Source: an uncultured Chloroflexia bacterium (lineage in GTDB: Bacteria > Chloroflexota > Anaerolineae > Promineifilales > Promineifilaceae). Taken from it: a stretch of 64,000 nt of DNA. Where the stretch lies: positions 200,100 through 264,099 of the forward strand of contig CAVPAL010000010.1 in the NCBI GenBank assembly GCA_963701435.1, in the 5' to 3' direction. The notes below the pieces were generated by a model. It did no database searches. It was not told the DNA's origin and worked only from the letters and a program-made list of their open reading frames with translations. The number at the start of each line of letters is the position of its first letter. The stretch's first letter is position 1. Both the position numbers and the translations under genes were made by a program. Shown piece by piece: positions 1-64,000 of the stretch.

Positions 1-1566
1 CAAGGCTGGCGCATGTGGGCACCAGTTGTGGCTGCCGGTTTTCTTGGTATTGGCCTCGTTGCTTTGTTTTATGTGCCGTTTTTCAACAGTGGTTATGTAG
101 ACCAAACGGCCGCATACATTGGTCGTCGGATTGGCAGCAGTATACACAACAATTTGTGGACAACCTTTAAACTAACGCTCGTTTACGATTCGATTTATCT
201 CGTGATGATCTTAATCATGGGGGTATCTCTTCACCTATGGGTTTTGGCCTCACGCTTCGGAAATTGGGCAAAAGCTGCGTTGATTGTGTTATTGGTGCTG
301 GGCGAGAGCGCCCTGTTACGACCCAACCTATGGCTCTTTGCAGGTGTTTCGATAGCGATCCTACCCTTCATTCTTCTTTTTGTCGGGGCGTTTTTCGCTC
401 CGAGACAGCGTCTGGAGTTACGTGCGGTATGGGTTTGGATGGCGATACCAAGCCTGTTCTATCTTTTCCTCGTTGAGGAAGCTTATACGCATGTACATAT
501 CTTTTTCACGCCTTGGGCGCTGCTTGCAGCTATCGGGCTGATTGATATGGCCCGCCGCGCCAGGGATTGGTCACTTCGCGAACGACGACTGGGCCTGGCT
601 ACGGGCGGTGTTATTGCTTTTCTGGCGTTAATCTACCCAATAATCATGTTTGTTAACCACGTACCCGAATATCAGCGCACCTTTCCCGAAAACAAATTAT
701 CTATTTTTTGGATACCGTTTGATGAAATGCCGACTGTGGGGCTATTTGGCTTTCCTTACAGGGCAGGTTGGAAAACGGTAAGCCAACTGATGGCAACAGG
801 TCAGTTCGAAGGTGATTATGCGACGAATGAAGAATCTGTTATAACAAGTTACTACACTCGCCACATGGATCGCCGCTATTGCCCAACACCGGATATGTAT
901 ATAACGGCCGTTAACGTCCAAGATGATGCTTTTATACGCTGGGATCAAATCGTGAGTGATTATCACCCTGCCAGTGAAGTAACCGTGGCCGGCATGCCAA
1001 AACTTACTGTGTACAGGCTCACTGCACAGGACGAGACAATGATCATAGACTCAGCTGCTCTGGAAAAGCAATTTGACTTAAGTAACACACCGGCCGCAGT
1101 CTCTTCAGCTTTGCAGAAGCGAACCTCTGCCGAAACAGTGCCGGAGCTGATTGCAAGCAATATTCTGTTTGGCGACTTTGTGAGATTGATTGGTTACCAG
1201 GTGACGCCTACGACGGTGGCGCCAGGTGAGTATGTCACCGTGACGCTATTGTGGGAACCAATCCAGCCAACATCGGTGGCCTACAAACAATTCACCCATC
1301 TTTTTGACGGCGAAACTATGATTGGTCAACTGGACGGACCGCCTTTTTGCGGTATAAGTCCAACGTTTGAGTGGCAGCCAGATGAGCAAATTGTAGATAG
1401 TTATCGTGTACCTGTGCGTACAGAGGCTCCCCAAGGTAACGTCCCTCTGTTGATTGGACTGTATGACGGAACAACATTAGAGCGTTTGCCTGTGACCAAT
1501 GGGGAGGGTGAATTATTGGGCGATATATTTCACCTGACAAATGTAGATGTTAAGCAGAACAGTTGA
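1..1566 (+). CDS. GT-C type (ArnT/PMT, GT39-like) membrane glycosyltransferase, 5'-partial at window edge
   Basis: ORF 13..1566 stays open back to nt 1. It has a run of hydrophobic helices followed by a soluble domain (FGFPYRAGWK...NEESVITSYYTR), as in GT39-like proteins recalled from Chloroflexi. Family assignment is from memory only. Confidence 0.5.
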   Translation, partial: QGWRMWAPVVAAGFLGIGLVALFYVPFFNSGYVDQTAAYIGRRIGSSIHNNLWTTFKLTLVYDSIYLVMILIMGVSLHLWVLASRFGNWAKAALIVLLVLGESALLRPNLWLFAGVSIAILPFILLFVGAFFAPRQRLELRAVWVWMAIPSLFYLFLVEEAYTHVHIFFTPWALLAAIGLIDMARRARDWSLRERRLGLATGGVIAFLALIYPIIMFVNHVPEYQRTFPENKLSIFWIPFDEMPTVGLFGFPYRAGWKTVSQLMATGQFEGDYATNEESVITSYYTRHMDRRYCPTPDMYITAVNVQDDAFIRWDQIVSDYHPASEVTVAGMPKLTVYRLTAQDETMIIDSAALEKQFDLSNTPAAVSSALQKRTSAETVPELIASNILFGDFVRLIGYQVTPTTVAPGEYVTVTLLWEPIQPTSVAYKQFTHLFDGETMIGQLDGPPFCGISPTFEWQPDEQIVDSYRVPVRTEAPQGNVPLLIGLYDGTTLERLPVTNGEGELLGDIFHLTNVDVKQNS

Positions 1567-1820
1567 TCTGGTTACAATGCAAGAGTATTGATATTCTCAG
1601 TTTTTCTACGCCCGAACAAGAAGCAGAAATCGTGACTGCCGATTACATCGTGATCTATATTCATCAGTGGCAACGTGACCTACCTTCTAAATTACTCGCC
1701 GAATTGGAAGGGTAGATCCCACACCATATCATCTGGTTTAATGGTCTGGAATATGTACGCATTTATGCGCTTACCGGAAAAGACTCAGAACAATATGAAG
1801 GAGCGATTCCCTTCACATGA
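1554..1820 (+). pseudogene. Displaced C-terminal tail of the same glycosyltransferase (frame change plus in-frame TAG)
   Basis: A different frame reads ...EIVTADYIVIYIHQWQRDLPSKLLAELEG*IPHHIIWFNGLEYVRIYAL.... There is a TAG at 1713-1715, and the final TGA (1818-1820) overlaps the PAP2 ATG (1817) as ATGA. Confidence 0.45.
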
Positions 1821-2506
1821 ACGCGATAAACTTCACATTACGACCAGAATCACGGCGGCAGCTTATCGTCTGGCTAGCGGCGCTTGGTTTGTTGTTAACG
1901 GCCGTTTCCCTCTTTCTAGAACTGGCCGAAGACATCTGGCTGAATGAAGGTTTTAGCTGGGACATCACCTTGATGCTGGGTATCCACAGCTTGAGCCAGC
2001 CCTGGCTGGATAAGGTTTTTTGGCTGATTACACAAACAGCCGGACCCTTGATCATTCTGCCTTTGGTGGGAACGGCCGTTTGGTTTTGGCGGCATGGTGA
2101 ACGAACAACCGCCATTCTCTTTATGGCTTCATTTGCAGGCGCTCTGCTGCTCAGCGGTTTGCTCAAACTGATCTTTGCCCGGCCTCGCCCCGATTTGTTT
2201 CCGCCACTGGTAGTTGAACACAGCTACAGTTTTCCCAGCGGCCATACCATGTCGGCCATTGCCTATTATGGCCTGCTGGCGCTGGTTCTCTGGCAGCGCG
2301 GGCGGCGGGGTTGGGCCATACTAGCTGGCTTATGGGTTCCGCTGGTGGCGCTGAGCCGCGTTTACCTGGGCGCCCATTACCCCAGCGATGTGCTGGCTTC
2401 TTTGGCTGTCGGCACCATCTGGCTTGTGATTGTCTGGTTTACCTACACCGGACAGCATGTAAACAATACAAACCAGAAATTACTCCAGCGGACACCTGAA
2501 AGGTAA
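1817..2506 (+). CDS. PAP2-family (undecaprenyl/lipid phosphate) phosphatase
   Basis: Contains the PAP2 motifs KLIFARPRP, SFPSGHT and SRVYLGAHYPSDV in a polytopic membrane protein. Confidence 0.85.
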   Translation: MNAINFTLRPESRRQLIVWLAALGLLLTAVSLFLELAEDIWLNEGFSWDITLMLGIHSLSQPWLDKVFWLITQTAGPLIILPLVGTAVWFWRHGERTTAILFMASFAGALLLSGLLKLIFARPRPDLFPPLVVEHSYSFPSGHTMSAIAYYGLLALVLWQRGRRGWAILAGLWVPLVALSRVYLGAHYPSDVLASLAVGTIWLVIVWFTYTGQHVNNTNQKLLQRTPER

Positions 2507-2638
2507 TTTAGGAAATTTCCAGAAAGAATTTGAAAATAAAATCTGTGTCTTCTGTAGTTGTATGATTTGGAAATTGTTCTACACTTTGTGTTGGGATGCG
2601 ATATGGTTCGCACAAACTTGACCCAGGAATGTCAACCT

Positions 2639-3545
2639 ATGCTTTCAGCCCTTGCACGATTTACGCGGCCTCATACGATCATCGCTACCACGATTCAGGT
2701 GGCGTCGCTGTTCTTGATCGCGGGCGGCAGCCAGGTATTATCACCAACCAGCCTGGGTCCCGTGCTGCTTACGCTTATCACCTGTCTCGCTCTCAACATC
2801 TATATTGTCGGACTGAACCAGATCACCGATGTGGAGATCGACCGCATCAACAAGCCGCGTCTACCTCTGGCGTCTTTAGAGATGTCCATGCGTCAGGGTT
2901 GGATTGTGGTGGCGCTCACTGGCCTGGCGGCGCTCGTGGGCGCGACTGGCTGCTGGCTCATTTCTACTGGCGACGGTCTTCATCATCATGTTCATCGGCA
3001 CAATATATTCCGTACCCCCGCTGCGACTGAAGCGTTTCTCGTTCTGGGCGGCTATCAGCATCGCTCTGGCGCGGGGCGTCATTGCGAACGTAGGGGTAGC
3101 TCTGCACTATAACGATATCTTCGGCGGCTTAGTGCATTTCTCTCCGTCCACTTTGGTGGTGATGGCCGCGTTCTTCTTTGGCTTTGGCCTGGTAATCGCC
3201 ATCTACAAAGATATCCCCGACCTGATGGGAGACCAGTTGCACGGCATCCAAACTTTCACTGTGAAGTTGGGGCCCAAAAGAGCGTTTGATCTGGGTCGTC
3301 TCATTTTGACGATCGGCTATGTCGGCGTCATGATCGTTGCTGTTTTCCAACTGCCACGGCCAAATGGCGTCCTGCTGCTGGTTGCCCAGATTGTGGCTCT
3401 TGTCCTCTTCTGGTATGTCAGCAGCCGCGTCGATCCGCGACAAAAAAGTTCTATCGCCCATTTCTACATGTTTCTCTGGAGCTTGTTCTACGCGCAGTAC
3501 ATCATCCTGAGCGTGTATCAAGTTACGAAAGGAATTACCGTATGA
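2639..3545 (+). pseudogene. UbiA-family aromatic prenyltransferase (homogentisate phytyl/solanesyl-transferase-like), split by a frameshift near 2940-2960
   Basis: The first Asp motif NQITDVEIDRINKPRLPLAS is in ORF 2558..3112. The second motif YKDIPDLMGDQLHGIQTFTVKLG is in ORF 2904..3545. Joining them needs a +1 correction. Confidence 0.7.
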
Positions 3546-4504
3546 GTCAACCAGCGCAGCCATCCGTTAGCATATCGGCGTTTAAGCGCATTCGCTATTT
3601 CGTGCGCCTGGGACGGCCGTTACATCTGGCAGGCGGTTTTGTATTCAACGGTCTTGGCATCGCTATAACACTGTTTCTCGGAGTAACCGTCAATTGGACT
3701 GCTGCGGTCTGGTGTCAGCTTGCCATTACGGCGACCCAATTAATGACCCATTACAGCAATGACTACTTCGACCAGGACGCCGATGCCGTGACCCTCACGC
3801 CCACCCGTTGGGCCAGCGGCAGCCGCGTCTTACCCGCAGGGCTGGTTCAACCACGCGCCGCGTTGATAGCGGCGTTGGTTTGCGGCGGCATCGCTCTGGC
3901 GACTACGGCCGTGTTAACCACCATCGTGCCATCCCCATTCTGGACGTTTTGTCTGCTGCTGCTGGCCATCTTTCTGGCCTGGAATTACAGTTCGCCGCCG
4001 CTTTGGCTGAACCGGCGCGGTCTGGGCGAGATCTCCGCCGCCCTGTTAGTTCCGGGATTGACAACGCTGCTTAGTTTCCAGGTGCAAACCGGCCGGCTGG
4101 CTCTGCTGCCCATACTGGCCGTCGTGCCTTTGTGTTTTTTCCAGTTTGCCATGCTGCTCAGCGTCAACTTCCCGGATGCGGCGGGAGATACGCTTGTTAA
4201 CAAACGGACGCTGGTGGTGATTTACGGTGCGAGGCGAACCGCAACCCTGTTTCTGGTAGTTCTGGCGTGTCCTTACCTCCTGCTGCCGCTGCTGGTCTGG
4301 CTGGGCTTGCCGCTGGCCGTAGCGTTTGCCGTTCTGCTGACGCTGCCAATAGCTGCCTGGCAGGGTTGGCGCATTCGCCAGGGCGCCGCTACTGATCCGG
4401 ATCGCTGGGAAGCATTGGCTTTCTGGAGCATTGGGTTGTTGATGACCACGGCGCTGTTGGAAACGGCCGTTTTTCTGGTTCTACGTGTGACTGGTGGGCT
4501 ATAG
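3542..4504 (+). CDS. UbiA-family prenyltransferase (second, intact)
   Basis: Contains the NDYFDQDAD motif and about 8 predicted TM helices. Its start overlaps the previous stop as ATGA. Confidence 0.8.
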   Translation: MSQPAQPSVSISAFKRIRYFVRLGRPLHLAGGFVFNGLGIAITLFLGVTVNWTAAVWCQLAITATQLMTHYSNDYFDQDADAVTLTPTRWASGSRVLPAGLVQPRAALIAALVCGGIALATTAVLTTIVPSPFWTFCLLLLAIFLAWNYSSPPLWLNRRGLGEISAALLVPGLTTLLSFQVQTGRLALLPILAVVPLCFFQFAMLLSVNFPDAAGDTLVNKRTLVVIYGARRTATLFLVVLACPYLLLPLLVWLGLPLAVAFAVLLTLPIAAWQGWRIRQGAATDPDRWEALAFWSIGLLMTTALLETAVFLVLRVTGGL

Positions 4505-4561
4505 GATGGGCGCCGCACTAGACTCCTCTTCGCCTGTGGTCGTGAACCATATCGATGTGAT

Positions 4562-4690
4562 GAGGAATCGGCAGCGTCTAAAGTGAAATTAGCTAGAAAC
4601 CACGAGTTATTCCTGTCAAAAAACACTTGGATTCAAAGTTTTTTCACTTTAGAGTGATTCTAAATTTGAAATAGTGTTGCCGATTACTTA
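4562..4690 (+). repeat. Half copy (hairpin module B) of the 115-bp MITE-like family, interrupted by a nested element
   Basis: GAGGAATCGGCAGCGTCTA ... GAGTGATTCTAAATTTGAAATAGTGTTGCCGATTACTTA aligns to 23368-23425. Confidence 0.75.
4579..4651. mobile_element. Nested ~69-bp inverted-repeat element with TA target duplication
   Basis: TA-AAGTGAAA...TTTCACTT-TA sits where uninterrupted copies read CGTC-TA-GAGCG (41546-41560). Confidence 0.6.
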
Positions 4691-4725
4691 ATGAAACATC
4701 TCTGCTCATAAATGAAAATAAGATT

Positions 4726-4905
4726 ATGAATCAACAGACATTTTTACAACGTCTGGAACTATTCGGTTACTACACATTGCCTCGCACCCACACAGGCAGC
4801 CCTGGCTACAGTGGACTGCTGGTTGTTCTGCGGCAGTTACCACACAATCATGAACGGAAAAGATTCAGTTACGTCTACACAAGTGGGATGCCAAAGCGAT
4901 CATGA
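4726..4905 (+). CDS. Small hypothetical protein (59 aa, below the ORF-track cutoff)
   Basis: ATG at 4726. Its stop overlaps the next ATG as ATGA (4902-4905). No recognisable family. Confidence 0.3.
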   Translation: MNQQTFLQRLELFGYYTLPRTHTGSPGYSGLLVVLRQLPHNHERKRFSYVYTSGMPKRS

Positions 4906-5399
4906 CGCATTTGCATGCCAATATGAATCAACCGCTTTCGCGCGTTGTCTGCCCGGGGCAGATCGTGATTCACAGCTTGCAAGAGCGAGAAGCGACTTTT
5001 TATACCTTTGGCGGCTCACTCGAAAGCGAAGCGCTGCCGGGCGAAACCGTTTTTTCGATCCGATCTGCTGCGCCGGTGCTGGGACTGCTGCCGGATCGGG
5101 TAACAAGTGCCGATTTGCTGGCTGACGAGACAGAATCTTTGTTTGCGCGAGCCAAGGCTCAACAGCAGCTATCCTCTCAGCAACTGCTGGATCGGCTGGT
5201 AAGGGCGGGGTCAGAAGCTGTATATCTGGCGGTCTTGCAATCGTTGCTGTCAGAAGATGACGAGACGGCCGTTCCCCATCACCACCATTACGACTTCATC
5301 AACATGCTCACTCGTGAGCGTAACTGGTACCAAAAGACAGGCCGATGGCCTTTAAATCCACACGATCTCGCCACGCTACTACAAACGGTGGGCGAATAG
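4902..5399 (+). CDS. Hypothetical protein (165 aa)
   Basis: Long ORF with coding-like composition. No family recognised. Confidence 0.5.
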   Translation: MTHLHANMNQPLSRVVCPGQIVIHSLQEREATFYTFGGSLESEALPGETVFSIRSAAPVLGLLPDRVTSADLLADETESLFARAKAQQQLSSQQLLDRLVRAGSEAVYLAVLQSLLSEDDETAVPHHHHYDFINMLTRERNWYQKTGRWPLNPHDLATLLQTVGE

Positions 5400-5424
5400 C
5401 TGTACATTTTTTTGAGGTAGTATC

Positions 5425-5886
5425 ATGAAACGACTCGCTTTCCCTAATCCATTTCCCCATGCGCACCCACCGGTACAGGATGTCAATGAAATTCTGGAGG
5501 AGCAGGCGACGACCGGCGAACGCGCAGCCGATTGGGTAGTAACGGCCGTTGGTTCCTGGCGTTTTATTATCGGCCAAAGCGTTCTGATACTGATATGGAT
5601 CATCCTGAACATAACGGCCTGGGTCAAACATTGGGATCCCTTCCCCTTTATCTTAATGAATCTCGTCCTTTCCATGCAAGCTGCCTTAACGGCGCCTGTG
5701 ATTATGATGAGTCAAAATCGGCAGTCGACACGTGACCGGTTGGAGGCCCAAAATGATTTTCTGATCAACCAAAAAGCCGAAGTGGAAATCAGAGTCATCC
5801 TGGAACATCTAGACGCGCACAACGAGGCGCTGGGGGAGATTTATCATTTGTTAGCCCGGCTGCAAGAAAATCGACAGGGTTTGTGA
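5425..5886 (+). CDS. DUF1003-family membrane protein
   Basis: Two TM helices plus WDPFPFILMNLVLSMQAALTAPVIMMSQNRQ, typical of DUF1003. Confidence 0.8.
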   Translation: MKRLAFPNPFPHAHPPVQDVNEILEEQATTGERAADWVVTAVGSWRFIIGQSVLILIWIILNITAWVKHWDPFPFILMNLVLSMQAALTAPVIMMSQNRQSTRDRLEAQNDFLINQKAEVEIRVILEHLDAHNEALGEIYHLLARLQENRQGL

Positions 5887-5977
5887 TGGCTGTTAGTTCG
5901 CTGCGTAAACAGTTACGGCCGTTTCCTTTTTCTACTACGTTTTAATCTTTTTATTTGAAGAACTTTCTGCGTTATGT

Positions 5978-6082
5978 CTACTCGCTATTTTTCTGCTGCC
6001 GTTTTTGAACCTGGGGCACAAGAATGGCGATTAGCAACAGCGCCAGAAACATTGACAATACAAATGCGCCTATTAAATCCAT
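5978..6082 (-). CDS. Candidate 34-aa hydrophobic peptide MDLIGAFVLSMFLALLLIAILVPQVQKRQQKNSE
   Basis: AGGAG lies about 8 nt upstream of the ATG. The peptide has a single TM helix and a basic tail. It is below the ORF-track cutoff. Confidence 0.3.
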   Translation of the reverse strand: MDLIGAFVLSMFLALLLIAILVPQVQKRQQKNSE

Positions 6083-6101
6083 GGGTTTCTCCTGAAAATA
6101 G

Positions 6102-6154
6102 CCTCCCGGAGGTTTCGTTTATGATGAGCGTTCCCGATGAAAACCTCCGGGAGG
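6102..6154 (-). other. Perfect 14-bp stem hairpin between the recombinase stop and the small ORF
   Basis: CCTCCCGGAGGTTT (6102-6115) pairs with AAACCTCCGGGAGG (6141-6154), leaving a 25-nt loop. Confidence 0.6.
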
Positions 6155-6214
6155 TTGGTTTTCATCGCTTTTGGTGTGCGGAACGCTCATGTCAACTCCT
6201 GGTTGAATTTTTCT

Positions 6215-7303
6215 TTATTCTATCCCATTTTGTTGCAGTTGGGCAGCTTCTGTGGGGGAAATATCGACATTATCCAGCCATTCGGCGACGATGTGGACGC
6301 CCAGCACAGGCGCGTAAATATTTCGTGTAGTTGACACATCGGCGTGTCCCAGATACTCCTGTACGACCTCAAGCGGCATACCTTCACGCAGCAGTTGTGT
6401 CGCGCGAAAATGCCTGAAATCATGCGCCGAAATACTGTCGTGCAGGTGCAGGGCGCGCACTGCTTTTTTGACGATATTGTGCGCCGAGGTCATAGTCAGG
6501 CGCGCGTTTTTTGCGTTGCGGCTGTGGGAAACAAACAGCGCCGGATTGCTGTCACGCCGCTCGTTCAGATAGGTCACAATCGCCTGGCGCGCGTAATCGC
6601 GCACAAAAATGGTGCGCGGTTTGCTGCCTTTGCCCATGATGGTGGCAAATTCGGAACGGCCGTTATCGACGCTGTGCCGGTTCAGAGCAACTACTTCAGA
6701 GATGCGCGCGGCGGTTGAATACAGCACTTTGACCAGCATACGGTCACGCAAAAGCGACAAACGCCGGTTGTATTTGTCATTTTCCGGCGGCAGCGGTAGT
6801 TCGTCGTAGTAGCTGATGATTTTGGGGATTTCCTGGCGGGCGTGATCTAGATCAATGACGGTTTCGGCCTGATTGCGCTCAATCTGGCGGCGCGACATCT
6901 GGCGCTGTAGTTTGCCAAGCTGCACCCCCGGCGGCAGTTCGTCCTGGCCGTCCAGATAGTGCAAATAACCAACAACGGCGGCCATGTAGGTTGTCACGGT
7001 GGCGCGGGAACGGTTGGCCAGCAGCCAGTTGCGGAAATTGAGCAGAACGGCCGTTGTGAGCCGCTCAGGCGTCAATGGCCAGACATCCTCGTTGGAAAAG
7101 CCCGCTTTTTGAAAATGCTGCAGCCAGTCGGCAAACAGGCGCAGCCCGCTGCGATAGGTGCTTTCCGTTTTCCAACTGCGCGCGCCCGCTTCCAATAAAA
7201 AACTCGTTTCATAGAGCCAGGCGGGTTCAGCGGGTAACGGCCGTTCTGAAATCGGTAAGGTTTTTTGCCGGTTTGATCCACCCATTTCATTTGATCCACC
7301 CAT
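6215..7303 (-). CDS. Tyrosine recombinase/integrase (XerC/D-phage integrase family)
   Basis: C-terminal catalytic region ...ARISEV...HDFRHFRATQLLREGMPLEVVQEYLGHADVSTTRNIYAPV. There are two in-frame ATGs (7303, 7285) from a tandem duplication. Confidence 0.85.
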   Translation of the reverse strand: MGGSNEMGGSNRQKTLPISERPLPAEPAWLYETSFLLEAGARSWKTESTYRSGLRLFADWLQHFQKAGFSNEDVWPLTPERLTTAVLLNFRNWLLANRSRATVTTYMAAVVGYLHYLDGQDELPPGVQLGKLQRQMSRRQIERNQAETVIDLDHARQEIPKIISYYDELPLPPENDKYNRRLSLLRDRMLVKVLYSTAARISEVVALNRHSVDNGRSEFATIMGKGSKPRTIFVRDYARQAIVTYLNERRDSNPALFVSHSRNAKNARLTMTSAHNIVKKAVRALHLHDSISAHDFRHFRATQLLREGMPLEVVQEYLGHADVSTTRNIYAPVLGVHIVAEWLDNVDISPTEAAQLQQNGIE

Positions 7304-7440
7304 TGTTAATAAATTAAGCTAATCATACTTAGTTTAAGTATGAAAGTCAAATAGAACAACTGCTATGACCCCTGCCCCTATGAGACGGAAGACGAGTCAC
7401 GCCAGACGGAAATATTGCTCCTTCGTCGCCAGCGTCACGG

Positions 7441-8196
7441 TCAAAGATTGTCTGCAATTTGAGTTGGTTCGCCCCCAAAAACAAGCTGCACAAAGCGCGC
7501 CAGCAGCGCGTTGGCTGCGTGGCTTTCTTGAAAACCGGCTAACGTGGCTTCGATCACTTCCGGGCTCATTGTTTTTGTATAACCGTCCATATAAATTTTG
7601 AAACGGCCGAGATTGGTTTCACGGGTAAGCTCTGGGTGAAACTGGGTCGCCCAAATTGATTTGCCGGGTATGCGCAGAGCCTGATATGGCGACAATTTGC
7701 TGGAGGCCAGATTGAGAACGCCATCAGGCAATTTTGCGGCGCGATCTTTGTGGCCCAATTGGGCTTGAAAAGTGGGTGGCAGCGTACAAAATAACGCATC
7801 TGCCTGCCCTGCCGGGGTCAGCGCCAGCGGAAAAGTGCCCACTTCCATGCGCTCGGGATCATAGATGATTTTGCCGCCTAGCGCCTGCACCATTAGTTGA
7901 AAGCCAAAGCAAGAGGCGAATGTGGGATGCCCCTCCTCCACCACGGCGCGCAACAGTTCGAGAACGGCCGAATGCCCCGGCAAATTTCCCTTCGATACAT
8001 AATAATCGCCGCTGCCGCCTACCATCAAGGCATCGTATCGTTTGACATCCAATAAAGTCGGGGTGCTTGTTAACAAATCGAAAGGCACGATTTGTGCTAC
8101 TGATAGCCCTGTCAATTTTGCAAATGATTCGCGTTCTTCGCGCAAGGCAAAATCTTGCTGATGGCGCGCCTGTAATAATAATATTTTAATACTCAT
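7441..8196 (-). CDS. Class I glutamine amidotransferase-like protein
   Basis: Nucleophile elbow SCFGFQLM and a HPE motif (ATQFHPE). Confidence 0.8.
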   Translation of the reverse strand: MSIKILLLQARHQQDFALREERESFAKLTGLSVAQIVPFDLLTSTPTLLDVKRYDALMVGGSGDYYVSKGNLPGHSAVLELLRAVVEEGHPTFASCFGFQLMVQALGGKIIYDPERMEVGTFPLALTPAGQADALFCTLPPTFQAQLGHKDRAAKLPDGVLNLASSKLSPYQALRIPGKSIWATQFHPELTRETNLGRFKIYMDGYTKTMSPEVIEATLAGFQESHAANALLARFVQLVFGGEPTQIADNL

Positions 8197-8494
8197 AGAT
8201 TGTTTTCATTCTATCGGGTCATTTGCTGCATGACCTCAACATGTTATTGATGCTGAAGTATAACGGCCGTTTCCTATCTTATGCCACCTTTTTGTCAATC
8301 AACTTGGTTACGCAATATCAATCGCGCCTACCGCCTACCCTTCTTCCTTGACTTGCCTGTCTGTTTGATCAATAATTTTACCAAAGTCGATCATCCGGAC
8401 TGACTTTAAGTGGGCATAGGTGGAGGATTACCCCTGGCGCACTTTCCACCAGGGGGAGTTTGCCCGAACCGGAGCCGCCCAAAAGGATAACATC

Positions 8495-10189
8495 ATGCTA
8501 TATATTCAAGGTCGGATATGTGGCCGGCGCTGGTTTAGCGTGGCCGTGTTGTTATTGAGTTTTCTGTTAATGGTCTTAGTGGCCAAATTAGTGGCCGCTA
8601 CAAGCTATGCCCAGGAAGATGCGCTGCAGGCTGCACCGCTGGGCACCGAGTTTACCTACCAGGGACAGCTAAAGAGCAATGGAACGCCCTATACCGGCAC
8701 TTGCGATTTGAGGTTCTATCTGTGGGATTCGCTTAGCGGCGGCGCGCAAATTGGCGCACCGCAGACCAAGTCTAATGTAAATTTGGCGGATGGCCATTTT
8801 ACCGTGCAGCTCGACTTTGGGTCCGGCGTATTCCAGGGTAATGACCGCTGGCTGGCGGCTGAGGTCCGCTGTCCTGCCGGGGCTGGCGTTTACACAGCGC
8901 TGAGTCCGCGAAAGCCACTGACGCCAACACCCTATGCGCTGGCGCTGCCCGGATTATGGACGCAGCCAAATGCCACTAGCCCCAACCTAATCGGCGGCTT
9001 CAGCGGCAATACCATCATGGCAGGCGTCGAAGGAGCAACCATCGGTGGCGGGGGACGTAGCGGCGCTACAAACCAGGTAACCGATGTATATAGCACAATT
9101 GGTGGTGGCGCCAACAATCAAGCCGGTAACAAAGGTGGCTCATCATGGGATGCGCAATTCTCTACAGTCGGTGGCGGCGACCGCAACACCGCCAGCGGCG
9201 AGTATGCTACAGTAGGCGGGGGAAGTACAAACACCGCCAGTCAGCTGGATAGCACGGTAGCCGGGGGTAGCCACAATGATGCCAATGGTCCTCGTTCCTC
9301 GGTAGGTGGAGGTTACGGCAACGAAGCCAGCGGAGAATTCGCCATCGTAGGAGGCGGCCACCATAACACCGCCACCGGCAACTGGGCCACCGTAGCCGGA
9401 GGTGGTCCTACCGATGTCAATGATGCCAACACCGCCAACTTTGCCACCGACAACTACAGCACCATAGGCGGTGGCGGTCAAAACCTGGCGGGTACCAACA
9501 ACAATGATCCAAACGATGCTGAGTATGCCACCGTAGCCGGAGGTGAGCATAACGAAGCCGGTCGGCACGCGGCCGTGGGTGGAGGCGCATCCAATCAGGC
9601 CACCGGTACATCCTCTACCATAAGTGGCGGCTGGCTCAACACAGCTAGCGGCAGTTGGGCTACCGTCCCTGGAGGTTCAGGCAATTCGGCGGGGGGTACA
9701 GGGAGCTTCGCGGCCGGTCACTGGGCCAATGCCAACAACCAGGGCTGCTTCGTTTGGGGTGATTTCACTGAGAGTGACCTCGTCACTTGCTCTGAACCCA
9801 ACCGCACAGTCTTCCGCTCCAGCGGCGGCTTCTACATTTATACCAACGCAGCGATGACCACGGGTGTTTATCTCTCGGCCGGAAGCAATGGTTGGCAACC
9901 CCTTGAAGCGCCTGGTTCCGGTGAAAGCGAAACTTCACTCAACATGCAGGATCCCAACAATGTGGCCCTGGCCACTATTGAGGAACTGTACACCCAGAAC
10001 GAGGAACTCAAGGTACAGAACGCGGCTCAGCAGGCACAAATCGATGAACTGGCGGCGCGCGTGGCAGCGCTCGAGACGCGGTCAGCGCCTACGTCCGGGC
10101 TGCCGTTCGGCTGGCTGGCCTTGAGCGGATTAATCATCGTTGGCGGTACAGTATCAAGCTGGCGACGATTTTCAGGAGACAAGCAATGA
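8495..10189 (+). CDS. Secreted, C-terminally anchored repeat protein (YadA-head/Hep_Hag-like GGG-x-N-x-A-x-G repeats, coiled coil, TM anchor)
   Basis: The ATG at 8495 gives a signal peptide. There are more than 10 degenerate repeats (STIGGGANNQAGN / ATVGGGSTNTAS ...), then the coiled coil IEELYTQNEELKVQNAAQQAQIDELAARVAALE and a hydrophobic C-terminus followed by WRRF. Confidence 0.7.
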   Translation: MLYIQGRICGRRWFSVAVLLLSFLLMVLVAKLVAATSYAQEDALQAAPLGTEFTYQGQLKSNGTPYTGTCDLRFYLWDSLSGGAQIGAPQTKSNVNLADGHFTVQLDFGSGVFQGNDRWLAAEVRCPAGAGVYTALSPRKPLTPTPYALALPGLWTQPNATSPNLIGGFSGNTIMAGVEGATIGGGGRSGATNQVTDVYSTIGGGANNQAGNKGGSSWDAQFSTVGGGDRNTASGEYATVGGGSTNTASQLDSTVAGGSHNDANGPRSSVGGGYGNEASGEFAIVGGGHHNTATGNWATVAGGGPTDVNDANTANFATDNYSTIGGGGQNLAGTNNNDPNDAEYATVAGGEHNEAGRHAAVGGGASNQATGTSSTISGGWLNTASGSWATVPGGSGNSAGGTGSFAAGHWANANNQGCFVWGDFTESDLVTCSEPNRTVFRSSGGFYIYTNAAMTTGVYLSAGSNGWQPLEAPGSGESETSLNMQDPNNVALATIEELYTQNEELKVQNAAQQAQIDELAARVAALETRSAPTSGLPFGWLALSGLIIVGGTVSSWRRFSGDKQ

Positions 10190-10494
10190 AGACGTTTACT
10201 CCTAGAACATGGCAGATTACGCTGCTTCTTGCTTCTTGTCTTTTACTTGTCTTATTTACTGTAGCCCTGGCTCAGACAGGCGGAGGTTACGACCTGAGTT
10301 GGAGCGCGGTCGCCGGTGGCGGCGGCGCTTCATCTGGGGGCGCTTATACGCTTGGCGGCACAGCCGGCCAGGCTGCTGCCGGGATGGTGGCCGGCGGCGC
10401 GTATACGCTGGTTGGTGGTTTCACCGGGGGCGACGTTCCTGCTCCACCTGCGTGGCAAGGTGTCTATTTGCCGCTGGTGGCGCATGGTGAGTAG
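10186..10494 (+). CDS. Small secreted Gly-rich protein (GGxYxLxG repeats)
   Basis: Signal peptide, then GGGYDLSWSAVAGGGGASSGGAYTLGGTAGQAAAGMVAGGAYTLVGGF. The ATGA overlap with the upstream gene suggests coupling. Confidence 0.6.
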   Translation: MKTFTPRTWQITLLLASCLLLVLFTVALAQTGGGYDLSWSAVAGGGGASSGGAYTLGGTAGQAAAGMVAGGAYTLVGGFTGGDVPAPPAWQGVYLPLVAHGE

Positions 10495-10539
10495 GTAGAA
10501 ATAGACATCAGGCATCCCGAATTTTGACTCACCGAGAAA

Positions 10540-10575
10540 ATGGCCTGATGAAAGTCAGGTCATTTTTTTATTTTG
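10540..10575 (+). terminator. Rho-independent terminator
   Basis: ATGGCCTGA-TGAAAG-TCAGGTCAT (one G-U pair) followed by TTTTTTTATTTT. Confidence 0.7.
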
Positions 10576-10642
10576 CAGGGAAAAACCACCTTGAATCTTT
10601 TGCCTTCATCGGGGTAAAATCACAATCAGAAGAGGTTGTCTA

Positions 10643-11818
10643 ATGACACGATTAATCAATCAGAAATACATCGTCACTGTACTGCGACGAATGGTACAAA
10701 TTAATTCAACCAACCCGACGTTGTCAGTCGTGAATGCCGGTGAAGCAGAGATTGCGGCCTTTATCGCGGCCGAATTAAGACAGTTAGGCTTAGAAACAAG
10801 GCTCTACGAGGTTGAGACCGGACGGCCGAATGTGGTTGGCATTTTACGCGGCCAGGGCAACGGCCGTTCCCTGCTGCTCAACGGCCATATGGATACGGTC
10901 GGCGCAGCGCGCATGGACAACCCCTTTGGCGCTGAAATTCGAGACGGCCGTTTATACGGCCGTGGCGCGCAGGATATGAAAGGCAGTCTGGCGGCGATGT
11001 TGGGGGTCGCCAAAGCGCTGCTTGACAGCCAGGCGCAGCTTGCCGGCGACCTCATATTGACGTTTGTCGTCGATGAAGAGACGCTCAGCATTGGCACGGC
11101 CGATCTCGTCCAGCACATCACGGCCGACGCCGCCATCGTCACCGAACCGACCGATCTCGCCATTTGTCGCGCCCACCGGGGATTTATCTGGTTCGACGTG
11201 GAAACTTTTGGGCGCGCAGCCCACGGCAGCCGCTTTCAAGAAGGCATTGACGCCAATATGCACATGGGTCGTTTTCTCGCGCAGCTTGATCGGCTTGAGC
11301 GCGATCTGCGCCGGCGCTCCCCCCACCCGCTGGCCGGCCCGCCATCCCTGCACGCGGCCAAAATCCAGGGCGGCTCTGAAATCAGCGTCTATGCGGATCA
11401 CTGTTTGCTGCAAGTCGAGCGCCGCACCATTCCCGGTGAAAGCGTCGCGCAGGCAGCGGCTGAATTACAGGCGATTATTGACAATCTATCGGCTGATGAC
11501 CCAACTTTTTGCGCAACGCTGCAAGCCACATTTGATCGCGACCCATTTGAAGTAACGGCGGATGCAGCCATCGTGCAATCCTTGCAAGGCGCCGCTGCCA
11601 ACCATCTGCGGCAAACGCCGCGCCACAGCGGGCAAACGTTTTGGACCGACGCCGCTTTACTGGCGGCGGCAGGCATCGAAACGGTGCTGATTGGGCCAAC
11701 CGGCGCCGGGCTGCACAGTCATGAAGAGTGGGTTGATTTACAATCGGTGGTTGATCTGGCGCAAATATTGCTGGAAACGGCCGTTGATTTTTGCAACCAA
11801 AAGAAGGCAATATTTTGA
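10643..11818 (+). CDS. M20-family metallopeptidase/deacylase (ArgE/DapE-like)
   Basis: Contains LLLNGHMDTV, GRGAQDMKG and VVDEE motifs. Confidence 0.85.
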   Translation: MTRLINQKYIVTVLRRMVQINSTNPTLSVVNAGEAEIAAFIAAELRQLGLETRLYEVETGRPNVVGILRGQGNGRSLLLNGHMDTVGAARMDNPFGAEIRDGRLYGRGAQDMKGSLAAMLGVAKALLDSQAQLAGDLILTFVVDEETLSIGTADLVQHITADAAIVTEPTDLAICRAHRGFIWFDVETFGRAAHGSRFQEGIDANMHMGRFLAQLDRLERDLRRRSPHPLAGPPSLHAAKIQGGSEISVYADHCLLQVERRTIPGESVAQAAAELQAIIDNLSADDPTFCATLQATFDRDPFEVTADAAIVQSLQGAAANHLRQTPRHSGQTFWTDAALLAAAGIETVLIGPTGAGLHSHEEWVDLQSVVDLAQILLETAVDFCNQKKAIF

Positions 11819-12834
11819 CGACACAAACATCTAACTCCAAGAAAAAAGCCTCCCACCGGCTCTCACAAAATGAAATGCGCGCCAGCCTGCTGATTCCACT
11901 GGGTCTCGGCCTGGGCATTCTCTTCATCGCCATTGTGATCGGCCTGGTCATTCCCGAATATTTTGCCGTCGCCTCGATCATCGGCATTGGCCTGCTCTTG
12001 CTTGGCTACCTGCTCTGGAGCACGCGCAAAGCCAACTGGCGCCTGCGAATTTTGGCGATTTTATTTGCTGTGCCCGCCATTGTCGGGATTTCGCTCGGTT
12101 TATTTTATGGTTCCATGCTCGAAGCGGCCCTTGGCATTGGCATGACGGTTGTGCTGCTGGGGCTGCAGCGGTTGTTTGACACGCCGCTGTCCTACCGCGC
12201 CGCCTACCGGCAGTTTCGCGCCGGCGATATCAATCACGCCCTAATTTTTGTTAATAAGTCAATTGATTCGCGCCCCGATTTTGCCGAATCCTACCAACTG
12301 CGCGCGCTCATACATTTGTCCGAAATGCAGTTTCCGCTGGCAGAGCGGGACGCTAAAAAGGCGCTGGCGCTGAATCCGGACGCACATTCCGCCTATAACA
12401 CGCTGGGACAAATTTATCTGGCGCAAAATCGATTTGCGGAAGCGGAAACGGTCTACTATCGTGCTTTTGAGCTGGCGCCACACTCTACGCTCTACCTTTT
12501 TCACCTGGGGTTGAGCGAATATCGACAGGCAAAATACGGCGATGCGGTTGAATCTTTGACCGAAGCGACCCATGGCGCGCTGCCCCAGATTTCATATGAT
12601 CTGCAAAATTATTATTATCTGGTATGCAGTTTGGAAGGGAGCGGTAATACGGAGGAGGCTCAAACGGCCGAATCTGAAATGGCGCAGTTCCAGGATGGGT
12701 TACGGCCGTTGCAGCGCCGCCTCGCCGATCAACCTGAATTCCCTCACCTGGCCTTGTTACGCGTTGACCTGGCCGACCTGGAAAAACGTCTGCGCAAATA
12801 TGCAAGCACATCTCAATCAATGCCTGTAAAATAA
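11815..12834 (+). CDS. Membrane-anchored TPR-repeat protein
   Basis: N-terminal TM helices followed by TPR-like repeats (AESYQLRALIHL..., AHSAYNTLGQIYLAQNRFAEAE...). The start is ambiguous: TTG 11815 overlapping the upstream TGA, ATG 11875, or ORF-track 11791. Confidence 0.65.
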   Translation: MTTQTSNSKKKASHRLSQNEMRASLLIPLGLGLGILFIAIVIGLVIPEYFAVASIIGIGLLLLGYLLWSTRKANWRLRILAILFAVPAIVGISLGLFYGSMLEAALGIGMTVVLLGLQRLFDTPLSYRAAYRQFRAGDINHALIFVNKSIDSRPDFAESYQLRALIHLSEMQFPLAERDAKKALALNPDAHSAYNTLGQIYLAQNRFAEAETVYYRAFELAPHSTLYLFHLGLSEYRQAKYGDAVESLTEATHGALPQISYDLQNYYYLVCSLEGSGNTEEAQTAESEMAQFQDGLRPLQRRLADQPEFPHLALLRVDLADLEKRLRKYASTSQSMPVK

Positions 12835-12840
12835 AAATAA

Positions 12841-12870
12841 AACGGATTGGTTGCTTGCAACCAATCCGTT
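12841..12870. terminator. Bidirectional hairpin terminator between convergent genes
   Basis: AACGGATTGGTTGC / GCAACCAATCCGTT is a perfect inverted repeat, flanked by an A-run upstream and CTTTT downstream. Confidence 0.75.
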
Positions 12871-12892
12871 CTTTTCAAGTTCTGTGCTGTCC

Positions 12893-13897
12893 TTATTTTA
12901 GGTTACGCAAGAAGGATAACAGCCCTGTTTGATACGGTTGATATTCATCTACCTGTTGATTTTGAATACAGGCGTCCATATCAGCATGTGGTGCCGGCTC
13001 TTCAACCTTCGTCAGGCGCAAGTCGTCGATGAAAAAGTCTTTGGTGAGCTGGTATTTGCTCTTGACGCGCACATCGACCTTCACGACCCCATCCTCAGGC
13101 ACGGTAAAAGTCTGCTCATGTTTGCACCAATGCCGGTTGCCCATCATCTGGCTGTTAGCCCAGGCCCCAACGTCATTGATCCAAACGCTGGATTCAGCCG
13201 ACCAAGGATCCGTGTCGTTGTACAAATGCGCGCGCACCGGTACAGTGATACGCATTTCCGCGCCCGGCTCCAGACCGGTGATGGTCTGGCTCAACTCCGT
13301 GCCAAAGGCCTGGCTGGCGGAGAATACTTTGTATACGGTAATACCGTCCAAAATGAGCGCATCCGACCCGCCGGGTTGTTCATCTGGCGGAAGCTGGTGG
13401 GCCAATTTATGCACACATTCGCAAATGCCGGTAGCCTCATCAGGTGAATCAAAGAGCGGCTGGCCAGGCTCAACCCAATACAAGGCCCAATCGATGGGGC
13501 GCTGGTTGCCAAATGCAATCGTGGTCCAACCTTCCTCAAATGAGCCATTGTCAAGGCCATAATTGCTCTCGTCAGGCGTGGGCGTGATGGTTGGCGTCGG
13601 CTCAATCGTGGCGGTCGGCGTGCTGCTGGGCGTCGGGGTAACCGAGGCGGTCGGCGTCACGGTTGCCGTGGGCGTGATGGTTGCTGTCACCGTCGCCGTC
13701 ATCGTCGATGTGGGCGTCATTTCCTGTGTGGGTGTATTTTCCGGCCGCAAAACGACAGGAAGATGAGCCATTTCATCATTTTCATCCGCATAGAGCGCCG
13801 CCCGTCGAAATTCGCCCGTTAAAAATATGCCGGCAAAAAGAAGCAGCGTTAAAAAACCAAGTATCAATGAACCTTTCAGCCAGTTACTGCGCATCAT
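12893..13897 (-). CDS. Secreted protein with Thr/Pro-rich linker and CBM-like jelly-roll domain
   Basis: Signal anchor, then a TPT-rich linker (TPTATVTPTASVTPTPSSTPTATIEPTPTITPTP), then a NGSFEEGW-type start of a carbohydrate-binding-like domain. Confidence 0.6.
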   Translation of the reverse strand: MMRSNWLKGSLILGFLTLLLFAGIFLTGEFRRAALYADENDEMAHLPVVLRPENTPTQEMTPTSTMTATVTATITPTATVTPTASVTPTPSSTPTATIEPTPTITPTPDESNYGLDNGSFEEGWTTIAFGNQRPIDWALYWVEPGQPLFDSPDEATGICECVHKLAHQLPPDEQPGGSDALILDGITVYKVFSASQAFGTELSQTITGLEPGAEMRITVPVRAHLYNDTDPWSAESSVWINDVGAWANSQMMGNRHWCKHEQTFTVPEDGVVKVDVRVKSKYQLTKDFFIDDLRLTKVEEPAPHADMDACIQNQQVDEYQPYQTGLLSFLRNLK

Positions 13898-14211
13898 GTC
13901 CTCCTACAAAAAAGCTAATTGAGGTTACTGGAAATAAGAATTTTGGCCTGTTTACTGCCAATAATGTCTTGTGAATTGGTTCCATTCACCTATTTATCTG
14001 GATTAATTATAACGCCTGATCAACGGCCGTTTGTGAAGATGGAGTAGATTTTCCGGCCGCGAAACCTGCGCGTAAGGTAAACCCTGGTTGACAGTTTATC
14101 TGAAATTACGGCGGGAACCAGCAAAAACCTTGCCGGCTAACAGACAAAACCTTAAAATGCTGGCATTTGCGGGGATAAATTCGCCGTACACGACAAAGGT
14201 TTTTTGAAATC

Positions 14212-15117
14212 ATGCTAGAAAAAACAAATTTTGCCGGCTTAGAATGTGTGCGCCTGGCAAATGAAACACTTTCACTGATCGTGACCCAAGCGGTCGGGCC
14301 GCGAATTTTAACATTGCACTACCAGGATGGTAAAAATTTATTTGCCGAGATTCCGGATGCCGTGATTAAAACGGCCGGCGTGGGCACATTGCATCTGCGC
14401 GGCGGGCACCGGCTGTGGCACGCGCCCGAAGTTCCGGCGCGCACGTATCTCCCAGATGACGCCCCGGTGACCATTGAGGCTGTCGAAAACGGCATTTGTG
14501 TGTCTCAGCCCGTCGAGGCGGCGACTGGTTTGCAGAAAGAACTGCACATCACCCTGCCCGATAACAGCGCTACGGTGGTTGTCGACCACGTGCTGCGAAA
14601 TCATGGGTTGTGGCCGGTGACCTGTGCGCCCTGGGCAATTACCCAGATGCGGCCGGGGGGAACGGCCGTACTTCCCCAACGAACCTCCCGCACCGATCCG
14701 GCCGGGCTTCAGCCCAACCGCCATATCGCTATCTGGCCCTATACCGACATCAACAGCCCTCACATCACCTGGGGCAACCGGTATATTTTGATCGACGCCT
14801 CCATACGTGCTGGCGCGCTTAAAATTGGCCTGCCTAATCCGGCCGGCTGGATTGGATATCATTGGCAAGGTCTTTTTTTTGTGAAGCAGGCGGCCTTCAA
14901 TCCCGCTGCGGCGTATGCTGATTTTGGCGCCTCCAGCCAGTGCTATTGCAACGATAGCTTTATCGAGTTGGAAACGCTGGGACCGCTGGCTGCGATCGAG
15001 CCGGGCGACAGCGTATGCCACCGCGAGACGTGGCGCGTGTTTGCAGATGTCGAATTAAAGCGCACGGAAGAAGCCATTGCGGCGTTATGTGAGCATCTGG
15101 GCCTTGGCGCGGGTTAG
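14212..15117 (+). CDS. Hypothetical protein (possibly DUF4380/aldose-epimerase-like fold)
   Basis: Long ORF. The family guess rests only on the N-terminal pattern ...LRGGHRLWHAPE. Confidence 0.5.
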   Translation: MLEKTNFAGLECVRLANETLSLIVTQAVGPRILTLHYQDGKNLFAEIPDAVIKTAGVGTLHLRGGHRLWHAPEVPARTYLPDDAPVTIEAVENGICVSQPVEAATGLQKELHITLPDNSATVVVDHVLRNHGLWPVTCAPWAITQMRPGGTAVLPQRTSRTDPAGLQPNRHIAIWPYTDINSPHITWGNRYILIDASIRAGALKIGLPNPAGWIGYHWQGLFFVKQAAFNPAAAYADFGASSQCYCNDSFIELETLGPLAAIEPGDSVCHRETWRVFADVELKRTEEAIAALCEHLGLGAG

Positions 15118-15303
15118 ATAAACCACGTTTGAATCAAAATTTACAGCAAAGCGGTTAGTCTGGCGAAGCGTTAGCCCCAGCGAGTTGGCAATCTGTGATT
15201 CGAGAACGGTTACGGCCGTTTCTCACCCCACCCCTCACCTTCGCGCAATCCTGCCACCTTGCGCTTGGATAATTTAGATTTTGATCGAATTTGCTCAAAT
15301 AAC

Positions 15304-15344
15304 TTGACAAATAGAACAAATAACCTGTATTATACCAACAGGTT
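15304..15344 (+). promoter_or_regulatory. Sigma70-like promoter with overlapping inverted repeat (putative ArsR operator)
   Basis: TTGACA (15304-15309), an 18-nt spacer, then TATTAT (15328-15333). AACCTGT (15322-15328) and ACAGGTT (15338-15344) form a 7-bp inverted repeat across the -10 box. Confidence 0.5.
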
Positions 15345-15380
15345 AATTAACTAATTGGTTAAATAAGGCAAATCATAATC

Positions 15381-15728
15381 ATGAGGAGTGATGACGACAG
15401 ACTAAGCCAGACCTTTGCCGCATTGGCAAACTCGACGCGGCGGGCGATTTTAGCGCGTTTAGCAGAAGGAGAAGCAACCGTTAACGAACTCGCAGAGCCG
15501 TTTAATATGAGTTTGCCAGCCATTTCCAAGCACATCAAAGTATTGGAGCGTGCAGGGCTAATCACACAGGGGCAAAAAGCGCAATATCGACCCTGCACCA
15601 TCGACGTAACGCCCCTACAAGAAATTTCCAATTGGACAGAGCAGTACCGCCATATCTGGGAGGCACGCTTTGACCGCATGGACGACTATATCAATCAACT
15701 CAATAACAAGGAGAAAAACAATGAGTGA
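15381..15728 (+). CDS. ArsR/SmtB-family transcriptional regulator
   Basis: ALANSTRRAILARLAEGEATVNELAEPFNMSLPAISKHIKVLERAGLI is a winged-HTH signature. Confidence 0.9.
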   Translation: MRSDDDRLSQTFAALANSTRRAILARLAEGEATVNELAEPFNMSLPAISKHIKVLERAGLITQGQKAQYRPCTIDVTPLQEISNWTEQYRHIWEARFDRMDDYINQLNNKEKNNE

Positions 15729-16204
15729 CAGCACCATTTCTAAAGATGCAGTTGTGATTGAACGTACTTTCGATGCACCCCGTAGACCTCATCTGGCAAA
15801 TGTGGACAGACGCCGAACATTTCAAAAAGTGGTACGGGCCACAAGGCTTCACCGTGCCCGTTGCCGACATGGATCTGCGCGTCGGCGGCAAGCGCCTGAT
15901 TTGCATGGCATCACCTGATGGCAGCATGAAAATGTGGACGACAGGTGAATACGTGGAAATTGTCCCGACTGAGCGCCTCGTCTACACCGAGAGCCCGGCT
16001 GATGAAAATGGCAATGTGGTTTCGCCGTCTGCCATGGGCATGCCCGATGGGTATCCCGCGACGACTGAAGTCACCGTGCTATTGGAAGACCTTGGTGGGC
16101 GCACAAAAATGGTGATGACCCACGCCGGTGTACCAGCAGACTCAGGCGCAGGCGGCGGTTGGAACCAGGCCTTCGACAAGTTGGCAGCTCTTATCAACAA
16201 ATAA
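15721..16204 (+). pseudogene. SRPBCC/AHSA1-domain protein split by one extra C in a C4 run (15778-15781)
   Basis: MSDSTISKDAVVIERTFDAP (frame 1) continues as VDLIWQMWTDAEHFKKWYGPQGF (frame 2). This is the usual contiguous AHSA1 N-terminus. Confidence 0.75.
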
Positions 16205-16421
16205 GCATTTTTCTCTAAACCCCTCAGCGAGGCGTCTTTACATGCGTGTATGTAGAGACGTCGCCGCTGGCGCATCTCTTGCAAATTACACCATACGTTT
16301 CAATTCAAAACAAACGGCCGTTTGCATCCCAAAGCTCTCAATCTTCACCGGAATCCTCCCCCATGCGCTTTATCATGTCATCGCAAATGGCAGTCGAGCC
16401 AAATAATCAAATTAAGCGGAT

Positions 16422-17570
16422 ATGTATATGACTCATTTTAAGGTTTTCTACATTGTAATTGGTATGTTCTTTCTCTCAAGTTGTAACCGGGCCACTCCCC
16501 TACCACCAACTACAACACCTTTGCTACCAACAGCCACACCATCCCCTCCATCAACGCCATTGCCACTTAACCCCACCAGCACGCCACCATTGCCCGCGCC
16601 TACGGCCGTTCCCATACCCACGGCAAAACCCACGGTAATACCCACACCGCATCCTCTTTATCCTTTTACGATTCCTGGTCTACGCGCACAAGATTTCCCT
16701 GGTGGAGCAATCCAGATTCGATCTCTTTTGGAGCAAAACGAGGCTTTTTCCCGCTATTATATTGATTACCCGAGCGACGATCTGACAATTACCGGTATCA
16801 TGCATGTGCCTACTGGTGCAGGACCATTTCCTGTTCTCATCCTGCTGCATGGCTATTATGAGCGCGACCAATATTTTGCAGGTGCTGGCACCTGGCAAGC
16901 GGCCGACTTTTTTGCCCGTCATGGTTATCTGGTCATCGCCCCAGACTTGCGTAGTTGGGGTGAGTCAGATGTCGGTCTCAGCCTTTTTCATACAGGACTA
17001 GTGGCTGATGTGTTGAACTTGATCAGCTCTCTGCCTTCTGTGCCAGAAGCAGACCCTGCGCGCGTGAATTTATGGGGACACAGTATGGGTGGCGGCATTG
17101 CCACCAAAGTTTTAACTGTTGACGACCGCGTGCAAACGGCCGTTTTGTATGCGCCTAACAGTGCCGATGACGCCGACTTGATTGCCCGTTGGGGAGCAGG
17201 TTGTTTACCAGGGCAATCGGAATTAGCGGGAGACCATTGCAATCCCGCCGAGATTATCCCGCCAGACACCCCACAAGACCTCATTGACAGCTATTTAATC
17301 GCTGCTGCTGATCCTGATTTCTTACAACAAGTGGCTCCCCTTTATCATCTGAATGCGTTAACAACTCCACTACAGATTCACATTGGGGCCGCCGATGGTC
17401 AATCTCTTGTGGAAACCCCAACTGAATGGTCGAAAAAACTAGCGGAAGCTCTGCAATCTGCCAACCGGGACGTTACCTATTTCACATACCCAGGGCAAGG
17501 ACATTTCTTCACAGGCGATAGCTGGACACTCTTGCTTGAACGCGCGTTGGCCCTTTTTGATGAACAATAA
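16422..17570 (+). CDS. Lipoprotein alpha/beta hydrolase (S9 prolyl oligopeptidase/dienelactone hydrolase-like)
   Basis: Lipobox FLSSC, a Pro/Thr linker and the nucleophile elbow GHSMGGG. Confidence 0.8.
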   Translation: MYMTHFKVFYIVIGMFFLSSCNRATPLPPTTTPLLPTATPSPPSTPLPLNPTSTPPLPAPTAVPIPTAKPTVIPTPHPLYPFTIPGLRAQDFPGGAIQIRSLLEQNEAFSRYYIDYPSDDLTITGIMHVPTGAGPFPVLILLHGYYERDQYFAGAGTWQAADFFARHGYLVIAPDLRSWGESDVGLSLFHTGLVADVLNLISSLPSVPEADPARVNLWGHSMGGGIATKVLTVDDRVQTAVLYAPNSADDADLIARWGAGCLPGQSELAGDHCNPAEIIPPDTPQDLIDSYLIAAADPDFLQQVAPLYHLNALTTPLQIHIGAADGQSLVETPTEWSKKLAEALQSANRDVTYFTYPGQGHFFTGDSWTLLLERALALFDEQ

Positions 17571-17580
17571 AACGGCCGTT
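17571..17580. repeat. Example copy of the iterated palindrome AACGGCCGTT (about 75 ACGGCCGT copies in the window)
   Basis: It directly follows the TAA stop at 17568-17570. Other exact 10-mers start at 2071, 4462, 8262, 29558, 30398, 36481 and 49521. Confidence 0.95.
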
Positions 17581-17792
17581 ACCGCAACCTCATTATCTTG
17601 CGAAAGTGCAACAGTCCAATGTTGCGTAGAGCGATTGGTGGGAAGCAGGTTTGTTTCAATTTCAAATGCGCCATCTTTGACGGCAGAAGCAAAGTTGACG
17701 GTAATCGTAATTGGCTCGCCCTGTCGCTTTGGATGATCAAGCAGCGCTTTGATGAGTGTAGCTGCCGTGATGCCGCCAAACGGTGCAACCAT
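17580..17792 (-). pseudogene. Remnant of an acyl-CoA thioesterase-like (4HBT_3) gene
   Basis: The sequence reads FGGITAATLIKALLDH...ITITVNFASAVKDGAFEIETNLLPTNRSTQHWTVALSQ. The ORF runs into the convergent hydrolase gene and lacks its normal N- and C-terminal parts. Confidence 0.35.
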
Positions 17793-17970
17793 ATTGTCTT
17801 ACGCTGGAGACGTGTGTCCCCGATAATTGTCCAATTCGCCGGTTAGTTGTATAGCGTTATCAAATGTGTGTAGGTTTATTTTTGCCATAAGTGAAGTAGC
17901 TCTCAAATCAATTGCAATATGTCGCTGAGATTTCTAAATCACGCCAGGAAGGAACACGGCAGCGCTGCCT

Positions 17971-18204
17971 CTAAGATTGGCGATTTCTCACAGCTTTATT
18001 CGCTGTAATATCGTATAAACCACCTGAGATATATTTATGCAAAATGCTAGAAACAAGCGTTTGATAGGGCACCCCTTCCTCAAGTGCTCTTCGCTGAATC
18101 GCAGCCAAGTCACGGCTCGATATACGGATATTGATCCGTTTATCTTTTTTGACAGTTTCCTTTGCTGCGGCAGCCAGAAATGCTTGTCGTTCTGGTGTCA
18201 ACAC
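17971..18204 (-). CDS. CopG/RHH antitoxin-like protein (BrnA/PF12441-like), no partner toxin seen
   Basis: KRINIRISSRDLAAIQRRALEEGVPYQTLVSSILHKYISG. The gene has a GTG start. Confidence 0.55.
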   Translation of the reverse strand: MLTPERQAFLAAAAKETVKKDKRINIRISSRDLAAIQRRALEEGVPYQTLVSSILHKYISGGLYDITANKAVRNRQS

Positions 18205-18230
18205 AGACTCAAATTCCCCCGCTTGAGTTT

Positions 18231-18239
18231 ATTATAACA
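18231..18239 (-). promoter_or_regulatory. Extended -10 box (TGTTATAAT) upstream of the antitoxin-like gene
   Basis: Reverse complement of ATTATAACA. It lies about 25 nt upstream of the GTG start. Confidence 0.35.
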
Positions 18240-18404
18240 TCAAGCGAGGCAATATCTTATTGATTAGGCATGGGCAGTTCAAAGCAAACGGCCGTTGCGC
18301 TTGGGTTTGTTTTGGCAGCCCCGTAGGTCTGATCGGCGGTGTTTCCCGGGGGGCGAAGCGCCTAAAGAGACCTACGGGATTTAGAGGCTTGGTGAAAGAG
18401 CCAG

Positions 18405-20282
18405 TTAGTCCGCAGCGACCAAGAATAGCTCGGTCGCCGGGGCATCTTCTTCCATCTCGGTAAAGTGGTCAAATTGACTGTTGTACAATTCGGCGTAGAC
18501 GCCGTCACGCGCCAACAATTCTTTGTGATGGCCCTGCTCCACGATGTCGCCGTCCTGCATCACCAGGATGAGATCAGCGTTACGAATAGTGGAAAGCCGG
18601 TGGGCGATAATGAAGCTGGTGCGCCCTTCCATGAGCCGATCCATCGCCCGTTGAATCAACACTTCGGTGCGCGTATCGACAGAGCTGGTGGCTTCGTCCA
18701 GGATGAGCATTTTGGGATCGGCCAGGACAGCGCGCGCAATGGTCAAAAGCTGCATCTGGCCTTGGGAAATGTTGCTGACTTCCTCGTTAATCTCCATGTT
18801 GAAACCCTCGGGCAGCGTGTGGATGAAATGGTCAACGTGGGCGGCGTGGGCGGCAGCAATGACTTCTTCATCGGTGGCATCCAAACGGCCGTATCGGATA
18901 TTCTCCATAATGCTGGCGTTGTACAACCAGGTATCTTGCAACACCATGCCGAAGGCGCGGCGCAAATCGTGACGCGTGAGGTCACGAATATCATGACCAT
19001 CGACCAGGATGGCGCCCTCGTCTACATCATAGAAGCGCATCAAGAGCTTGACGATGGTGGTCTTGCCGGCGCCTGTGGGTCCGACAATAGCCACCTTTTG
19101 GCCGGGTAACGCCTCGGCCGACAGGTTTTTAATGACCGGCTCGGCGGGGTTATAGCCAAAGCGGACGTTGCGGAACTCGACATGGCCCTGCGGCGCAGTG
19201 ATTACCACTGGCTGTTCAGTCTCCGGCGCTTGCTCGGGTTCAGCCAGGAACTCGAAAACACGTTCGGCAGCCGCAGCGGTTTGCTGCAAGACGTTGGAGA
19301 TGTTGGCTAATTGAGCCAGCGGTTGATTGAACGAGCGTACATATTGGATAAAGGCCTGGATGTCACCAACGGTGATCGTCCCGCGTACTGCCAGATAGCT
19401 GCCCACCACGACCACGATCACGTAGCCCAGGTTACCGATGAAACCCATGATCGGCATCATCAATCCGGAAAAGAACTGAGATCTCCAGGCTGAGTCATAG
19501 AGCGTAACGTTGTACTCTTCAAACTGGTCAATACTGCGTTCTTCACCGTTGAATGCTTTCATGACCCGGTGCCCGCCGAACATCTCCTCGACATGCCCGT
19601 TAACATGCCCCAGATATTCTTGCTGCTGCCGGAAGTAGACCTGCGAACGTTTGATGATGAAGCCGACCACGCCCAGGGTCAGCGGAATGACGAGCAAGGA
19701 AGCGAGCGTCATCAGGGGGCTAATGGAGAGCATCATCACGAGTACGCCGATCACGGTGATGATGGAGGTGATTATCTGCGTCAGGCTCTGGCTGAGCGTC
19801 TGGTTGACTGTGTCCACATCGTTGGTAATGCGGGAGAGCACTTCGCCTTGGGACGTTTTGTCGAAATAGCTCAAGGGCATATGGTTGATCTTTTGGGATA
19901 TCTCCTCGCGCAGACGGTAGGTGATGTCCGTGGATACGCTGGCCATTATCCAGCCCATCAAGTAAGTAAACAGGGCCGAAAGCAAGTAGAGAATGAGCAT
20001 GATGCCCAGAATCTGGCCAATGTAGGCAAAATCAATCGAGCCGGTTCCGGCCATCTCGGCAATGACGCCGTCGAAAACGGCGGTCGTGGCGTTGCCCAAC
20101 ACCTTGGGGCCGATAATGGTGAATACGGTGGAGACCACGGCAAAGATGACCACGAGGATGATCTTTAGCGTGTAGTCGCTCATATACCTGGCAAGGGCGA
20201 TCATTGTGCCCTTGAAATTGTGTGCTTTTTCGTCACCGGCCCCCATGGGGCCGTGACCTGGTCCGCGTCCTCGCATCATCAT
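18405..20282 (-). CDS. ABC exporter, fused TMD-NBD subunit (heterodimer partner 2)
   Basis: Walker A GPTGAGKTT, signature ISQGQMQL and Walker B LILDEATS. The ATG at 20282 overlaps the upstream TGA, with GGAGGAA upstream. Confidence 0.9.
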   Translation of the reverse strand: MMMRGRGPGHGPMGAGDEKAHNFKGTMIALARYMSDYTLKIILVVIFAVVSTVFTIIGPKVLGNATTAVFDGVIAEMAGTGSIDFAYIGQILGIMLILYLLSALFTYLMGWIMASVSTDITYRLREEISQKINHMPLSYFDKTSQGEVLSRITNDVDTVNQTLSQSLTQIITSIITVIGVLVMMLSISPLMTLASLLVIPLTLGVVGFIIKRSQVYFRQQQEYLGHVNGHVEEMFGGHRVMKAFNGEERSIDQFEEYNVTLYDSAWRSQFFSGLMMPIMGFIGNLGYVIVVVVGSYLAVRGTITVGDIQAFIQYVRSFNQPLAQLANISNVLQQTAAAAERVFEFLAEPEQAPETEQPVVITAPQGHVEFRNVRFGYNPAEPVIKNLSAEALPGQKVAIVGPTGAGKTTIVKLLMRFYDVDEGAILVDGHDIRDLTRHDLRRAFGMVLQDTWLYNASIMENIRYGRLDATDEEVIAAAHAAHVDHFIHTLPEGFNMEINEEVSNISQGQMQLLTIARAVLADPKMLILDEATSSVDTRTEVLIQRAMDRLMEGRTSFIIAHRLSTIRNADLILVMQDGDIVEQGHHKELLARDGVYAELYNSQFDHFTEMEEDAPATELFLVAAD

Positions 20283-22523
20283 GATTGTAGTTCCTCCATG
20301 CTCAACTGCGACAGCGCAATTTCCTGGTATGTTTCGCAACTCTGCATTAATTCGTCGTGCGTGCCTTTGCCGACTACGCGACCCTTTTCGAGCACAATAA
20401 TCTGTTCAGCATTCTTAACCGTGGCGACGCGCTGCGTTACCACCAACTTGGTGCTTTTCTCGGCGCCGTTTCGCAGCGCTCGACGCAAGGCGGCGTCCGT
20501 CTTGAAGTCCAGCGCGGAGAAAGTGTCGTCAAAGATGTAGATTGGCGCTTTCTTAACCAAGGCGCGGGCGATGGAAAGGCGCTGTCTTTGGCCGCCAGAG
20601 ACGTTTGTGCCGCCCTGGGAGATTTCGGTAGCTAAGCCTTCGGGTTTGCTGTCGACGAATTCGGCTGCTTGTGCGATGGCAACGGCCGTATGCAATTCCT
20701 CTTCATTTGCATTTTCGTCCGCATAGCGCAGGTTGCTCTCAATCGTGCCGGAGAACAAGATGCCCCGCTGCGGGATATAGCCGATCTTCTCGCGCAAGTC
20801 GTGCTGGGTCACCGATCGGACGTCCTGGCCATCGAGCAAAATGTCGCCGGCAGTGACGTCGTAGAAGCGGGGAATCAGGTTGACCACCGTGGATTTGCCG
20901 GAGCCGGTAGAGCCGATGAAGGCTGTGGTTTCTCCCGGCCGGGCGGCAAAGCTGATATCGTGTAATACATCCTCGTCAGCTCCAGGATAACGGAAGGAGA
21001 CGTTGCGGAACTCCACCTTGCCGCGAAAATCGCCGTTTAGACGCACCGGCTGGGGCGGATCCAGAATAATCGATTCCGTTTCCAGCACATCGGCGATGCG
21101 GTCGGCCGATACGGCCGCGCGCGGCAGCAGAATGAAGAGCATCGACATCATCAAGAAGGCAAAAACGATCTGCATCGCATATTGCAAGAAGGCCATCATA
21201 TCGCCCACTTGCATGGTGCCGAGCGCCACCTGATGCGAGCCAACCCAGAGGATGACAATCGAAAGCACGTTCAGGATGAGAAACATGATCGGCATCATGA
21301 TCGCCATAAGCCGGGCGACAAAGAGCGTGTTGTCGGCCAATTCCGCGTTGGCTTTATCGAAGCGATCTTCTTCGAACTGCTGCATATTGAAGGCGCGGAT
21401 GACCAGCATGCCGGAGAGATTCTCGCGGGCGACCAGGTTCAGCCGGTCAACGAGCTTTTGCATAATGCGGAACCTGGGCAGCGCAATGGAAATGAGGGTG
21501 ATGATCACGCCGATCAGGACAACCACAGCCAGGGCAATGGTCCACCACATGGAGGGGCCGGTATTCATGGCGCGGATAATGCCGCCGATACCCAGAATGG
21601 GCGCATAAAAGACCAGGCGCACGGTGATCATGGTCATCGTTTGCAATTGGGTGACATCGTTGGTGTTGCGCGTGATCAGCGAGGCGGTGGGAAACTTATC
21701 GAATTCGGCGCTGGAGAAGCTCGCGACCTTCTTGAAGACATCACCACGCAGGTCGCGTGCGCTGCCAGAGGCGATCTTGGCCGAAAGATAGCCGACGCTG
21801 ATGCTGCAAAGCGCCGAAAGCAAGCGTGATCACCAACATGATCGCGCCGGTGGATAAAATGTAGCGGTTTTGCAGCGTGCTCACATCCCGACCCAGCGCT
21901 TCATACTCGGCTTTTACCTGGGCGATGGAGGTTTGTTCAATGAATGATTCGTCCAACGCCTCCAGGCGCTCAGTCACCGCATCCCCTAGCTGGGCGCGCT
22001 GGGCAGCAGGCAAGCGATCTAACAGCGCGAAGAGGTCGGTGCCGGGGGGGATGGCGGGAAAATCAAACTCGCCGCCGCCGAACATCTGCGCCGCTGCTTC
22101 CGGGTTGGCCATTGCCTGCTCCAGCGCAGAAACGACCACCCAGGCACGCGCCATCGGCGCGCTCAACTGATCAATTTCGTCCTGGCTGAGGTCGTTGCGG
22201 ATGTAGATCGATTGTTCGGCCAGGCCCGGATAGGTCTCAATGTAGTCGCTGGCCTGTGTGGAATCGGGCTGGACAAGCGTGTAGGCTTCGCGCAGCGCTT
22301 CCTCATCATCTGCGCCCATAAACAAAGCGAGTTGTTCCAACCGGCTGCTGCTCACTGCCTCGGATACGGCGCTTTCGATGCCGCTCAGTTGGACGCCGGT
22401 GTTGACAATCTGCGCCAGATAATCGGGCAAGGCCAGATCCAACATGGCCTGGATAAATAATAGAATGATGGAAGCTGCCAGCAGGAGCGTGTACGGCTTC
22501 AGGTACTTTCTTAATCGTAACAT
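20279..22523 (-). pseudogene. ABC exporter, fused TMD-NBD subunit (partner 1) with ~190-aa extracytoplasmic insert; split by a frameshift near 21815-21830
   Basis: ORF 21741..22523 ends ...GAIMLVITL, and ORF 20279..21823 continues LSALCSISVGYLSAKIASG.... The gene has Walker A GSTGSGKST and signature VSGGQRQR. The split may be a sequencing error. Confidence 0.8.
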
Positions 22524-22537
22524 AGTTCTGTTCTTCC

Positions 22538-23071
22538 TCAGAGAGCCTTGACTGCAGCAACCTGTGTACTCAATTTCTGCAGCAAGTTGAGCAAATCATC
22601 CTGTTCAGCGCTGCTCAGCGCGCCGAAAAAGTGGTCTATTGTCTCCAGATGGTGGTGCGTGTGTTCGCTGACGACGGCGCGGCCGGCGTCTGTCAGGCTA
22701 ATGTTAAAACGCCGTCGGTCATTGGGATCCAACCGCCGTTCAACCAGCCCTGCTTCCTCGAGATTACGGATAAAGGAACTCATGGTATTACGGCTGACGC
22801 CTTGCCGGTTACTAATTTCGGAAGGGTTCAATTCTGCGCGGTCGCCCATTTGCTCTGCAAAGAAGAGATGCATGAGCACACGATATTGCGCGTAGGAGAG
22901 CCCGGCGTCGTCCACGCTTTGCTCGCCTACATGGTAAATGGAGCGGGTCACGAATCCCAACTCATCCATCAGGCGAATGGTCTGGGGATCGATTTGGGGA
23001 TTGAAGCTTTGCATGAACTGCATCCACTTTTGGCGTTTATCCTTGTTCTGAAGCCAACTTTTATGACTCAT
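22538..23071 (-). CDS. MarR-family transcriptional regulator
   Basis: Winged HTH ...LNPSEISNRQGVSRNTMSSFIRNLEEAGLVERRLDPNDRRRFNISLT. It lies 14 nt upstream of the ABC genes. Confidence 0.9.
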   Translation of the reverse strand: MSHKSWLQNKDKRQKWMQFMQSFNPQIDPQTIRLMDELGFVTRSIYHVGEQSVDDAGLSYAQYRVLMHLFFAEQMGDRAELNPSEISNRQGVSRNTMSSFIRNLEEAGLVERRLDPNDRRRFNISLTDAGRAVVSEHTHHHLETIDHFFGALSSAEQDDLLNLLQKLSTQVAAVKAL

Positions 23072-23310
23072 ATGTTGTCCTTTCAGGGTGTCGCTAGCTA
23101 TCCTTCCCGGTGAAAAACTGCCGGGAAGCCAGCGTGTGTCGCTATTACTAATACGAATTATACGCCATCGAACTATTCTGTCAAGAATCAGCCTGTGAGC
23201 TTTTTGGGCGAGATGGCGCGGTGAAATATCCTATTGCTATGGCTAATAGTTGCCGCGTCATCCCGCCCCTACCATAAGACGTGTCTAAATTGAGAATTGC
23301 TGTTACGAAT

Positions 23311-23425
23311 TAGGTAAACCGCAGAAACTATTCGGAAATCCCAAAGGACTTGAACTGCGGTTTCCTTGAGGAATCGGCAACGTCTAGAACGATTCTAATT
23401 TTGAAATATTGTTGCCGATTACCTA
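23311..23425 (+). repeat. Full copy of the 115-bp TA-flanked two-hairpin MITE-like element
   Basis: TAGGTAAACCGCAG...GTTGCCGATTACCTA. Internal stems pair 23316-23324 with 23355-23363, and 23372-23381 with 23411-23420. Confidence 0.85.
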
Positions 23426-23581
23426 ACTTCGGGCCGACCAGTAGGCTACGAAATAAATCACTCTCAGAAAATGGAAATCCAAGATATGAAACAGTGAGCA
23501 AAATCGTTCAAGCTCTAGGTTATAAGTAAGTTGTCGCATAGCTGGTCAGCAATAACGTGGTGCCAAACCACATCGCCGCTA

Positions 23582-23956
23582 TCACTGCTTTGTGACATAC
23601 TGCACCGAGTCAATCCCTTTAAAATCGACATCTTGCGTCCACAGGGTAGCGTTATATGCCCGGGTTGTCGCCAAAATGATGCTATCTGCCATAGTGAGTT
23701 TGCGTTCGGACGAAATAGTTGCCGCATTGACGGCGATTTCGCGCGTTAAATCGGCAATAAGCCCCAGGGACATGATTCCAATCGCTTGCAAAGCGCCTTC
23801 TTCTCCACGCTGAGTTAAGAGACGCTTGAACACTTCATACATACAAACTGTCGGCACGACCAAAGTATCAGTATTTTTTATAGCTGGAGCAAAGAAAGTT
23901 GCGTTTGTACCCCTGGCAAAAAACTCCAACCAACCTGAAGAATCGACCACATTCAT
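23582..23956 (-). CDS. vapC: PIN-domain toxin VapC
   Basis: N-terminal VVDSSGW, an acidic residue in MYEV, and a C-terminal TQDVDF motif. It overlaps the antitoxin gene by 4 nt. Confidence 0.9.
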   Translation of the reverse strand: MNVVDSSGWLEFFARGTNATFFAPAIKNTDTLVVPTVCMYEVFKRLLTQRGEEGALQAIGIMSLGLIADLTREIAVNAATISSERKLTMADSIILATTRAYNATLWTQDVDFKGIDSVQYVTKQ

Positions 23957-24165
23957 AATTCGCGATCTTCCTTTTCCCTTTGAGGATCGGTGTCGATGCC
24001 AACAAACATTCCTTCTGCTTCCTCAATCGGAGGCACAATGACCACCCGCAAAGTCTCCTTGAACGGTATGAACATAATTTTTTGCCCTGGTCTGAGATTA
24101 AACTGTTCACGGATGGGACGAGGAATTACCACCTGGTATTTTGATGAAATTGTAACTGTATTCAT
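23953..24165 (-). CDS. vapB: AbrB/SpoVT-type antitoxin VapB
   Basis: TISSKYQVVIPRPIREQFNLRPGQKIMF is a swapped-hairpin motif. Confidence 0.85.
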   Translation of the reverse strand: MNTVTISSKYQVVIPRPIREQFNLRPGQKIMFIPFKETLRVVIVPPIEEAEGMFVGIDTDPQREKEDREL

Positions 24166-24310
24166 GCCTTACGTATCCTTATCGATAAAATAATGTAAAG
24201 CAATTGTAGCATGGTTTTCAGAAAACACGGCTCGCTTTTCACAATTTTTAAACCAAATAACCGAATTAAAACGCAAACATAGCAGCCAAAGTCAAAGCTA
24301 CAGCTTTTCC

Positions 24311-24817
24311 TTAGCCATACAAAACATCAAACAGTTTTTCTACACTGACCAACGCCGCGCCAAAAGCGCCCGTCACCGTAATTTCATAAATGGCTTCATC
24401 TTCGTATCCAGCCGAGCGCAAGGCATTGAAATTCTTGTCTGTGATCTTGTAGGCAGTCAAGGCTAATTTCTGTAGGTAAGGGGTTAATTCATCCGGCACG
24501 GGTGCTGTTTCAGGGCGGGATTGACCTCTTCGCGTCACCACAAAAGCTTCGATGGTTTGACGCAATTCTGGCGTGGTTTTGCCTGGTGCGTTCAGGAGCG
24601 GCTGTCGTGCACGTGATAATTCTGTGGGTCGAATCTGTCCATCTGCATCGCGTGTCCAGGCGGGATCGGCTTGGATGCCCTTGAGGCGTTTGCCGACCTG
24701 GTTCAGCATCTTTGTGTGCATTGCTTCTTGCTTTTCGTTTAATGTGTCAAAATAAAAGGCATCGGACAAGCGATTGAGCATATTGAAGTGGAATGCGATA
24801 TTACCTGCTGCGCGCAT
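24311..24817 (-). pseudogene. 5'-truncated carboxymuconolactone decarboxylase/AhpD-like gene
   Basis: It begins inside the end of a first CMD repeat (AAGNIAFHFNMLNRL) and has a complete second repeat (ITDKNFNALRSAGYEDEAIYEITVTGAFGAAL). An upstream stop precedes it and the expected N-terminal part is absent. Confidence 0.45.
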
Positions 24818-24884
24818 GGCAGGATCGTCTAAGCCGCCGTCGCAAGGTGAGGCACTCTAACAAATGCAAGGCAGCATGTGTTTT

Positions 24885-25165
24885 TGCGGGCACAACGGCC
24901 GTTTCCCCCACCGCTGCCGATCTCTCCTGGCAAGCCGCAAATTAAAGTTGCACGTACGACATCTTTGAAAGTACAATTCCTTACTTCACACCTACCGAGC
25001 CATCTGATTACACAATGACCAGTTTGATGCAGGCGTTGGCTGGCAAACGGGGTACCGTTGGCACCAACTACTTTTATATCAACCGCGCTACCTGCGGGGG
25101 CGCCACAACCGCCTACTCGAATGAAGTTGGCGAGTTCGACTTTGCGATAGTGCCGGGAAACTGAT
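24885..25165 (+). pseudogene. Orphan 3' fragment paralogous to the C-terminus of the large surface protein
   Basis: 24951-25165 aligns gaplessly with 28441-28655 (...YDIFES...GTNYFYINRA.CGG...AYSNEVGEFDFAIVPGN*). It has an in-frame TAA at about 24942 and no start codon. Confidence 0.7.
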
Positions 25166-25228
25166 TAATGCGGGGTACGGAATAAAACCACGGCATAATC
25201 AAGCAAGAGGATTTAGGAGAATGTATTT

Positions 25229-28200
25229 ATGAATAGTCATCAACCGCATCGTTCCAGAAAATTAATACAGCGCCTGCCAGTCATCACGCTCATAATGTTG
25301 CTCATGGTTGTCCTAGGGTTTGTTTTCGCCAATATGGGAACGGCCGTTGCCGAAACGACCGTTTTGCCACCCACTAGCACGTCGGCAGGTTTAGTTTCCT
25401 ACTGGCCATTTGACGATGGTACTGGCAGCACGGCCACCAACAGCATCACAGCCATACTTGATGGAAGTTTGAATGGGGGCGCCTCCTGGTCAACCGATGT
25501 GGCCCCGCTGCTCGACCCCAATCCCTACGCCATCGCCCTCGACGGCTCAACAGGTTTTGTCGAAATACCGGATGACGACGCCATCGACTTTGACACCAAC
25601 CAGGATTTCACGGTCGCCTTCTGGACAAAGCCCGCTGCCACGCAAAATCCCACCGGGAGCAACAACAGATAACGCCATCATCGAAAAATGGTCGGAAGTT
25701 GGTGGGTATCCTTATGTTGTGCGCTATATCAACCAACTGGGTGGAGCGAATGCCGGCAAAATCTCTGTGGCACGTTATGACACCAATGTTGACCCAGCCA
25801 TTTTTTCGACAGGCTCCATTAATGATGGCAGCTATCATCATGTGGCGATGGTGCGCGGTGGCGGCGGCAGCGGGACAATCAGTCTCTATATTGACGGTGT
25901 TTTGCAAGCAACCATCACCGATACAGTGAGCCTGCCCACGACCAACAGCAGCCCCTTATTTGTGGGCAAGCGCGGCAATAATATCAATTATTACAGCGGT
26001 CTGGTCGATGATTTACGCATCTACAACAGTGCCCTTACCAGCAGTGAGGTTGCCTATTTGGGCGCCGGGTGTCCTGATTTTCCCGTCACAGTGGCTACTG
26101 AAGCGGCCTTAAATAGCACGATTACCTGCTTCAACAGCCTGACAACCGCAGGCAATTACAAACTCACCCTGACGGCCGACATCAACCTGACAGCTTCTAC
26201 GACGGCCATCAATAACAGCACAGCCGGAGTCGAACTGCATATTGATGGCGATGGGCACACGGTTGATGGCCAGGATCAATCTGGCGTACGGCCGTTTTAT
26301 GTGGCCGCCAACACCGTTGTGACCCTGAGCCAGATTACGCTCACTGGGGGCAACGTCGCGGATTATGGGGGCGGGCTTCGTAATGCAGGCTTTACCACAA
26401 TTCAAAACAGCACCATCTCTGCCAATGATGGAAACATTATAGGTGGTGGCATCTACAACAATGGCACGATGGCGATCAATAGCAGCACCATCTCCGGCAA
26501 TCAGGCGGACTACGGTGGTGGCATTGCTAACGAGTCAAATATGACTGTCACGAACAGTACGATCTCCGGCAACCAGGCACAAATCTGGGGGGGTGGCATC
26601 AACAACTTCGGCACGCTGACAGTCACTAATGTTACCATTTCTGATAATGGAGCCCCCAATGGTGGCGGCATATACACGGGTGCGGCTTTGAATCTTATCA
26701 ACAGTGTCATTGCCAACAGTAATTCAGGTGGCGACTGCAAGATTACAGGGGCAGGAACCGTGAGTGCTGTTTACAGCCTCATAGAGGATTCGGGGGCTTC
26801 TGCATGCAATTTGAGCAACGGAACAAACAACAATATCATCGGCCAAGATCCCAACTTGGGCGCCCTGCAAGACAATGGTGGGCCTACCCAGACCATGGCT
26901 CTGCAACTAGGCTCTTTTGCTATCGATGCGGCCGATGACAGCACCTGTGCGGCTGATCCGATCAACGGCCTCGACCAGCGCGGTGTCGTGCGTCCGTTCG
27001 GGCCGCATTGTGATATTGGCGCTTTTGAATTTACCACAGTGACACAGCCAGGACCCGATTTTGTGGTAAATACCGCTGCTGACACCGATGATGACGTTTG
27101 CGACTTACTCGGTCAAGGAGTAGGCAACCAGGATTGCACCCTGCGCGAAGCGATCAATGCTGCCAACGCCAATGCCGACGGGAGCGTGATCACTTTTGCT
27201 GGAGATTACACATTGACGCTTAGTTCTGTTCTGCCGGATATCAGCACGAATATTATCATTGACGGTGCAGGCCAGGCAATTGCAGTTGATGGCGATAATA
27301 CTTACCGTATTTTCTATGTAAACTCTACCGGGGATCTTTCAATCAATGCGCTTACGATGCAGAATGGGTATTCGGACTCTACTGCAGGCATTGACAATCT
27401 TTTTGGCGTCGTAACCGTGAGCAATAGTCTATTTAGGGATAACAATGGCGGCAGTACTGCTGGGGCCATTCATAACTACTTCGGATCTGTGATTATCTCA
27501 AACAGTACATTCTACAACAATTCAAGCGGCGGTTTTTCGGGAGGCGTCGCTAATATTGGCGGGTCTGCGAGCATCAACAATGCTACCTTTAGCGGCAACA
27601 GCAGCGGAGCGGCAACCATCTACACCATTGCAGGGGGTTGCTTTACTGAAAAGGCGCAGATATTAATGGCTGATGGTCATACTAAAAGCGTGGCTGAGAT
27701 AGGGGTCGGGGATCAGGTACTCAGCTATGACTTTGCTTCAGGTCAGCAAGTTGTCCACGAAGTGACGGATGTGTTTAACTACTCAGTAGACGCCTTTTTA
27801 ATCATCAATGATTTGGAAGTTACCCGTGAGCATCCCTTTGCCATTGGCGAGGATGAATGGATTATGGCGGGCGAACTCAAAATTGGCGACCGCATACTGG
27901 GGTCGAACGGTTGGACGACAGTCACCAGCATTGCTGCCGTGGAACAGCCGGTAGAAGTCTACAACTTCACCGTAGATGGTACCCACAATTACTATGTCAG
28001 CGATGGCACGCATACCTACCTGGCGCACAATAAAGAGTTGGCTGCAAACGCTGGTGAAGTTACCTTGACCAACAGTATTATCACCGACAGTATCGGCCCT
28101 GATTGTTTAAAAGTAGGTTTGGGCACCTTTACCGGTGGGAATAATTTGCTTGATGACTATGCCAGCGGCGACTGCGCAGCCATTAGCGACGACGCGGTAA

Positions 28201-28655
28201 CTGGTCTGGCCAGCACCCCAGATGATCACGGGGGACCAACCAACACCATCGCCCTGTTAGCACCTTCCAACGCGCTAGGCGCTGGGAATGGTTTGTCCTG
28301 TGAAACCAGCGATCAGCGTGGTGTGGCGCGTCCCCAGGGTGTGGCTTGTGACGTAGGAGCTTATGAGTTTTGGGGGGTGGGGATAACGGCCGTTACCACA
28401 ACCGATGCCTCACTAGACTGGAATAACGCGAATTCAAGCTGTACGTATGACATCTTTGAAAGCACAACGCCCTACTTCGCCCCGACCAATCCAGCTACCT
28501 ACACAACAGTTAGTTTAATGCAGGCTTTGACAGGCAAACTGGGTACAGTCGGTACCAACTATTTTTACATCAACCGCGCTGCCTGTGGCGGCATCATAAC
28601 CGCTTACTCGAATGAAGTCGGCGAGTTCGACTTTGCGATAGTGCCGGGGAACTAA
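25229..28655 (+). pseudogene. Large secreted LamG (Laminin_G_3) / right-handed beta-helix (CSLREA, choice-of-anchor-Q-like) / Hint / FN3-like surface protein; frameshift near 25640-25670
   Basis: The signal anchor and the LamG start (FTVAFWTKPAATQNPTGS) are in ORF 25229..25672. The rest (IIEKW...DDLRIYNSALT) is in ORF 25473..28655. It contains repeated GGGIxN...NSTISGN units, CTLREAINAANAN and DQRGVVRPFGPHCDIGAFEF (twice). The shift may be a sequencing error. Confidence 0.8.
27639..28031 (+). other. Hint module (mini-intein/bacterial intein-like, 131 aa)
   Basis: Starts at Cys in GG|CFTEKAQILMADG, contains TREHPF, and ends VYNFTVDGTHNYYVSDGTHTYLAHN|K. Confidence 0.8.
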
Positions 28656-29152
28656 CGAATGCGAAGTGCGGAATGCAGAGTGATTGTTCCGCACTCCGCT
28701 TTCCGCATTCTACATTCAGGCAACGGCCGTTTCCTAATCAGCCAAAACCGCATCCATCGTTTCCTGGGATTGATGTGTCGCTGCAACTGCAGCGTGTGCG
28801 GCCGTTCAGAAGTTGCAACTGTTGAGTTTGGAAACAAAAGCGGCAAATAGTTCTGTTTCACCCTGGCTCCAACCGCCAGAGCCATGCATGCCACGCTGAA
28901 GGTATCCGGCCAAATCCTTGGTTAACAAATCTGGGCGATAGGTCAGGGCCAAAGGGGGGCCTGGATAGACACCCGCACGTAATTTGAAAAAACCTAATCC
29001 TATGCGTATGGTCTACGGCCGTTGACCACCATGTAATAGATCAATTCGCAATGTAAATACCACCTTCTGCTGAATTTATGCGGCTCAAGTAGGGACGCCC
29101 GCTGGCGCGTCTCTACAATCGTTATCTTGCCCAACAAATTCAAAACAAATGG

Positions 29153-29521
29153 CTATACTTCCGCCCGAATCCAGGTATTGGCTTCGTCTAACTGATCCGT
29201 ATTAAACAGTTTCACTTCCCCTGGAATGAGGAAACCAAATGCCTTGATAGAACCGCGAATCCATTTTTTATTTGTCACGACCCCGAGCTTTTCAAAATGC
29301 GTGAAATCTTGCATGCCGACTTTGGTATCGTCCCACATCGCTTCCGCTTCATAGCCGTCGTACTCTTTGCCAAGAATGTAAAGCAGGCGCAATTTGTCAT
29401 ACTGTTTGCGCAGCTCTTCAAGGGCGGGCACAAAAATGTTTTCATAATCGTCGCCGCTGATTTTGCCTTTAGCGGTCAGGATAATGATATTGGTATCTGC
29501 TATTTGTTGTAATTCGATCAT
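29153..29521 (-). CDS. SpoIIAA-like/STAS-fold protein (DUF3478-like)
   Basis: MIELQQIADTNIIILTAKGKISGDDYENIFVPALEEL...KLGVVTNKKWIR. The ATG at 29521 has AAGGAAAAA upstream. The region is low-GC. Confidence 0.55.
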   Translation of the reverse strand: MIELQQIADTNIIILTAKGKISGDDYENIFVPALEELRKQYDKLRLLYILGKEYDGYEAEAMWDDTKVGMQDFTHFEKLGVVTNKKWIRGSIKAFGFLIPGEVKLFNTDQLDEANTWIRAEV

Positions 29522-29552
29522 GCTTATTTTTCCTTTTGAATGGTTGGTTAAG

Positions 29553-29628
29553 GTGAAAACGGCCGTTGCCACACAAAACCCTACTTCATTCGTAAAGCTT
29601 CAATTGGCGAGAGTCGTGTACGGCCGTT
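29553..29628. repeat. 76-bp repeat, copy A (bounded by two ACGGCCGT palindromes)
   Basis: Aligns gaplessly with 30393-30468 (63/76 identical by hand count). It lies 32 nt upstream of the start at 29521. Confidence 0.8.
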
Positions 29629-29750
29629 GACCAGCCAGCACCCTATGGTTGTGTAGAATATATTGTTTGCTTGGGTTTGTCCTTGTTTTCTTTTTACACT
29701 GAGGTAATTATGACACAAGGTGGTTTTGTTGAGGGATTTGATGGAAACAG

Positions 29751-30191
29751 CTATTCTAAATTCTCTAAATCAGCCAAATCTTGAAGACGTCCTACCGCTT
29801 TTTTATTTTTCCTTAAGTTCTCCAAATCAATGAATGGAAGTATCACATCATCCATATTTTCTTCGATACGGTGATGGTAACAAGTCGAAAAATCAACTCC
29901 CGCCAATCCTGTAATGAGATCAATACGATTGGGCGGATAACCCAACTGAACGATGATACCCGGTTCAAGGAAATCGTCACTAGTAAGCCCCAATGACGCA
30001 AACCCAAACTGCTCCAATGCTTTTACCATATTAGAGGCATTATCTTCATCAATCCAGAGCCAAATATCAATATCTTTTGTAAATCGGGGGTGCCCATGAA
30101 AAGCAACCGCATAACCTCCGACCACAAGATAACGCACGTTATTATCGTTTAACGATTGTATAAACTCTTTGAAATCCGGGGTCAGTATCAT
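29751..30191 (-). CDS. Nucleotidyltransferase-fold protein (putative TA-type module component)
   Basis: MILTPDFKEFIQSLNDNNVRYLVVGGYAVAFHGHPRFTKDIDIWL. The family assignment is from memory. Confidence 0.5.
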   Translation of the reverse strand: MILTPDFKEFIQSLNDNNVRYLVVGGYAVAFHGHPRFTKDIDIWLWIDEDNASNMVKALEQFGFASLGLTSDDFLEPGIIVQLGYPPNRIDLITGLAGVDFSTCYHHRIEENMDDVILPFIDLENLRKNKKAVGRLQDLADLENLE

Positions 30192-30360
30192 ATTTCCAAG
30201 CAATATATGCGCGTCGAATATCTTCCAGGGCGGTTAAACGTGCAGCATACGACTGTGTTTGCCAGTAAGCAAAATCAGATGATTGTTCATTAAGTCTAAT
30301 TTTCTTGACGGTTTTGACGATTTTTTGCGATTGTTTTGCTTCTTGTATTTCTTCGATCAT
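30142..30360 (-). CDS. Small protein (72 aa) overlapping the nucleotidyltransferase gene by 50 nt
   Basis: ...AYWQTQSYAARLTALEDIRRAY...PGFQRVYTIVKR. TATAAT ends 9 nt before the ATG and there is no SD, so the mRNA may be leaderless. Confidence 0.4.
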   Translation of the reverse strand: MIEEIQEAKQSQKIVKTVKKIRLNEQSSDFAYWQTQSYAARLTALEDIRRAYIAWKYDTDPGFQRVYTIVKR

Positions 30361-30392
30361 GATGGGCTAATTATAGCAGAGAGGGGGTGTTT

Positions 30393-30468
30393 GTGAAAAC
30401 GGCCGTTGCCATTCAAAACCCTACGTCATGTGTTACGTTTCAATTGGTGAGAGTTGCATACGGCCGTT
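30393..30468. repeat. 76-bp repeat, copy B
   Basis: See copy A. It lies 32 nt upstream of the start at 30360, exactly 840 bp from copy A. Confidence 0.8.
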
Positions 30469-30864
30469 TCCCTCCCACACCCCATCAGTTAACAAACAAA
30501 ATTACCCAATCCCAACCCAATTTTTCATATTTTGTAATAAAACCGCTCCCTTTTGCTACAAGTTAAGGTGTGGTTCGAAAAATTGTTAGACAAATATTTT
30601 TACCAGAGAACGCGGATTTCGCGCAGAATTTGTCTGATAGCAGCGCCCACGCCTCCACGCTATTTGCTGGAATTGTAGAATCTGTGGGTAAACGGCCGTT
30701 TAAAACCTTAACCGCCCATGAGGAGCAAAAGTGTTAAAAAGACCTAACCGCTTTTTTATTGTCAAAACGATTTGGCTGTGATAAATTTGTCATACAACCC
30801 TACAACCTTACGACTATACCATTTGAATCGGTGTTCGCAGGTAGATAGTAAAAAGGAAGCAACT

Positions 30865-33384
30865 ATGACGGACAAACAACTTATCCAAACGCTTCATACT
30901 GAAGTAGAAAGTCGCAGAGAAGCAATCATTCAATTTTTGCGTGAAATTTGTGCCATTCCCAGCATGGACAGCCAACTCGGCCCAGTTGGCGAGCGCATCG
31001 CCGCAGAAATGCGCCGGCTTGGTTTTGACGAAGTGCGTTTTGACAAAATGGGCAATATTCTGGGGCGCGTCGGCCATGGCCCCACGGTGATTGTCTACGA
31101 CAGCCACATCGACACCGTGGGCATCGGCGACGCCAACGCCTGGGAGTGGGATCCCTTTGAGGGCAAAGTGGAAGACGGCATTTTTTACGCCCGTGGCGCC
31201 AGCGATGAAAAAGGATCAACGCCCGGCATGGTTTACGGCATCGCGCTCGGCCGCGATCTGGGCCTGATTCCCCCAGACGAATTTACCGTTTACTATTTTG
31301 GCAATATGGAGGAGTGGTGCGATGGCATTGCTCCCAACAGCTTTGTTGAAGTTGATCCCAAAGTGAAACCTGATTTTGTGGTCATCGGCGAACCGACCAA
31401 CCTGGACGTTTATCGCGGGCATAAGGGGCGGCTGGAGCTAAAAATCACCGTCAAGGGCAAAAGCGCGCACGCGGCCGCCAATCAACTGGGCGATAACGCT
31501 ACCTATAGAATGCTGCCGATTATTGAAGGTATCAGTAAAATGGAACCGTATCTGGGGACCCATGAATTTTTGGGCAGCGGCAAGATTACAGTCAGCGATA
31601 TGAAGGTCAGCACAGCATCGATCAATGCTGTGCCGGATGAATGTTCTATTTTCATCGACCGCCGCATGACCTTTGGTGAAACCCGCGAAGATGTCAGAGT
31701 GCAGCTCGAAAGCCTGATCCCCGCCGATAGGAAAGCACATGTCACCATTGAAGAACTTTTCTATGATGAACCCAGCTATACCGGCTTTACCTTTCCGGTT
31801 GACAAATATTTTCCGGCTTGGGCTTTAGACGCAGATCACCCGCTGGTGACCATCGGGCAGGATACACGACGCGCAATTGGCTTGCCCGATACGCCCAGTG
31901 GCAAATGGGGCTTTAGCACCAACGGCACTTACTGGGCCGGCAAGGCGGGCATTCCTTCGATTGGCTTTGGCCCCGGCAACGAGTTAAATGCACATACGAT
32001 TAACGAGCATGTTCCACTGGATGAAGTCGTTAAGGCCACCGAGTTTTATGCGCTTCTGCCCGCGATGCTCAGACAAGAGTGGGGTGAAGTGACTGAAAAT
32101 TATCCCAAACCGATTAAATGGGTGGCAAACGGCCGTCCCCGTACCATCGCAGCCAGCGCAGCGGTGGATAATCTTTTCCCCGCCGGCGTCTTCCAACAAG
32201 TAAGCGATTTCCATCGCCAAATTCCAGGTTATCAGATTAGCCCGCTCAAATCACTGCCCAATCTGGCGTCTATGATCGGCGTCGGCGGTATTTGGGTCAA
32301 AGATGAGGCCAAACGCCTGGACCAGAATTCCTTTAAGGTTATGGGCGGTTTCTTCGCCATTTATCGCTTTATCCGCACAAAATTGGGGCTAAACGACGAT
32401 CAGGAGTTGACCTATGCGCAGTTGATGTCGGATGACGTGCAGGCGCAGATCGGTGACATCACGTTTGCAGCGGCGACCGACGGCAATCATGGGCGCGGTG
32501 TTGCCTGGGCCGCCAGTCAATTAGGCTGCAAATCAATGATTTATGTGCATAAAGATACCTCGCAAGCGCGCATCGACTCCATCAAAGACAAAGGCGCAGA
32601 AGTGCGCGTGGTTGATGGGACCTATGACGATGCTGTCAGGCAGATCACGATTGATGCGCAGAAGAATAACTGGCAAATCATTTCAGATACATCCTGGGAA
32701 GGCTATGCGGATATTCCGGCCTGGGTTATGCAAGGGTATACCACCATGATGGCCGAAGCGCAGATGCAATTGGCCGCGCAGGGCATCCTCAAGCCCACGC
32801 ACATATTTATTCAAGGCGGCGTCGGCGCATTGGCGGCGGCAACGATTGGCTTTTACCGGCAGCGCTTTGGCGCGGATCAGCCGGTGGCCGTGGTCATCGA
32901 ACCCGATGCGGCGGCTTGTTTGCTTGAATCGGCCAAAATTGGCGACGGCAAACCGCATAACCTAGCTGGCGATTTAAAAACGATTATGGCTGGACTGGCG
33001 TGTGGCGAACCCAGCCCGCTGGCCTGGGATGTTTTGTGGGATTGCGCCGATGCGTTTGTGGCTTGCCCTGATTATGTGGCCGCCAAAGGCATGCGCGTTT
33101 ATTCCGTGCCGCTAAAAGGCGATCCCTTCATCATCTCCGGCGAGTCAGGCGCTGTCACGTTGGGGGCGCTGATGTTCATTACAGAGTATCCTGAATTTGC
33201 CCCGCTGAAGGATCATTTGAAACTTGGCCCCAATTCACAAGTGCTTTTGATTAATTCCGAGGGCAATACCGACCCTGATTATTTCCGGCGTGTTGTATGG
33301 GAAGGCAGCGAACCGGTGCCCGACAAATATCGCTGGTCACCGTCATTCCTGGGTGTGACACACTTGAAACCGAACACAAATTAA
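30865..33384 (+). CDS. Fusion protein: YgeY-type M20 deacylase (N) + diaminopropionate ammonia-lyase DpaL/YgeX-type PLP enzyme (C)
   Basis: The N-terminal half parallels E. coli YgeY (HIDTVGIGD..W.WDPFEG, YRGHKGRLEL, FSTNGTYWAGKAGIPSIGFGPG). The C-terminal half parallels YgeX (FHRQIPGYQISPL...VKDEAKRLDQNSFKVMGG, GNHGRGVAWAA). The ATG at 30865 has AAAAGGAAG upstream. Confidence 0.8.
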   Translation: MTDKQLIQTLHTEVESRREAIIQFLREICAIPSMDSQLGPVGERIAAEMRRLGFDEVRFDKMGNILGRVGHGPTVIVYDSHIDTVGIGDANAWEWDPFEGKVEDGIFYARGASDEKGSTPGMVYGIALGRDLGLIPPDEFTVYYFGNMEEWCDGIAPNSFVEVDPKVKPDFVVIGEPTNLDVYRGHKGRLELKITVKGKSAHAAANQLGDNATYRMLPIIEGISKMEPYLGTHEFLGSGKITVSDMKVSTASINAVPDECSIFIDRRMTFGETREDVRVQLESLIPADRKAHVTIEELFYDEPSYTGFTFPVDKYFPAWALDADHPLVTIGQDTRRAIGLPDTPSGKWGFSTNGTYWAGKAGIPSIGFGPGNELNAHTINEHVPLDEVVKATEFYALLPAMLRQEWGEVTENYPKPIKWVANGRPRTIAASAAVDNLFPAGVFQQVSDFHRQIPGYQISPLKSLPNLASMIGVGGIWVKDEAKRLDQNSFKVMGGFFAIYRFIRTKLGLNDDQELTYAQLMSDDVQAQIGDITFAAATDGNHGRGVAWAASQLGCKSMIYVHKDTSQARIDSIKDKGAEVRVVDGTYDDAVRQITIDAQKNNWQIISDTSWEGYADIPAWVMQGYTTMMAEAQMQLAAQGILKPTHIFIQGGVGALAAATIGFYRQRFGADQPVAVVIEPDAAACLLESAKIGDGKPHNLAGDLKTIMAGLACGEPSPLAWDVLWDCADAFVACPDYVAAKGMRVYSVPLKGDPFIISGESGAVTLGALMFITEYPEFAPLKDHLKLGPNSQVLLINSEGNTDPDYFRRVVWEGSEPVPDKYRWSPSFLGVTHLKPNTN

Positions 33385-33392
33385 AAAATAAA

Positions 33393-33432
33393 GGGGGCTT
33401 TCGCTGCCACGCTCGCGGCAGCGAAAGCCCCC
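33393..33432. terminator. 16-bp perfect stem hairpin between convergent genes
   Basis: GGGGGCTTTCGCTGCC-ACGCTCGC-GGCAGCGAAAGCCCCC. An A-run on the + side gives a U-tract for the minus-strand transcript. Confidence 0.7.
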
Positions 33433-33589
33433 AAACTGTGTAAATCGTCCATCTATTCCCTCTTTGTGTGCCGTATTCATCATTTTGTCGAATTTCTTCA
33501 CGCTGCTTGGAGAAACGTACACGGCCGTATCACTTCCGTTATAACATACTGAAGATGAATTTATCCAGGTAACGGCCGTTACACCTCAC

Positions 33590-36322
33590 TCACCTACGCC
33601 TTCCCCACCAAACAAACCCAACCGCCAGCCCCACAACCAGAGCCAAAAGCGCCTTTTTGCGCACGTTGGAAGTGGCTTGTGGCTGCGGGTCTGCCACTGC
33701 ATCCACTACGCCCACCTCATCCAGCAGCGTCACCGTGCCATTGTCGCCATCGACGCGGATAAGCTGGCCGTTTTTGATGCGCTGGGTGGCATTGCCCGTG
33801 CCCATCACCGCCGGAATGCCATACTCGCGCGCCACAATAGAGCCATGGGCTAGCGCACCGCCAATATCTGTGACCAGCCCCTGCGCCTGGGCAAAAAGCG
33901 GCGTCCAGGCGGGCGTCGTGGTGGTGCAAACGAGGATCGTGTCCGGCTTCATCTGGTCGAAATCTTCGGGCGAACGAATCACGCTGGCCGGCGCAGTGAC
34001 CTGACCCGGACTGACAGCATAGCCGTCGAGCGTTGGCCCTGTGCTGACCGTGCGCGGTTTGGGCTCGAACATGGCCATATCGATGGGGCCAAACTTCATA
34101 CGGCCGTCCAGCGGCACCGTCACAGGCGGATCGAGTCGTTTACGAGCGGCTTGCAAGCTGCGCTGTGTTTGTGCGCGTTGGGCTAAATCTGGACGGCCGT
34201 TTCCCTCGGCCCGCGCTGCAATGGCGGCGGACAATTCGGCGGTTTTCAGGTAGAAAACGTCGTCGGGTATGGTGAGAGAACCTGCTGCGGTCAGTCGCTG
34301 CCCTAATTCAAGCGCCAGGCGGCGCAAAGCCGGCCATGCTGCGCCCACGTAGAAGAGAGCGGCTTCGCGGTCGGGAGCGTAACGCTGCGCCCAGCCCAAC
34401 AGCAGCTTGTAAATGGGACGCAGAAGCGGGTTGAGGGATTTTTCGGTACGGGCAGCTAAAACGTCGCGTTCTTGGGCTAATTTTTTTTGTTGGAACCGTA
34501 CGTCACGCTCCGGATGGGCAACGGCCGTTTGTAAACTCAACAATACCGGCAGCGGATTATCAGCCAGGGTAGGCGCAGCAAAATCTAAGTTGTAGATTTG
34601 ATGACCATACAGATCAAGATATTGTTGCAGCGCATCCATCACATCAGGATGCTGCGCCAACAGTTCGAGCAAGCCGGAAGCCGGTGTGTTGATGACCTGT
34701 TCCCGCAGTTCGTTTGCGTTGTTGATCTTTCTGGCGATGGCTTCTAATTGTGCCTGCGCCGCAGCCGTTTTCGATGGGAAACCACGCAGAAACGCGCCAC
34801 TCGTAAGCCGGGAACCTTTAGAGATCGCTTTTAGAAAACGGTCGAACGCCGCATCTGAAGTGCGCGCCAGGCCTAACGGCACGGCCGCTGCAAACCAGTA
34901 AACAGCATCCTCATGAGCCAGTTCGCGTATGCCGCGCAGCAGCTCCTTGTCGCTTGTACTGGTCAGATCAATCTGTTTCCACTGTTCAATAATGGCCAGA
35001 TAAGCAGGTAATGACTCATTTTTCCAGCGCGGCATGAGGTGTTTAATCATTTTCGGCAAAACGGTGATGTATAAACGCAGCGCCAACGGAACCATCTTGG
35101 GACTGAAGTTAAAGCTGGCAATGCTGTAGGCGTAACCATTCACCGTGGCGGCAAAGGGTGGGTCGAGAAATTCCCATACATTAATCTCAATGCCGCTGAG
35201 TTCACTCATAAACAAGGTGAGTGAATCCATTGATTGATCTAAGCCCTCTTCTAAATAGAGTTCATCGAACAGGGGCGAGAGCGGTTCCGGCATATGCTCG
35301 ACGATTTGGCGCCGCATCCAGACGGTTCCCGGTCTTGGCGGCTCCCAGCGCACGTCTTGTAAGGGAGCGGGCGGTAAGCTGGTGATGGGCCGTGCTTGTA
35401 AAATGGCGATTTGAGCGCCCGCTACAGCCCATTCGATGTCCATTGGCATGCCAAAATGCGCCTCAATTTGTGTCCCAACCTGTGCCAGTTCGATGGCTTT
35501 GGCATCGTCGATTACCGCTTGATTTTGTTGTGCTTGCGGCACAGGCTGCGCTTCTGTGCCATTGTCAGTGCGCACCGTCATGATGGTTTTGGCAGTTGTC
35601 TCACGAGAGACGATGTGCCAGTTTGATTTATCCACGATCACCGTATCGGGCGTCACCTGCCCACCGACAATTGCCTCGCCCAAGCCCCAGGCAGCATTGA
35701 TAACGATCTGTTTGCGCTCGCCGTCAACCGGATTCGCTGTAAACAGGATACCGGCAGCATCGGCCGGGATGAGTTGTTGCACAATGACTGCAAGGCTAAC
35801 CGCGGCCGGATCGATGCCTTGATGCAACCGGTAGGCGATAGCGCGCGCCGTCCACAAACTCGCCCAACAATTTTTGACCGCTTCCAAGAGCGCCCTTTCA
35901 TCTTGAATGTTCAGATAGGTATCCTGTTGGCCGGCAAAACTGGCTGTAGGTAAATCCTCGGCTGTGGCTGAAGAACGAACGGCAACGGCCGTTTTCTCTC
36001 CCGGCATCAAATCCGCATACGCTGCTAACAAATCAGCCTGGATATCTTGCGGCATTTCGGCAGCGAGAAAGCGCTTTTTGATGGCAGCGGAGGCTGCCTC
36101 TCCCGACTGCGGATCGCCGGCAGATACTTTAGACGCCAGATCGATAATTTGCTGCTGCAAACCATGTGCTTGCACAAAAGCATCATACGCTTCTGTTGTC
36201 AGGATAAATCCTGGTGGAACGGGGAAACCTGCCGTCGTCATCTCGCCGAGATTGGCCCCTTTGCCTCCGGCGGTAGGAATGTTGTTTCTCCCCAGGTGTG
36301 TGAATGCAAGTGTGTAAGTCAT
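33590..36322 (-). CDS. PEP-utilising enzyme family kinase (PpsA N-terminal ATP-grasp + swivel His domain; rifampin-phosphotransferase-like architecture) with C-terminal TM helix
   Basis: N-terminus [19 protein letters not shown]-terminus [21 protein letters not shown], no TIM-barrel PEP/pyruvate domain, and the tail [19 protein letters not shown]. Confidence 0.8.
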
Positions 36323-37491
36323 GGATAAATCTCCGCCGTTTCCGCCAAACCCTCAATCGTGATGCCCATACGCTGCATGTCCCACAAGAAACGCTGTGGT
36401 TCAACGATATGGGCCTGAAAATGAAGGCCTGGTTTGCGCGCTGTGCCGTCGAGTATTTGCAGCAGGGCGGCGGCGGCGGGAACGGCCGTTAACACATATC
36501 CATCCTCGTGATAGAGCAAAAGCGCCATTGTTTGTCTCTTACCGTCCTTGATGCCGCCGGCTTCTAATTTCAGCGCCGTGCCAAAAGGGGGTTTGGTGAA
36601 AGTCGCCATGCTCCAAAACATCAGGCGCGACAAAGGCCGCAGCGTTTGCTTGGGCGCAATTTTCAGACCCAGCATAAGCAGCGGCGAAACCAGCCAATCA
36701 GTAAACCAGTTTAAACTACCCACCAAAAAACCGGTCGTCTGTAAAGTTGGCATCATGTCCGGCAGGGCGCGCATCTCCTCCAGAAACATCGGAATACAAT
36801 ATTGGCGGCCAAAACCAGGACCGACCGACGCGCCAAAATCCATCTTTTGCGGCTTCATCATCGCCATCAGCCCGGCATGCTGCCAGACGCCGTCGCGGAA
36901 TATCAGCGTCTGAAAATCCATAAACTCCGCCACAAATTCCGCCTTGGTGCTGGGGCTGAGATCGAGACTGTTCCAATCAATTTTGATCACGCTGCCTACC
37001 AGAGCGCTTTGCAGGCTGTCAAAATACGCCCCCGCATAACACACGAGCGCGGCCGGTACCCCCGGATGAAAACCGCCGTCGGTAACAAAACAGCGGCCAG
37101 CTTCAACAATGCGTGGCTTTAAACGGTTTAGCACATCTAACTTATGCTGTGAGAGAATTATATCAAGGTAATCGGCGCCTGCTGCCAGCGCCGCCAGGGC
37201 GACATTTTTGGTATATTCGGCTGTAGAGGAAGCCACGATAACCAAATCCACGCCGCTAAATGCTGCTTGCAGCAAATTCCTTTGCGACGCATCTGCAAAA
37301 ACAGCACGCACGCGATCGCCGGGAAAACGGCCGTTTAACTGTGCGGCAAATTCCTGGGCGCGTTCCAAATTGCGCCCGGCGATGATAAATTGGGTCTGGT
37401 CGGTTTCGCGCAGGAGACATTCTGCTAACGGCCGTCCCGCATTGCCATATCCCCCCAGAATCAGAATTTGCTTGTCCTGCCCGCTCCCCAT
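36319..37491 (-). CDS. Saccharopine dehydrogenase-like NAD(P)-binding protein
   Basis: Rossmann start [19 protein letters not shown]. It overlaps the downstream gene by 4 nt. Confidence 0.7.
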
Positions 37492-37502
37492 TTTATCCTC
37501 CC

Positions 37503-38498
37503 TTACAATTTTGGCCTGACCGCCGCCTGCCTGGCGGCCGACTCATACGCCGCCAGCACAATTTCGAGCGCAAACAATCCATCCTCGCCCGTGACGGCCG
37601 GCGCGCGCTGCGCGCGAATGGCGTCTACAAACTCGTTTACCATTGCCTGGTTGGCGTCTGATCCCCAGTAAAGCCATTGATGCGCCGGCGGTTCCTGCTG
37701 GTATATATTTAGATTTTGCCTGAACGCATCCATCACTGTCAAGCCGCGCGCGCTGATCAACTCCATGGTCAGCCCGCCCCAGGTGGGATAATTAAACGGT
37801 TTGTTCCAACTGCAATCGATGCTCGCAAACAAACCGCCGGCAAATTCAAGCATCACCAGGCCGCCCGTTTCTACAGCGACCGTATCGGCGTGTAAGATGT
37901 GATTGCTCTGGGCATACACAGTGGTGACGTCCCTTCCAAAATACCAGTTTAAAATATCGGCCAGATGCACAATATGGTCCATCAACGCCCCGCCGCCCGC
38001 CAGGTCTTGATCAACAAACCAGGCGCGCTCATGAATTGGCATACGGCCCTGATTGGTGGTGTTCAGACAATAAACCTGGCCCAAATCGCCGGCGTCGAGC
38101 CGCGCCTTGAGCTGGATCAAGGGCGGGCTGAAGCGCATTGGGAAAGCAGTCATCAAGATTACGCCCGCCGCGCGACAGGTCTCAATCATGGCGCGGGCGT
38201 CTGCGCGGTTGGTCGCCAGCGGCTTCTCGCACAAAACATGCGCGCCGGCCTGCGCCGCCATTTCGACCAAAGCGCGATGGCGGCTGTTTTCTGAACAGAC
38301 CAGCACGCCGTCCGGACCGGCGTCGAGCAGCGCCGCATAGCTGGGAAACAAACGGGTCTCATACAGGTCGGCAAAATGGCGTCCGCGCGCCAAATCTTCA
38401 TCGGCGATGCCTATCATCTCGACGCCGGGTATGGCGCGCAGGTTATGGATGTAGGCTTCGGCATGTAGGTGGGCAAAGCTCATAATGCCAATTTTCAT
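37503..38498 (-). CDS. Gfo/Idh/MocA-family oxidoreductase
   Basis: [13 protein letters not shown]... and EKPLA motifs. Confidence 0.85.
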
Positions 38499-39514
38499 GA
38501 TAGCGCCTCCTGTTCCACTTCCGGCAGCAGCGGGAGCGCAATGGGCTGGCCGGTTTGGGCCGACTCAACGGCCGCCAGCGCAATTTGTAAAGCCGCCAAT
38601 CCGTCCGCGCCCGTGATGGGAACGGCCGTTTCCCCCACTAAACTCGCGTAAAAAGCTTTGATCTGGGTCGTATACGGGTCTTCGGCCAGCGGACTGCGCG
38701 GTAGGGGCACGTCGGGAATCTCTTCATCAGTCTGGTGCAGATGCAAGCCAATCGCGGCCGTGCTGCTGGAATCAAACTGAATCAGACCATTCGAGCCGGC
38801 AATCTCAAAGCGCGTACGGAAAAGCGGCGGTGGATATGCCCAGGAACCTTCAATATGCGAAATTGCGCCGCTGCGATGGGTGAGAATCGCCAGACCGTGG
38901 TCAACTTTGGCGTCAGGATGCTGGCTGCTGATTTTTTTGGCGTATACGGTCGTCACATCCCCCGCTGCCCAACGCGCAAAATCCATATCATGGATCATCA
39001 GGTCCAGCATCATGCCGCCCGATTTCTCAAAATCGACAAACCAGTTATCGACCGCTTTCTTGGGCTGAAATGTGCCGCGCGTAAAACGCAAAACGGCCGG
39101 AGCGCCAATCGCGCCGGCGCTGATCTGTGCTTTTGCGCGGGCATATTCGGGGAAAAAGCGCACCACGTGCGCAACAATCAGCTTCACGCCCGCTTTTTGG
39201 CAGGCGGCAATCATGGCCTGCCCTTCTGCCAGGGTGCGCGCCAGCGGTTTTTCACAGACGATATCTTTTCCGGCCGCGGCCGCAGCCAGCACGATTTCAG
39301 CGTGGCGATGGGTTGGCGCGCAAACATCAACCACATCCACTTCCGCCAGCATGCTCTCCAAATCGGGAAACACAACCGTTTTGTACTGCGCCGCGAGAGA
39401 AACGGCCGTTTTCGTATCCTTTGACACAAAACCGGCAATCACTGCGTCAGTCGCCGCCCACGCCGCCGCATGGGCGCTGCCCATAAATCCGGTACCAACA
39501 ATGCCCACACGCAT
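38495..39514 (-). CDS. Gfo/Idh/MocA-family oxidoreductase
   Basis: MRVGIVGTGFMG... and CEKPLA motifs. It overlaps the next gene by 4 nt. Confidence 0.85.
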   Translation of the reverse strand: MRVGIVGTGFMGSAHAAAWAATDAVIAGFVSKDTKTAVSLAAQYKTVVFPDLESMLAEVDVVDVCAPTHRHAEIVLAAAAAGKDIVCEKPLARTLAEGQAMIAACQKAGVKLIVAHVVRFFPEYARAKAQISAGAIGAPAVLRFTRGTFQPKKAVDNWFVDFEKSGGMMLDLMIHDMDFARWAAGDVTTVYAKKISSQHPDAKVDHGLAILTHRSGAISHIEGSWAYPPPLFRTRFEIAGSNGLIQFDSSSTAAIGLHLHQTDEEIPDVPLPRSPLAEDPYTTQIKAFYASLVGETAVPITGADGLAALQIALAAVESAQTGQPIALPLLPEVEQEALS

Positions 39515-39535
39515 AAAACCAATCTCCTTTTTCAG

Positions 39536-40378
39536 TTATTTAATCGCGCCGGTTGTGATGCCGCGAATGAGCTGGCGTGAAAAAATGACGTACAGAATCA
39601 AGACCGGGATCATCGCCAACGTCAAAGAGGCCAGAACGGCATTCCAATCGCTGACAAATTGCCCCAAAAACTGCTGTGCGCCCAGCGTGACGGTTTTTGT
39701 CGCTTCGCCCGGCGCCAAAATAAGCGGAAACCAGAGATCATTCCAGATTGGAATCATCACAAACACCGCCACGGTCGCCACGGCAGGGCGCACCATCGGC
39801 AAAACCAGGCCGAAGATGCGGTATTCACTGGCGCCGTCAACACGCGCCGCTTCTTTCAGCTCGCGCGGCACCTGGCGCATAAAATTTTGCAGCACAAATA
39901 TGGTAAGCGGCAGCCCCTGGGCCGTATACACCAGAATTAAAGCTGTGAGCGAATTGACCAATCCGGCCGCGGCTACCAGCCGTAAAATACCAATCGTGCC
40001 CAGGCGAATCGGGATCATAATGCCAAGCGCCAGATAAAGTCCCAGGATCGTATTGCCCCGGAAATCATATTCCGCCAGCGCAAAGGCGGCCATCGCGCCA
40101 AACAGCAAGATCAGCACGATTGATACGACTGTCACCACCAGGCTGTTCTTAAAATAGAGTGCAAAACTGGCGCGCTCCCAAACGGTGGCGTACCCTTCGA
40201 GGCTGAATGTTTCTGCAGTAGGGAAAGCCAGCGGATCGCGAAAAATCGCTTTACGCGCCTTAAAGGAGTTCATGATGACAAGGATAATAGGAAATAGGGC
40301 AACGGCCGTATACACCAACAACGCCAGATGCGGTAAAAACGATTCACTAAACCGATAACGAAGTGTGGAAACATTCAT
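39536..40378 (-). CDS. Carbohydrate ABC transporter permease (MalG-like)
   Basis: Six TM helices and an EAA-type loop (EAARVDGASEYRIFGLVLPMVRP). Confidence 0.9.
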   Translation of the reverse strand: MNVSTLRYRFSESFLPHLALLVYTAVALFPIILVIMNSFKARKAIFRDPLAFPTAETFSLEGYATVWERASFALYFKNSLVVTVVSIVLILLFGAMAAFALAEYDFRGNTILGLYLALGIMIPIRLGTIGILRLVAAAGLVNSLTALILVYTAQGLPLTIFVLQNFMRQVPRELKEAARVDGASEYRIFGLVLPMVRPAVATVAVFVMIPIWNDLWFPLILAPGEATKTVTLGAQQFLGQFVSDWNAVLASLTLAMIPVLILYVIFSRQLIRGITTGAIK

Positions 40379-40413
40379 AATTTTTTAATCTTCAAGAATT
40401 TTCTGCGGTGTAC

Positions 40414-41343
40414 CTAAACTTCATATGTCATAATGCGACGCTGCCACCCAACCAGGTATATCAACACGCCAAACAAAATAATCAGCAGCATCATGGCTGC
40501 CACAGTGGCGCCCATGGCCGCATTTCCAAGCTGTAGTTGCTGTCCAAAAAAGGTGCGGAAGAACAGCGTGCCCATAATGTCGGTGGAAAAATTAGGACCG
40601 GCCAAAGCCCCTTTTACCGTATAAATCAAATCAAAGGCGTTAAAATTGCCGACAAAAGTCAAGATTGCCACAATACCCACCGTTGGTAAAATCAGCGGAA
40701 ACTTGACGCGCCAAAATACAGTCCAGGAATTGGCGCCGTCTACATATGCCGCCTCAATCAGTTCATCGGGAATACTGATCAGCGCTGCATAAAACAGCAT
40801 GAGCGGGATGCCCACAAACTGCCACACCGAAATTAGAGAAAGCGTGTTTAGGGCGGTCGTCTCAAGCCCTAACCAGGGCTGAAAAAGATGACCGAGGCTG
40901 AAAAAATTCAGAAAACTTTCGGCAATTCCCCACAGTGGGCTCAGAATTAACTGCCAGATAAAACCGACAATCACAACCGAAAGGATGGTGGGAATGAACA
41001 ACATGGTGCGATAAGCGCCAACCCAGCGCAGCGTGCGCCGGCTCAATAGCGCCGCCAAAAACAGCGCAATTGAATTTTGTACAACCATGTGAATCATGAA
41101 AAAAATAACGTTGTTTTTGAGCGCGCCCCAAAAACGCACTGACCACAGCGGATCGGTTAACAGGGTGACATAATTCTGGAAACCAACAAAAGCACGCGTA
41201 TCGTTTTCCAAAAAACTCAAACGCAATGAATCTACCAAAGGATAAATCATGAAGACGGTATACACAATCACCGCCGGCGCTAAAAATACAATTATGTGGG
41301 TTGGGAAAGGCTTGCGTTTGCGTGATTTTCCCGCTTGCATCAC
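40414..41343 (-). CDS. Carbohydrate ABC transporter permease (MalF-like)
   Basis: EAA loop EAAYVDGANSWTVFWRVKFPLILP. Confidence 0.9.
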   Translation of the reverse strand: MMQAGKSRKRKPFPTHIIVFLAPAVIVYTVFMIYPLVDSLRLSFLENDTRAFVGFQNYVTLLTDPLWSVRFWGALKNNVIFFMIHMVVQNSIALFLAALLSRRTLRWVGAYRTMLFIPTILSVVIVGFIWQLILSPLWGIAESFLNFFSLGHLFQPWLGLETTALNTLSLISVWQFVGIPLMLFYAALISIPDELIEAAYVDGANSWTVFWRVKFPLILPTVGIVAILTFVGNFNAFDLIYTVKGALAGPNFSTDIMGTLFFRTFFGQQLQLGNAAMGATVAAMMLLIILFGVLIYLVGWQRRIMTYEV

Positions 41344-41475
41344 GACCCTCCTTCTATGATAAAGAGATAAAGAAAATGAAAGTAGGGGCAGACCTGTGTG
41401 TCTGCCCTGGATTAGAGCACATACATGGGTGCGCCCCTACCGTTGTCTAAAATCCAATCAAATCGCTTTACAGAT

Positions 41476-41590
41476 TAGGTAAACCGCAGAAAGTATTGGG
41501 AAATGCCAAAGGACTTGAACTGCGGTTTCCTTGAGGAATCGGCAACGTCTAGAGCGATTCTAATTTTGAAATATTGTTGCCGATTACCTA
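41476..41590 (+). repeat. Full copy of the 115-bp MITE-like element (tandem copy 1)
   Basis: It has 4 mismatches to 23311-23425. Confidence 0.85.
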
Positions 41591-41703
41591 GGTAAACCGC
41601 AGAAAGTATTGGGAAATGCCAAAGGACTTGAACTGCGGTTTCCTTGAGGAATCGGCAACGTCTAGAGCGATTCTATTTTAGAAGTACTGTTGCCGATTAC
41701 CTA
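41589..41703 (+). repeat. Full copy of the 115-bp MITE-like element (tandem copy 2, shares the junction TA)
   Basis: The junction reads TTACCTAGGTAA. Divergence is confined to the second hairpin loop. Confidence 0.85.
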
Positions 41704-41711
41704 AACAAATG

Positions 41712-44309
41712 TTATGGCGTATACCAGGCATCCAGCCCATCTTGAATCTGCTGGGCTGCTTCTTGAGCAGTGATGTCGCCGTTGATGACCTGCGCGCTTA
41801 CGCGCCACAGCTCATTTTCCAGGTTCGGCTCGCCGCGCGAAAGAATCTGGTATGAGTTCCGAATGGTGGAATCACACTCACTGCGCCAGCTCAAGAACTC
41901 TTGCGCCAGCGGATCGTCCAAAGAGACGTCGACATCAGCCAGCGAGAAGAAACCGGGCAGCGAATTGCTGTAGAGGTCAGCGAATTCGGCCGACGCCACC
42001 CAACTCAGGAACGCTTCTGCCGCTGCCGGATTCTCGGTGGACGGATTCATGCCAATCGCAATGTCGGTATGGTCGCTGATGTAGCAGGGATCGCCTGCAT
42101 TGGCGACCGGCGGTTTGAAAGCGCCCATCGCAAAATCGGCCTGGTCATTGAACAAGGAAATGTCCCAGGAACCGGCCGGATAAATGCCTGCCAGACCCAA
42201 AGTAAAGAAGTTTTGCGAATCAGGATAGGTTTGGGCCTGATAGCCGGCGGGCATGTAAGGTCCCCATTGGGCCAATTGGTCCCAGACCGCCACGTATTCA
42301 GGATCAGTGAATTTGCCCTCGCCGCTGATGAGCGCGAGACGGCCGTCTTCACCGGCCCAATAGTTGGGGCCAATATTTTGGAAACCCATCGTGGCTGCTT
42401 CCCACTGATCGGCCGTGCCTATGTCCAGCGGCGTGTAGCCGCCTTCCTGGAGCGCATCCATTACCGCAAAGAATTCTTCCACCGTGGCCGGCTCTTCCAG
42501 ACCTAATTCAGCAAAGGCGTCGGCGTTATAGATGAATCCATGAATCACGGATGCCATCGGTACGCAAAAGACATCAGAGCCATCGTCGGTGATCCAGGCG
42601 CTCTTGGCCACGGAGCCAAAGTTTTCCATACCCGGCAGATCGTTGAGAGAGGCCAGGTTTCCTTGATCAAACAAAGCCAGGGAACGATCAAACGGGCGGC
42701 AGGTAATCAGGTCGCCGGCCGTGCCGCCTTCCAGGCGCGTGTTCAATGCGCCGTCATATTCGGTGGGCGCTGTGGGCGCAAAGGTTATTTCAATGTTCGG
42801 GTATTGGGCATTGAAAGCGGGAATGATCACATCTTCCCAGATGGTCAGGTCATCGTTGCGCCAGCTTTCAATCACGAGCGCACCGGACAGCTCCGTATCG
42901 CCGGCTGCTTCTGCATCGGCAACGGCCGCTTCCGCCACATCACTCGCTTCACTGCCAGGCGTATACCAGGCGTCTAACCCATCTTGAATCTGCTGGGCTG
43001 CTTCTTCAGCAGTGATGTCGCCGTTGATGACCTGCGCGCTTACGCGCCACAGCTCATTTTCCAGGTTCGGCTCGCCGCGCGAAAGAATCTGGTATGAATT
43101 CCGAATGGTGGAATCACACTCACTGCGCCAGCTCAAGAACTCTTGCGCCAGCGGATCGTCCAAAGAGACGTCGACATCAGCCAGCGAGAAGAAACCGGGC
43201 AGCGAATTGCTGTACAGGTCAGCAAATTCAGCCGAAGCCACCCAGTTCAGGAAGGTTTCCGCCGCTTCGGGATTTGGCGTGTCGGCGTTCATGCCGATGG
43301 CAATGTCGGTATGGTCGCTGATGTAACAGGGGTCGCCCGCATTGGCGACCGGCGGTTTAAAGGCGCCCATGGCGAAGTCGGCCTGGTCGTTGAATAAGGA
43401 AATGTCCCAGGAACCAGCGGGGTAAATCGCGCTGTCACCCAGGGTAAAGAGGTTCTGTGAGTCAGGATAGGTTTGAGCCTGGAAGCCGCCGGGCATGTAT
43501 GCGCCCCATTGGGCCAATTGGTCCCAGACCGCCACGTATTCAGGATCGGTGAATTTGCCCTCGCCGCTGATGAGCGCGAGACGGCCGTCTTCACCGGCCC
43601 AATAGTTGGGGCCAATATTTTGGAAACCCATCGTGGCTGCTTCCCACTGATCGGCCGTACCTATGTCCAGCGGCGTGTAGCCGGCGGCCTGAATTGCATC
43701 CAGGGCCGCAAAAAATTCTTCAACCGTTTCCGGTTCTGCAACGCCGACCTCATTAAAAATGTCAGCGTTGTAGATGAAACCATGAATCACGGATGCCATC
43801 GGTACGCAAAAGACGTCAGAACCATCGTCGGTGATCCAGGCGCTTTTGGCCACCGAGCCAAAGTTAGCCATACCGGGTAAATCGTTGAGAGAGGCCAGGT
43901 TTCCTTGATCGAACAAAGCCAGTGAACGGTCAAACGGGCGGCAGGTAATCAGATCGCCGGCCGTTCCGCCTTCCAGGCGTGTGTTCAATGCGCCGTCATA
44001 TTCGGTGGGCGCTGTCGGTGAAAAAACAATCTCAATATTGGGGTATTCGGCATTGAAGGCGGGAATAATCACATCTTCCCAGATTGTCAGGTCGTCATTG
44101 CGCCAGCTTTCTATCGTCAGGGTAACCATTTCATCGCTGGCAGCGGCTTCTTCTGTGGTCTCTTCAGCGGCGGGCGCTTCCTCGACGGCGGCCTCATCCG
44201 CAGGCGCGGCCTCTTCCGGTTCAGCCGGAGCAGTGTCGGTTCCACCACCACCGCAGGCCGCCAAGAGCAGCCCTAAAATTACAAGCAATAACCAGATTTT
44301 TTTGTGCAT
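41712..44309 (-). CDS. Lipoprotein with two tandem, near-identical sugar ABC solute-binding domains
   Basis: Lipobox LLAAC. ESWRNDDLTIWEDVIIPAFNA...DGLDAWYTP occurs twice. The ATG at 44309 has GAGGAGAA upstream. Confidence 0.85.
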   Translation of the reverse strand: MHKKIWLLLVILGLLLAACGGGGTDTAPAEPEEAAPADEAAVEEAPAAEETTEEAAASDEMVTLTIESWRNDDLTIWEDVIIPAFNAEYPNIEIVFSPTAPTEYDGALNTRLEGGTAGDLITCRPFDRSLALFDQGNLASLNDLPGMANFGSVAKSAWITDDGSDVFCVPMASVIHGFIYNADIFNEVGVAEPETVEEFFAALDAIQAAGYTPLDIGTADQWEAATMGFQNIGPNYWAGEDGRLALISGEGKFTDPEYVAVWDQLAQWGAYMPGGFQAQTYPDSQNLFTLGDSAIYPAGSWDISLFNDQADFAMGAFKPPVANAGDPCYISDHTDIAIGMNADTPNPEAAETFLNWVASAEFADLYSNSLPGFFSLADVDVSLDDPLAQEFLSWRSECDSTIRNSYQILSRGEPNLENELWRVSAQVINGDITAEEAAQQIQDGLDAWYTPGSEASDVAEAAVADAEAAGDTELSGALVIESWRNDDLTIWEDVIIPAFNAQYPNIEITFAPTAPTEYDGALNTRLEGGTAGDLITCRPFDRSLALFDQGNLASLNDLPGMENFGSVAKSAWITDDGSDVFCVPMASVIHGFIYNADAFAELGLEEPATVEEFFAVMDALQEGGYTPLDIGTADQWEAATMGFQNIGPNYWAGEDGRLALISGEGKFTDPEYVAVWDQLAQWGPYMPAGYQAQTYPDSQNFFTLGLAGIYPAGSWDISLFNDQADFAMGAFKPPVANAGDPCYISDHTDIAIGMNPSTENPAAAEAFLSWVASAEFADLYSNSLPGFFSLADVDVSLDDPLAQEFLSWRSECDSTIRNSYQILSRGEPNLENELWRVSAQVINGDITAQEAAQQIQDGLDAWYTP
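41716..44114. repeat. In-frame tandem duplication, period 1242 bp (414 codons)
   Basis: 41716 aligns with 42958. Identical 67-aa antisense ORFs at 41770 and 43012 in the ORF track confirm long identical stretches. Confidence 0.9.
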
Positions 44310-44552
44310 TATTTTTATTCTCCTCAAATGACGTTTATAGGGTCGTTAATATGGTTGGATGTCAGTTTTCATCCGCAATTATAGCTGAAGATGGTGCGGA
44401 AAAAACACCAACCACCAGCCAAAGTGGCTGGCTGAAAATTATCTGCTGTTTATTAATATCTGCGTCACCTCCTTTGATATAGACATTAAGATAATGATTT
44501 TGTTTGTAGTAACCGCATTGGCGGTGGGCGATCCGGAGATCGCAGACGACGC

Positions 44553-45689
44553 CTAAATGACGCCTAGTTCCTGTTTCATTAGCAAGGCGGCGCAACCCAA
44601 AAGCACAATATCTGCCTCCAGATTCGATTCTCTGATGGTTGTACCTGCAAAAAGCACGGGCAAAACCCGGCGCTGCGCTTCTTGCTGAATAGCTTGCCAA
44701 AACGGCTCGCCAAATTGATTGAGGCGTCCTGATAAAACAATGTTCTGGATGTTTAATGTGGTGATTAAGTGGGCGATTACGGCGCCCAAATGGCGGCCGG
44801 CCGTGACGATCAGATTTGATAATTGGGGCTGGTCTTGGGAAACGGCCGTTACAAAATCCTCCCAACCAAACTGCCCATGCGTTAATGCGCGCGCGCGGGC
44901 AAGCAAAACGCGCGTGCTAATTTCTGATTCAAGCGTCACCAGGCTGGAATCCGCTTGCCCAACAATTAAATGTCCAATTTCTCCCGCGCCAAATCCATCC
45001 CCATAAAATGATTCCCCATTGATCACAATGCCAGAACCCACGCCCTGCCCCATTTTGATCAAGAGCAGATGGCGGCTGGCGTGCGGCTTGCCAAAGCTGT
45101 ATTCACCCAACGCCGCCGCCTGGCTGTCGTTGGTCAGATAAATCGGAAGCTCAGTAAACGCTTGCAGGATTTTTTTAATCGGGACATCCTGCCAGTCAAG
45201 ATTGTTAGCCAGGCGTACAATGCCCTTCTCCGGCTGGATGATACCGGGTGTGCCGATGCCAATCCCCAAAACCGGCGTCGAACAGGCGGACAAAAGCTGC
45301 TGAACCAGATCGCGTACAACCTGGATGGCTATTTCCCCAAACAAATCTTCAGCAGGCAGGGTGATGCGCTCAACAATTGCGCCGCGCATATCAATTAAAG
45401 CGCCGCGGAATATTTGATTGCCCAGATCAATACATAGAATATGGCGCGCCTGTGCATTAAATTGCAGCAGAATAGGCCGCTTGCCGCCGGCGGATGGCCC
45501 CATGCCGCCTTCTTCAACAAGACCTTCGCGCATTAAGGGGCGCACGATGGCGGATACGCTGGGGGGCGTCAGGTGGGTTGCGCGGGCAATGTCGGCGCGG
45601 CTAATTCCCTGGGCGTCATAAATTTGCCGTAAGACCAGTTGCGTATTGTGCCGTTTGATCTGATAGCGTGTCGCCTTTTTGGTATGCAT
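44553..45689 (-). CDS. ROK-family transcriptional repressor (NagC/XylR-like)
   Basis: N-terminal wHTH (ISRADIARATHLTPPSVSAIVRPL) plus a ROK sugar-kinase-like body (GIGTPG..., GAGEIGH). Confidence 0.85.
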   Translation of the reverse strand: MHTKKATRYQIKRHNTQLVLRQIYDAQGISRADIARATHLTPPSVSAIVRPLMREGLVEEGGMGPSAGGKRPILLQFNAQARHILCIDLGNQIFRGALIDMRGAIVERITLPAEDLFGEIAIQVVRDLVQQLLSACSTPVLGIGIGTPGIIQPEKGIVRLANNLDWQDVPIKKILQAFTELPIYLTNDSQAAALGEYSFGKPHASRHLLLIKMGQGVGSGIVINGESFYGDGFGAGEIGHLIVGQADSSLVTLESEISTRVLLARARALTHGQFGWEDFVTAVSQDQPQLSNLIVTAGRHLGAVIAHLITTLNIQNIVLSGRLNQFGEPFWQAIQQEAQRRVLPVLFAGTTIRESNLEADIVLLGCAALLMKQELGVI

Positions 45690-46034
45690 TGAAGTTGCCC
45701 GTACTTTGCGCGGAAAGTGAAATCAGTTTATTAAGTTAGTTAACTAAGGATTTAGAGTATATAGTTACGAACTCACCCTGTCAAACATCCGTTGAATTCT
45801 GTTCGGCTATAATGCCATCCTGGCGCAGCAAATACGCAATATCAACCTCAATAAACGCGCGGATGGTAACACGTTTCACAGCGACTATTTTGTGGTTTTT
45901 ACAAGTGATCAAGTTATTATTTAAAATGTTTTTAATAGTTGTACCAAAGAGCGTGGCTTGATAGAGACAATTTGCTGCCAAACAGAGATTTGACAGCAAA
46001 TTATCGTATCATACTGTCCACAAGAAGGATGAGG

Positions 46035-46865
46035 ATGAATCAGGAACAATTAACACAAGATGTCCGCCATTATTATGATGGCCAGAAAATTGACAGAAAT
46101 TTTTTGTTAGGCGAGGATACGGGGATTATTAACCATCATTTTGGCATTGGAGACTATAACCACGCAGACTTTGATGGTTCGCAGCGACAGATTACAAAAA
46201 TACTAAATCTGTTGGAACTCAATCAGATTGATACATTGGCCTCCTTTATGGGAGAAGTGCGAAGCGATCATAAAATTTTAGACGCAGGATGCGGCCGGGG
46301 TGGAACAACATTCTACCTGGTTGACCGTTTTGGGGCGTCTGTCGATGGCATTACCATTTCCCCATATCAATATGAATTTGCGGCTGAATTGGCAAAGACA
46401 AAAGGGTTAACCGCACAAGCCCGGTATCATTTAATGAATTACCTGGAACTGTCGTTTGACGATAATGTTTTTGATCACGTCATCACAAATGAAACGACAC
46501 AATATACTTATGATCTCACCCAGCTTTTTGGCGGTTTTGCCAGAGTCTTAAAGCCCCTCGGCAGATACACAATTGCCACATGGTGCCTGAACCCGGACTT
46601 TCCTGATTCAAGTTGGGCCCAATTAATTAATGAAAATTATGGAACAACGATGCATACGATTGATTCCTATGTGAGGTGTTTGGAAAGAACCGGCTTCACA
46701 AATATCATCAAAACAGATTTTACGGAAATGGCTTTGCCTTATTGGGAACTTCGTGATCATTGGGATGAGAAATCCGGAGTAGAACGGCCGTTTATCGCAG
46801 GGCATACAAGCGGTGAAGTTTTGTATTATTTTGTAACGGCCGTAAATGGATCAAAATCTGCCTAA
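46035..46865 (+). CDS. SAM-dependent prenyl-diphosphate C-methyltransferase (geranyl diphosphate 2-C-methyltransferase-like)
   Basis: It runs parallel to the Streptomyces GPPMT sequence as I recall it: INHHFGIGD, LDAGCGRGG, NETTQY (NESTMY), CLNPDF...WAQLINENYG..MHT, LPYWELR. GC is about 40% by eye. Confidence 0.7.
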   Translation: MNQEQLTQDVRHYYDGQKIDRNFLLGEDTGIINHHFGIGDYNHADFDGSQRQITKILNLLELNQIDTLASFMGEVRSDHKILDAGCGRGGTTFYLVDRFGASVDGITISPYQYEFAAELAKTKGLTAQARYHLMNYLELSFDDNVFDHVITNETTQYTYDLTQLFGGFARVLKPLGRYTIATWCLNPDFPDSSWAQLINENYGTTMHTIDSYVRCLERTGFTNIIKTDFTEMALPYWELRDHWDEKSGVERPFIAGHTSGEVLYYFVTAVNGSKSA

Positions 46866-46990
46866 AAGACTGATTTTTTACAAGCCAAGCACAATTTTGC
46901 GGATTTGTTATGCGTCATATTCTTCACCACGCATTTCTAAGTAAACTGTGGAAAGTATATTGAATTCCTGCTAAACGAAATCTGGGAATT

Positions 46991-47052
46991 CCTCAAGGAA
47001 ACCGCAAATTTCCAACTCCTCTTATTTTCAAGGATTTTCTGCGATTTACCTA
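46991..47052 (-). repeat. Half copy (hairpin module A) of the MITE-like family, inverted
   Basis: The reverse complement TAGGTAAATCGCAGAAAATCC...TTTGCGGTTTCCTTGAGG aligns to 23311-23370. Confidence 0.7.
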
Positions 47053-47335
47053 ACCTAAATGACGCCTAGTTATGTATGAGCCGAGGTGGGACCGACTCAG
47101 TGTAACCTGGAAAATTATAATTAGGCCACATCGGACTATCCTGAAGCAGGCTCCCATAGCAGTGTCTTCAACTACCTTTTGGCCTATGATAAGAATGACA
47201 ACCGCACCGTGTTCGGTTACACTAATCTTATGCTGTCTACCGATGATTTCTATGCGTATTTACCCTTCCTGCGCCACAAAAGGGCGCACGCCTTAGAAGC
47301 GCCATCCGCTGTTCTTTTGAAGCCAGGAGCGCCAC

Positions 47336-48883
47336 TTGCAGGGTGAAGAAAAAGATCGGCCATATCGGCGTATCTTCGAAGCTGCTGGCGACGGGTTGAT
47401 CCTCAACGATCTCGAAACCAGTCTGATAGTCGAGGCCAACCCCGTAGCCAGCGCTATGCACGGCTATACTCGCGAGGAGTTCATCGGACTGGACCCAATC
47501 ACCTATATTCGACCCGATAGTAAAGTTCAATTCACCAAGTGGGTAGAGGCAGTTCAATCCGGTAACGTGTTTGAAGTGACAGTGACCCATGTACGCCGGG
47601 ATGGAACGCCGTTTACCGTTGAGGTACACGGTACAGGGTGTACTTATCAGGATCGGCCGTGCCTCCTGAGTGTCGTCCGCGATGTCAGCGCACGGGTTCA
47701 GGCTGAGCGGCTGCTCCGGCAGCAGATGGCGGCCCGCGCGCGCGAGCAGTCCACCCTTTTGGAAATCTCCCAAACGTTGACCTCCACCCTGGAACTCAAA
47801 CCGGGTTTGATCCTCGACCAATTGCGGGTGATTATCGCGTACACCCACGCCGTGCTCTTTGCGTTGGAAGAATTAGATCTGGTCGCCCTGGCCGTGCGCG
47901 GGCCACAGCGGCTGGAACAAGCAATGCCCTTCCGTATCCGCATGGACGATTCGCATACCCGGGCGGCACTGTTAAACGAACACCAGCCCCAGCGAATCGC
48001 CGATGTGTGGAGCGCCGAACCGGCGGCGCTGCTGCTGCGATCGATCGTGAACGATCAGGCCGCTGTCCTGTTAGAGGGGGTGAAGGCCTGGATGTGGGTC
48101 CCCCTGGCGGTTACGGGCCGGGTAATCGGAGGAATAGGCATAGCCCATACTGAACCAGACTCTTTCACGATTCACCAGGCCAACCTGGCCCTGACGATGG
48201 CCAACCAGGCAGCCATTACGATGGTCAACGCCCAACTATACGAACAGGCTCAAGCCCTCGCCACGCTGCAGGAACGACAGCGCCTGGCGCAAAACCTGCA
48301 CGATGCCGTCAACCAGTCGCTTTTCTCAGCCGGCCTGATCGCTGAAGTGCTGCCGCGCCTCTGGGAGCGGAACCCCGATCAGGTGTGGCGTTCACTCGAA
48401 GACCTGCGCCGCTTAACCCGCGGCGCGCTGGCCGAAATGCGCGGGCTGCTGGCCGAGCTGCGGCCCCAGGTCCTGATTGACAGCGAATTGGGCGACCTGC
48501 TGCGCCAGTTGGGCAACGCCTTCACCGGCCGGACAAACATCCCTGTTGTGGTGACCGTGTCGGGCCAAGGGAACCTACCGGCCAATGTGCAGGTTGCATT
48601 CTATCGCCTGTGCCAGGAAGCATTCAACAATATCGCCAAACATGCCAGGGCCAACCAAGTGACAATCCACCTGCAATTCGAGGCTGATACCGTCGAATTG
48701 CATCTCCGCGACGATGGACGAGGCTTTGACTCGGAGCAAATACCGTCGGGCCATTATGGCTTGAGCATGATGCGCGAGCGCGCTGAAGCTGTGGGCGCTC
48801 AGCTAATCATTACGAGCGGGCCAGGTAACGGCACGGAAATTGTCGTCCGCTGGGTGGAAAGTGAGGAACAAAAAGGCCTATGA
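47336..48883 (+). CDS. Cytoplasmic sensor histidine kinase (PAS-GAF-HisKA_3-HATPase_c)
   Basis: [14 protein letters not shown] (PAS), a GAF-like middle section, the H-box [14 protein letters not shown], and N/G boxes. The TTG start has AGGAG 7 nt upstream. Confidence 0.85.
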
Positions 48884-49521
48884 ACACCTCCCCACCGATT
48901 CGCGTGATGCTCGTCGATGATCATACGATGGTCCGCCGGGGACTGGCGACCTTCTTGCAGGTCTTTGACGACCTGGAACTGGCCGGCGAGGCAGCCGACG
49001 GCGACGAAGCGATCCAGCTCTGTGCCCGCCTCTTGCCTGACGTCGTGCTCATGGATTTGTCCATGCCGGATATGGATGGCGTGACCGCCACACGCGTCAT
49101 TCGCCAGCGTTTTCCCAAGGTGCAGGTGCTCGCCCTGACCAGTTTCAAAGACGAAGAGCTGGTCCAGAACGCGCTGCAGGCCGGAGCCATCGGTTACTTG
49201 CTCAAGGACGTGACAGCCGACGAACTGGCCCAGGCCATCCGCGCCGCCCACAGCGGCCGGGCCACCCTCTCGCCGGCGGCCGTCCAGGCCATGGTCCACG
49301 GCGCCACCCAACCGCCGACGCCCGGCCACGACCTGACGAAGCGCGAGCGTGAAGTGCTGGCCTTGATGGTCGAAGGTTTGAACAACACCGAGATCGCCGC
49401 AAAGCTGGTCGTCAGCCCGTCTACGATCAAATCCCACGTCAGCCACATCCTGCGCAAGTTGGATGTCGCCAGCCGCACGGAAGCCGCCGCGCTGGCTGTG
49501 CGCCAGCACCTCGTTGACTAA
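48880..49521 (+). CDS. NarL/LuxR-family response regulator
   Basis: [17 protein letters not shown], and a LuxR HTH ([22 protein letters not shown]). ATGA overlap with the kinase gene. Confidence 0.9.
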
Positions 49522-49710
49522 ACGGCCGTTCGCAAAGCCGCCTCATCGCCAATCATTTATCCCCCAAGTGGCGGATTCAAATACTCCCTAACTGACCGAT
49601 GTCGTTGGGAAGCCTTCCTTATATGATTGAATCATAGGCCAACGTCATTTATCGGCGGTTGCACACGGTGCCTGCTTGCTTTGATGTTGTGAACAAGAAA
49701 AGGAAGAAAG

Positions 49711-50031
49711 ATGGGAAAGTCAGAAATAACATTCCACAACAAGACAGAAATACGGGTGCAGGCGCAAATATTCGCGGGACGCACGCTTATCAGCACCAGT
49801 GTCGTAGACCCTGGTGAGATTTGTATCTTACCAGCTAAGTCATTGGGCTATGATATCTTCTTCAAAAACGGTGCTACCGGGTGGGAAATTGCGCGCAAAT
49901 TGGGCAGCGATGCTAATACTTTTACGCTGAGCCAAAATAAGAGGCGGTACACCTTGCATGAAGCGAAAGAAAACAAACCACTTGATTCAGTCACGAAGTC
50001 CGAGTTAGCTGTCAAACGTTCAACGAAATAA
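49711..50031 (+). CDS. Hypothetical protein (106 aa); a decayed paralogue lies at 54593-54790
   Basis: Good SD (AAAAGGAAGAAAG). No family recognised. Confidence 0.5.
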   Translation: MGKSEITFHNKTEIRVQAQIFAGRTLISTSVVDPGEICILPAKSLGYDIFFKNGATGWEIARKLGSDANTFTLSQNKRRYTLHEAKENKPLDSVTKSELAVKRSTK

Positions 50032-50032
50032 G

Positions 50033-50287
50033 GTGAAAGTAATGTTTCTAAAATTCGAGGAATGGCTCATTATCCAACAAACCCGCGAAGATCTCATCGG
50101 TGATCTGGCTCGTGTTCTGAGTACGCAGAATGCCGATCATAAATCCTCAAGGGGCAGGCCCGATGAACATAAAAGCTGGGTTGATATCGTTATTAGAATC
50201 GCTGAACCAGGATACATCCCCGTTTTTAACGACGCCTGGCAAGAATTTGTTTTGGCAAGGCAAGCGGCAAAAGACTCCCTGGATTAA
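50033..50287 (+). CDS. Small protein, possibly YozE-like (SAM-like fold)
   Basis: The layout F..WL...R.D.IGDLA......D.....y.E...... FNDAWQEF resembles YozE. Weak call. Confidence 0.4.
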   Translation: MKVMFLKFEEWLIIQQTREDLIGDLARVLSTQNADHKSSRGRPDEHKSWVDIVIRIAEPGYIPVFNDAWQEFVLARQAAKDSLD

Positions 50288-50427
50288 TTCCGGTTCCTTA
50301 AGAACGGCCGTTCCGGTATCAGCTTCCCCACATCCTCGCGCCTGTACAGATATCCTCCAACTGGTGGAGCTAAAAATCCCCTGACCAGCCGATGACACCA
50401 GGGGACTGCCGAAGGTATGATTAACTT

Positions 50428-50799
50428 ATGACTAGTGTATTAGTAGCTGCTCCCCAACCTGATGTACGCGCAGCCCTCCGGTTACTGCTGTTGGATTTAG
50501 ACATGGCGGTAGTCGGTGAAGCGGCCGACTGGCCCACCACCTTAGCCCTTGCCCCAGAAACTGGGGCAGACATGTTGCTAGTGGATTGGGAATTAATCCC
50601 CCTAGACTCCGGCAACACCCTGACCCAACTGCGGGCAGCCTGTCCGGCCACCGTCGTCATTGTCCTCATCAGCCAACTGGACGCCCGCCAACAGGCGGCG
50701 CTCTCCGTCGGGGCAGATGCCTTTATCAGCAAAGGCGAGATGCCGGACCGGGTAGCTGAACGCCTGCAAGCGGCCGCTGATGGCATTCGTTTGGTATGA
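50428..50799 (+). CDS. Stand-alone receiver-domain protein lacking the N-terminal acidic pair (pseudo-receiver)
   Basis: VLVAAPQPDVR replaces the usual xLVVDDxxxxR. The Asp in LLVDWEL, the Ser in VLIS and the Lys in FISKG are retained. Confidence 0.7.
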   Translation: MTSVLVAAPQPDVRAALRLLLLDLDMAVVGEAADWPTTLALAPETGADMLLVDWELIPLDSGNTLTQLRAACPATVVIVLISQLDARQQAALSVGADAFISKGEMPDRVAERLQAAADGIRLV

Positions 50800-50925
50800 G
50801 ATCCCATTTTTCGTTTTGAGCGTCGCCGCGCTAATGATTGACAAAGGAGAAATACGATGCAAGCCAACAATACAGGTATTCGACAAAGTTTTATAGATTT
50901 TCGATAAAGGTGGAGTAACGCAAAA

Positions 50926-51357
50926 CTGAAGAAATCAGTTGTCTTCTGGATCGCCATTGGCGCGATCGTTCTCACTCTTTTTCTCGGCTTTACTCAAGGT
51001 GGCTGGACAACGGGTGGGGCTGCCGGTTATATGGCCGAAGTATCGGCTCAAAGTGCCGTCATCGAGCGCTTGGCGCCGATTTGCGTTGCCCAGTTCAATG
51101 CCGATGCCGATTCGGTGGTGAGTCTTGAGGAGCTGAAGGCCATAAATTCCTCTTCCAGACGCACCGTTTATGTAACAGAACAAGGCTGAGTTACGATGCC
51201 TGACGAGTCAGCTCCCGATAAACAGGCTGCTCCTGCTCGCCGTACGCACAAAACCAAAGACGATTTTTTGCGATGGCTGAGAAAGCAGGAAGCGCGCAAA
51301 ATGCAGACGCCAGAAGAAAAGACACTCAATCCGCCTGTGCGGCGGCGCAAGCATTAA
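50926..51357 (+). pseudogene. Possible membrane-protein gene with no canonical start and one in-frame TGA (51187-51189)
   Basis: The frame is open from 50908 to 51357 apart from that TGA. AAGGTGGAG lies 10 nt upstream of CTG 50926. It contains a TM helix (VVFWIAIGAIVLTLFLGF). Confidence 0.25.
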
Positions 51358-51452
51358 TGGCTTGAATTGATGATGCTGGCGCAGCCCGTTAGTACAACCA
51401 TTTTAATAATACAAAACAATTAAACAGGGTTTAATCATAAGGAGAAATAATC

Positions 51453-51587
51453 ATGAGCAAAGGCCAGGACAGTAAAAAAAAGGACAATAATAAACCAAAA
51501 AAAACCGCAAAGGAAAAAAAGCAGGCTAAAAGGGAAAAAAGAGAGCAAAAAGAGAAAAGGGGAATCCCTGAAATTCTTGATTCATGA
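51453..51587 (+). CDS. 44-aa Lys-rich basic peptide MSKGQDSKKKDNNKPKKTAKEKKQAKREKREQKEKRGIPEILDS
   Basis: AAGGAGAAATAATC lies before the ATG. It is below the ORF-track cutoff. Confidence 0.4.
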   Translation: MSKGQDSKKKDNNKPKKTAKEKKQAKREKREQKEKRGIPEILDS

Positions 51588-51751
51588 ATCAAACTGAAGC
51601 ATTACAGGTGAAAAAAGCCTATGATGACATCGTTTGTTTGCTCAACCAAATCAAAGACAAAAAGAAAACTCCGTTAATCCTCCATGGTGAAGAATTCCTG
51701 AAATTTTTTTCCAGAGGCACAGCATTTATCACCTTCAGTTATGGAAAATAA
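51584..51751 (+). CDS. 55-aa small protein MNQTEALQVKKAYDDIVCLLNQIKDKKKTPLILHGEEFLKFFSRGTAFITFSYGK
   Basis: ATGA overlap with the previous small ORF, and its end overlaps the GT4 start by 11 nt. Confidence 0.35.
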   Translation: MNQTEALQVKKAYDDIVCLLNQIKDKKKTPLILHGEEFLKFFSRGTAFITFSYGK

Positions 51752-52589
51752 CACAATAACCTATTCAGAGGTCAACCGGATTGGCTTCATCGGTAACTAT
51801 TTACCGCGCCAATGTGGTATTGCTACTTTTACCACCGACCTGTGTGAAGCTATCGCCACCGAATATCGTGACAAAACCTGTATTGCTTTACCTGTCAATG
51901 ATAACAAAGCGGGATACCCTTATCCGCCTCGCGTTCGGTTTGAATTGGTAGAGAAAAATATTGACTCTTATCGTCGCGCTGCCGACTTCCTCAATATTAA
52001 CAGCGTCGACGTGGTCTGCATGCAACACGAATATGGCATCTACGGAGGGCCTGCGGGCAGCCACATTTTGGCCTTGCTGCGTGAATTGCGTAGGCCCATT
52101 GTTACCACCTTCCACACCATTTTGCGGGAACCCAATCCTACTCAGCACCGGGTGCTGCAAGAAGTTGCCGCCCTGTCTGACCGGATGGTGACTATGAGTC
52201 AACGCGGCGTGGAATTCTTGCAAGAGGTCTATGGCGTCCTGCCGGAGAAGATCGATTTCATTCCCCACGGTATTCCTGATGTCTCCTTTGTTGATCCCAG
52301 CTTCCACAAAGACCTATTTGGTGTTGAGGGCAAAATGGTTTTACTCAGCTTTGGTTTGCTCTCGGCTAACAAAGGGATCGAAACAGTCATTGCTGCGCTG
52401 CCCGCCATTGTGGCTCGCAACCCGAACGTTGTATACATTATTGTGGGAGCGACCCATCCCCATGTTTTGCGTCAGGAGGGTGAAACGTACCGCTTGTCGC
52501 TGCAACGGTTGGCCCAGGAACTAGGCGTAGGTGGGAACGTCATTTTCTACAACCGATTTGTCAGCCTGGAAGAACTCATTCAGTATTGA
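51741..52589 (+). pseudogene. GT4-family glycosyltransferase lacking most of its C-terminal Rossmann domain
   Basis: The N-domain and the start of the C-domain (LLSFGLLSANKGIE...IVGATHP...NVIFYNRFVSLEELIQY*) are present. The E-x7-E region is absent. Confidence 0.65.
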
Positions 52590-53550
52590 TGATAATGCCC
52601 GCGCCTTGATTGTCAGCACACATCTGGCGGAGTTGGAGTTGGGGAATGGTCAATCGTTAACCCTGGCATCGCGTTATCTTGCTTTTATCAGCTATGCATT
52701 CAATCAGGAAAACGGCCGTTTTCGCAACTTCATGGATTACCAGCGTAACTGGCTGGAAGACAGCGGCTCAGAGGACAGTCACGGCCGTACCTTGTGGGCT
52801 TTGGGCACCGTCTTGGGCCGCTCAAACACGATAGCCTTGCAGAGCATGGCCGGCTCGTTGTTTGAGCAAGCCTTGCCCCTCATTCTGGAAACGACCAGCC
52901 CGCGAGCTTGGGCCTTCACACTTGTCGGCATCCACGAATATTTGCGGCGGTTTGATGGAGACAGCCGCGCCAGCTACGTGCGCGATGAATTAGCAGGACG
53001 CTTGCTCTCCTTGTACCAAAACACCCGCTCTGACGACTGGCGCTGGTATGAAGCAGAATTAAGCTATTGTAATGGTGTATTGTCACAAGCGATGCTGATG
53101 TGCGGCCAATGGATTCCAAATCAGACCATGACCGAAGTTGGGCTAGAGTCGCTCACCTGGTTGGCCGAATTGCAGCATGCCGATGCGGCTGGGGGGCATT
53201 TTGTGCCCATTGGTTCTAACGGCTTTTACCAGCGGCATGGTGAACGAGCCAGGTTCGATCAACAGCCGGTTGAAGCGCAGACGATGGTTTCTGCTTGTTT
53301 AGAAGCTTATCGCAGCACCGGTGACGAGCGCTGGCGGACAGAGGCCCGGCATGCCTTTGAATGGTTTTTGGGGCGTAATGACTTAAATCTGCCCCTTTAC
53401 GATCCAACCACGGGGGGCTGCCGCGATGGCCTCCATCCTGATCGACCCAATGAAAATCAAGGTGCGGAGTCGACGCTGGCTTTTCTCCAAACCTTGTTGG
53501 AACTGCGTCTGGCTGGAAATCTTTTAACACCAATGGAAATCGAAACATAA
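52588..53550 (+). CDS. Six-hairpin (alpha/alpha)6-like domain protein, normally fused C-terminally to this GT4 type
   Basis: It starts abruptly at DDNARALIVSTHLAEL... in the +1 frame relative to the GT4 ORF. The ORF-track start at 52531 is just out-of-frame GT4 sequence. Confidence 0.55.
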   Translation, partial: DDNARALIVSTHLAELELGNGQSLTLASRYLAFISYAFNQENGRFRNFMDYQRNWLEDSGSEDSHGRTLWALGTVLGRSNTIALQSMAGSLFEQALPLILETTSPRAWAFTLVGIHEYLRRFDGDSRASYVRDELAGRLLSLYQNTRSDDWRWYEAELSYCNGVLSQAMLMCGQWIPNQTMTEVGLESLTWLAELQHADAAGGHFVPIGSNGFYQRHGERARFDQQPVEAQTMVSACLEAYRSTGDERWRTEARHAFEWFLGRNDLNLPLYDPTTGGCRDGLHPDRPNENQGAESTLAFLQTLLELRLAGNLLTPMEIET

Positions 53551-54491
53551 TGCACCAACAATACCCTGAACTTTTTCGTCGTCATAAACTCAATCCTATC
53601 CTGACCGCCGCTGACTGGCCTTATCCGGTCCATACTGTATTTAACCCGGCCGCTACGCTGCTGCCCGATGGCACGACGCTGCTCCTGTGCCGCGTCGAAG
53701 ACAGGCGAGGACTTTCCCATTTGTGCGCGGCTCGTTCCGCCAATGGCGTGGATGAGTGGCAGATTGATCACCAACCCACCTTCGTACCCAATCCGGAACA
53801 GTTCCCGGAAGAATTGTGGGGCATTGAAGACCCACGTATTACGTTTGTTCCTGAATTAGGTCGTTATGTCATTGTCTATACAGCATTTACCCGTGATGGT
53901 CCCGGCGTGGCACTGGCCTTAACAGAAGATTTTCACCACTTTGAGCGTTTTGGGTTGATTATGTCCCCTGATGACAAAGATGCGGCACTGCTGCCGCATC
54001 GGATTGGCGGCCATTGGGCCATGATTCATCGCCCTGTAAGTTCTGCCCGTGCCCATATGTGGATCTCTTATTCGGCTGACCTGCGGCACTGGGGCAGCGA
54101 CAAGCTAATGATGGAAGCCCGGCGCGGAGCGTGGTGGGATGCTAATAAAATCGGTCTGTCGCCGCCACCTATCGAAACCGCACAGGGGTGGCTGGTGATT
54201 TATCACGGTGTCCGGCAAACGGCGGCAGGTGCGCTTTATCGACTGGGGCTGGCGCTGTTTGATTTAGAAACACCGGAGCGCTGTCTCAAACGCGGCGACG
54301 AGTGGGTCTTCGGCCCGGAGGAACCGTATGAGCTGCAAGGGGATGTAGATAATGTCGCCTTTCCCTGTGGATACACAACTGCTTCTGATGGCGACACAAT
54401 TCATCTGTACTATGGCGCGGCAGATACAAGTATTGGGCTGGCCACGGGTAGTATTCAGATGATGTTGGCGTGGCTGGATCAGCACGGATAA
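53550..54491 (+). CDS. GH130-family glycoside phosphorylase/glycosidase (PH1107-related, DUF377)
   Basis: FNPAATLLPDGTTLLLCRVEDRRG, EDPRITFV, DKDAALLP, YYGAADTSIGLA. TAATG overlap with the upstream gene. Confidence 0.85.
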   Translation: MHQQYPELFRRHKLNPILTAADWPYPVHTVFNPAATLLPDGTTLLLCRVEDRRGLSHLCAARSANGVDEWQIDHQPTFVPNPEQFPEELWGIEDPRITFVPELGRYVIVYTAFTRDGPGVALALTEDFHHFERFGLIMSPDDKDAALLPHRIGGHWAMIHRPVSSARAHMWISYSADLRHWGSDKLMMEARRGAWWDANKIGLSPPPIETAQGWLVIYHGVRQTAAGALYRLGLALFDLETPERCLKRGDEWVFGPEEPYELQGDVDNVAFPCGYTTASDGDTIHLYYGAADTSIGLATGSIQMMLAWLDQHG

Positions 54492-54592
54492 GAATGAAGT
54501 GTTGTCAGCATTGACTGGAACCGTTTCGACGTGGAACAGTTTCGTAACGCGAGCATTGACTAGTTCCGATATGGTTAACATAAAGAAAAAAG

Positions 54593-54790
54593 ATGACAGA
54601 AATATCATTTGAGAACAAAGCAGAGATATGGGTGCAGGCGCAAATATTTACAGAGAGCCTACTTGTGAGTAGGTGTATGGTTGATCCTGGTGAAATTAAT
54701 ACGCTGCCAGTCGAATCGGCACTGTAAGATATCTATCTGAAAAACAGCATCACCGGTTGGCGAGTTGCCTAAAAATTGGCCATGGTTTAG
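54593..54790 (+). pseudogene. Decayed paralogue of the 49711..50031 gene
   Basis: MTEISFENKAEIWVQAQIFTESLLVSRCMVDPGEINTLPVESAL*DIYLKNSITGWRVA*KLA aligns with GKSEITFHNKTEIRVQAQIFAGRTLISTSVVDPGEICILPAKSLGYDIFFKNGATGWEIARKLG. It carries two TAA stops. Confidence 0.6.
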
Positions 54791-54856
54791 CAACCTGCCT
54801 ACTTTCCGATCTGTTAACTTTTGCCTTGCATTAATGATGCTGTTTCATAATAAGGG

Positions 54857-55492
54857 TTAACGCTCAAGTGAAATAATGCCCTTTTCCAGCGCCACGGTAA
54901 CGGCAGATGTACGATCGCCGACGCCCAATTTGTTGAAGATATGGATGAGGTGGGTTTTCACGGTGGCGGTGCTGATATGGAGTTCTTTGCCAATGACTCT
55001 GTTGCTGCTGCCGCGCGCCACCAATTGCAGCACCTCAATTTCGCGCGCGCTCAAATTTTCTTCGGCCGGCGCGCGCATGCGCGTCATCAGGCGGGCGGCC
55101 ACGGTAGGCCCCAGAATGGATTCACCGCGCGCCGCTCCTCGAATAGCGCGGAATAACTCCTCACGCGGCGTGTCTTTGAGCAGATAACCGGTCGCGCCCG
55201 CTTCGATAGCGCGCACAATATCGGCGTCGCTGTCGTAGGTGGTGAGCACAAGCAGATTGGCGGACGGCCGTTTCTGTTTTATCGCCACAATCGCCCCCAC
55301 GCCATCCAGACCGGGCATACGCAAATCCATCAGTACCACATCAGGCTGTAAAGAGGCGTCTAGCTGAACGGCCGTTTCGCCATCCGCCGCCATCCCAACC
55401 ACGTCAAAATCCGGCTGGCCCGCGAGCATGCCCGCCAACCCCTCCCGCACAACAGGATGATCGTCAACAATTAGTATGCCAATTTTTTCCAT
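54857..55492 (-). CDS. NarL/LuxR-family response regulator (LiaR/DesR-like)
   Basis: ILIVDDHPVVREG, VLMDLRMPGLDG, and a LuxR HTH. Confidence 0.9.
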   Translation of the reverse strand: MEKIGILIVDDHPVVREGLAGMLAGQPDFDVVGMAADGETAVQLDASLQPDVVLMDLRMPGLDGVGAIVAIKQKRPSANLLVLTTYDSDADIVRAIEAGATGYLLKDTPREELFRAIRGAARGESILGPTVAARLMTRMRAPAEENLSAREIEVLQLVARGSSNRVIGKELHISTATVKTHLIHIFNKLGVGDRTSAVTVALEKGIISLER

Positions 55493-55496
55493 AAGA

Positions 55497-56717
55497 TTAT
55501 TTATCCGCGTCTATCGGAATGGAAACGACCAATGTGGCGCCTTCACCCGGCTCGCTTTCGATTAAAGCTGAACCGCCAAACTGAGCCACCCGTTCCTGCA
55601 TTGCCTTCAAACCAAACCCGCCTGCAAAAGAGGATGGTTCGGCGCCGTTCAGGCCAACGCCATCATCTTGAATATCCAATATTACCAGTTCAGGCATGTA
55701 GGAAAGCGTTATACATACTTCGCCGGCCTGGGCATGTTTGCGAATGTTATTCAACGCTTCTTGCGCTGCACGCAGCAAGATCACTTCAACATCAGGATGC
55801 AGATCAGCGGGCTCGCCGGTGGCATTGAGATCGACCGGAATACCGCTTGCATCTGACCAACGCGCGGAGGCGCGCTCAATTGCGTGCAGCAGAGAGTGCT
55901 GCTCTAACAAATCAGGCCGCAAATCTTCCACGACACGCCGCGCCTGATCCAGACTCGTGCGCGCTGTACGGCGCGCCTGGTCGAGATGCTTTTGTAACGT
56001 CGTCAGATCATCAGGCAGCGCCTGCTCGGCCGCTTCTAGAAGCATCACAATACTGGTAAAACCCTGCGCCAGGGTATCATGGATCTCGCGCGCCAGTCTC
56101 TGCCGCTCTTCCAGCACGCCTTCGCGCCGCTCGGCAGCGGCCAGTTCAGCCTGCGCAGCTTCCAACTGCTCGATTAACTCCCGTCGCCGGGTGCTTTGAT
56201 TAATGATGGCCGAAATCCAGACGCCCAGGATAATGCCGGCCGCGCCCATAGAGAAGAAAACCCAGAAAAGAGGATTTCCAAAGGAAAGCGCAGCATCTGA
56301 ATCGCCGGTTTGCTCGATGATGATGGCGGCAGTGAGCAAAATCGTGGCAAAAATAGCGTAACGCAAAGGTAGGTGGCGGAATATCTGGCTGAATAGACCC
56401 AAAAGGACAAAGTAATAAGCCGGGGAAAAATTAACCAAGATGAACCAAAGCAGAATGTCGCCTAAGATAACGATAAGACGGGGTAACGGCCGTTCCTCCC
56501 AATCCGCTGTGTTGCGATAAGCCAGCCGCAGCCCGCCCCAATGCCATACCGGCAGCGCTAACGTTAACAGCAGCGGGAGCCAGATATCCTGGAGACGGCC
56601 GTCATATTCAAAAATCAGAAGCAGGGCGGAAATCGTTATGGCCGCAAAAAAGATTGCCGACCACAACCAATCCCATTTCACCCAGACGTCAGTATGTTCA
56701 CGCGTTTCTTGATTCAT
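55497..56717 (-). CDS. Membrane sensor histidine kinase (HisKA_3; LiaS/DesK-like)
   Basis: About five TM helices, the H-box RLAREIHDTLAQGF, and an HATPase_c domain. Confidence 0.85.
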   Translation of the reverse strand: MNQETREHTDVWVKWDWLWSAIFFAAITISALLLIFEYDGRLQDIWLPLLLTLALPVWHWGGLRLAYRNTADWEERPLPRLIVILGDILLWFILVNFSPAYYFVLLGLFSQIFRHLPLRYAIFATILLTAAIIIEQTGDSDAALSFGNPLFWVFFSMGAAGIILGVWISAIINQSTRRRELIEQLEAAQAELAAAERREGVLEERQRLAREIHDTLAQGFTSIVMLLEAAEQALPDDLTTLQKHLDQARRTARTSLDQARRVVEDLRPDLLEQHSLLHAIERASARWSDASGIPVDLNATGEPADLHPDVEVILLRAAQEALNNIRKHAQAGEVCITLSYMPELVILDIQDDGVGLNGAEPSSFAGGFGLKAMQERVAQFGGSALIESEPGEGATLVVSIPIDADK

Positions 56718-56735
56718 TACAGTCCAGTGCAGCTA

Positions 56736-57473
56736 CTATTCCCAACGGAAAGTGAATTTAGAAACAATCAACCCTAAAATGAGTAAAACCACGATAACTG
56801 CCAGAGAAATCATATTCCAGGTTCCCGTAAACCACAAATCTTCCAGCAAAATCACCACATGCGTCAGGGGCAGAAATTCTGCAATTTGCTGCACGCTTTC
56901 CGGCATCATAAAGCGCGGCATCGCGGCGCCAGACAGGAACAACATCGGGTAAAACAGCGCCATGCCAACTGCCTGCGCCGTGCGCGACGTGGGCATAATG
57001 CCGGCCAAGACAAATCCAATGGCAAAAAAACTAAACGCGCTTAGCAAGATGGCGGGCACGATCATCACATTGCCCTTTGGCAGCCGCAGGTCATAGAATA
57101 ATGCGCCTGCAATCAACAACAAGACCACGCCGACAAACGCCATAATGACCTGCACAGCCACATGCGACCATAAAACAGAACCTGATTGTAGTGGGGTAGC
57201 GCGCAAACGACGCAAAATGCCTTTTTCACGGTAATTGGAAAGCGTTATGGGGATACTCACCATACCGATTGTGCCGATGATCATGCCGATGTAACCGGGC
57301 GTTGATAGGTCTACCTGCCCAAACCCGGAGAGGAAAGCGTCGGGTTCATTGCCAAAGATGGCGCCAAACAGCACCAGCAGCATCACGGGAAACGCGAGAG
57401 TGAAAAACAGTCCCACCGGCTCACGAAGCTGTAATTTTAATTCTGTGTAGGTAAGTTTAATAAAGGGTTTCAT
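56736..57473 (-). CDS. ABC-2 type exporter permease
   Basis: Six TM helices. The ATG at 57473 is preferred over the ORF-track start at 57512. Confidence 0.85.
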   Translation of the reverse strand: MKPFIKLTYTELKLQLREPVGLFFTLAFPVMLLVLFGAIFGNEPDAFLSGFGQVDLSTPGYIGMIIGTIGMVSIPITLSNYREKGILRRLRATPLQSGSVLWSHVAVQVIMAFVGVVLLLIAGALFYDLRLPKGNVMIVPAILLSAFSFFAIGFVLAGIMPTSRTAQAVGMALFYPMLFLSGAAMPRFMMPESVQQIAEFLPLTHVVILLEDLWFTGTWNMISLAVIVVLLILGLIVSKFTFRWE

Positions 57474-57567
57474 GCTGATTTTCCTAACCTGATTTCGATC
57501 CAAATGGCGCAAATCTCACGAATAACAACCGTCCAAAGTCGTGGAGTGCGTGTCAAAAATTCTTGTG

Positions 57568-58479
57568 CTAATTACGGATATAACGGCCGGTTAAGGCTAA
57601 AAAGACATCTTCAAGATTGGCTTGATTAACCTGCAAATCATGGGGCGCCAGGTTGTGCTGAGCCAATACCGTGGCGACATGGGCAAGCAAGGCGCCCTGC
57701 CCGCTCACGGTAATTTGCTGGTCTTGGCGCGTAACGGCCGTTACGCCCTCAACCTGTCGCAGCACATCAGGATCAAAGCCATTTTGCAAGCTAAAAGTGA
57801 TCTGTGTATCAGCCTTTAAACTAGAAATGAGATTCGCAGGTGTGTCGAGGGCAATGACATTGCCGTGGTCAATAATCGCTACGCGATCGGCCAGCGCCTG
57901 CGCCTCATCCATAAAATGGGTGATCAACACCACCGTCTTGCCTTGTGCCCGAATAGTGCGAACCAAATTCCAGGTAGCGCGGCGCGCCTGCGGATCAAGA
58001 CCGGTGGTCAGCTCATCCAAAAAGACAATTTCGGGATCATTTAACAGCGCCAGCGCAATAAATAGCCGCTGCTGCTGGCCGCCGGACAGTTTGCCAAAGG
58101 GCGAATTGCGCTTTTCCGCCAGGCCCCAGGTTTCCAGAAGCGGTTCCCAGGGAACCGTGCGCGGATAAAACGAAGCGTATAAATCCAATGTTTCCCACAC
58201 CTTCAACCGCTCCGGGATGGCGGCCTGCTGAAGCTGTGTCCCAATGCGGCGGCCTAATTCACGCGGCTGGCGCTGTGGATCTAAGCCCAACACCGTCACC
58301 GCGCCATCATCCGGCTTGCGCAAACCAATCAGCATCTCAACCGTTGTGGTTTTTCCGGCCCCGTTGGGACCGACAATGCCGAATATTTCTCCCGGCTTTA
58401 CAGAAAAGGACACATCATCAACGGCCGTTACCGGTCCATATTTTTTGCACAAATGGTTAACTTCAATCACAGAATTCAT
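57568..58479 (-). CDS. ABC transporter ATP-binding protein (DrrA-like)
   Basis: GPNGAGKTT, LSGGQQQRL, VFLDELTTGLD. Confidence 0.9.
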   Translation of the reverse strand: MNSVIEVNHLCKKYGPVTAVDDVSFSVKPGEIFGIVGPNGAGKTTTVEMLIGLRKPDDGAVTVLGLDPQRQPRELGRRIGTQLQQAAIPERLKVWETLDLYASFYPRTVPWEPLLETWGLAEKRNSPFGKLSGGQQQRLFIALALLNDPEIVFLDELTTGLDPQARRATWNLVRTIRAQGKTVVLITHFMDEAQALADRVAIIDHGNVIALDTPANLISSLKADTQITFSLQNGFDPDVLRQVEGVTAVTRQDQQITVSGQGALLAHVATVLAQHNLAPHDLQVNQANLEDVFLALTGRYIRN

Positions 58480-58507
58480 GTTTTACTCCAAAAAATGGGC
58501 CACTTTT

Positions 58508-58879
58508 TTATGAACGGCTGCTAAGCAAAACGGCAATGCCGCCAAAAACAAAAACCAGCGGCCACAGGGTTCCCCAGCTCAAATTAAAAAAGGTTGTTAC
58601 TAAAATTGTGATGAGAAACAACCCACCGACCAGCGCGCCACTGCTTGTGGAGGAAAGACGGCCGTTTTCACGATAATCGTTCCAGACCGCAGCGGCCATA
58701 AACGCGAGCGGCGTTACCAGGAATACAGCCCACCAATTTGCAAATTCAAACCCGCTAAATTTACTGATCAACAATCCGACGCCAACCACAATCAACACGA
58801 CGGCCGGAATCCATTGTAGACTGCGCGGCTCAATACGCTTATTTTCGGCCTGCTTTAATTCGTTCAATTCACTGTTCAT
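58508..58879 (-). CDS. Four-TM membrane protein (LiaF/LiaI-like TM region, tentative)
   Basis: GGAGG lies 5 nt before the ATG at 58879. The hydrophobic pattern is similar to the 60312 gene. Confidence 0.55.
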   Translation of the reverse strand: MNSELNELKQAENKRIEPRSLQWIPAVVLIVVGVGLLISKFSGFEFANWWAVFLVTPLAFMAAAVWNDYRENGRLSSTSSGALVGGLFLITILVTTFFNLSWGTLWPLVFVFGGIAVLLSSRS

Positions 58880-59093
58880 AATAACCTCCAATGTGATTTA
58901 AAATTTAAGATGCTTCTATGGTACATTTTGAGCAGGCAAAAGTAACCCACCGGGCGGTGGAATTGTGATTATCGGGCGATGGATTGTGGCGTCAGCCAGG
59001 CGGATACGGCCGTATCAACCGATCGGTTGACTGCCGGGAGATTTTGCCTGCTAATCCGCCCGACCATACAATACCAGCAGAGGAAATTGACCC

Positions 59094-60239
59094 ATGCAAA
59101 TTGACCCGCAAGCCGCCCGACAAATGTTGACCATGCTCTTGCAGCCGTGGCATACGGCCGTTTCCAATCCCGCCAACGCCCAGGAAACCGTACTCCATAC
59201 GCTGCTAAAAGGATACAGCCAGACAACCTATGGCAAAGACCACAACGCCGGCCTGATTGACACTGTGGCCGATTTCCGCCGCGCCTTCCCCGTTATGACC
59301 TATGAAGATTACAAACCCTTGATTGATCGTGTCATGGCGGGTGAGGTTGAACTGCTCCTGAATGAAGAACCGGTCGGCTGGGCCATCACGCGCGGCACGA
59401 CTAAAGGGGAATCCAAATTCATTCCCATGACGCCCACTGACCTGCGCCAGCGCATTAGCGCCGGCCGCGCCATGATGAATTATGTGCTGGAAAATGAGCG
59501 CTTCGAGCTGTTTGACGGCGTCAATCTCAATCTAAACTTTCCGTCCGTGGTCGGCAAAGTGGATGTCGGCGGGCGTGAGGTTGAATATGGCTACAGCTCC
59601 GGAATATATGCCAAACATGTCTCCACCTTCACGCCCATTCGCTCTGCGCCGAGCCAGGAAGAAATCGACGCGCTGGGCGGCGGCAAGACGCTGCGCGATT
59701 GGAGCAACCGCTTTGAACTGGCGCTGGAACTATGCCGCGATCAAAATGTGACCCTGGTGGGCGGCGTCTGTCCTACTACCCTGGAATTCGGCCGTTATCT
59801 GCATCGCACTCACAAACAGTACCCCAAAGATTTATGGCGGACGCAAATTATGACGCTCGGCAGCACGCCCGGCATCAATACCTATCACGCAGCGGCATTA
59901 CGCGCCATGTACGGGCCGGTAGTCATTCGCGAGATTTACGGCGCAACGGAAGGAATGTTTGGCCAGCAGCGTGACACACAGCGCGCCTGGGTTCCCAATT
60001 ATGATCTTTTCTTTTTTGAGGTGGATGTGCGTGGCGTTATTAAATCGCTACACGAAATGAAGCCGGGTGAGACGGGCAACCTGATTGTTTCTACCCTGAT
60101 ATTGCCACGCTACCGCATTGGGGATTTGATTCGCGCCTTTGAGCCACCCTATTTTCGCTGTATCGGGCGCGAGGCGTGGTGGGTTCCGCTGCGCTACGCC
60201 TGGCGCGAATTCAGCACGCTAAATCTAGGACGTTTATAA
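59094..60239 (+). CDS. GH3-family (acyl-adenylate/amido synthetase-like) protein, short form
   Basis: FRRAFPVMTYEDYKPLIDRV, TRGTTKGESKFIPMT, PRYRIGDLI. At 381 aa it lacks the usual C-terminal ~100 aa. Confidence 0.65.
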   Translation: MQIDPQAARQMLTMLLQPWHTAVSNPANAQETVLHTLLKGYSQTTYGKDHNAGLIDTVADFRRAFPVMTYEDYKPLIDRVMAGEVELLLNEEPVGWAITRGTTKGESKFIPMTPTDLRQRISAGRAMMNYVLENERFELFDGVNLNLNFPSVVGKVDVGGREVEYGYSSGIYAKHVSTFTPIRSAPSQEEIDALGGGKTLRDWSNRFELALELCRDQNVTLVGGVCPTTLEFGRYLHRTHKQYPKDLWRTQIMTLGSTPGINTYHAAALRAMYGPVVIREIYGATEGMFGQQRDTQRAWVPNYDLFFFEVDVRGVIKSLHEMKPGETGNLIVSTLILPRYRIGDLIRAFEPPYFRCIGREAWWVPLRYAWREFSTLNLGRL

Positions 60240-60311
60240 TAACATCAAAAATGCGGATTCCTCGTAAATCGATACGCGATTTGTCAAATCGCGCTGCAAT
60301 TTACATTCATT

Positions 60312-60791
60312 TCAAGACCTACGACGAAATAATCCTCCCAGTACAATCGCAAGCCCTACAACAATGAGAATTAAGGGCCAGATTAGGTTCCAGGTTCCCA
60401 GACCAAGCCCAAAAAAGACAATCGACAAAATTGCCGCGCCTAATACGGGTCGCCGGTAGGCCGGCATGAGCAGGCGTATAATCACTTCACCCAACAGCAG
60501 CGCGCCGGCGCCAATAAAAAATAACGACCACGCTTCCAACTGCATGATGGGTGTGTCAAATGGAAGTTCGGCCGTGGCGATGCCCAGCCGGTTTAAATAG
60601 ACGCTGATTGAATCTAGCCAGCCCAGGTTGTTGGCCAAAAATACGACGCCTGCCCAGATCAAAATCAAGGCCCAAACAATCGAACCCAGCGGATCGCTGC
60701 GCCCTTTTTCGTCCATTGACTTTTCTTCGTGTTTATTTAGCTCTTTTTCGTCTTTTTCCTGCTTCTTTTCGTCCTGCTCATGTTTGCTCAT
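60312..60791 (-). CDS. Membrane protein with Lys/Glu-rich N-terminus (LiaI/LiaF-TM-like, tentative)
   Basis: The ATG at 60791 has GGAGGGAACCG upstream. It has four TM helices. Confidence 0.6.
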   Translation of the reverse strand: MSKHEQDEKKQEKDEKELNKHEEKSMDEKGRSDPLGSIVWALILIWAGVVFLANNLGWLDSISVYLNRLGIATAELPFDTPIMQLEAWSLFFIGAGALLLGEVIIRLLMPAYRRPVLGAAILSIVFFGLGLGTWNLIWPLILIVVGLAIVLGGLFRRRS

Positions 60792-61051
60792 CGGTTCCCT
60801 CCAGCTCAAACCTGAAGACGGATGACGAAAGACGGAAACAACGGTCATTTGTCCTGCGTCTTTCGCCAAATCGTACGGTAACTAGTAGTCCGACAGACAA
60901 GTTTTGACGGGCTAACTCAAGTGGCACGGTCAGGAGAGCAGCCCTTCGGGACTGAGATGCGGCCACGAGCTATTCGGCAAAATAACATTGTCGTACTACT
61001 AGTACAGCTTGGGTTAAATAATCATACAGTACTTAATGATAGAGGAAGTAG

Positions 61052-61097
61052 GCATTCTCAAATGCCGGTTGGTGCAACGAGCCGCATTTGAGAATGC
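61052..61097 (-). other. Perfect 14-bp stem hairpin downstream of ppk1
   Basis: GCATTCTCAAATGC (61052-61065) pairs with GCATTTGAGAATGC (61084-61097). There is no U-tract. Confidence 0.5.
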
Positions 61098-61152
61098 TCT
61101 CTCCTCGGTAATTGCAAGTTAATTGACGCCTTCATGTACTAGCAAATTTAGT

Positions 61153-63390
61153 TTACGGCCGTTTCGCGCGTTTTTGGGCCCGTTTCATCAATATTTTGTG
61201 GAATTCGCGCTCAGATTCATCCGCATCCGGCCGGCGCAGCGTGTACTGCCCATCGGCATCCAACTCCCAGGCAAGGCGGTTGTCGGCCAGAGCCGTTTCC
61301 AATAATTCAATTAGTTTCGCCTGCAAGGCGGGGTCTTCAATGGGCGCAATCAGCTCAACCCGCCGCTTCAGATTGCGCGTACGCCAGTCGGCGCTGCCGG
61401 TGAAGGTGAGCGGTTCGCCGTTGTTGTGGAAATAATAGATGCGATCATGCTCCAGAAAGCGGCCCAATATACTCAGCACGCGGATATTGTCGCTGAAGCC
61501 GGGCAGGCCGGGGCGCAGCAGGGTGTGGCCGCGAATGATCAAATCAATCTGTACGCCGGCCTGAGAGGCGCGGTATAAACGGCGAATCATGCCGGGATCG
61601 TCCAGCGCGTTCATTTTGGCAATGATACGGCCGTCGCCCGCCGCCGCCTGGTTCTCAATTTCCTGCTCAATCAGCTGGTAAAATTGTTTACGCATATTGT
61701 CAGGCGCGACAAATGCCTTCTCATAACTTTGTTGGGGCGCAAAGCCGGTCAAACCATGATAGAGATTCACCAAATCACGCCCCAGCGCCGGATTGCACGT
61801 CAGCAGTCCCAGGTCAGTGTACAGGCGCGCCGTTTTGGGATGGTAATTGCCCGTACCAATATGGCAGTAAGTGCGGATCACGCCGTCGCTGTCCTGGCGC
61901 ACAACCAACGTGCTTTTGGCATGCGTCTTCAAACCTACCAGGCCGTAAGCCACATGTACGCCGGAATTTTCCAGCATGCGCGCCCACTCGATATTATTGG
62001 CTTCGTCAAATCGCGCTTTCACTTCCACCAGTACCGCCACCTGCTTGCCGCTCTCCCCCGCCTGCATCAACGCCTTGATGATGGGCGATTCGTCGCTGGT
62101 GCGATACAAGGTTTGTTTAATGGCCAAAACGCGCGGATCGGCTGCTGCTTCTTCAATAAAGCGCTGCACGCTCACGGCAAAGGAATCGTATGGATGGTGG
62201 ACCAGCAAATCCCCCTGCCTCATGATGGCGAACACGTCGCGGGTTTCCTTGGTTTCCCCCTCATGACGGAAAATATAGGGTACCGATGGTTCCCAGGCTT
62301 CAAAGCGCAGATCAGGCATCGCAAAATCAGCAAAAAAGAAACAATCGGTCAAATTGAGCAGCCCATCAACCTCAATCAAGTCCACGGCTTCCAGGTCCAG
62401 CTCGCGCATCAGCAGGCGGCGGTCATAAATAGGCATCGCCTGCGCCACCTCCAGACGCACAACGGGCGCAAAACGGCGCTCACGCAGCTCTTCTGAAATC
62501 ATGGCCAGCAAATCGTCCGCCTCCTCCTCATCTCGCCCCATATCTGCGTTACGCGTGATGCGGAAGGGATGCACACTGACAACATCCATGCCGGGAAAAA
62601 GCTCACCAATATGGTGGGCAATCAGTTGTTCGGCGGGCAGGAAACGCAACGGCCGTTCCCCATTCACCTCCTCCTTACCGTCCACCCAAATCCAGCGCGC
62701 CGTGGGAATCTTCAGGCGCGCAAAATGGGTTGTGCCCAGTTCGGGATGCTGCAAAATGATGGCCAGCGAAAGGCTCAGGTTTGAAATAAAGGGAAAAGGA
62801 TGGCCGGGGTCAACCGTGAGCGGCGTCAAGATCGGGTAAATTTGGGTGCGGAAATAGGTGTGCAGGCGCGCCTGCTGCTCAGGCGTGAGTTCATCATAAT
62901 CACAGATCAAAATACCGGCTTCCTGATACAGGGCCGGTTTGAGGGTCTGTTCCCAGGCGGCGGTCATCGTCTGGTGCATCAATTCAATCGCCGGCCGCAG
63001 CAGTTTGAGCTGTTCATGCGGGGTACGGCCGTCTACCGACAATTCGCGTACGTCGGCGGCTTCCTGCCGTTTGAGACCGCCAACGCGCTTTTGGGTGAAC
63101 TCATCCAAATTACTCGCGGTGATGGCCACAAACCGCACGCGTTCCAGCAGCGGCGTGCGTAGATCCAATGCCAGATGCAGTACGCGCCAGTTAAAATCGA
63201 GCCAGCTTAACTCCTGATTAAAATACAAATAGGGATGTTTAAACGTGGCGTCTTCCGGCAAGGCGCGCGGAACGACGGCTTTGGGCAGTAAAACGGCCGT
63301 TTCTGCCGGCGGCGATCCATTGTCAGACAAAATCGTTTCAACAGCTGATATTTCTGCATTCAGAGGGACAGTTAATTCTTGTGAGGACAT
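61153..63390 (-). CDS. ppk1: Polyphosphate kinase 1
   Basis: YFNQELSWLDFNWRVL, LDEFTQKRVGGL, and two PLD-like C-terminal domains (HAKSTLV...). The ATG at 63390 has GGTGGAG upstream. Confidence 0.9.
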   Translation of the reverse strand: MSSQELTVPLNAEISAVETILSDNGSPPAETAVLLPKAVVPRALPEDATFKHPYLYFNQELSWLDFNWRVLHLALDLRTPLLERVRFVAITASNLDEFTQKRVGGLKRQEAADVRELSVDGRTPHEQLKLLRPAIELMHQTMTAAWEQTLKPALYQEAGILICDYDELTPEQQARLHTYFRTQIYPILTPLTVDPGHPFPFISNLSLSLAIILQHPELGTTHFARLKIPTARWIWVDGKEEVNGERPLRFLPAEQLIAHHIGELFPGMDVVSVHPFRITRNADMGRDEEEADDLLAMISEELRERRFAPVVRLEVAQAMPIYDRRLLMRELDLEAVDLIEVDGLLNLTDCFFFADFAMPDLRFEAWEPSVPYIFRHEGETKETRDVFAIMRQGDLLVHHPYDSFAVSVQRFIEEAAADPRVLAIKQTLYRTSDESPIIKALMQAGESGKQVAVLVEVKARFDEANNIEWARMLENSGVHVAYGLVGLKTHAKSTLVVRQDSDGVIRTYCHIGTGNYHPKTARLYTDLGLLTCNPALGRDLVNLYHGLTGFAPQQSYEKAFVAPDNMRKQFYQLIEQEIENQAAAGDGRIIAKMNALDDPGMIRRLYRASQAGVQIDLIIRGHTLLRPGLPGFSDNIRVLSILGRFLEHDRIYYFHNNGEPLTFTGSADWRTRNLKRRVELIAPIEDPALQAKLIELLETALADNRLAWELDADGQYTLRRPDADESEREFHKILMKRAQKRAKRP

Positions 63391-63547
63391 TTCATGCTCC
63401 ACCAACGGCTAATCAACAATCACATTCCCTACAGTATAACAAGCAACCAGCCAAAACGGAAGATATGGCCGGCATGTCAAATAACCATTTTTCTGTACAA
63501 TCTTTATTGAAGCGTTTTATGAAGGACACACATTAAGCGCCGCCGAT

Positions 63548-63875
63548 TTGTTCGATCCTGAAAATCTGCGCAAGATTGCCAACGAGCTTTACCGTTTCCA
63601 CCAGCTTCAGCCTGAAAATTTATCTTATTGCCGTGGTGGTACGGCCTTTGAACCGTTTCTACATGCCGCCCTCCTGACACTTTCCCTTTGTGATAACCAT
63701 CACAGTCGTGCCGCTCACGACTTTGCTGCTCTTCTTCGTCGGATCGATTCGCGTGTTAACCCGGCCTGATGAAAGAAAGTTTGGCGGCTACTTGTTATTA
63801 AATGCGCTCGTTCCGCTGGTTGCAGTCGCAATTGGGCAGTCGATAGTATATGCTGTTTACCAGAACAATCCTTAA
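63548..63875 (+). pseudogene. Possible small membrane protein split by a frameshift (very tentative)
   Basis: ORF 63548..63769 and the hydrophobic ORF 63690..63875 would join with a +1 correction inside CTTTCCCTTT. Confidence 0.2.
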
Positions 63876-63887
63876 GATTGGGGTTCT

Positions 63888-64000
63888 CTAAAATCGCAGA
63901 CAAGCTGCATATAGTTCCTCTGCTTCGCGTTTGTTGGCCATAAAAGGACAGTACACTGCGCGCATATGCTCAAAGTATTTGCCCGTCTCTTGCGCGCCAA
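63888..64000 (-). CDS. 3' end of an unidentified gene running off the window
   Basis: An open frame reads ...GKYFEHMRAVYCPFMANKREAEELYAACLRF*, with a TAG at 63888-63890. Confidence 0.3.
   Translation of the reverse strand, partial: GAQETGKYFEHMRAVYCPFMANKREAEELYAACLRF

Follow-up and report, generated by a model that had tools for sequence, protein, structure and literature searches.

Why does a single 8-base palindrome, ACGGCCGT, recur throughout the 64-kb stretch of Chloroflexota DNA analysed here (the window), and what keeps it there? Taken as a whole, the best explanation that we can offer is that ACGGCCGT is a HIP-type word, that its core is the target of a methyltransferase, and that a trans-acting system favours the methylated sites, a reading to which we give a probability of roughly 0.5.

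Abundance of the palindrome

By exact count the window contains 75 copies of ACGGCCGT, approximately 1 per 850 bases, together with 41 copies of the 10-mer form AACGGCCGTT, 8 of the 12-mer form AAACGGCCGTTT and 144 of the core CGGCCG. The original prediction had put these at about 75 copies with about 40 as the 10-mer, and the eight 10-mer starts that it quoted (2071, 4462, 8262, 17571, 29558, 30398, 36481 and 49521) are all in the exact list, although its statement that many copies extend to AAACGGCCGTTT was an overstatement. ACGGCCGT is by far the commonest 8-mer of the window, the next unrelated 8-mer occurring 15 times.

This abundance exceeds every null applied, whether shuffle, Markov or codon-based. 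Markov models of orders 0 to 4 predict 1.2, 1.1, 1.7, 3.0 and 6.8 copies respectively (the earlier expectation from mononucleotide composition was 1–3), and dinucleotide shuffles give 0.84 with a maximum of 3. The maximal-order model predicts as many as 55.6 only because the conditioning 7-mers are themselves made by the motif, and the observed/expected ratio (O/E) is still 1.35 (z ~7, from counts 92 x 87 / 144). The excess persists under the codon-shuffled nulls that had been proposed as a check: 55 copies lie in coding sequence, compared with 1.6 expected by codon-order shuffling and 5.4 ± 2.0 (maximum 11) by synonymous-codon shuffling.

Placement in genes and proteins

By the gene calls made for this analysis, 82% of the window is coding, and the non-coding 18% holds 20 sites, close to the 20 or so first noticed in a share of about 15% (Table 1). 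The 55 genic sites are divided between genes of the + strand (24) and the - strand (31), and are read as T-A-V (28), x-G-R (17) or R-P (10), so that both strands and all three frames are used, as had been noticed; the copies described as directly following stop codons, at 17571 and 49521, do adjoin them. Where the protein permits the word by synonymous choice it is nearly always present, at 54 of 60 such opportunities in the window and, across the other genomes rich in the motif, at 154 of 176; in motif-free relatives the figure is 3 of 55. The T-A-V tripeptide occurs 29 times in the window proteins where 8.1 are expected (3.6-fold enrichment), and 28 of the 29 are encoded by ACGGCCGT. The pressure for the word is thus strong enough to distort the proteome. 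That the word is kept at the level of DNA rather than protein, as originally proposed, is borne out by the codon shuffles, the use of frames and the Ppk orthologues described below.

Table 1. Copies of ACGGCCGT in the window, from exact match positions and gene calls. Form is the 8-mer, the 10-mer AACGGCCGTT or the 12-mer AAACGGCCGTTT; positions are those of the 8-mer, and strand is given as '.' for all rows.
Form	Position	Strand	Frame	Location
10-mer	904..911	.	T-A-V	CDS 13-1566(+)
10-mer	1898..1905	.	T-A-V	CDS 1817-2506(+)
10-mer	2072..2079	.	T-A-V	CDS 1817-2506(+)
8-mer	3613..3620	.	R-P	CDS 3542-4504(+)
8-mer	3905..3912	.	T-A-V	CDS 3542-4504(+)
12-mer	4463..4470	.	T-A-V	CDS 3542-4504(+)
8-mer	5265..5272	.	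T-A-V	CDS 4902-5399(+)
10-mer	5542..5549	.	T-A-V	CDS 5425-5886(+)
8-mer	5915..5922	.		non-coding
10-mer	6656..6663	.	x-G-R	CDS 6215-7303(-)
10-mer	7047..7054	.	T-A-V	CDS 6215-7303(-)
10-mer	7237..7244	.	R-P	CDS 6215-7303(-)
10-mer	8263..8270	.		non-coding
10-mer	10860..10867	.	x-G-R	CDS 10643-11818(+)
8-mer	10944..10951	.	x-G-R	CDS 10643-11818(+)
8-mer	10956..10963	.	x-G-R	CDS 10643-11818(+)
10-mer	11777..11784	.	T-A-V	CDS 10643-11818(+)
8-mer	12702..12709	.	R-P	CDS 11791-12834(+)
10-mer	14023..14030	.		non-coding
8-mer	14662..14669	.	T-A-V	CDS 14212-15117(+)
8-mer	15212..15219	.		non-coding
12-mer	16314..16321	.		non-coding
8-mer	16602..16609	.	T-A-V	CDS 16422-17570(+)
12-mer	17136..17143	.	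T-A-V	CDS 16422-17570(+)
10-mer	17572..17579	.		non-coding, adjoins stop codon of 16422-17570
10-mer	18288..18295	.		non-coding
8-mer	18885..18892	.	x-G-R	CDS 18405-20339(-)
8-mer	20682..20689	.	T-A-V	CDS 20279-21823(-)
10-mer	24895..24902	.		non-coding
10-mer	25340..25347	.		non-coding
8-mer	26288..26295	.	R-P	CDS 25473-28655(+)
10-mer	28386..28393	.	T-A-V	CDS 25473-28655(+)
10-mer	28723..28730	.		non-coding
8-mer	29015..29022	.		non-coding
10-mer	29559..29566	.	T-A-V	CDS 29153-29572(-); 840-bp duplicated unit
8-mer	29620..29627	.		non-coding; 840-bp duplicated unit
10-mer	30399..30406	.		non-coding by present gene calls; second copy of 840-bp unit
8-mer	30460..30467	.		non-coding; second copy of 840-bp unit
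12-mer	30692..30699	.		non-coding
8-mer	32129..32136	.	x-G-R	CDS 30772-33384(+)
8-mer	33521..33528	.		non-coding
10-mer	33572..33579	.		non-coding
8-mer	34100..34107	.	x-G-R	CDS 33590-36322(-)
8-mer	34193..34200	.	x-G-R	CDS 33590-36322(-)
10-mer	34521..34528	.	T-A-V	CDS 33590-36322(-)
10-mer	35985..35992	.	T-A-V	CDS 33590-36322(-)
10-mer	36482..36489	.	T-A-V	CDS 36319-37491(-)
12-mer	37327..37334	.	x-G-R	CDS 36319-37491(-)
8-mer	37428..37435	.	R-P	CDS 36319-37491(-)
10-mer	38622..38629	.	T-A-V	CDS 38495-39514(-)
12-mer	39402..39409	.	T-A-V	CDS 38495-39514(-)
8-mer	40302..40309	.	T-A-V	CDS 39536-40378(-)
8-mer	42339..42346	.	x-G-R	CDS 41712-44327(-), internal gene duplication; flanks identical to 43581 copy
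8-mer	43581..43588	.	x-G-R	CDS 41712-44327(-), internal gene duplication; flanks identical to 42339 copy
10-mer	44842..44849	.	T-A-V	CDS 44553-45689(-)
10-mer	46784..46791	.	R-P	CDS 45939-46865(+)
8-mer	46836..46843	.	T-A-V	CDS 45939-46865(+)
10-mer	49522..49529	.		non-coding; 10-mer overlaps last stop-codon base of 48880-49521
10-mer	50304..50311	.		non-coding
12-mer	52712..52719	.	x-G-R	CDS 52531-53550(+)
8-mer	52781..52788	.	x-G-R	CDS 52531-53550(+)
8-mer	55264..55271	.	R-P	CDS 54857-55492(-)
10-mer	55368..55375	.	T-A-V	CDS 54857-55492(-)
10-mer	56486..56493	.	R-P	CDS 55497-56717(-)
8-mer	56595..56602	.	x-G-R	CDS 55497-56717(-)
10-mer	57734..57741	.	T-A-V	CDS 57568-58479(-)
10-mer	58421..58428	.	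T-A-V	CDS 57568-58479(-)
8-mer	58658..58665	.	x-G-R	CDS 58508-58891(-)
8-mer	59006..59013	.		non-coding
8-mer	59154..59161	.	T-A-V	CDS 59094-60239(+)
8-mer	61155..61162	.	R-P	ppk 61153-63405(-), last two codons; window-specific gain
8-mer	61627..61634	.	x-G-R	ppk; site shared by 12/12 motif-rich genomes, conserved G(N/D)GRI
10-mer	62649..62656	.	R-P	ppk; window-specific gain
8-mer	63025..63032	.	x-G-R	ppk; site shared by 10/12 motif-rich genomes, conserved DGR(T/S)
12-mer	63293..63300	.	T-A-V	ppk; window-specific gain

Origin and conservation of sites

ACGGCCGT is also the commonest 8-mer of 12 among 80 related loci, and sister genomes are either without it or enriched for the CGGCCG core alone, approximately 5-fold in the case of L022 and L051. 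Enrichment for the word is inherited within a Promineifilaceae-like group of Chloroflexota, and the window itself derives from a Promineifilaceae-like genome. Alignment of Ppk orthologues, one of the checks suggested at the outset, provides further insight into how sites arise. At the conserved GNGRI and DGRT segments the word is present in 12 of 12 and 10 of 12 motif-rich genomes respectively, while the seven relatives without it (five motif-free, plus L022 and L051 with the core only) encode these residues by other synonymous codons; lineage-specific gains have come about through the changes PGHPF to PGRPF, ADGQY to ADGRY and MTATW to MTAVW. Sites thus arise by point substitution, synonymous and non-synonymous. 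Existing sites are conserved far above background, 72 of 76 (95%) being identical between L014 and L063, two loci with 90.7% DNA identity, compared with 52–54% of control 8-mers.

Core and flanks

The full consensus, GGAAA-CGGCCG-TTTCC, consists of a strict hexamer core with softer symmetric flanks. One-base variants of ACGGCCGT are enriched at the two outer bases (positions 1 and 8) only. In the window k-mer counts, half-converted 7-mers are not enriched beyond the level predicted from core enrichment, a result that favours recognition of the palindrome as a unit over a simple two-step ratchet. The bases around the word show a weak but symmetric bias towards GG(A/G)A-ACGGCCGT-T(T/C)CC: of the 75 copies, 43 have G at position -3 and 40 have C at +11. 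This bias recurs in relatives and phages, is identical between cells and phages of 45–62% GC, and acts per half-site and not through base-pairing. The earlier claim that nothing is conserved beyond AA..TT must be modified to admit this GG..CC preference, but the flanks are otherwise unrelated (median identity 30%), which bears out the earlier view that ACGGCCGT does not belong to any longer dispersed repeat.

Phages

At least 22 phage contigs carry ACGGCCGT, at 10–44 copies per 10 kb. Among the viral loci matching the 16-mer consensus, 22 of 31 are saturated with the word, and these encode terminase, portal, primase and RecT. The phage genomes fall into approximately 11 unrelated sequence clusters, reach a density equal to or above that of the host, and also show a T-A-V excess (129 observed, 14.6 expected).

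A candidate methyltransferase

One family of beta-class methyltransferases, here called SPPY, accompanies enrichment of the core. The CGGCCG O/E is 2.6–7.2 in every one of the 13 independent contigs that encode an intact member, across members 44–100% identical and a GC content of 48–67%, and whatever the bases flanking the core; in all 37 contigs that carry distant beta-class methyltransferases it stays below 2.6 (median 0.4). Of three control contigs with primase homologues, the two at 41% identity have no CGGCCG at all and the third (L121, 49% identity) has ACGGCCGT at a moderate level only, with 9 copies in 13.6 kb. Members of the family can be aligned from end to end with M.PvuII, an N4-cytosine enzyme; S-P-P-Y is invariant among them, and motif IV is an invariant TSPPYP of the N4-cytosine type. 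Such an assignment, made from sequence, would fit a target that lacks adenine.

The suggestion that a methyltransferase acts on the core thus gains indirect support from this co-occurrence, but the family is seen on phage-like contigs only and was not found in the cellular DNA rich in the motif, which amounts to 257 kb with the window. The correlation could in part reflect shared phage ancestry, or causation could run the other way, with CGGCCG-rich phages keeping a protective methyltransferase.

Proposed explanation

ACGGCCGT is a highly iterated palindrome of the HIP type, and probably a methylation-linked one. It is a short, non-mobile word, outside any repeat unit, created by point substitutions wherever the DNA tolerates them and then kept. 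We propose that a site-specific cytosine methyltransferase acts on its core, the candidate being the beta-class family with the TSPPYP motif IV, and a trans-acting system in these cells would favour methylated sites. The lineage-specific A..T and GG..CC flanks may reflect a second, symmetric (dimeric) reader, and any DNA replicating in such cells, resident phages included, would drift or be selected towards saturation.

The trans-acting system might take either of two forms. Dense methylation could be selected because it marks the DNA as 'self', or methyl-directed repair could fix site-creating mismatches, as in Elhai's ratchet for HIP1. Drive and selection leave the same trace in comparative data, and the present comparisons do not separate them. 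Against repair of the Elhai type as driver, however, the G-m5C rule invoked for HIP1 does not fit the A..T flanks of ACGGCCGT, N4-methylcytosine feeds no T:G repair bias, and the behaviour of the half-converted 7-mers speaks against a simple two-step form. The likeness to DNA-uptake sequences that was also claimed fits less well, as the word is palindromic and at least as dense in phages as in the host.

Comparison with HIP1

HIP1 is an iterated word of cyanobacteria and is itself unexplained. The resemblance to it that was claimed at first holds: both are dense palindromes placed by point substitutions, and in our computation HIP1 of a Nodosilinea control likewise varies at its two outer bases only, in agreement with the single-base variants of HIP1 described by Elhai (2015). 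Unlike HIP1, ACGGCCGT occurs outside the cyanobacterial phylum and has a sequence of its own, is shared with phages and is associated with one methyltransferase family. The searchable literature yielded no description of ACGGCCGT as an iterated palindrome, in line with the earlier remark that no function had been described for it. ACGGCCGT is a HIP-type iterated palindrome outside the cyanobacteria, for which the sharing with phages and the association with a methyltransferase are new results.

Over-representation of the word in the window

Exact counting over the 64,000 bases finds 75 copies of ACGGCCGT, 41 of its 10-mer AACGGCCGTT, 8 of its 12-mer extension AAACGGCCGTTT and 144 of the hexamer core CGGCCG, the density of ACGGCCGT being 1172 per Mb. 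The original prediction had put the 8-mers at about 75 and the 10-mers at about 40, in close agreement with these counts, and all eight of its 10-mer start positions are recovered, but the many extensions to the 12-mer of which it spoke shrink to eight. By far the commonest 8-mer of the window is ACGGCCGT, the next unrelated one occurring 15 times. Dinucleotide-preserving shuffles predict 0.84 copies with a maximum of 3 (observed/expected ratio, O/E, 89), and Markov models of orders 0 to 4 predict 1.2, 1.1, 1.7, 3.0 and 6.8 copies respectively, the O/E being 44–66 for orders 0–2. A maximal-order Markov model had also been proposed as a check, and here the expectation is 55.6 (92 x 87 / 144), still leaving an excess of about 7 standard deviations, yet this null is uninformative because it conditions on 7-mers that ACGGCCGT itself creates. 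The core alone is over-represented 4.7-fold. Half-converted 7-mers show no excess in the window counts beyond this general enrichment of CGGCCG, which suggests that the whole palindrome is recognised at once.

By our own gene calls the window holds 50 genes, with 82% coding and 18% non-coding sequence; 55 copies (73%) are genic, with 24 in plus-strand genes and 31 in minus-strand genes, and the other 20 lie in the non-coding 18%. All three reading frames are used, as T-A-V (28), x-G-R (17) and R-P (10). Shuffling codon order leaves 1.6 genic copies expected, and shuffling synonymous codons within each gene leaves 5.4 +/- 2.0 with a maximum of 11, against the 55 observed. The tripeptide T-A-V occurs 29 times where 8.1 are expected, and as 28 of the 29 are written as ACGGCCGT, it is the DNA word that shapes the proteins and not the reverse. 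These results uphold the earlier proposal that the word is maintained at the DNA level rather than the protein level, and they carry a warning that ACGGCCGT biases codon and tripeptide statistics. The T-A-V count of a single protein was tried as a proxy for a motif-rich origin and discarded as too noisy.

The genes of the window are ordinary chromosomal genes. We found no DNA methyltransferase among them, and no Rfam families or tRNAs in the window. Features with coordinates are collected in the table below.

Coordinates of features in the window and of C5-cytosine methyltransferases in motif-rich phages
Sequence	Coordinates	Strand	Feature	Remarks
Window	6215-7303	-	Tyrosine recombinase (phage-integrase family) gene	Three ACGGCCGT copies, one per reading frame
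Window	20690-24894		Longest word-free stretch (4.2 kb)	Part of an ABC transporter, 260-aa ORF of unknown function, MarR regulator, PIN-domain toxin, 168-aa ORF
Window	25473-28655	+	Gene for 1060-aa protein	LamG and pretoxin-HINT domains; polymorphic toxin architecture
Window	28656-30770		Gene-poor stretch 3' of the toxin-like gene	Includes an 840-bp duplicated unit; may represent immunity or orphan cassettes
Window	29153-29572	-	SpoIIAA-like gene	5' part lies in the duplicated unit
Window	29559/29620 and 30399/30460		ACGGCCGT copies	Lie in the 840-bp duplicated unit
Window	41712-44327	-	Gene for 871-aa protein	Two solute-binding-protein domains
Window	42339/43581		ACGGCCGT copies	One internal gene duplication; the halves of 41712-44327 are identical over at least 38 bases around these positions, indicating a recent internal tandem duplication
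Window	61153-63405	-	Polyphosphate kinase (Ppk) gene	
L118	4983-6791		C5-cytosine methyltransferase	Intact, 602 aa
L113	4907-5848 and 5936-6640		Same C5-cytosine methyltransferase	Split into two ORFs
L104			Separate C5 enzyme	231 aa

Anatomy and surroundings of the site

One-base variants of ACGGCCGT are at background in the window (0–2 copies each) except for those at the first or last base, which occur 3–7 times each. Pooled DNA from motif-rich genomes, in which the word is abundant, contains 249 perfect copies in 183 kb, and 87 of its 116 one-off variants fall at positions 1 and 8; the same script applied as a control to HIP1 in Nodosilinea gives 112 perfect copies and 76 one-off variants, with 44 at positions 1 and 8. 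As the variants are concentrated at positions 1 and 8, the strict unit is the hexamer CGGCCG, around which A..T is strongly preferred.

A weaker, symmetric preference surrounds this unit in the window, of the form GG(A/G)A-ACGGCCGT-T(T/C)CC, and the same preference is seen in related genomes and in phages of 45–62% GC. It is present outside genes too, with A at -2 in 13 of the 20 non-coding copies. The half-site preferences are symmetric and reach +/-8 bp, but they act on each half-site separately, the two flanks of one copy being no more complementary than column frequencies predict. Nor do the sites fold better than random windows in which the word has been implanted (MFE -8.4 versus -9.0 kcal/mol). 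A role as hairpin, cruciform or terminator was considered and rejected, since there is no excess folding energy, flank complementarity is at the column expectation, and the non-coding sites lie near gene starts as well as gene ends.

The 60-nt flanks of different copies are unrelated, with a median identity of 30%, and copies inside duplicated DNA amount to three pairs only, bearing out the original prediction that the word is not part of a longer dispersed repeat. Nearest-neighbour spacing over the 64 kb is near random (mean 843 bp, CV 0.92), and the longest word-free stretch is not significant, about 0.4 such gaps being expected among 74 random ones. The quasi-periodic spacing described for HIP1 has periods of tens of kb and more (Xu et al. 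2018).

Distribution among relatives

The Ppk of the window is at most 75% identical to the Ppk of Chloroflexota MAGs labelled Promineifilaceae, Anaerolineae or Chloroflexia, the figure of 75% being that of the best relative in a search of GTDB species representatives, and these relatives place the window in Chloroflexota as Promineifilaceae-like. The one window protein that was looked up occurs solely on a Logan contig of 2.4 kb. A census in related genomes had been suggested at the outset; carried out on 80 Ppk neighbourhoods, it finds ACGGCCGT as the top 8-mer or top palindrome in 12, Candidatus Leptovillus affinis among them, at 5–19 copies per 10 kb. L050, a thirteenth locus, is short and carries 2 copies within its 4 kb, and in the other Chloroflexota and all other phyla among the 80 loci the word is absent or at chance level. 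The census is validated by Nodosilinea loci, which show HIP1 at 10–14 copies per 10 kb. The genome of Candidatus Leptovillus affinis is JADIYP01; JAGOMA01 and CAVOGX01 are likewise motif-rich, and RFJF01, CAYNLK01 and JAJVIM01 are motif-free sisters.

In a neighbour-joining tree of Ppk the motif-rich genomes form two neighbouring clusters, among which sit a motif-free group and a pair of close relatives of the window, L022 (JBFFWQ01, a Promineifilaceae MAG) and L051 (CAVOYS01), that are without ACGGCCGT. In this pair CGGCCG is nonetheless about 5-fold over expectation, ranks first of the 64 palindromic hexamers and has mixed flanks; the pair would seem to show the same phenomenon in a core-only state. 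In L022, CCGGCCGG (16 copies) and GCCGGC are likewise high.

The opposite is seen in Caldilinea-like and Trueperaceae loci, which avoid CGGCCG (O/E 0–0.4). Four loci of Caldilinea-like MAGs (L025, L026, L043 and L045) have O/E values of 0.2–0.4, so that a hexamer enriched in the Promineifilaceae-like clade is under-represented there, the pattern expected where an EagI-type restriction system is active now or was formerly. A different word, GCTCGAGC, whose core CTCGAG is an XhoI site, is the top 8-mer in L047 (26 copies; a 22.1-kb locus of a Trueperaceae MAG) and in L064 (10 copies; a 14.4-kb locus of a Deinococcota MAG), and may be a further HIP-like word, in Deinococcota. CGGCCG is absent from both, with 27.9 copies expected in L047.

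Origin and persistence of sites

Codon-level alignment of Ppk indicates how sites arise. At the conserved peptide DGR(T/S) the word is present in 10 of 12 motif-rich genomes and at the likewise conserved G(N/D)GRI in all 12, while seven wordless relatives (five motif-free genomes together with L022 and L051) encode the same residues through ATGGCCGC, ACGGACGG, ACGGCCGG and others. Gains may also change the protein: PGHPF has become PGRPF in L021 (CAT>CGG, His>Arg), ADGQY has become ADGRY in five genomes, and MTATW has become MTAVW in L010. Three gains in Ppk are private to the window. Orthologue alignments, another check proposed at the start, thus reveal substitution in place and not insertion, synonymous as well as amino-acid-changing.

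We counted as an opportunity every position at which the protein permits ACGGCCGT by synonymous change alone. Motif-free relatives use 3 of 55 such opportunities for the word and low-density genomes 37 of 61, whereas occupancy reaches 217 of 278 in phages, 154 of 176 in the high-density genomes other than the window, and 54 of 60 in the window itself. The permissive peptide contexts themselves also become more frequent, from 0.59 per kb of coding sequence in motif-free relatives through 1.14 (window) and 1.83 (the other high-density genomes) to 2.81 for phages. Between two related loci that are 90.7% identical over 22 kb (L014 and L063), ACGGCCGT is intact at 36 of 39 and 36 of 37 sites respectively, whereas 54% of all 8-mers, 52% of 8-mers of the same composition and 11 of 25 control palindromes are kept. 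In sum, substitution creates sites where they stand, few synonymous opportunities are left unused, and sites that already exist are protected.

Saturation of phage genomes

A scan of IMG/VR with the 16-mer consensus returned 31 loci, of which 22 are saturated with ACGGCCGT at 10–35 copies per 10 kb, including contigs of only 45–48% GC. The saturated loci encode large and small terminase subunits, portal, primase, RecT and endolysin, and the contigs are therefore real phage DNA; one portal gene has seven copies. With later finds included, 22 phage-like contigs fall into about 11 sequence clusters. The density in phage contigs is 20 copies per 10 kb compared to 11.7–13.6 in cells, phage genes contain 240 copies against 29 expected from synonymous shuffling, and T-A-V is raised 9-fold (129 versus 14.6 expected). 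It follows that whatever generates or selects ACGGCCGT acts on any DNA in these cells, and at least as strongly as on the chromosome. In binning, the word could serve as a practical marker for the contigs of Promineifilaceae hosts and their phages; filaments of this family are abundant in wastewater plants.

Motif-rich phages also have in common a C5-cytosine methyltransferase (see table), and there are up to three DNA methyltransferases per phage in the group of L113, L118 and L104.

A methyltransferase family associated with CGGCCG

Two phages encode homologous beta-class methyltransferases with the motif IV sequence T-S-P-P-Y-P. We refer to this family as the SPPY family, S-P-P-Y being unchanged across 30 members, and its profile gives a full-length alignment to M.PvuII, an N4-cytosine enzyme. 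In beta-class enzymes SPP(Y/F) indicates N4-cytosine and DPPY indicates N6-adenine methylation, and the motif would suit a target lacking adenine such as CGGCCG; on sequence grounds we predict that the family is of N4-cytosine type. SPPY members are seen on phage-like contigs only.

In all 13 independent contigs with an intact member (44–100% identity, contig GC 48–67%) CGGCCG is over-represented 2.6- to 7.2-fold and ranks first to fourth among palindromic hexamers. In six of the 13 (GC 49–62%) no palindromic 8-mer ranks above ACGGCCGT; five of these members have identities of 51–100%, and the sixth, on L119/L131, is at 44% and has mixed flanks. The remaining contigs, with members of 44–48% identity, have mixed or different flanks. 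L133, a contig with a truncated copy, has no CGGCCG enrichment. Searching metagenomes with the methyltransferase alignment turned up distant relatives almost exclusively, and these served as a negative control: none of 37 contigs of at least 5 kb with distant beta-class methyltransferases (22–31% identity) reaches an O/E of 2.6 (median 0.4, maximum 2.07). Two further contigs, with phage primase homologues of 41% identity, have no CGGCCG at all, and a third primase control, L121 (49% identity), has ACGGCCGT at a moderate level (9 copies in 13.6 kb, CGGCCG O/E 2.5). The link between the SPPY family and CGGCCG is a strong and family-specific association, although as a correlation its causality could run either way.

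One SPPY member lies on a phage-like contig with cyanobacteria-type genes (CyanoTRADDas_TM, pentapeptide repeats), recovered as L124/L125 (Logan SRR26497571/79, GC 49%). There CGGCCG is 7.2-fold over-represented with T-rich flanks instead of A and without ACGGCCGT, and the association may accordingly reach beyond Chloroflexota.

Possible mechanisms

ACGGCCGT is abundant, dispersed and independent of reading frame; it arises by substitution, is conserved, and varies at its outer bases while the hexamer between them is of the kind that methyltransferases recognise. On the defining features tested it is a highly iterated palindrome of the HIP class, although it is not HIP1 itself. The mechanistic reading that we favour, at a probability of about 0.5, has three parts, all of which we infer: the CGGCCG core would be a site of cytosine methylation, methylated sites would be favoured by a trans-acting repair, recombination or nuclease system, and the lineage-specific flanks would reflect a second, symmetric reader. 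Two particular versions of it fit poorly, as the G-m5C rule of Elhai is unsuited to A..T flanks and N4-methylation does not feed T:G repair.

A more specific form of this reading is possible but, taken as a whole, unlikely. Here the filamentous Chloroflexota clade would tell its own from foreign DNA through methylated ACGGCCGT, with an N4-cytosine methyltransferase writing the mark on CGGCCG and a reader of the symmetric GGAAACGGCCGTTTCC sparing or favouring marked DNA during repair, recombination or nuclease attack. Phages would forge the mark, unrelated ones having converged on carrying the methyltransferase and word-packed genomes, even to the extent of rewriting their proteins. If this were true, HIP-type palindromes would be a general form of epigenetic self-marking with phage mimicry and not a cyanobacterial curiosity.

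Methylation need not be causal if the 16-bp consensus is the site of an abundant dimeric protein, either a nucleoid or chromosome-organising factor or one that reads a Chi-like self signal and attenuates a nuclease, with phages copying the signal to escape degradation. Such a dimer would suit half-site preferences that extend symmetrically to +/-8 bp and do not stem from base pairing, as well as the strong conservation of sites; phage enrichment at or above host density would fit mimicry of a self signal, and a Chi-like role is among the mechanisms proposed for HIP1. However, the known Chi, KOPS, matS and Noc/SlmA sites are far less dense and are mostly asymmetric or regional, and our analysis brought up no candidate reader protein. 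Moreover, sister genomes, and methyltransferase-bearing phages without the flanks, are enriched in CGGCCG alone. This suggests that the hexamer, which is typical of methyltransferase sites, is the primary unit, and binding without methylation does not account for the core-only relatives. We therefore regard this explanation as unlikely.

An uptake sequence, in which ACGGCCGT would be a competence tag accumulating by preferential uptake and recombination (molecular drive, as for the Neisseria DUS and the Haemophilus USS), is improbable. Its density of about one per 0.85 kb is similar to that of DUS and USS, it is found in all frames and in non-coding DNA, and the trait is lineage-wide. A recent proposal assigns this role to methylated HIP1, which raises transformation efficiency in Synechococcus PCC 7002 (10.1101/2024.09.10.611283), and there is a correlation between the abundance of HIP1 and DNA-uptake genes (10.64898/2026.06.24.733823). 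However, the uptake sequences known so far are asymmetric, whereas ACGGCCGT and its extensions are perfect palindromes, and the approximately 11 phage clusters equal or exceed the density in cells, portal and terminase genes included, although an uptake bias does not act on DNA entering by injection. We found no competence genes in the 64-kb window, which is a small sample, and to our knowledge natural competence is not documented for this Chloroflexota group.

Very short patch (VSP)-type repair could produce the word as a neutral by-product without function, if a C5 methyltransferase for CGGCCG and a Vsr-like T:G endonuclease convert near-miss words in the manner proposed for CCWGG in E. coli; we consider this quite doubtful. 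PF00145 methyltransferases are present in several motif-rich phages, the most frequent of the inner one-base variants is ATGGCCGT, the C>T product at CpG, and in Ppk an ACGG of motif-rich genomes is often matched by ATGG in the motif-free orthologues. This type of bias is known to shift word counts by small factors, however, and not by about 50-fold, and it explains neither the A..T and GG..CC flank preference nor gains by transversion or with amino-acid change, such as the His>Arg change in L021. C5 methyltransferases predicted to act on CGGCCG do exist in REBASE-derived tables (PMC11033074; PMC6471742), but when the 80 Ppk loci (about 1.2 Mb) and the window were searched by regular expression for C5 motif IV and for Vsr, nothing convincing came up. 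Neither a Vsr signature nor a C5 motif IV ORF is present in them, the 257 kb of motif-rich cellular DNA included, and Vsr is also missing from the 31 viral loci of the first scan.

A miniature mobile element or dispersed repeat (REP, MITE), or an artefact of composition, codon or amino-acid usage, would account for the high copy number and for the few copies in duplicated DNA, but has practically no chance of being correct and is excluded by unrelated 60-nt flanks, by the location of most copies within ordinary genes in three frames, by in-place substitution at orthologous positions, by the lack of any Rfam or tRNA match or excess secondary structure in the window, and by composition, Markov and codon-shuffle nulls that all fail by about 10- to 60-fold.

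Comparison with known systems

Among other iterated words, the DUS of Neisseria and the USS of Pasteurellaceae resemble ACGGCCGT in density, in being lineage-specific and tolerated in coding DNA, and in an accumulation that is thought to reflect drive, but they are read by a competence receptor and are asymmetric, whereas ACGGCCGT is palindromic and abundant in phages. Their distribution also favours the core genome over phage DNA or DNA of recent acquisition, the opposite of what we see here (phages 20 per 10 kb). Chi (RecBCD/AddAB) is likewise an over-represented octamer that marks DNA as self, and a similar role has been suggested for HIP1; Chi, however, is asymmetric, co-oriented with replication, about five times sparser and only few-fold over-represented, while a palindrome such as ACGGCCGT cannot be strand-biased. 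The Dcm/Vsr bias on CCWGG-related words in E. coli is comparable in that sequence-specific repair shapes the frequency of a methyltransferase site, but the effect there is small, no Vsr was found in the loci scanned here, and the candidate enzyme would be of N4-cytosine type. REP and MITE sequences are longer conserved units, mostly intergenic and hairpin-forming, as opposed to a word that is 73% genic with unrelated flanks, and the targets of active Type II restriction systems are avoided, whereas CGGCCG is enriched (O/E 4.7).

Closer are the alternative HIPs of exceptional cyanobacteria (GGCGCC, GCsGC and rCCGGy; Elhai 2015), each of which matches the site of a resident methyltransferase and replaces HIP1. 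The same logic is apparent here in the core-only and extended forms and in the association of a methyltransferase family with CGGCCG, although the alternative HIPs occur sporadically in single cyanobacterial strains and ACGGCCGT occurs in a family-level clade of another phylum and in its phages.

The closest likeness is to HIP1 (GCGATCGC), as the original prediction had proposed. Both are palindromic octamers at about one per kb (1172 per Mb here, 300–2700 per Mb for HIP1; PMC4390886) with O/E values in the tens, singly dispersed over all reading frames and non-coding DNA, made by substitution and with symmetric extensions. Both are conserved above control words (HIP1, PMC5861425; here L014/L063), have one-base variants at the outer bases around a strict hexamer core of methyltransferase type, and are patchy within their clade, with relatives that have variant or core-only forms. 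They differ in word and core (CGGCCG versus CGATCG) and in host, Promineifilaceae-like Chloroflexota as opposed to cyanobacteria. HIP1 has both GATC and CGATCG methyltransferases, while ACGGCCGT contains no GATC and hence has no Dam-type component; its A..T flanks do not fit the G-m5C model of Elhai, and its candidate enzyme would be a beta-class methyltransferase of N4-cytosine type, in contrast to the C5 enzyme DmtC/M.Ssp6803I of HIP1. The heavy enrichment in phages is a further difference, as the HIP literature that we examined concerns cyanobacteria only and makes no mention of phages. In the full-text literature searched we found no description of ACGGCCGT, of an iterated palindrome in Chloroflexota or the other phyla queried, or of a CGGCCG methylome, although papers beyond that collection may exist.

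Thirty years after HIP1 became known, debate continues over what it does and how it arose (PMC4390886; PMC5861425; 10.1101/2024.09.10.611283; 10.64898/2026.06.24.733823). Work on HIPs has so far dealt with one word in one phylum. ACGGCCGT has the same anatomy with a different word and core, and represents a second, independent HIP-type system, to which phage enrichment and a methyltransferase family add testable leads. The higher density in phages, and a family that tracks CGGCCG across GC contents and flank preferences, offer direct handles on it. An independent second case makes it possible to separate the general features of HIPs (a methyltransferase-type hexamer that is strictly kept, flanks that are soft and symmetric, and sites that saturate by substitution and are conserved) from those specific to cyanobacteria, namely GATC/Dam and the G-m5C rule.

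Follow-up and report, generated by a model that had tools for sequence, protein, structure and literature searches.

A two-hairpin, MITE-like repeat family with mostly TA flanks in a lineage of Chloroflexota

Gene content and repeat copies of the locus

The window, that is, the whole 64-kb stretch of DNA analyzed here, contains an ABC transporter operon on the minus strand, a PIN/MazE toxin-antitoxin pair, a MarR-family gene and a gene encoding a Xer-like tyrosine recombinase (Table 1). Three intact copies of a short repeat (c1, c2 and c3), two half copies and one 30-nt fragment were detected in the window. The copy c1 is located between the toxin-antitoxin pair and the MarR gene, with the stop codon of the PIN toxin gene on one side and the promoter of the MarR gene on the other. 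The copies c2 and c3 form a pair within the operon, in the spacer that separates the first permease gene from the sugar-binding-protein gene. This tandem has a period of 113 nt and a single TA is common to both copies (TA-[c2]-TA-[c3]-TA), and 8 nt separate the end of c3 from the binding-protein stop codon. Since c1 is found 18 kb from the pair in an unrelated context, dispersal and not local duplication is indicated. The MarR promoter, which has c1 just upstream of it, is a perfect sigma-70 consensus promoter (12/12 positions; TTGACA, 16 nt, TATAAT).

Table 1. Positions of the repeat copies and of other features described in the text
Feature	Position	Strand	Remarks
c1, full copy	23311-23425	+	TA flanks 23311-12 and 23424-25; 111-bp body 23313-23423
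c1, hairpin A	~23313-23365	+	followed by linker TTGA
c1, hairpin B	~23370-23423	+	
c2, full copy	41476-41590	+	first of head-to-tail pair
c3, full copy	41589-41703	+	second of pair; TA 41589-90 common to c2
Solo module B	4561-4690	+	starts with TGAGGAAT, the inner linker end; finishes with GATTACTTA
Insert in loop of solo module B	4587-4649		~63 nt, unique
Near-direct 8-nt repeats bracketing the insert	4579-4586; 4650-4657		TAAAGTGA; TAGAGTGA
Solo module A, inverted	46988-47053	-	outer TA end, linker and first GGAAT of module B kept
Module A outer-arm remnant, 30 nt	40389-40417	-	weak nhmmer match, E = 0.24
PIN toxin gene, stop codon	23582		
MarR-family gene	22538-23071		
Sigma-70 consensus promoter	23157-23184	-	upstream of MarR-family gene
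Sugar-binding-protein gene	41712-44327	-	871-aa fusion
Repeats within binding-protein gene	41716-42015 / 42958-43257; 42195-42494 / 43437-43736		
GC-rich spacer hairpin	41385-41415		L032 9915-9950; L033 9840-9870; also in L034 and L037 spacers
Xer-like tyrosine recombinase gene	6215-7303	-	Phage_integrase domain
Three small ORFs	4902-5399; 5425-5886; 5974-6330		no family match
Palindrome AACGGCCGTT, examples	903-912; 1897-1906; 4462-4471 ... 63292-63301		
36-nt tandem degenerate units	13578-13703		inside ORF 12893-13897
45-nt periodic degenerate repeats	9156-9675		inside 589-aa ORF 8420-10189

The identity between c1 and c2 was 96.5% (4 mismatches in 115 nt), and c2 and c3 were also 96.5% identical. 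A central 23-mer, GCGGTTTCCTTGAGGAATCGGCA, occurred three times exactly in the window, compared with an expectation of 0 from shuffles, and a fourth match with 3 mismatches lies inside the inverted half copy. An earlier reading of the window, made from the sequence alone (the sequence-only reading), had described three full copies, four mismatches between the first two, and two half copies, one of module B and one of inverted module A. All of these were recovered, the full copies at the same coordinates, and comparison with the genes of the window agreed that every copy is intergenic. The further claim that each copy is bounded by TA was borne out in the three full copies, but in the half copies TA is restricted to the canonical outer end. 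The 30-nt fragment is an addition to that reading.

The full copies and the solo module B are in plus orientation, while the solo module A and the fragment are in minus orientation. The loop of the solo module B carries an insert with an additional hairpin, which lengthens the hairpin of the module. The borders of this insert resemble an 8-bp target duplication of another tiny element, and a second copy was not found in any of the sequences compared (the window and the related loci). The 30-nt remnant lies in the 35-nt gap between two permease genes, and its terminal CTA provides the TAG stop codon of the upstream permease gene.

Structure of the element

The element is a 111-bp body with two perfect-stem hairpins, and 2-nt direct repeats adjoin it on both sides. 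The order within the body is GGTAAACCGCAG - loop - CTGCGGTTTCC, the linker TTGA, and GGAATCGGCAAC - loop - GTTGCCGATTACC. The outer termini AGGTAAACCGCAG and AGGTAATCGGCAA are imperfect inverted repeats matching at 10/13 positions, the same count as in the sequence-only reading. Terminal inverted repeats as in MITEs are therefore present (GGTAAACCGCA versus GGTAATCGGCA, 10/13), and the outer ends share the consensus GGTAA(A/T)C(C/G)GCA in inverted orientation. Every end sequence recurs once internally in inverted form, so that each half is a self-contained hairpin. In addition, the arms of module B resemble the reverse complement of the arms of module A, and the internal junction TTTCC-TTGA-GGAAT is similar to the tandem-copy junction TTACC-TA-GGTAA. 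These features give the element the appearance of a dimer in which two related hairpin units are fused through TTGA.

Each full copy in the window has two perfect stems of 12-13 bp, and the hairpins are ~55 nt long with loops of ~30 nt. The minimum free energies of the window copies ranged from -38.7 to -43.4 kcal/mol (z = -5.1 to -5.7). None of 200 shuffles folded as stably, and the fold of the reverse strand was equally good. The two-hairpin body proposed earlier was thus confirmed, and both hairpins are real.

Modules also occur alone or reordered, as the solo A and solo B copies in the window and as a B-A-B mosaic in locus L011, where the array reads B-AA-[A-B]-AA. Both solo B copies start exactly with TGAGGAAT, which indicates a defined inner boundary and not a random deletion end.

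An analysis of covariation across copies, as the sequence-only reading had advised, showed that the stems of the local hairpins co-vary. In the stems, 478 of 500 cells were Watson-Crick pairs, and the mismatches included 5 G-U and 8 A-C. Standard pairing amounted to 96.6% with four pairs altered on both sides, a result reached by 0/500 shuffles; the search pattern fixed part of both stems and inflates this conservation, but the compensatory changes lie outside the probe and are unaffected. At least four to five independent compensatory events were counted, namely CAC/GTG in L002, L014 and L016, GCGA/TCGC in L011a, CAA/TTG in L011b and AGC/GCT in L008. Long-range pairing of the outer ends was rejected as the structure in favor of the two local hairpins, as it showed no covariation and 78% pairing. 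The hairpins are therefore maintained, most simply at the DNA level. Covariation of stems is the one feature not predicted for an element of which a DDE transposase reads the ends alone, which hints that the hairpin itself matters.

Flanking dinucleotides and target sites

For the 20 intact copies, the body was cut out by its ends and the adjoining bases were tabulated. The left and right dinucleotides were TA/TA in 14 copies, TT/TT in two, AA/AA in one, CA/TA in two and TA/AG in one. Equal dinucleotides were therefore found on both sides in 17/20 copies and unequal ones in 3/20, and the expectation that copies in general would be bordered by TA held for the 14 TA/TA copies but not for the remaining six. 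TT is paired with TT and AA with AA, that is, in direct orientation, while an inverted repeat predicts TT/AA. This argues for a 2-bp target duplication, and the flanks look like duplicated target located outside the inverted repeat.

Position -3 was T in 17/21 copies and position +3 was A in 20/21. Judged from these frequencies, the preferred target may be a T-TA-A context (T/TA/A). Alternatively, these two strongly conserved bases could be part of the element. The arrays TA-[c2]-TA-[c3]-TA and B-AA-[A-B]-AA both fit a second insertion into the flanking dinucleotide of the first copy. Sites of the T/TA/A type occur in stop codons, and for at least six copies there is a 2-3-nt overlap with such a codon.

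Distribution of the family

An exact 20-mer scan of ~186,000 species-representative genomes returned 17 loci. Among these, 16 were true copies, and all of them belonged to four Ardenticatenaceae/Anaerolineae (Chloroflexota) MAGs: WYBM01 (CFX1) with 7 copies, CAYGMR01 with 6, CBDUOF01 with 2 and JAGRDI01 with 1. The remaining locus, from Planctomycetota (L001), was discarded as a chance match within coding sequence. An eighth CFX1 copy was present in the L011 array, where TCGAGG replaces TTGAGG. The genome of the window was missing from the 20-mer matches and is thus a further carrier. When JGI/ENA metagenome contigs were scanned with the 20-mer carrying Y at one position, 14 loci were obtained, of which two were true and intact copies and 12 were discarded as chance coding-sequence matches. 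The search for further copies advised in the sequence-only reading therefore extended the family beyond the window.

In total, 20 intact copies were available, three from the window and 17 from the four MAGs and two metagenome contigs. Their length was 110-116 bp, exactly 111 bp in 15/20, and they have common ends. The copies sit at unrelated intergenic sites with identical boundaries in at least five genomes of one lineage. Plasmid and phage sequences gave no blastn match, nor did 5,426 complete E. coli genomes in a sensitive blastn search, and a plasmid, phage or enterobacterial origin was ruled out on these grounds. The host range of the family is narrow and its copy number is modest. There are probably tens of copies per genome, which is no more than an estimate, as repeats are under-represented in MAGs. 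In short-read (Logan) assemblies of at least 20 samples, contigs end inside the element flanking one CFX1 gene on both sides, a pattern that a multi-copy repeat would produce.

Among themselves, the window copies show 93-96% identity, while the best match in any other genome is 86%. Likeness within the genome is thus much greater than likeness between genomes, which shows recent spread in the genome of the window. The CFX1 copies fall into two subfamilies with 78-89% identity, and those of CAYGMR01 are ~80% alike. Spread was therefore older in these two genomes, and the most recent activity is seen in the genome of the window. No prior description of such a family was found among the literature searched on MITEs in Chloroflexi/Ardenticaten*, which was a limited collection.

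Orthologous operons without the element

The ABC transporter operon carrying c2 and c3 was compared with its orthologs in four relatives, L032 (GCA_975967675.1), L033 (CP070822.1), L034 and L037, whose permeases are 81-85% identical. In the window, 368 nt with two copies separate the binding-protein gene from the permease gene, while the corresponding spacer measures 123 nt in L032, 196 nt in L033, 212 nt in L034 and 277 nt in L037, each with 0 copies. Subtraction of two copies and one TA reduces the window spacer to 142 nt. A profile search of ~21 kb per relative (~10 kb on either side) detected no element copy in 4/4 relatives. The closest non-self permease is 85% identical, and the closest non-self relative of a CFX1 flanking gene is 65% identical. 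Because the spacers are too diverged for base-level alignment, absence is established at the level of related species and gives no exact footprint. The empty sites in relatives that had been called for earlier were accordingly seen as element-free spacers in the four genomes, but not as a base-level empty site.

All five genomes have a conserved GC-rich hairpin in the binding-protein/permease spacer, with the arms GGGGGCTAGAAA...TTTCTAGCCCCC in the relatives and CAGGGCAGAC...GTCTGCCCC in the window. This hairpin probably serves as an attenuator within the operon or stabilizes the mRNA, and is probably older than the insertion of the element. The sugar-binding-protein gene of the window encodes a fusion of two tandem units with 90-96% identical DNA. 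The double form is also present in L032 (868 aa) and L034 (871 aa), and L033 has a single form of 464 aa.

Search for a mobilizing enzyme

The sequence-only reading had noted that the window contains no transposase. Pfam screening of 37 window ORFs agreed; these gave ordinary assignments or no match, and no DDE, HUH/Y1 or serine recombinase domain was detected. A transposase or a longer element with the same ends was likewise not found in ~330 kb (the window and ~270 kb of related loci). A fuzzy search for extra element ends bracketing a gene recovered the known copies alone in all loci compared, and no ORF recurred between element-bearing loci as a candidate transposase. From the TA duplication, mobilization of the IS630/Tc1-mariner type, as suggested in the sequence-only reading, would be a reasonable guess. 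The three equal non-TA flanks (TT, TT and AA) are a mild argument against a strictly TA-dependent enzyme.

The Xer-like gene is located 1.5 kb from the solo module B and has no demonstrable link to the family. Its product scored below the cut-offs of the XerC, XerA and XerD models. Together with the three small ORFs that adjoin it, this gene may represent a small integrated element. A nearby tRNA gene as an integration target was dismissed, as the window contains 0 tRNA genes. Sites of the attC or dif type were dismissed for the repeat, as judged from the sequence, because core motifs and spacer lengths were unsuitable.

Interpretation as a probable non-autonomous transposable element

The 111-bp repeats are a real, non-coding and probably mobile DNA family, and we consider it likely that the element is a non-autonomous transposable element, that is, a bacterial MITE. 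The MITE-like family suggested by the sequence-only reading is borne out by the recurrence of a 111-bp unit with constant boundaries in at least five genomes, by duplication-like flanks, by absence in relatives and by likeness within genomes. The low copy number obtained with the 20-mer (CFX1 7, CAYGMR01 6, other MAGs 1-2) counts against it, as do the co-varying stems and the negative search for a partner element in ~330 kb. On this reading, the two-hairpin repeats are a MITE family restricted to one lineage, with a target duplication of 2 bp (TA), and as such an ordinary sort of element and no novel category.

In the proposed mechanism, a transposase encoded elsewhere in the genome would recognize the element ends, insert the element at TA, preferably in a T-TA-A context, and the two central bases would be duplicated. 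Stop codons (TAA, TAG) and AT-rich spacers would supply such target sites, and surviving copies would therefore be intergenic, often touching a stop codon and often inside operons. The mobilizing enzyme is presumably of the DDE type and would act by cut-and-paste or copy-in, and the hairpins may affect host transcripts.

The element probably works like the TA-duplicating MITEs Correia/NEMIS and ERIC/RU-1, small hairpin-forming elements that an enzyme supplied in trans moves. No transposase is known for Correia/NEMIS in its host Neisseria. Like the present element, Correia/NEMIS is non-coding and intergenic with a length of ~100-155 bp, terminal inverted repeats and stable hairpins. It also duplicates TA at insertion and is often found inside operons and transcripts. 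However, its sequence is unrelated, and the present element comes from Chloroflexota and is built from two adjacent hairpins, with the end sequence repeated in their arms and with halves that also occur solo. Correia/NEMIS is mentioned in PMC2759123. TA duplication together with stable stem-loops is the pattern of ERIC/RU-1 and related bacterial MITEs (PMC2759123). ERIC/RU-1 (127 bp) shares the terminal TA, the TA duplication, a long stable stem-loop and an intergenic multi-copy distribution (PMC2759123). The present element differs from ERIC in having no sequence similarity (blastn, 5,426 complete E. coli genomes), two independent hairpins instead of one long hairpin, and a copy number that seems lower. 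MITEs of the IS630/Tc1-mariner type share the 2-bp TA duplication, the short terminal inverted repeats and a target context preference. IS630 prefers C-TA-G, whereas the present element is associated with T-TA-A. Further differences are the three copies with equal non-TA flanks and the fact that no IS630-family transposase or full-length parent with these ends was found in ~330 kb.

Several features could also be read as those of a hairpin-recognized REP/REPIN repeat or an IS200/IS605 derivative (PATE), moved by an HUH (Y1) transposase on single-stranded DNA, with the TA flanks as cleavage-site sequence and no duplication. Each half forms a perfect hairpin, and the stems keep pairing via compensatory changes (0/500 shuffles), which the long-range pairing of the outer ends lacks. 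The solo modules and the B-A-B array recall mosaic REP arrays, REP/BIME/REPIN systems with RAYT being hairpin-forming intergenic repeats with alternating mosaics of two related units. Like the present element, these systems favor positions that follow a stop codon or that separate the binding-protein gene from the permease gene in ABC operons, and the gap occupied by c2 and c3 is such a classic REP position. HUH-type insertion takes place without target duplication, yet equal 2-nt flanks were found in 17/20 copies. The flanks moreover show symmetry, with T-TA to the left and TA-A to the right, whereas an IS200/IS605 derivative inserts 3' of a fixed tetra- or pentanucleotide that is found on the left side alone. 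Both orientations occur inside the 64-kb window, and neither a Y1 transposase domain nor a RAYT gene was found among the 37 screened window ORFs. According to PMC3733652, REPs are imperfect palindromes of 20-40 nt, most of them defined by a terminal GTAG or CGTC tag. Measured against that definition, the present element lacks the tag, its hairpin feet TAGGTAAACC and GAGGAATCGG having no conserved GTAG or CGTC on either strand, and it has ~55-nt hairpins with much longer loops (~30 nt) and duplication-like flanks. Taken together, we regard a REP or PATE origin as unlikely.

A functional RNA or DNA signal kept by selection, such as an mRNA stabilizer, a read-through attenuator or an outward promoter, was also considered. 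The REP sequence in malEFG is a model for stabilizing upstream mRNA or attenuating read-through. In agreement with such a role, most copies are flanked by co-directional genes and often directly follow a stop codon or directly precede a ribosome-binding site and ATG, the fold is very stable on either strand, and the module B loop contains TTGAAA 17 nt before the terminal TAA plus flank. However, the orientation relative to co-directional flanking genes is mixed (~5-7 sense, 9-11 antisense). An A-C mismatch is a G-U pair on the opposite strand, and with a balance of 5 G-U to 8 A-C neither strand shows the wobble tolerance of a selected RNA. Rfam gave 0 hits for the whole window at the gathering score, and at E = 10 the tandem pair gave chance matches to eukaryotic miRNA/snoRNA models alone (12-16 bits). 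A known RNA family (riboswitch, sRNA or leader) was dismissed for lack of an Rfam match. There is no T-run after the hairpins, and a consensus scan called no promoter or terminator in the window copies, so that an outward promoter in module B was rejected as well. The four relatives manage without the element in the orthologous operon, which already contains a GC-rich hairpin of its own. The structured RNA that the sequence-only reading had offered as an equal alternative finds no support, given the missing Rfam match, the mixed orientation and the balanced G-U/A-C counts, and a selected signal of any of these types seems distinctly improbable.

The mobile unit might also be the hairpin rather than the end sequence, in which case A and B would each be recognized, folded in single-stranded DNA, by an enzyme that has so far had no connection with MITEs. 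The fixed inner boundary of the solo modules (TGAGGAAT), the B-A-B mosaics and the compensatory stem changes would follow from this, but we regard it as a speculative reading with little chance of being correct. Such a hairpin recognition system could be tied to the ~300-fold over-represented palindrome AACGGCCGTT described below. Least of all do we expect the repeats to be recombination or binding sites of a site-specific recombinase that spread via a circular intermediate with crossover at a 2-bp core in the palindromic junctions GGTTTCC-TTGA-GGAATCGG and GATTACC-TA-GGTAAACC: each of the two junction types is an inverted repeat with a center of 2-4 nt, equal dinucleotides including TT/TT and AA/AA are expected from such a crossover, and the Xer-like gene is close to the solo module B, but this gene adjoins no full copy and does not recur in other loci, the 2-4-nt spacers are too short for the core sites of tyrosine recombinases, whose overlap regions are 6-8 bp, and no serine recombinase was seen among the 37 screened window ORFs.

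Because it breaks short-read assemblies, the family is a practical marker for genomes of Ardenticatenaceae, which are common members of wastewater and anammox reactor communities. Insertion at stop codons and inside operons could alter expression through the strong hairpins. The modular two-hairpin build with co-varying stems offers a possible test of hairpin versus end recognition in bacterial MITEs.

An iterated palindrome and other repeats in the window

The 10-nt palindrome AACGGCCGTT occurs 41 times in the 64-kb window, compared with 0.13 expected from shuffles, and is found both inside and between genes. Its core ACGGCCGT occurs 75 times. The palindrome also occurs in the loci L003, L008, L010 and L012. 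Its density in loci of CAYGMR01, CBDUOF01 and JAGRDI01 is about that of the window, and it is much less frequent in CFX1 and in L032-L037, the relatives lacking the element. It seems to be an analog of HIP1, a highly iterated palindrome of cyanobacteria, and no paper on it was found in the literature searched. The arms of the palindrome weakly resemble the stems of the element (GGAAACGGCCG versus GGAATCGGCAA), and its extended form resembles a loop-less version of these stems.

Two further repeat tracts lie within ORFs of the window. The first is composed of 36-nt tandem degenerate units rich in GTGGGCGT, in an ORF with no Pfam match, and the second consists of degenerate repeats with a 45-nt period inside the ORF of 589 aa.

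Follow-up and report, generated by a model that had tools for sequence, protein, structure and literature searches.

The window, by which we mean the whole 64-kb stretch of DNA that was analysed, carries on its plus strand a gene for a long, repetitive protein whose open reading frame as given covers positions 25473-28655 and encodes 1060 aa. A Hint module of 131 aa lies within this frame, and no second Hint was found anywhere in the 64-kb window. Directly upstream of the host gene there is a 296-nt remnant of the 3' end of a paralogue; downstream, the neighbouring genes run in the other direction and seem to have no connection with it; one of them is SpoIIAA-like, and the rest have no called family. 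To judge by the names of the homologues, the DNA probably comes from a member of the Chloroflexota. The features of the locus are compiled in Table 1.

Table 1. Features of the host gene and of the Hint module, with positions counted along the window
Feature	Position	Strand	Basis or remark
Predicted Sec signal peptide or anchor, MNSHQPHRSRKLIQR-LPVITLIMLLMVVLGFVFANMG-TAVA/E	25229..25351	+	True gene start; read by eye
LamG-like (Laminin_G_3) domain	25541..26054	+	Pfam PF13385; spans the frameshift
Frameshift site, one extra base (AACAACAGATAA)	25660..25670	+	Comparison with contig L001 and homologues
First beta-helix block (N-S-T-I-S-G-N...G-G-G-I units)	26079..26846	+	Sequence
First choice-of-anchor Q domain	26847..27032	+	NCBIfam NF041518, best stretch aa 459-520
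CSLREA N-terminal motif, opening the second module	27060..27167	+	TIGR04214, E=4e-11, aa 530-565
Second beta-helix block, N-extein side, ending ...NNATFSGNSSGAATIYTIAGG	27168..27638	+	Sequence, AlphaFold model
Hint module, probably an A-type BIL, 131 aa	27639..28031	+	aa 723-853 of the ORF as given; 804-934 frame-corrected
Cys1, predicted N-S acyl shift nucleophile	27639..27641	+	Sole Cys of the module
Block B, T62-R-E-H65 (T-x-x-H; TREHPF)	27822..27833	+	Translation and alignment A1
Block F, VYNFTVDGTHNYYV	27957..27998	+	Translation
Block G, YLAHN: penultimate His and Asn131, predicted succinimide former	28017..28031	+	Translation
Lys +1, first C-extein residue	28032..28034	+	Invariant in alignment A1
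C-extein: linker KELAAN, last rung (AGEVTLTNSIITDS), second choice-of-anchor Q	28032..28373	+	Second NF041518 stretch
C-terminal domain of ~95 aa, ending NEVGEFDFAIVPGN, and stop codon	28374..28655	+	Shared with homologues

The host gene and its frameshift

The host protein is built from two consecutive beta-helix modules preceded by a LamG-like domain. The match to PF13385 (E=5.6e-21) lies at aa 88-194 of the ORF as given, and the start of the domain is encoded in a separate upstream ORF (25229-25672, aa 105-140). NF041518 matches the whole protein with E=2e-41 in two stretches, the C-extein aligns internally to aa 406-520 of the same protein, and the host homologues match PF13229 (Beta_helix) and PF02415 (Chlam_PMP). 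A reading of this DNA made earlier from the letters alone (hereafter the sequence-only reading) had described a LamG/CSLREA beta-helix protein with FN3 and a signal anchor. LamG_3, CSLREA and two choice-of-anchor Q domains are indeed present, whereas FN3 was not confirmed for the last ~95 aa: this segment, common to the homologues P0001, P0131, P0133, P0043 and P0050, gave no Pfam match, was modelled with a pLDDT of 36-65, and all its FN3 matches in Foldseek were non-significant. The leader also exists, with a basic n-region, a hydrophobic core of ~22 residues and an A-V-A site when inspected by eye, but it is encoded in the other frame, in ORF 25229-25672, because of a frameshift that had been overlooked. 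Homologue P0001 opens with a similar leader, and from these features we infer that the host protein is exported.

The frameshift is caused by one extra base, which brings ORF 25229-25672 to a stop at a TAA; with base 25667 removed, a single uninterrupted ORF of 1141 aa runs from 25229 to 28655, and the homologues read across the same site as KPAATQNPTGSN(T/S)DN(A/S)I(I/L)EKW. A related contig, L001, which is 97% identical to the window, has AACAAC-GATAA at this position, without the extra base, and the frameshift at about 25667 is therefore probably an assembly error. The window has two further single bases that L001 lacks, at 21822 and 22952; these interrupt an ABC transporter gene and a MarR regulator gene, both unrelated to the host gene, and thus also point to assembly errors. 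We also weighed programmed frameshifting at 25667 but discarded it, since L001 simply reads in frame at this point and unrelated genes are interrupted by single-base insertions of the same sort.

As the gene stands, the precursor may not be made in this genome, and the module could be read as an inactive relic, a structural bulge tolerated in a decaying Hint or in a pseudogene as a whole. The split near 25667, the at least three called pieces in which the gene lies in L001, and the paralogue remnant next to it would fit such decay. We nevertheless regard it as very unlikely. The extra base is lacking in L001, whose own 38 extra-base indels mark it as a noisy assembly, and the insertions at 21822 and 22952 likewise look like assembly errors. 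In addition, the catalytic residues are all intact, the module is the part of the protein best conserved across relatives, and the orthologues are intact in many assemblies: the Promineifilum orthologue cluster has 14 members from many independent assemblies, and 12 of these have the full length of 1164 aa.

Family and predicted fold of the Hint module

Translation of the module gives a sequence that starts with CFTEKAQILMADG directly after ...IAGG and ends with VYNFTVDGTHNYYVSDGTHTYLAHN, followed by Lys (KELAAN...). The N-terminal Cys, the TREHPF motif and the YLAHN end announced by the sequence-only reading are all found in it, as is the Lys at +1. Position F:4 of block F is Asn, as it is in CthBIL4 (VYNFKV), an A-type BIL that has been characterised by experiment. 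Pfam PF07591 (PT-HINT) matches the module alone with 67.3 bits (E=2e-18) and the whole ORF with 62 bits, both against a cut-off of 27.7; the sequence of CthBIL4 taken from 2LWY, our positive control, scored 176 bits with the same model. A sequence search of the PDB returned 2LWY, a "bacterial intein-like domain", as the first match (E=3e-11) and 8W20 as the second, and a profile comparison with 8W20 gave E=1.5e-19 with an alignment that runs through ...LVHN. As judged from these scores, the match of the module to the Hint family is far beyond chance, and the proposal of a 131-aa Hint domain at this place is borne out.

The other models of the superfamily help to place the module more narrowly. 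PF01079 (Hint) reached 30.1 against a cut-off of 29.7, covering the first 43 residues only; among the intein models, Intein_splicing (28.8 versus 35.8) and Hom_end_hint (31.7 versus 32.1) stayed below their cut-offs, and the NCBIfam model TIGR01443 (intein_Cterm), which passed its own with 17.5 versus 15.6, is just an 18-residue block G motif. PF13403 (Hint_2), Pfam's other family of bacterial Hints, which we take to cover the B-type BILs, did not match the module at E<=0.1, and a B-type BIL was ruled out on this basis and because the module terminates in His-Asn, the ending that sets type A apart from type B (PMC4031507, PMC7765530). A Hog domain of the Hedgehog type was likewise ruled out, given that the Hint is internal, keeps its His-Asn and is followed by a C-extein of 207 aa. 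Neither an endonuclease nor a remnant of one was found in the 131 aa of the module, for which all Pfam matches are of the Hint type; the absence of an endonuclease had been correctly noted before.

The AlphaFold model of the module with its flanks shows a HINT fold (pLDDT 87.2, pTM 0.75), and in a model of 536 aa the Hint blocks have a pLDDT of 81-95. The N-extein beta-helix of the latter consists of repeated short strands (pLDDT 82-92), with weak Foldseek matches to the beta-helix enzymes VexL (6FI2) and GH110 (7JW4). For the module, Foldseek returned 61 PDB matches at E<=1e-3, of which the best 50 are all BIL, intein, Hedgehog or Vint structures. The order is led by BIL2 of Tetrahymena thermophila BUBL1 (6Y75/6TMM; E=9e-13 and ~30% identity for 6Y75), followed by 2LWY (TM 0.86, rmsd 1.6 A, ~27% identity to CthBIL4), then by the mini-inteins and then by Hedgehog. 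The Hint profile search and the structure prediction that had been proposed as checks thus both turned out in favour of the module, with the model matching BIL structures best.

The comparison with known systems points in the same direction. A-type BIL domains were reportedly described by Amitai et al. in 2003 and Dassa et al. in 2004, and the CthBIL4 structure is said to be due to Aranko et al. in 2013. Like the module, the A-type BILs exemplified by CthBIL4 combine PF07591, the fold, Cys1, T-x-x-H, a block F with "VYN" and His-Asn, have neither a +1 nucleophile nor an endonuclease, and reside in variable, secreted, repetitive hosts. CthBIL4 differs from it in sequence, at just ~27% identity, and the module belongs to a clade with an invariant Lys at +1, whereas a Clostridium BIL reportedly studied by Dassa and co-workers in 2004 had Ala there. 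The host also sets the module apart from the BILs studied, being of a Chloroflexota type, with LamG, CSLREA and choice-of-anchor Q around a beta-helix, and carrying a Hint whose phase within the GGGI repeat is fixed; our literature search found no paper on a Hint at a fixed GGGI phase of such a beta-helix host.

The Pfam family that fits best bears the name "Pretoxin HINT", the second PDB sequence match, 8W20 (presumably an Rhs-type protein), has 1368 aa with its Hint near the C-terminal region, and NCBI calls some of the relatives "polymorphic toxin-type HINT domain-containing protein". These names would suggest a Hint that frees a C-terminal toxin paired with an immunity gene, as in polymorphic toxins, and the 8W20 chain does share PF07591 with the module. 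However, a polymorphic-toxin HINT precedes a toxin, and the 207 aa that follow the Hint here are ordinary host sequence that is present in Hint-less homologues such as P0001 and has no match to a toxin family in Pfam. There is no immunity pair, as the neighbours lie on the opposite strand and look unrelated, and 8W20 has Asn at +1 where the module has Lys. We therefore consider a pre-toxin function extremely improbable.

Insertion site, relatives and the conserved lysine

Hint-less homologues, including P0001, align over the junction as ..GG/G-I-x-N-x-G-x-L-T-L-x-N-S-I-I, which therefore places the insert, by alignment, in the turn after the GGGI motif of the second beta-helix and agrees with the earlier view that the module interrupts a repeat. 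The resumption of the repeat downstream had also been recognised, but the linker KELAAN, which lies between the Asn and AGEVTLTNS, had been left out; with it, the insert brings about 10 extra linker residues (IAGG...KELAAN) compared to P0001. Beyond the Hint, the host protein and P0001 are 45% identical in aa 854-967 and 83% identical in aa 968-1060. PF07591 was found in none of the 120 best host homologues. The module shows no sign of mobility: it is without a homing endonuclease, neither direct nor inverted repeats were found at its boundaries, and its GC content is host-like (0.49 versus 0.52 for the gene).

Relatives bearing the Hint were found by an exhaustive search of representatives, since a word-indexed search with the module alone gave no match, and the same type of search with alignment A1, composed of 15 beta-helix-hosted sequences, returned only short proteins of at most 371 aa, which show little of the surroundings of the Hint. 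In thirteen relatives, mostly from Chloroflexota MAGs, the Hint interrupts the repeat in the same phase, and a neighbour-joining tree built without support values puts the 13 closest beta-helix-hosted copies into a clade of their own, which suggests a single origin for them. Cys1, T..HPFA, HN and K+1 are invariant in all 15 sequences of A1, and Cys1 is present in 195 of the 197 copies among the relatives. Compared with nine Hint-bearing relatives, the Hint is 53-65% identical, as against 31-46% in the N-extein and 44-57% in the C-extein, and is thus better conserved than its flanks.

The size of the module, its HINT fold with blocks A, B, F and G, the position of the mini-inteins next after the BILs in Foldseek, and the weak matches to intein models in Pfam and NCBIfam recall a canonical class-1 mini-intein, that is, a selfish element that would splice cleanly and leave an uninterrupted host protein. 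The class-1 mini-inteins Npu DnaB (4O1R), Ssp DnaB (1MI8) and gp41-1 (6QAZ) have a TM of 0.75-0.81 to the module and share with its proposed scheme the first step, an N-S acyl shift, and the third, Asn cyclisation. Unlike the module, inteins need Cys, Ser or Thr at +1, occupy conserved sites of essential proteins, bring no extra residues and are often mobile. Here the +1 residue is Lys, as in all 18 close relatives, and there is thus no nucleophile for transesterification; the site is a turn that varies, in a repeat protein that is not essential, with the extra linker residues seen against P0001; no endonuclease or remnant is present; and PT-HINT passed its cut-off where Intein_splicing and Hom_end_hint did not. 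A mini-intein is for these reasons scarcely credible.

The Lys itself, whose conservation the sequence-only reading had not recognised, follows the Hint in all 18 non-redundant beta-helix-hosted copies, in 28 of 33 C-terminal copies and in 81 of 159 tandem copies. Overall it is found in 125 of 197 copies, while +1 nucleophiles are nearly absent (S 6, T 2, C 0) and Ala or another residue takes the position in about one third of the wider subfamily. It is kept even in proteins whose final domain is the Hint, with only 1-7 residues after it. Taken together, these counts mark Lys +1 as a conserved trait of the subfamily and not as an arbitrary non-nucleophile. The standard BIL mechanism assigns it no role, and its retention with so few residues following means that the textbook scheme may be incomplete for this subfamily.

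One explanation, which we put forward as a tentative and rather unlikely one, is that in the CF...LVHN/K subfamily Lys +1 has been recruited as an amine nucleophile or catalytic residue, the C-terminus of the N-extein being joined to the Lys epsilon-amine by an isopeptide bond. More generally, the Cys1 thioester might be resolved by a dedicated amine, either that of Lys +1, with an isopeptide "spliced" product, or an external nucleophile on the cell surface or on a target, as in Hedgehog and BUBL, and the Hint would then be a ligase or attachment device; this too we hold to be improbable. A Lys acting as its own nucleophile would be kept even as the last or near-last residue. The distribution of Lys +1 described above speaks for the proposal, as does the top structural match: Tetrahymena BIL2 is reported to use a lysine amine for ligation, in place of the side chain of Cys, Ser or Thr, and to form a K(epsilon-NH2)-C-terminus isopeptide (PMC8616854). 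The nucleophilic Lys of BUBL, as described there, sits in the following ubiquitin-like domain and not at +1, and BIL2 is eukaryotic, zinc-regulated and flanked by ubiquitin-like sequences, whereas the module is bacterial.

A Hedgehog-like layout, which also favours amine capture, is seen in close relatives that have only K, KY, KQ or KG after a terminal Hint, so that only the chemistry of the N-junction can matter there, and some proteobacterial relatives have the Hint in a terminal, Hog-like position. The Hedgehog Hog domain (1AT0) shares the HINT fold (TM 0.67) and a Cys thioester resolved by a nucleophile other than +1, but it is the last domain of its protein and uses a sterol-recognition region and cholesterol, while the module is internal and keeps His-Asn. 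Against amine capture, the Lys may just as well play a structural part or modulate Asn cyclisation, and about one third of the wider subfamily does without it.

Proposed processing and its meaning

We consider it likely that the module is an A-type BIL Hint of PF07591, a fixed and vertically inherited part of a secreted LamG/beta-helix/choice-of-anchor-Q protein and not a mobile intein, looping out of the second beta-helix at the turn that links the GGGI strand to the rung after it. This assignment, already favoured by the sequence-only reading over a canonical intein, is supported by family, fold, catalytic residues, Lys +1, size and host. The traits that distinguish type A were drawn from reviews (PMC4031507, PMC7765530, PMC7664689), and each of those that could be tested against a canonical intein supports the assignment: mini size, Cys1, T-x-x-H, a His-Asn end, a non-nucleophilic +1 residue and the HINT fold. 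BIL hosts are variable, secreted, repetitive proteins (PMC7765530); the present one is a non-essential repeat protein with the module in a variable turn, and its secretion is suggested by the leader.

In the mechanism described for type A BILs, a thioester forms, Asn cyclises, and the free amino group of the C-fragment then attacks, with cleavage products dominating (PMC4031507, PMC7664689). By analogy, the host protein would be exported by its Sec leader and then fold. Cys1, together with Thr62 and His65 of block B, would turn the peptide bond between Gly(-1) and Cys1 into a thioester; since Cys, Ser and Thr are absent at +1, no branched ester intermediate would be expected. Asn131, with His130 and the block F His, would form a succinimide and the Asn131-Lys(+1) bond would be cut. 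The thioester would finally be hydrolysed, leaving an N-fragment of ~77.5 kDa, a free Hint of 14.5 kDa and a C-fragment of 21 kDa, or be attacked by the amine of the freed C-fragment, with a ligated product of ~99 kDa. An N-S acyl shift plus Asn cyclisation leading to cleavage, perhaps with amine-mediated ligation, is the most likely mechanism on the grounds of residue conservation. The reactions, their order and the site where they would occur are proposed on the same grounds, as it is from the conserved catalytic residues that we infer activity. Biologically, the processing would probably serve either to nick or shed the large N-terminal portion from the portion with the choice-of-anchor Q and C-terminal domains, or to diversify the protein after translation.

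BIL domains, a type known since 2003, are thought to diversify or release secreted proteins, although their role is still poorly understood. The module is a new example of this known type of domain with one unusual trait, the invariant Lys directly after it, and current understanding stays unchanged unless the lysine chemistry proves new. Should Lys +1 prove to be the amine that is joined, the subfamily would offer, in bacteria and in cis, a parallel to the lysine-directed ligation that Tetrahymena BIL2 is reported to carry out. In public records such proteins go under the names "hypothetical", "choice-of-anchor Q" and "beta-helix repeat" alone, so that nothing in their names points to the autoprocessing domain at present. 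A Hint of 131 aa with a single Cys and independent of the +1 residue could, moreover, be of some use in protein engineering.

Promineifilum and Anaerolineales are Chloroflexota abundant in soil and activated sludge. The beta-helix-hosted copies form a small, coherent clade that belongs mainly to Chloroflexota (Promineifilum, Anaerolineales), with a fixed repeat phase and a Hint better conserved than its host. This clade is a tractable system in which to learn what a BIL does to a surface beta-helix, be it nicking, shedding or re-ligation, and its invariant Lys +1 poses a simple and testable question of chemistry.

Motifs, family and fold of the Hint module

The 131-aa Hint module, CFTEKAQILMADG...TREHPF...VYNFTVDGTHNYYVSDGTHTYLAHN, lies between ...AATIYTIAGG and KELAANAGEVTLTNSIIT, and translation recovered every intein motif quoted in the sequence-only reading, each where that reading had placed it. 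No overlapping ORF of at least 80 aa was found on the opposite strand across the module. Block F opens with V-Y-N and has Asn at its position 4, as in CthBIL4, a characterised A-type bacterial intein-like (BIL) domain, versus Asp (AYD) in the protein of structure 8W20. In class-1 inteins this position is usually Asp, which aids branch formation, so the Asn is consistent with a lost transesterification step.

Features of the Hint-bearing gene and its surroundings (window positions)
Feature	Position	Strand	Basis or remark
Hint module	27639-28031	+	translation; residues 723-853 of the main host ORF
Cys1	27639-27641	+	translation
Block B, T62-x-x-H65	27822-27833	+	translation
Block F	27957-27998	+	translation
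V-Y-N of block F	27957-27965		
Block G, YLAHN	28017-28031	+	translation
Main host ORF	25473-28655		1060 aa
Leader ORF	25229-25672		stops at TAA
C-terminal ~95-aa domain	28374-28652		no Pfam match; low model confidence
296-nt direct repeat	24888-25183 and 28379-28674		78% identical
ABC transporter	20279-21823/21741-22523		broken at 21822
MarR regulator	22538-23071		177 aa, versus 238 aa in L001
PIN-domain and AbrB/MazE-like genes	23582-24165	-	23582-23956 and 23953-24165
Further overlapping ORF pairs	2558-3112/2904-3545; 44362-44865/44553-45689		

The sequence-only reading had proposed an A-type BIL domain, to be checked by a Hint/intein HMM search and a structure prediction, and both analyses support it. 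The module alone matched PF07591 (“Pretoxin HINT”) with 67.3 bits (E=2e-18; cut-off 27.7 bits), while the intein, Hedgehog-Hint and Vint models of Pfam gave only marginal or sub-threshold partial matches. As a control, CthBIL4 scored 176 bits over the whole PF07591 model, which is therefore the family containing A-type BILs; the Pfam scan gave no match of the module to PF13403 (Hint_2), which we take to be the family covering B-type BILs. The best PDB sequence matches were 2LWY, the CthBIL4 structure (E=3e-11), and the 1368-aa protein 8W20. With 40-aa flanks included, the module was modelled by AlphaFold2 at a mean pLDDT of 87, and the top Foldseek match is the Tetrahymena BUBL domain BIL2 (6Y75, E=9e-13), followed by 2LWY (TM 0.86, rmsd 1.6 A), mini-inteins and then Hedgehog; the ranking was the same for a 536-aa model covering the second module in full.

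Type A BILs end in His-Asn without a +1 nucleophile, occupy hypervariable stretches of bacterial proteins that are not conserved, and yield mostly cleavage and some splicing products (PMC4031507; PMC7765530; PMC7664689). The module has every sequence-level characteristic of this type, and its assignment to the known A-type BIL/PF07591 family is supported. Against a canonical intein stand the residue at +1, the scores relative to the model thresholds, the type of site and an insertion that is not precise. A pre-toxin HINT is rejected as well, since the C-extein consists of ordinary host sequence and carries no toxin or immunity signature.

Host gene and insertion site

The host was described as a LamG/CSLREA beta-helix protein, and all of these elements are present: a LamG-like domain (PF13385, E=6e-21), two choice-of-anchor-Q domains and a CSLREA motif by family-model matches and, between the domains, N-S-T-x-S-G-N...G-G-G-I repeats; similar repeats in homologues carry the annotation Beta_helix (PF13229) or Chlam_PMP (PF02415). 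The FN3 label given to the last ~95 aa (ending ...NEVGEFDFAIVPGN) stayed unconfirmed, as this region has no family match and low model confidence. It ends in NEVGEF(D/T)FAIVPG(N/S/G), is common to P0001, P0043, P0050, P0131 and P0133, and may serve these choice-of-anchor-Q proteins as a so far uncharacterised domain for sorting or anchoring.

The proposed signal anchor corresponds to a predicted leader (MNSHQPHRSRKLIQR, a 22-residue hydrophobic stretch, then TAVA|E) but is encoded, with the first part of LamG, in a separate ORF out of frame with the Hint-bearing one. At this point the homologues P0001 and P0005 read uninterruptedly KPAATQNPTGSN(T/S)DN(A/S)I(I/L)EKW, and the syntenic, 97.3% identical contig L001 (ENA ERZ25039600 contig_17376) lacks one A at window position 25667 and is in frame. 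Relative to L001, the window has further single-base insertions at 21822 and 22952, where the ABC-transporter and MarR ORFs are broken or shortened, which suggests that the three extra bases are sporadic 1-nt insertion errors in its assembly. Because the other insertions hit unrelated ORFs and L001 carries 38 extra-base indels of its own, we judge from these sequence comparisons that the host frameshift is probably an assembly error, not pseudogenisation. With base 25667 removed, a single 1141-aa ORF results, in which Hint spans residues 804-934.

That the module interrupts a repeat unit is borne out by host homologues: Hint is absent from all 120 best full-length ones, and after its removal in silico the Hint-less homologues align over the junction (P0061, ...SASTNGG|GIAHQSSGALTLNNSILANS; P0001, ...GEGGGVYE-ASGTVTLNNAIITNS). 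Hint and its short linkers (IAGG upstream, KELAAN downstream) therefore fill the turn between a GGGI strand and the next rung, which is the last before the second choice-of-anchor-Q domain. Short beta-strands are predicted for the Hint flanks in both models (pLDDT >80), and the host part weakly resembles the beta-helix enzymes VexL and GH110 in Foldseek. No DNA-level repeats were found flanking the module, which resembles the gene in GC content.

Directly upstream of the gene lies a copy of its 3’ end (the 296-nt repeat, encoding ...NYFYINRATCGGATTAYSNEVGEFDFAIVPGN*), apparently what is left of a tandem paralogue after the loss of its body. The PIN-domain gene and its small AbrB/MazE-like neighbor, also upstream, form an apparent toxin-antitoxin pair that is kept in L001. 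L001 has about 600 extra bases (13443-14043, versus window ~30373), with a DDE_Tnp_1_4 transposase fragment called at 13524-14081; the window lacks this sequence, so the two strains, although very close, differ here by an insertion sequence.

Relatives and the +1 lysine

An exhaustive phmmer search returned 12,988 proteins at E<=1e-3. Beyond P0121, a 98-99% identical copy on L001, there are about a dozen clusters at 50% identity in which Hint interrupts a GGGI beta-helix protein at this same phase of the repeat (GGGIxxx|CF...L(V/A)HN|K...xxLxNxxI), and a GTDB genome scan found the same arrangement in Chloroflexota MAGs (L002-L005 and L015; Anaerolineales, Promineifilum, “Chloroflexia” and an unclassified Chloroflexota MAG). 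Identity to nine relatives of the same architecture is 53-65% for Hint, 31-46% for the N-extein and 44-57% for the C-extein, and the catalytic residues are invariant in the alignment of beta-helix-hosted relatives. A neighbour-joining tree of 225 Hint copies, calculated without support values, places the 13 closest beta-helix-hosted copies in a clade of their own and all 20 hosted copies inside one clade of 26 tips. The Promineifilum orthologue cluster has 14 members, drawn from many independent assemblies; 12 are full-length proteins of 1164 aa. This distribution fits one old insertion that would have been inherited and kept under selection, and a mobile intein does not fit the distribution, conservation and single-clade pattern. 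That the Hint or the gene is a decaying relic is unlikely in view of the module’s conservation and the evidence for assembly errors.

Other architectures also occur. P0128, P0137, P0165 and P0179 have a signal peptide, 3-5 tandem Hints joined as ...LVHNKGGG|CF... and a Gly/Tyr/His-rich tail. In the two-Hint proteins (P0126, P0146, P0154, P0157, P0162, P0163 and positions 5203-6804 of L010, a Woesearchaeota MAG), copy 1 ends in ...LVHNK and a divergent copy 2 without His-Asn closes the protein with ...NGW. Proteobacteria MAGs (L007, L008, L011, L013, L014) show a Hedgehog-like layout in ORFs ending near locus position 6400, with an N-terminal FecR-like pattern, an acidic or glycine-rich linker and a terminal Hint ending in ...LVHNK, KY, KQ, KG, KD or KIQ before the stop; P0272 has PF04773 together with PF07591.

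Among the 197 complete Hint copies in the best 150 of the 12,988 relatives, 195 begin with Cys; 125 have Lys at +1, 26 have Ala, 6 Ser and 2 Thr, and none has Cys there. By architecture, non-redundant copies have Lys at +1 in 18/18 beta-helix-hosted cases, 28/33 with Hint as the last domain (...LVHNK, KY, KQ or KG, then stop) and 81/159 in tandem arrays. The lysine that the sequence-only reading had noted as a non-nucleophile is thus a conserved subfamily trait, not merely some non-nucleophilic residue. The protein of 8W20 differs in having Asn at +1, and the Clostridium BIL of Dassa et al. reportedly has Ala.

Proposed processing

Steps 1 and 3 of intein chemistry would be expected. Cys1, with Thr62 and His65, would form a thioester, and Asn131, with His130 and the block F His, would cyclise and cut before Lys +1. 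Because a +1 side-chain nucleophile is absent, no branched ester would form; the thioester would be resolved by hydrolysis or by aminolysis through the released C-fragment, the course suggested for type A BILs (PMC4031507). From a precursor of 113 kDa without its leader, the predicted products are an N-fragment of 77.5 kDa, Hint of 14.5 kDa, a C-fragment of 21.1 kDa and, if ligated, a product of 98.7 kDa. We infer that export precedes processing, because Sec substrates cross the membrane unfolded. Since Hint occupies a turn within a folded beta-helix, the cleaved protein could hold together as a nicked helix; alternatively, the LamG/beta-helix part could be set free from the choice-of-anchor-Q/C-terminal part.

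In a less likely scheme, the rival of greatest interest, the thioester would instead be captured by a lysine or an external amine; it is supported by the invariant Lys +1 of beta-helix-hosted copies, by the relatives with a terminal Hint, and by BIL2, the best structural match, which is reported to make a K(epsilon-NH2)-C-terminus isopeptide (PMC8616854).

We found no description in the literature of a Hint or intein-like domain in a CSLREA, choice-of-anchor or Chloroflexi context, and the public names of the orthologues (“hypothetical”, “choice-of-anchor Q” or “beta-helix repeat” protein) mention neither Hint nor intein. The novelty is modest: a Chloroflexota clade with a fixed Hint insertion phase in a beta-helix repeat, public names that omit the domain, and an invariant Lys +1. 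The finding would gain interest if this lysine proves to be a nucleophile.
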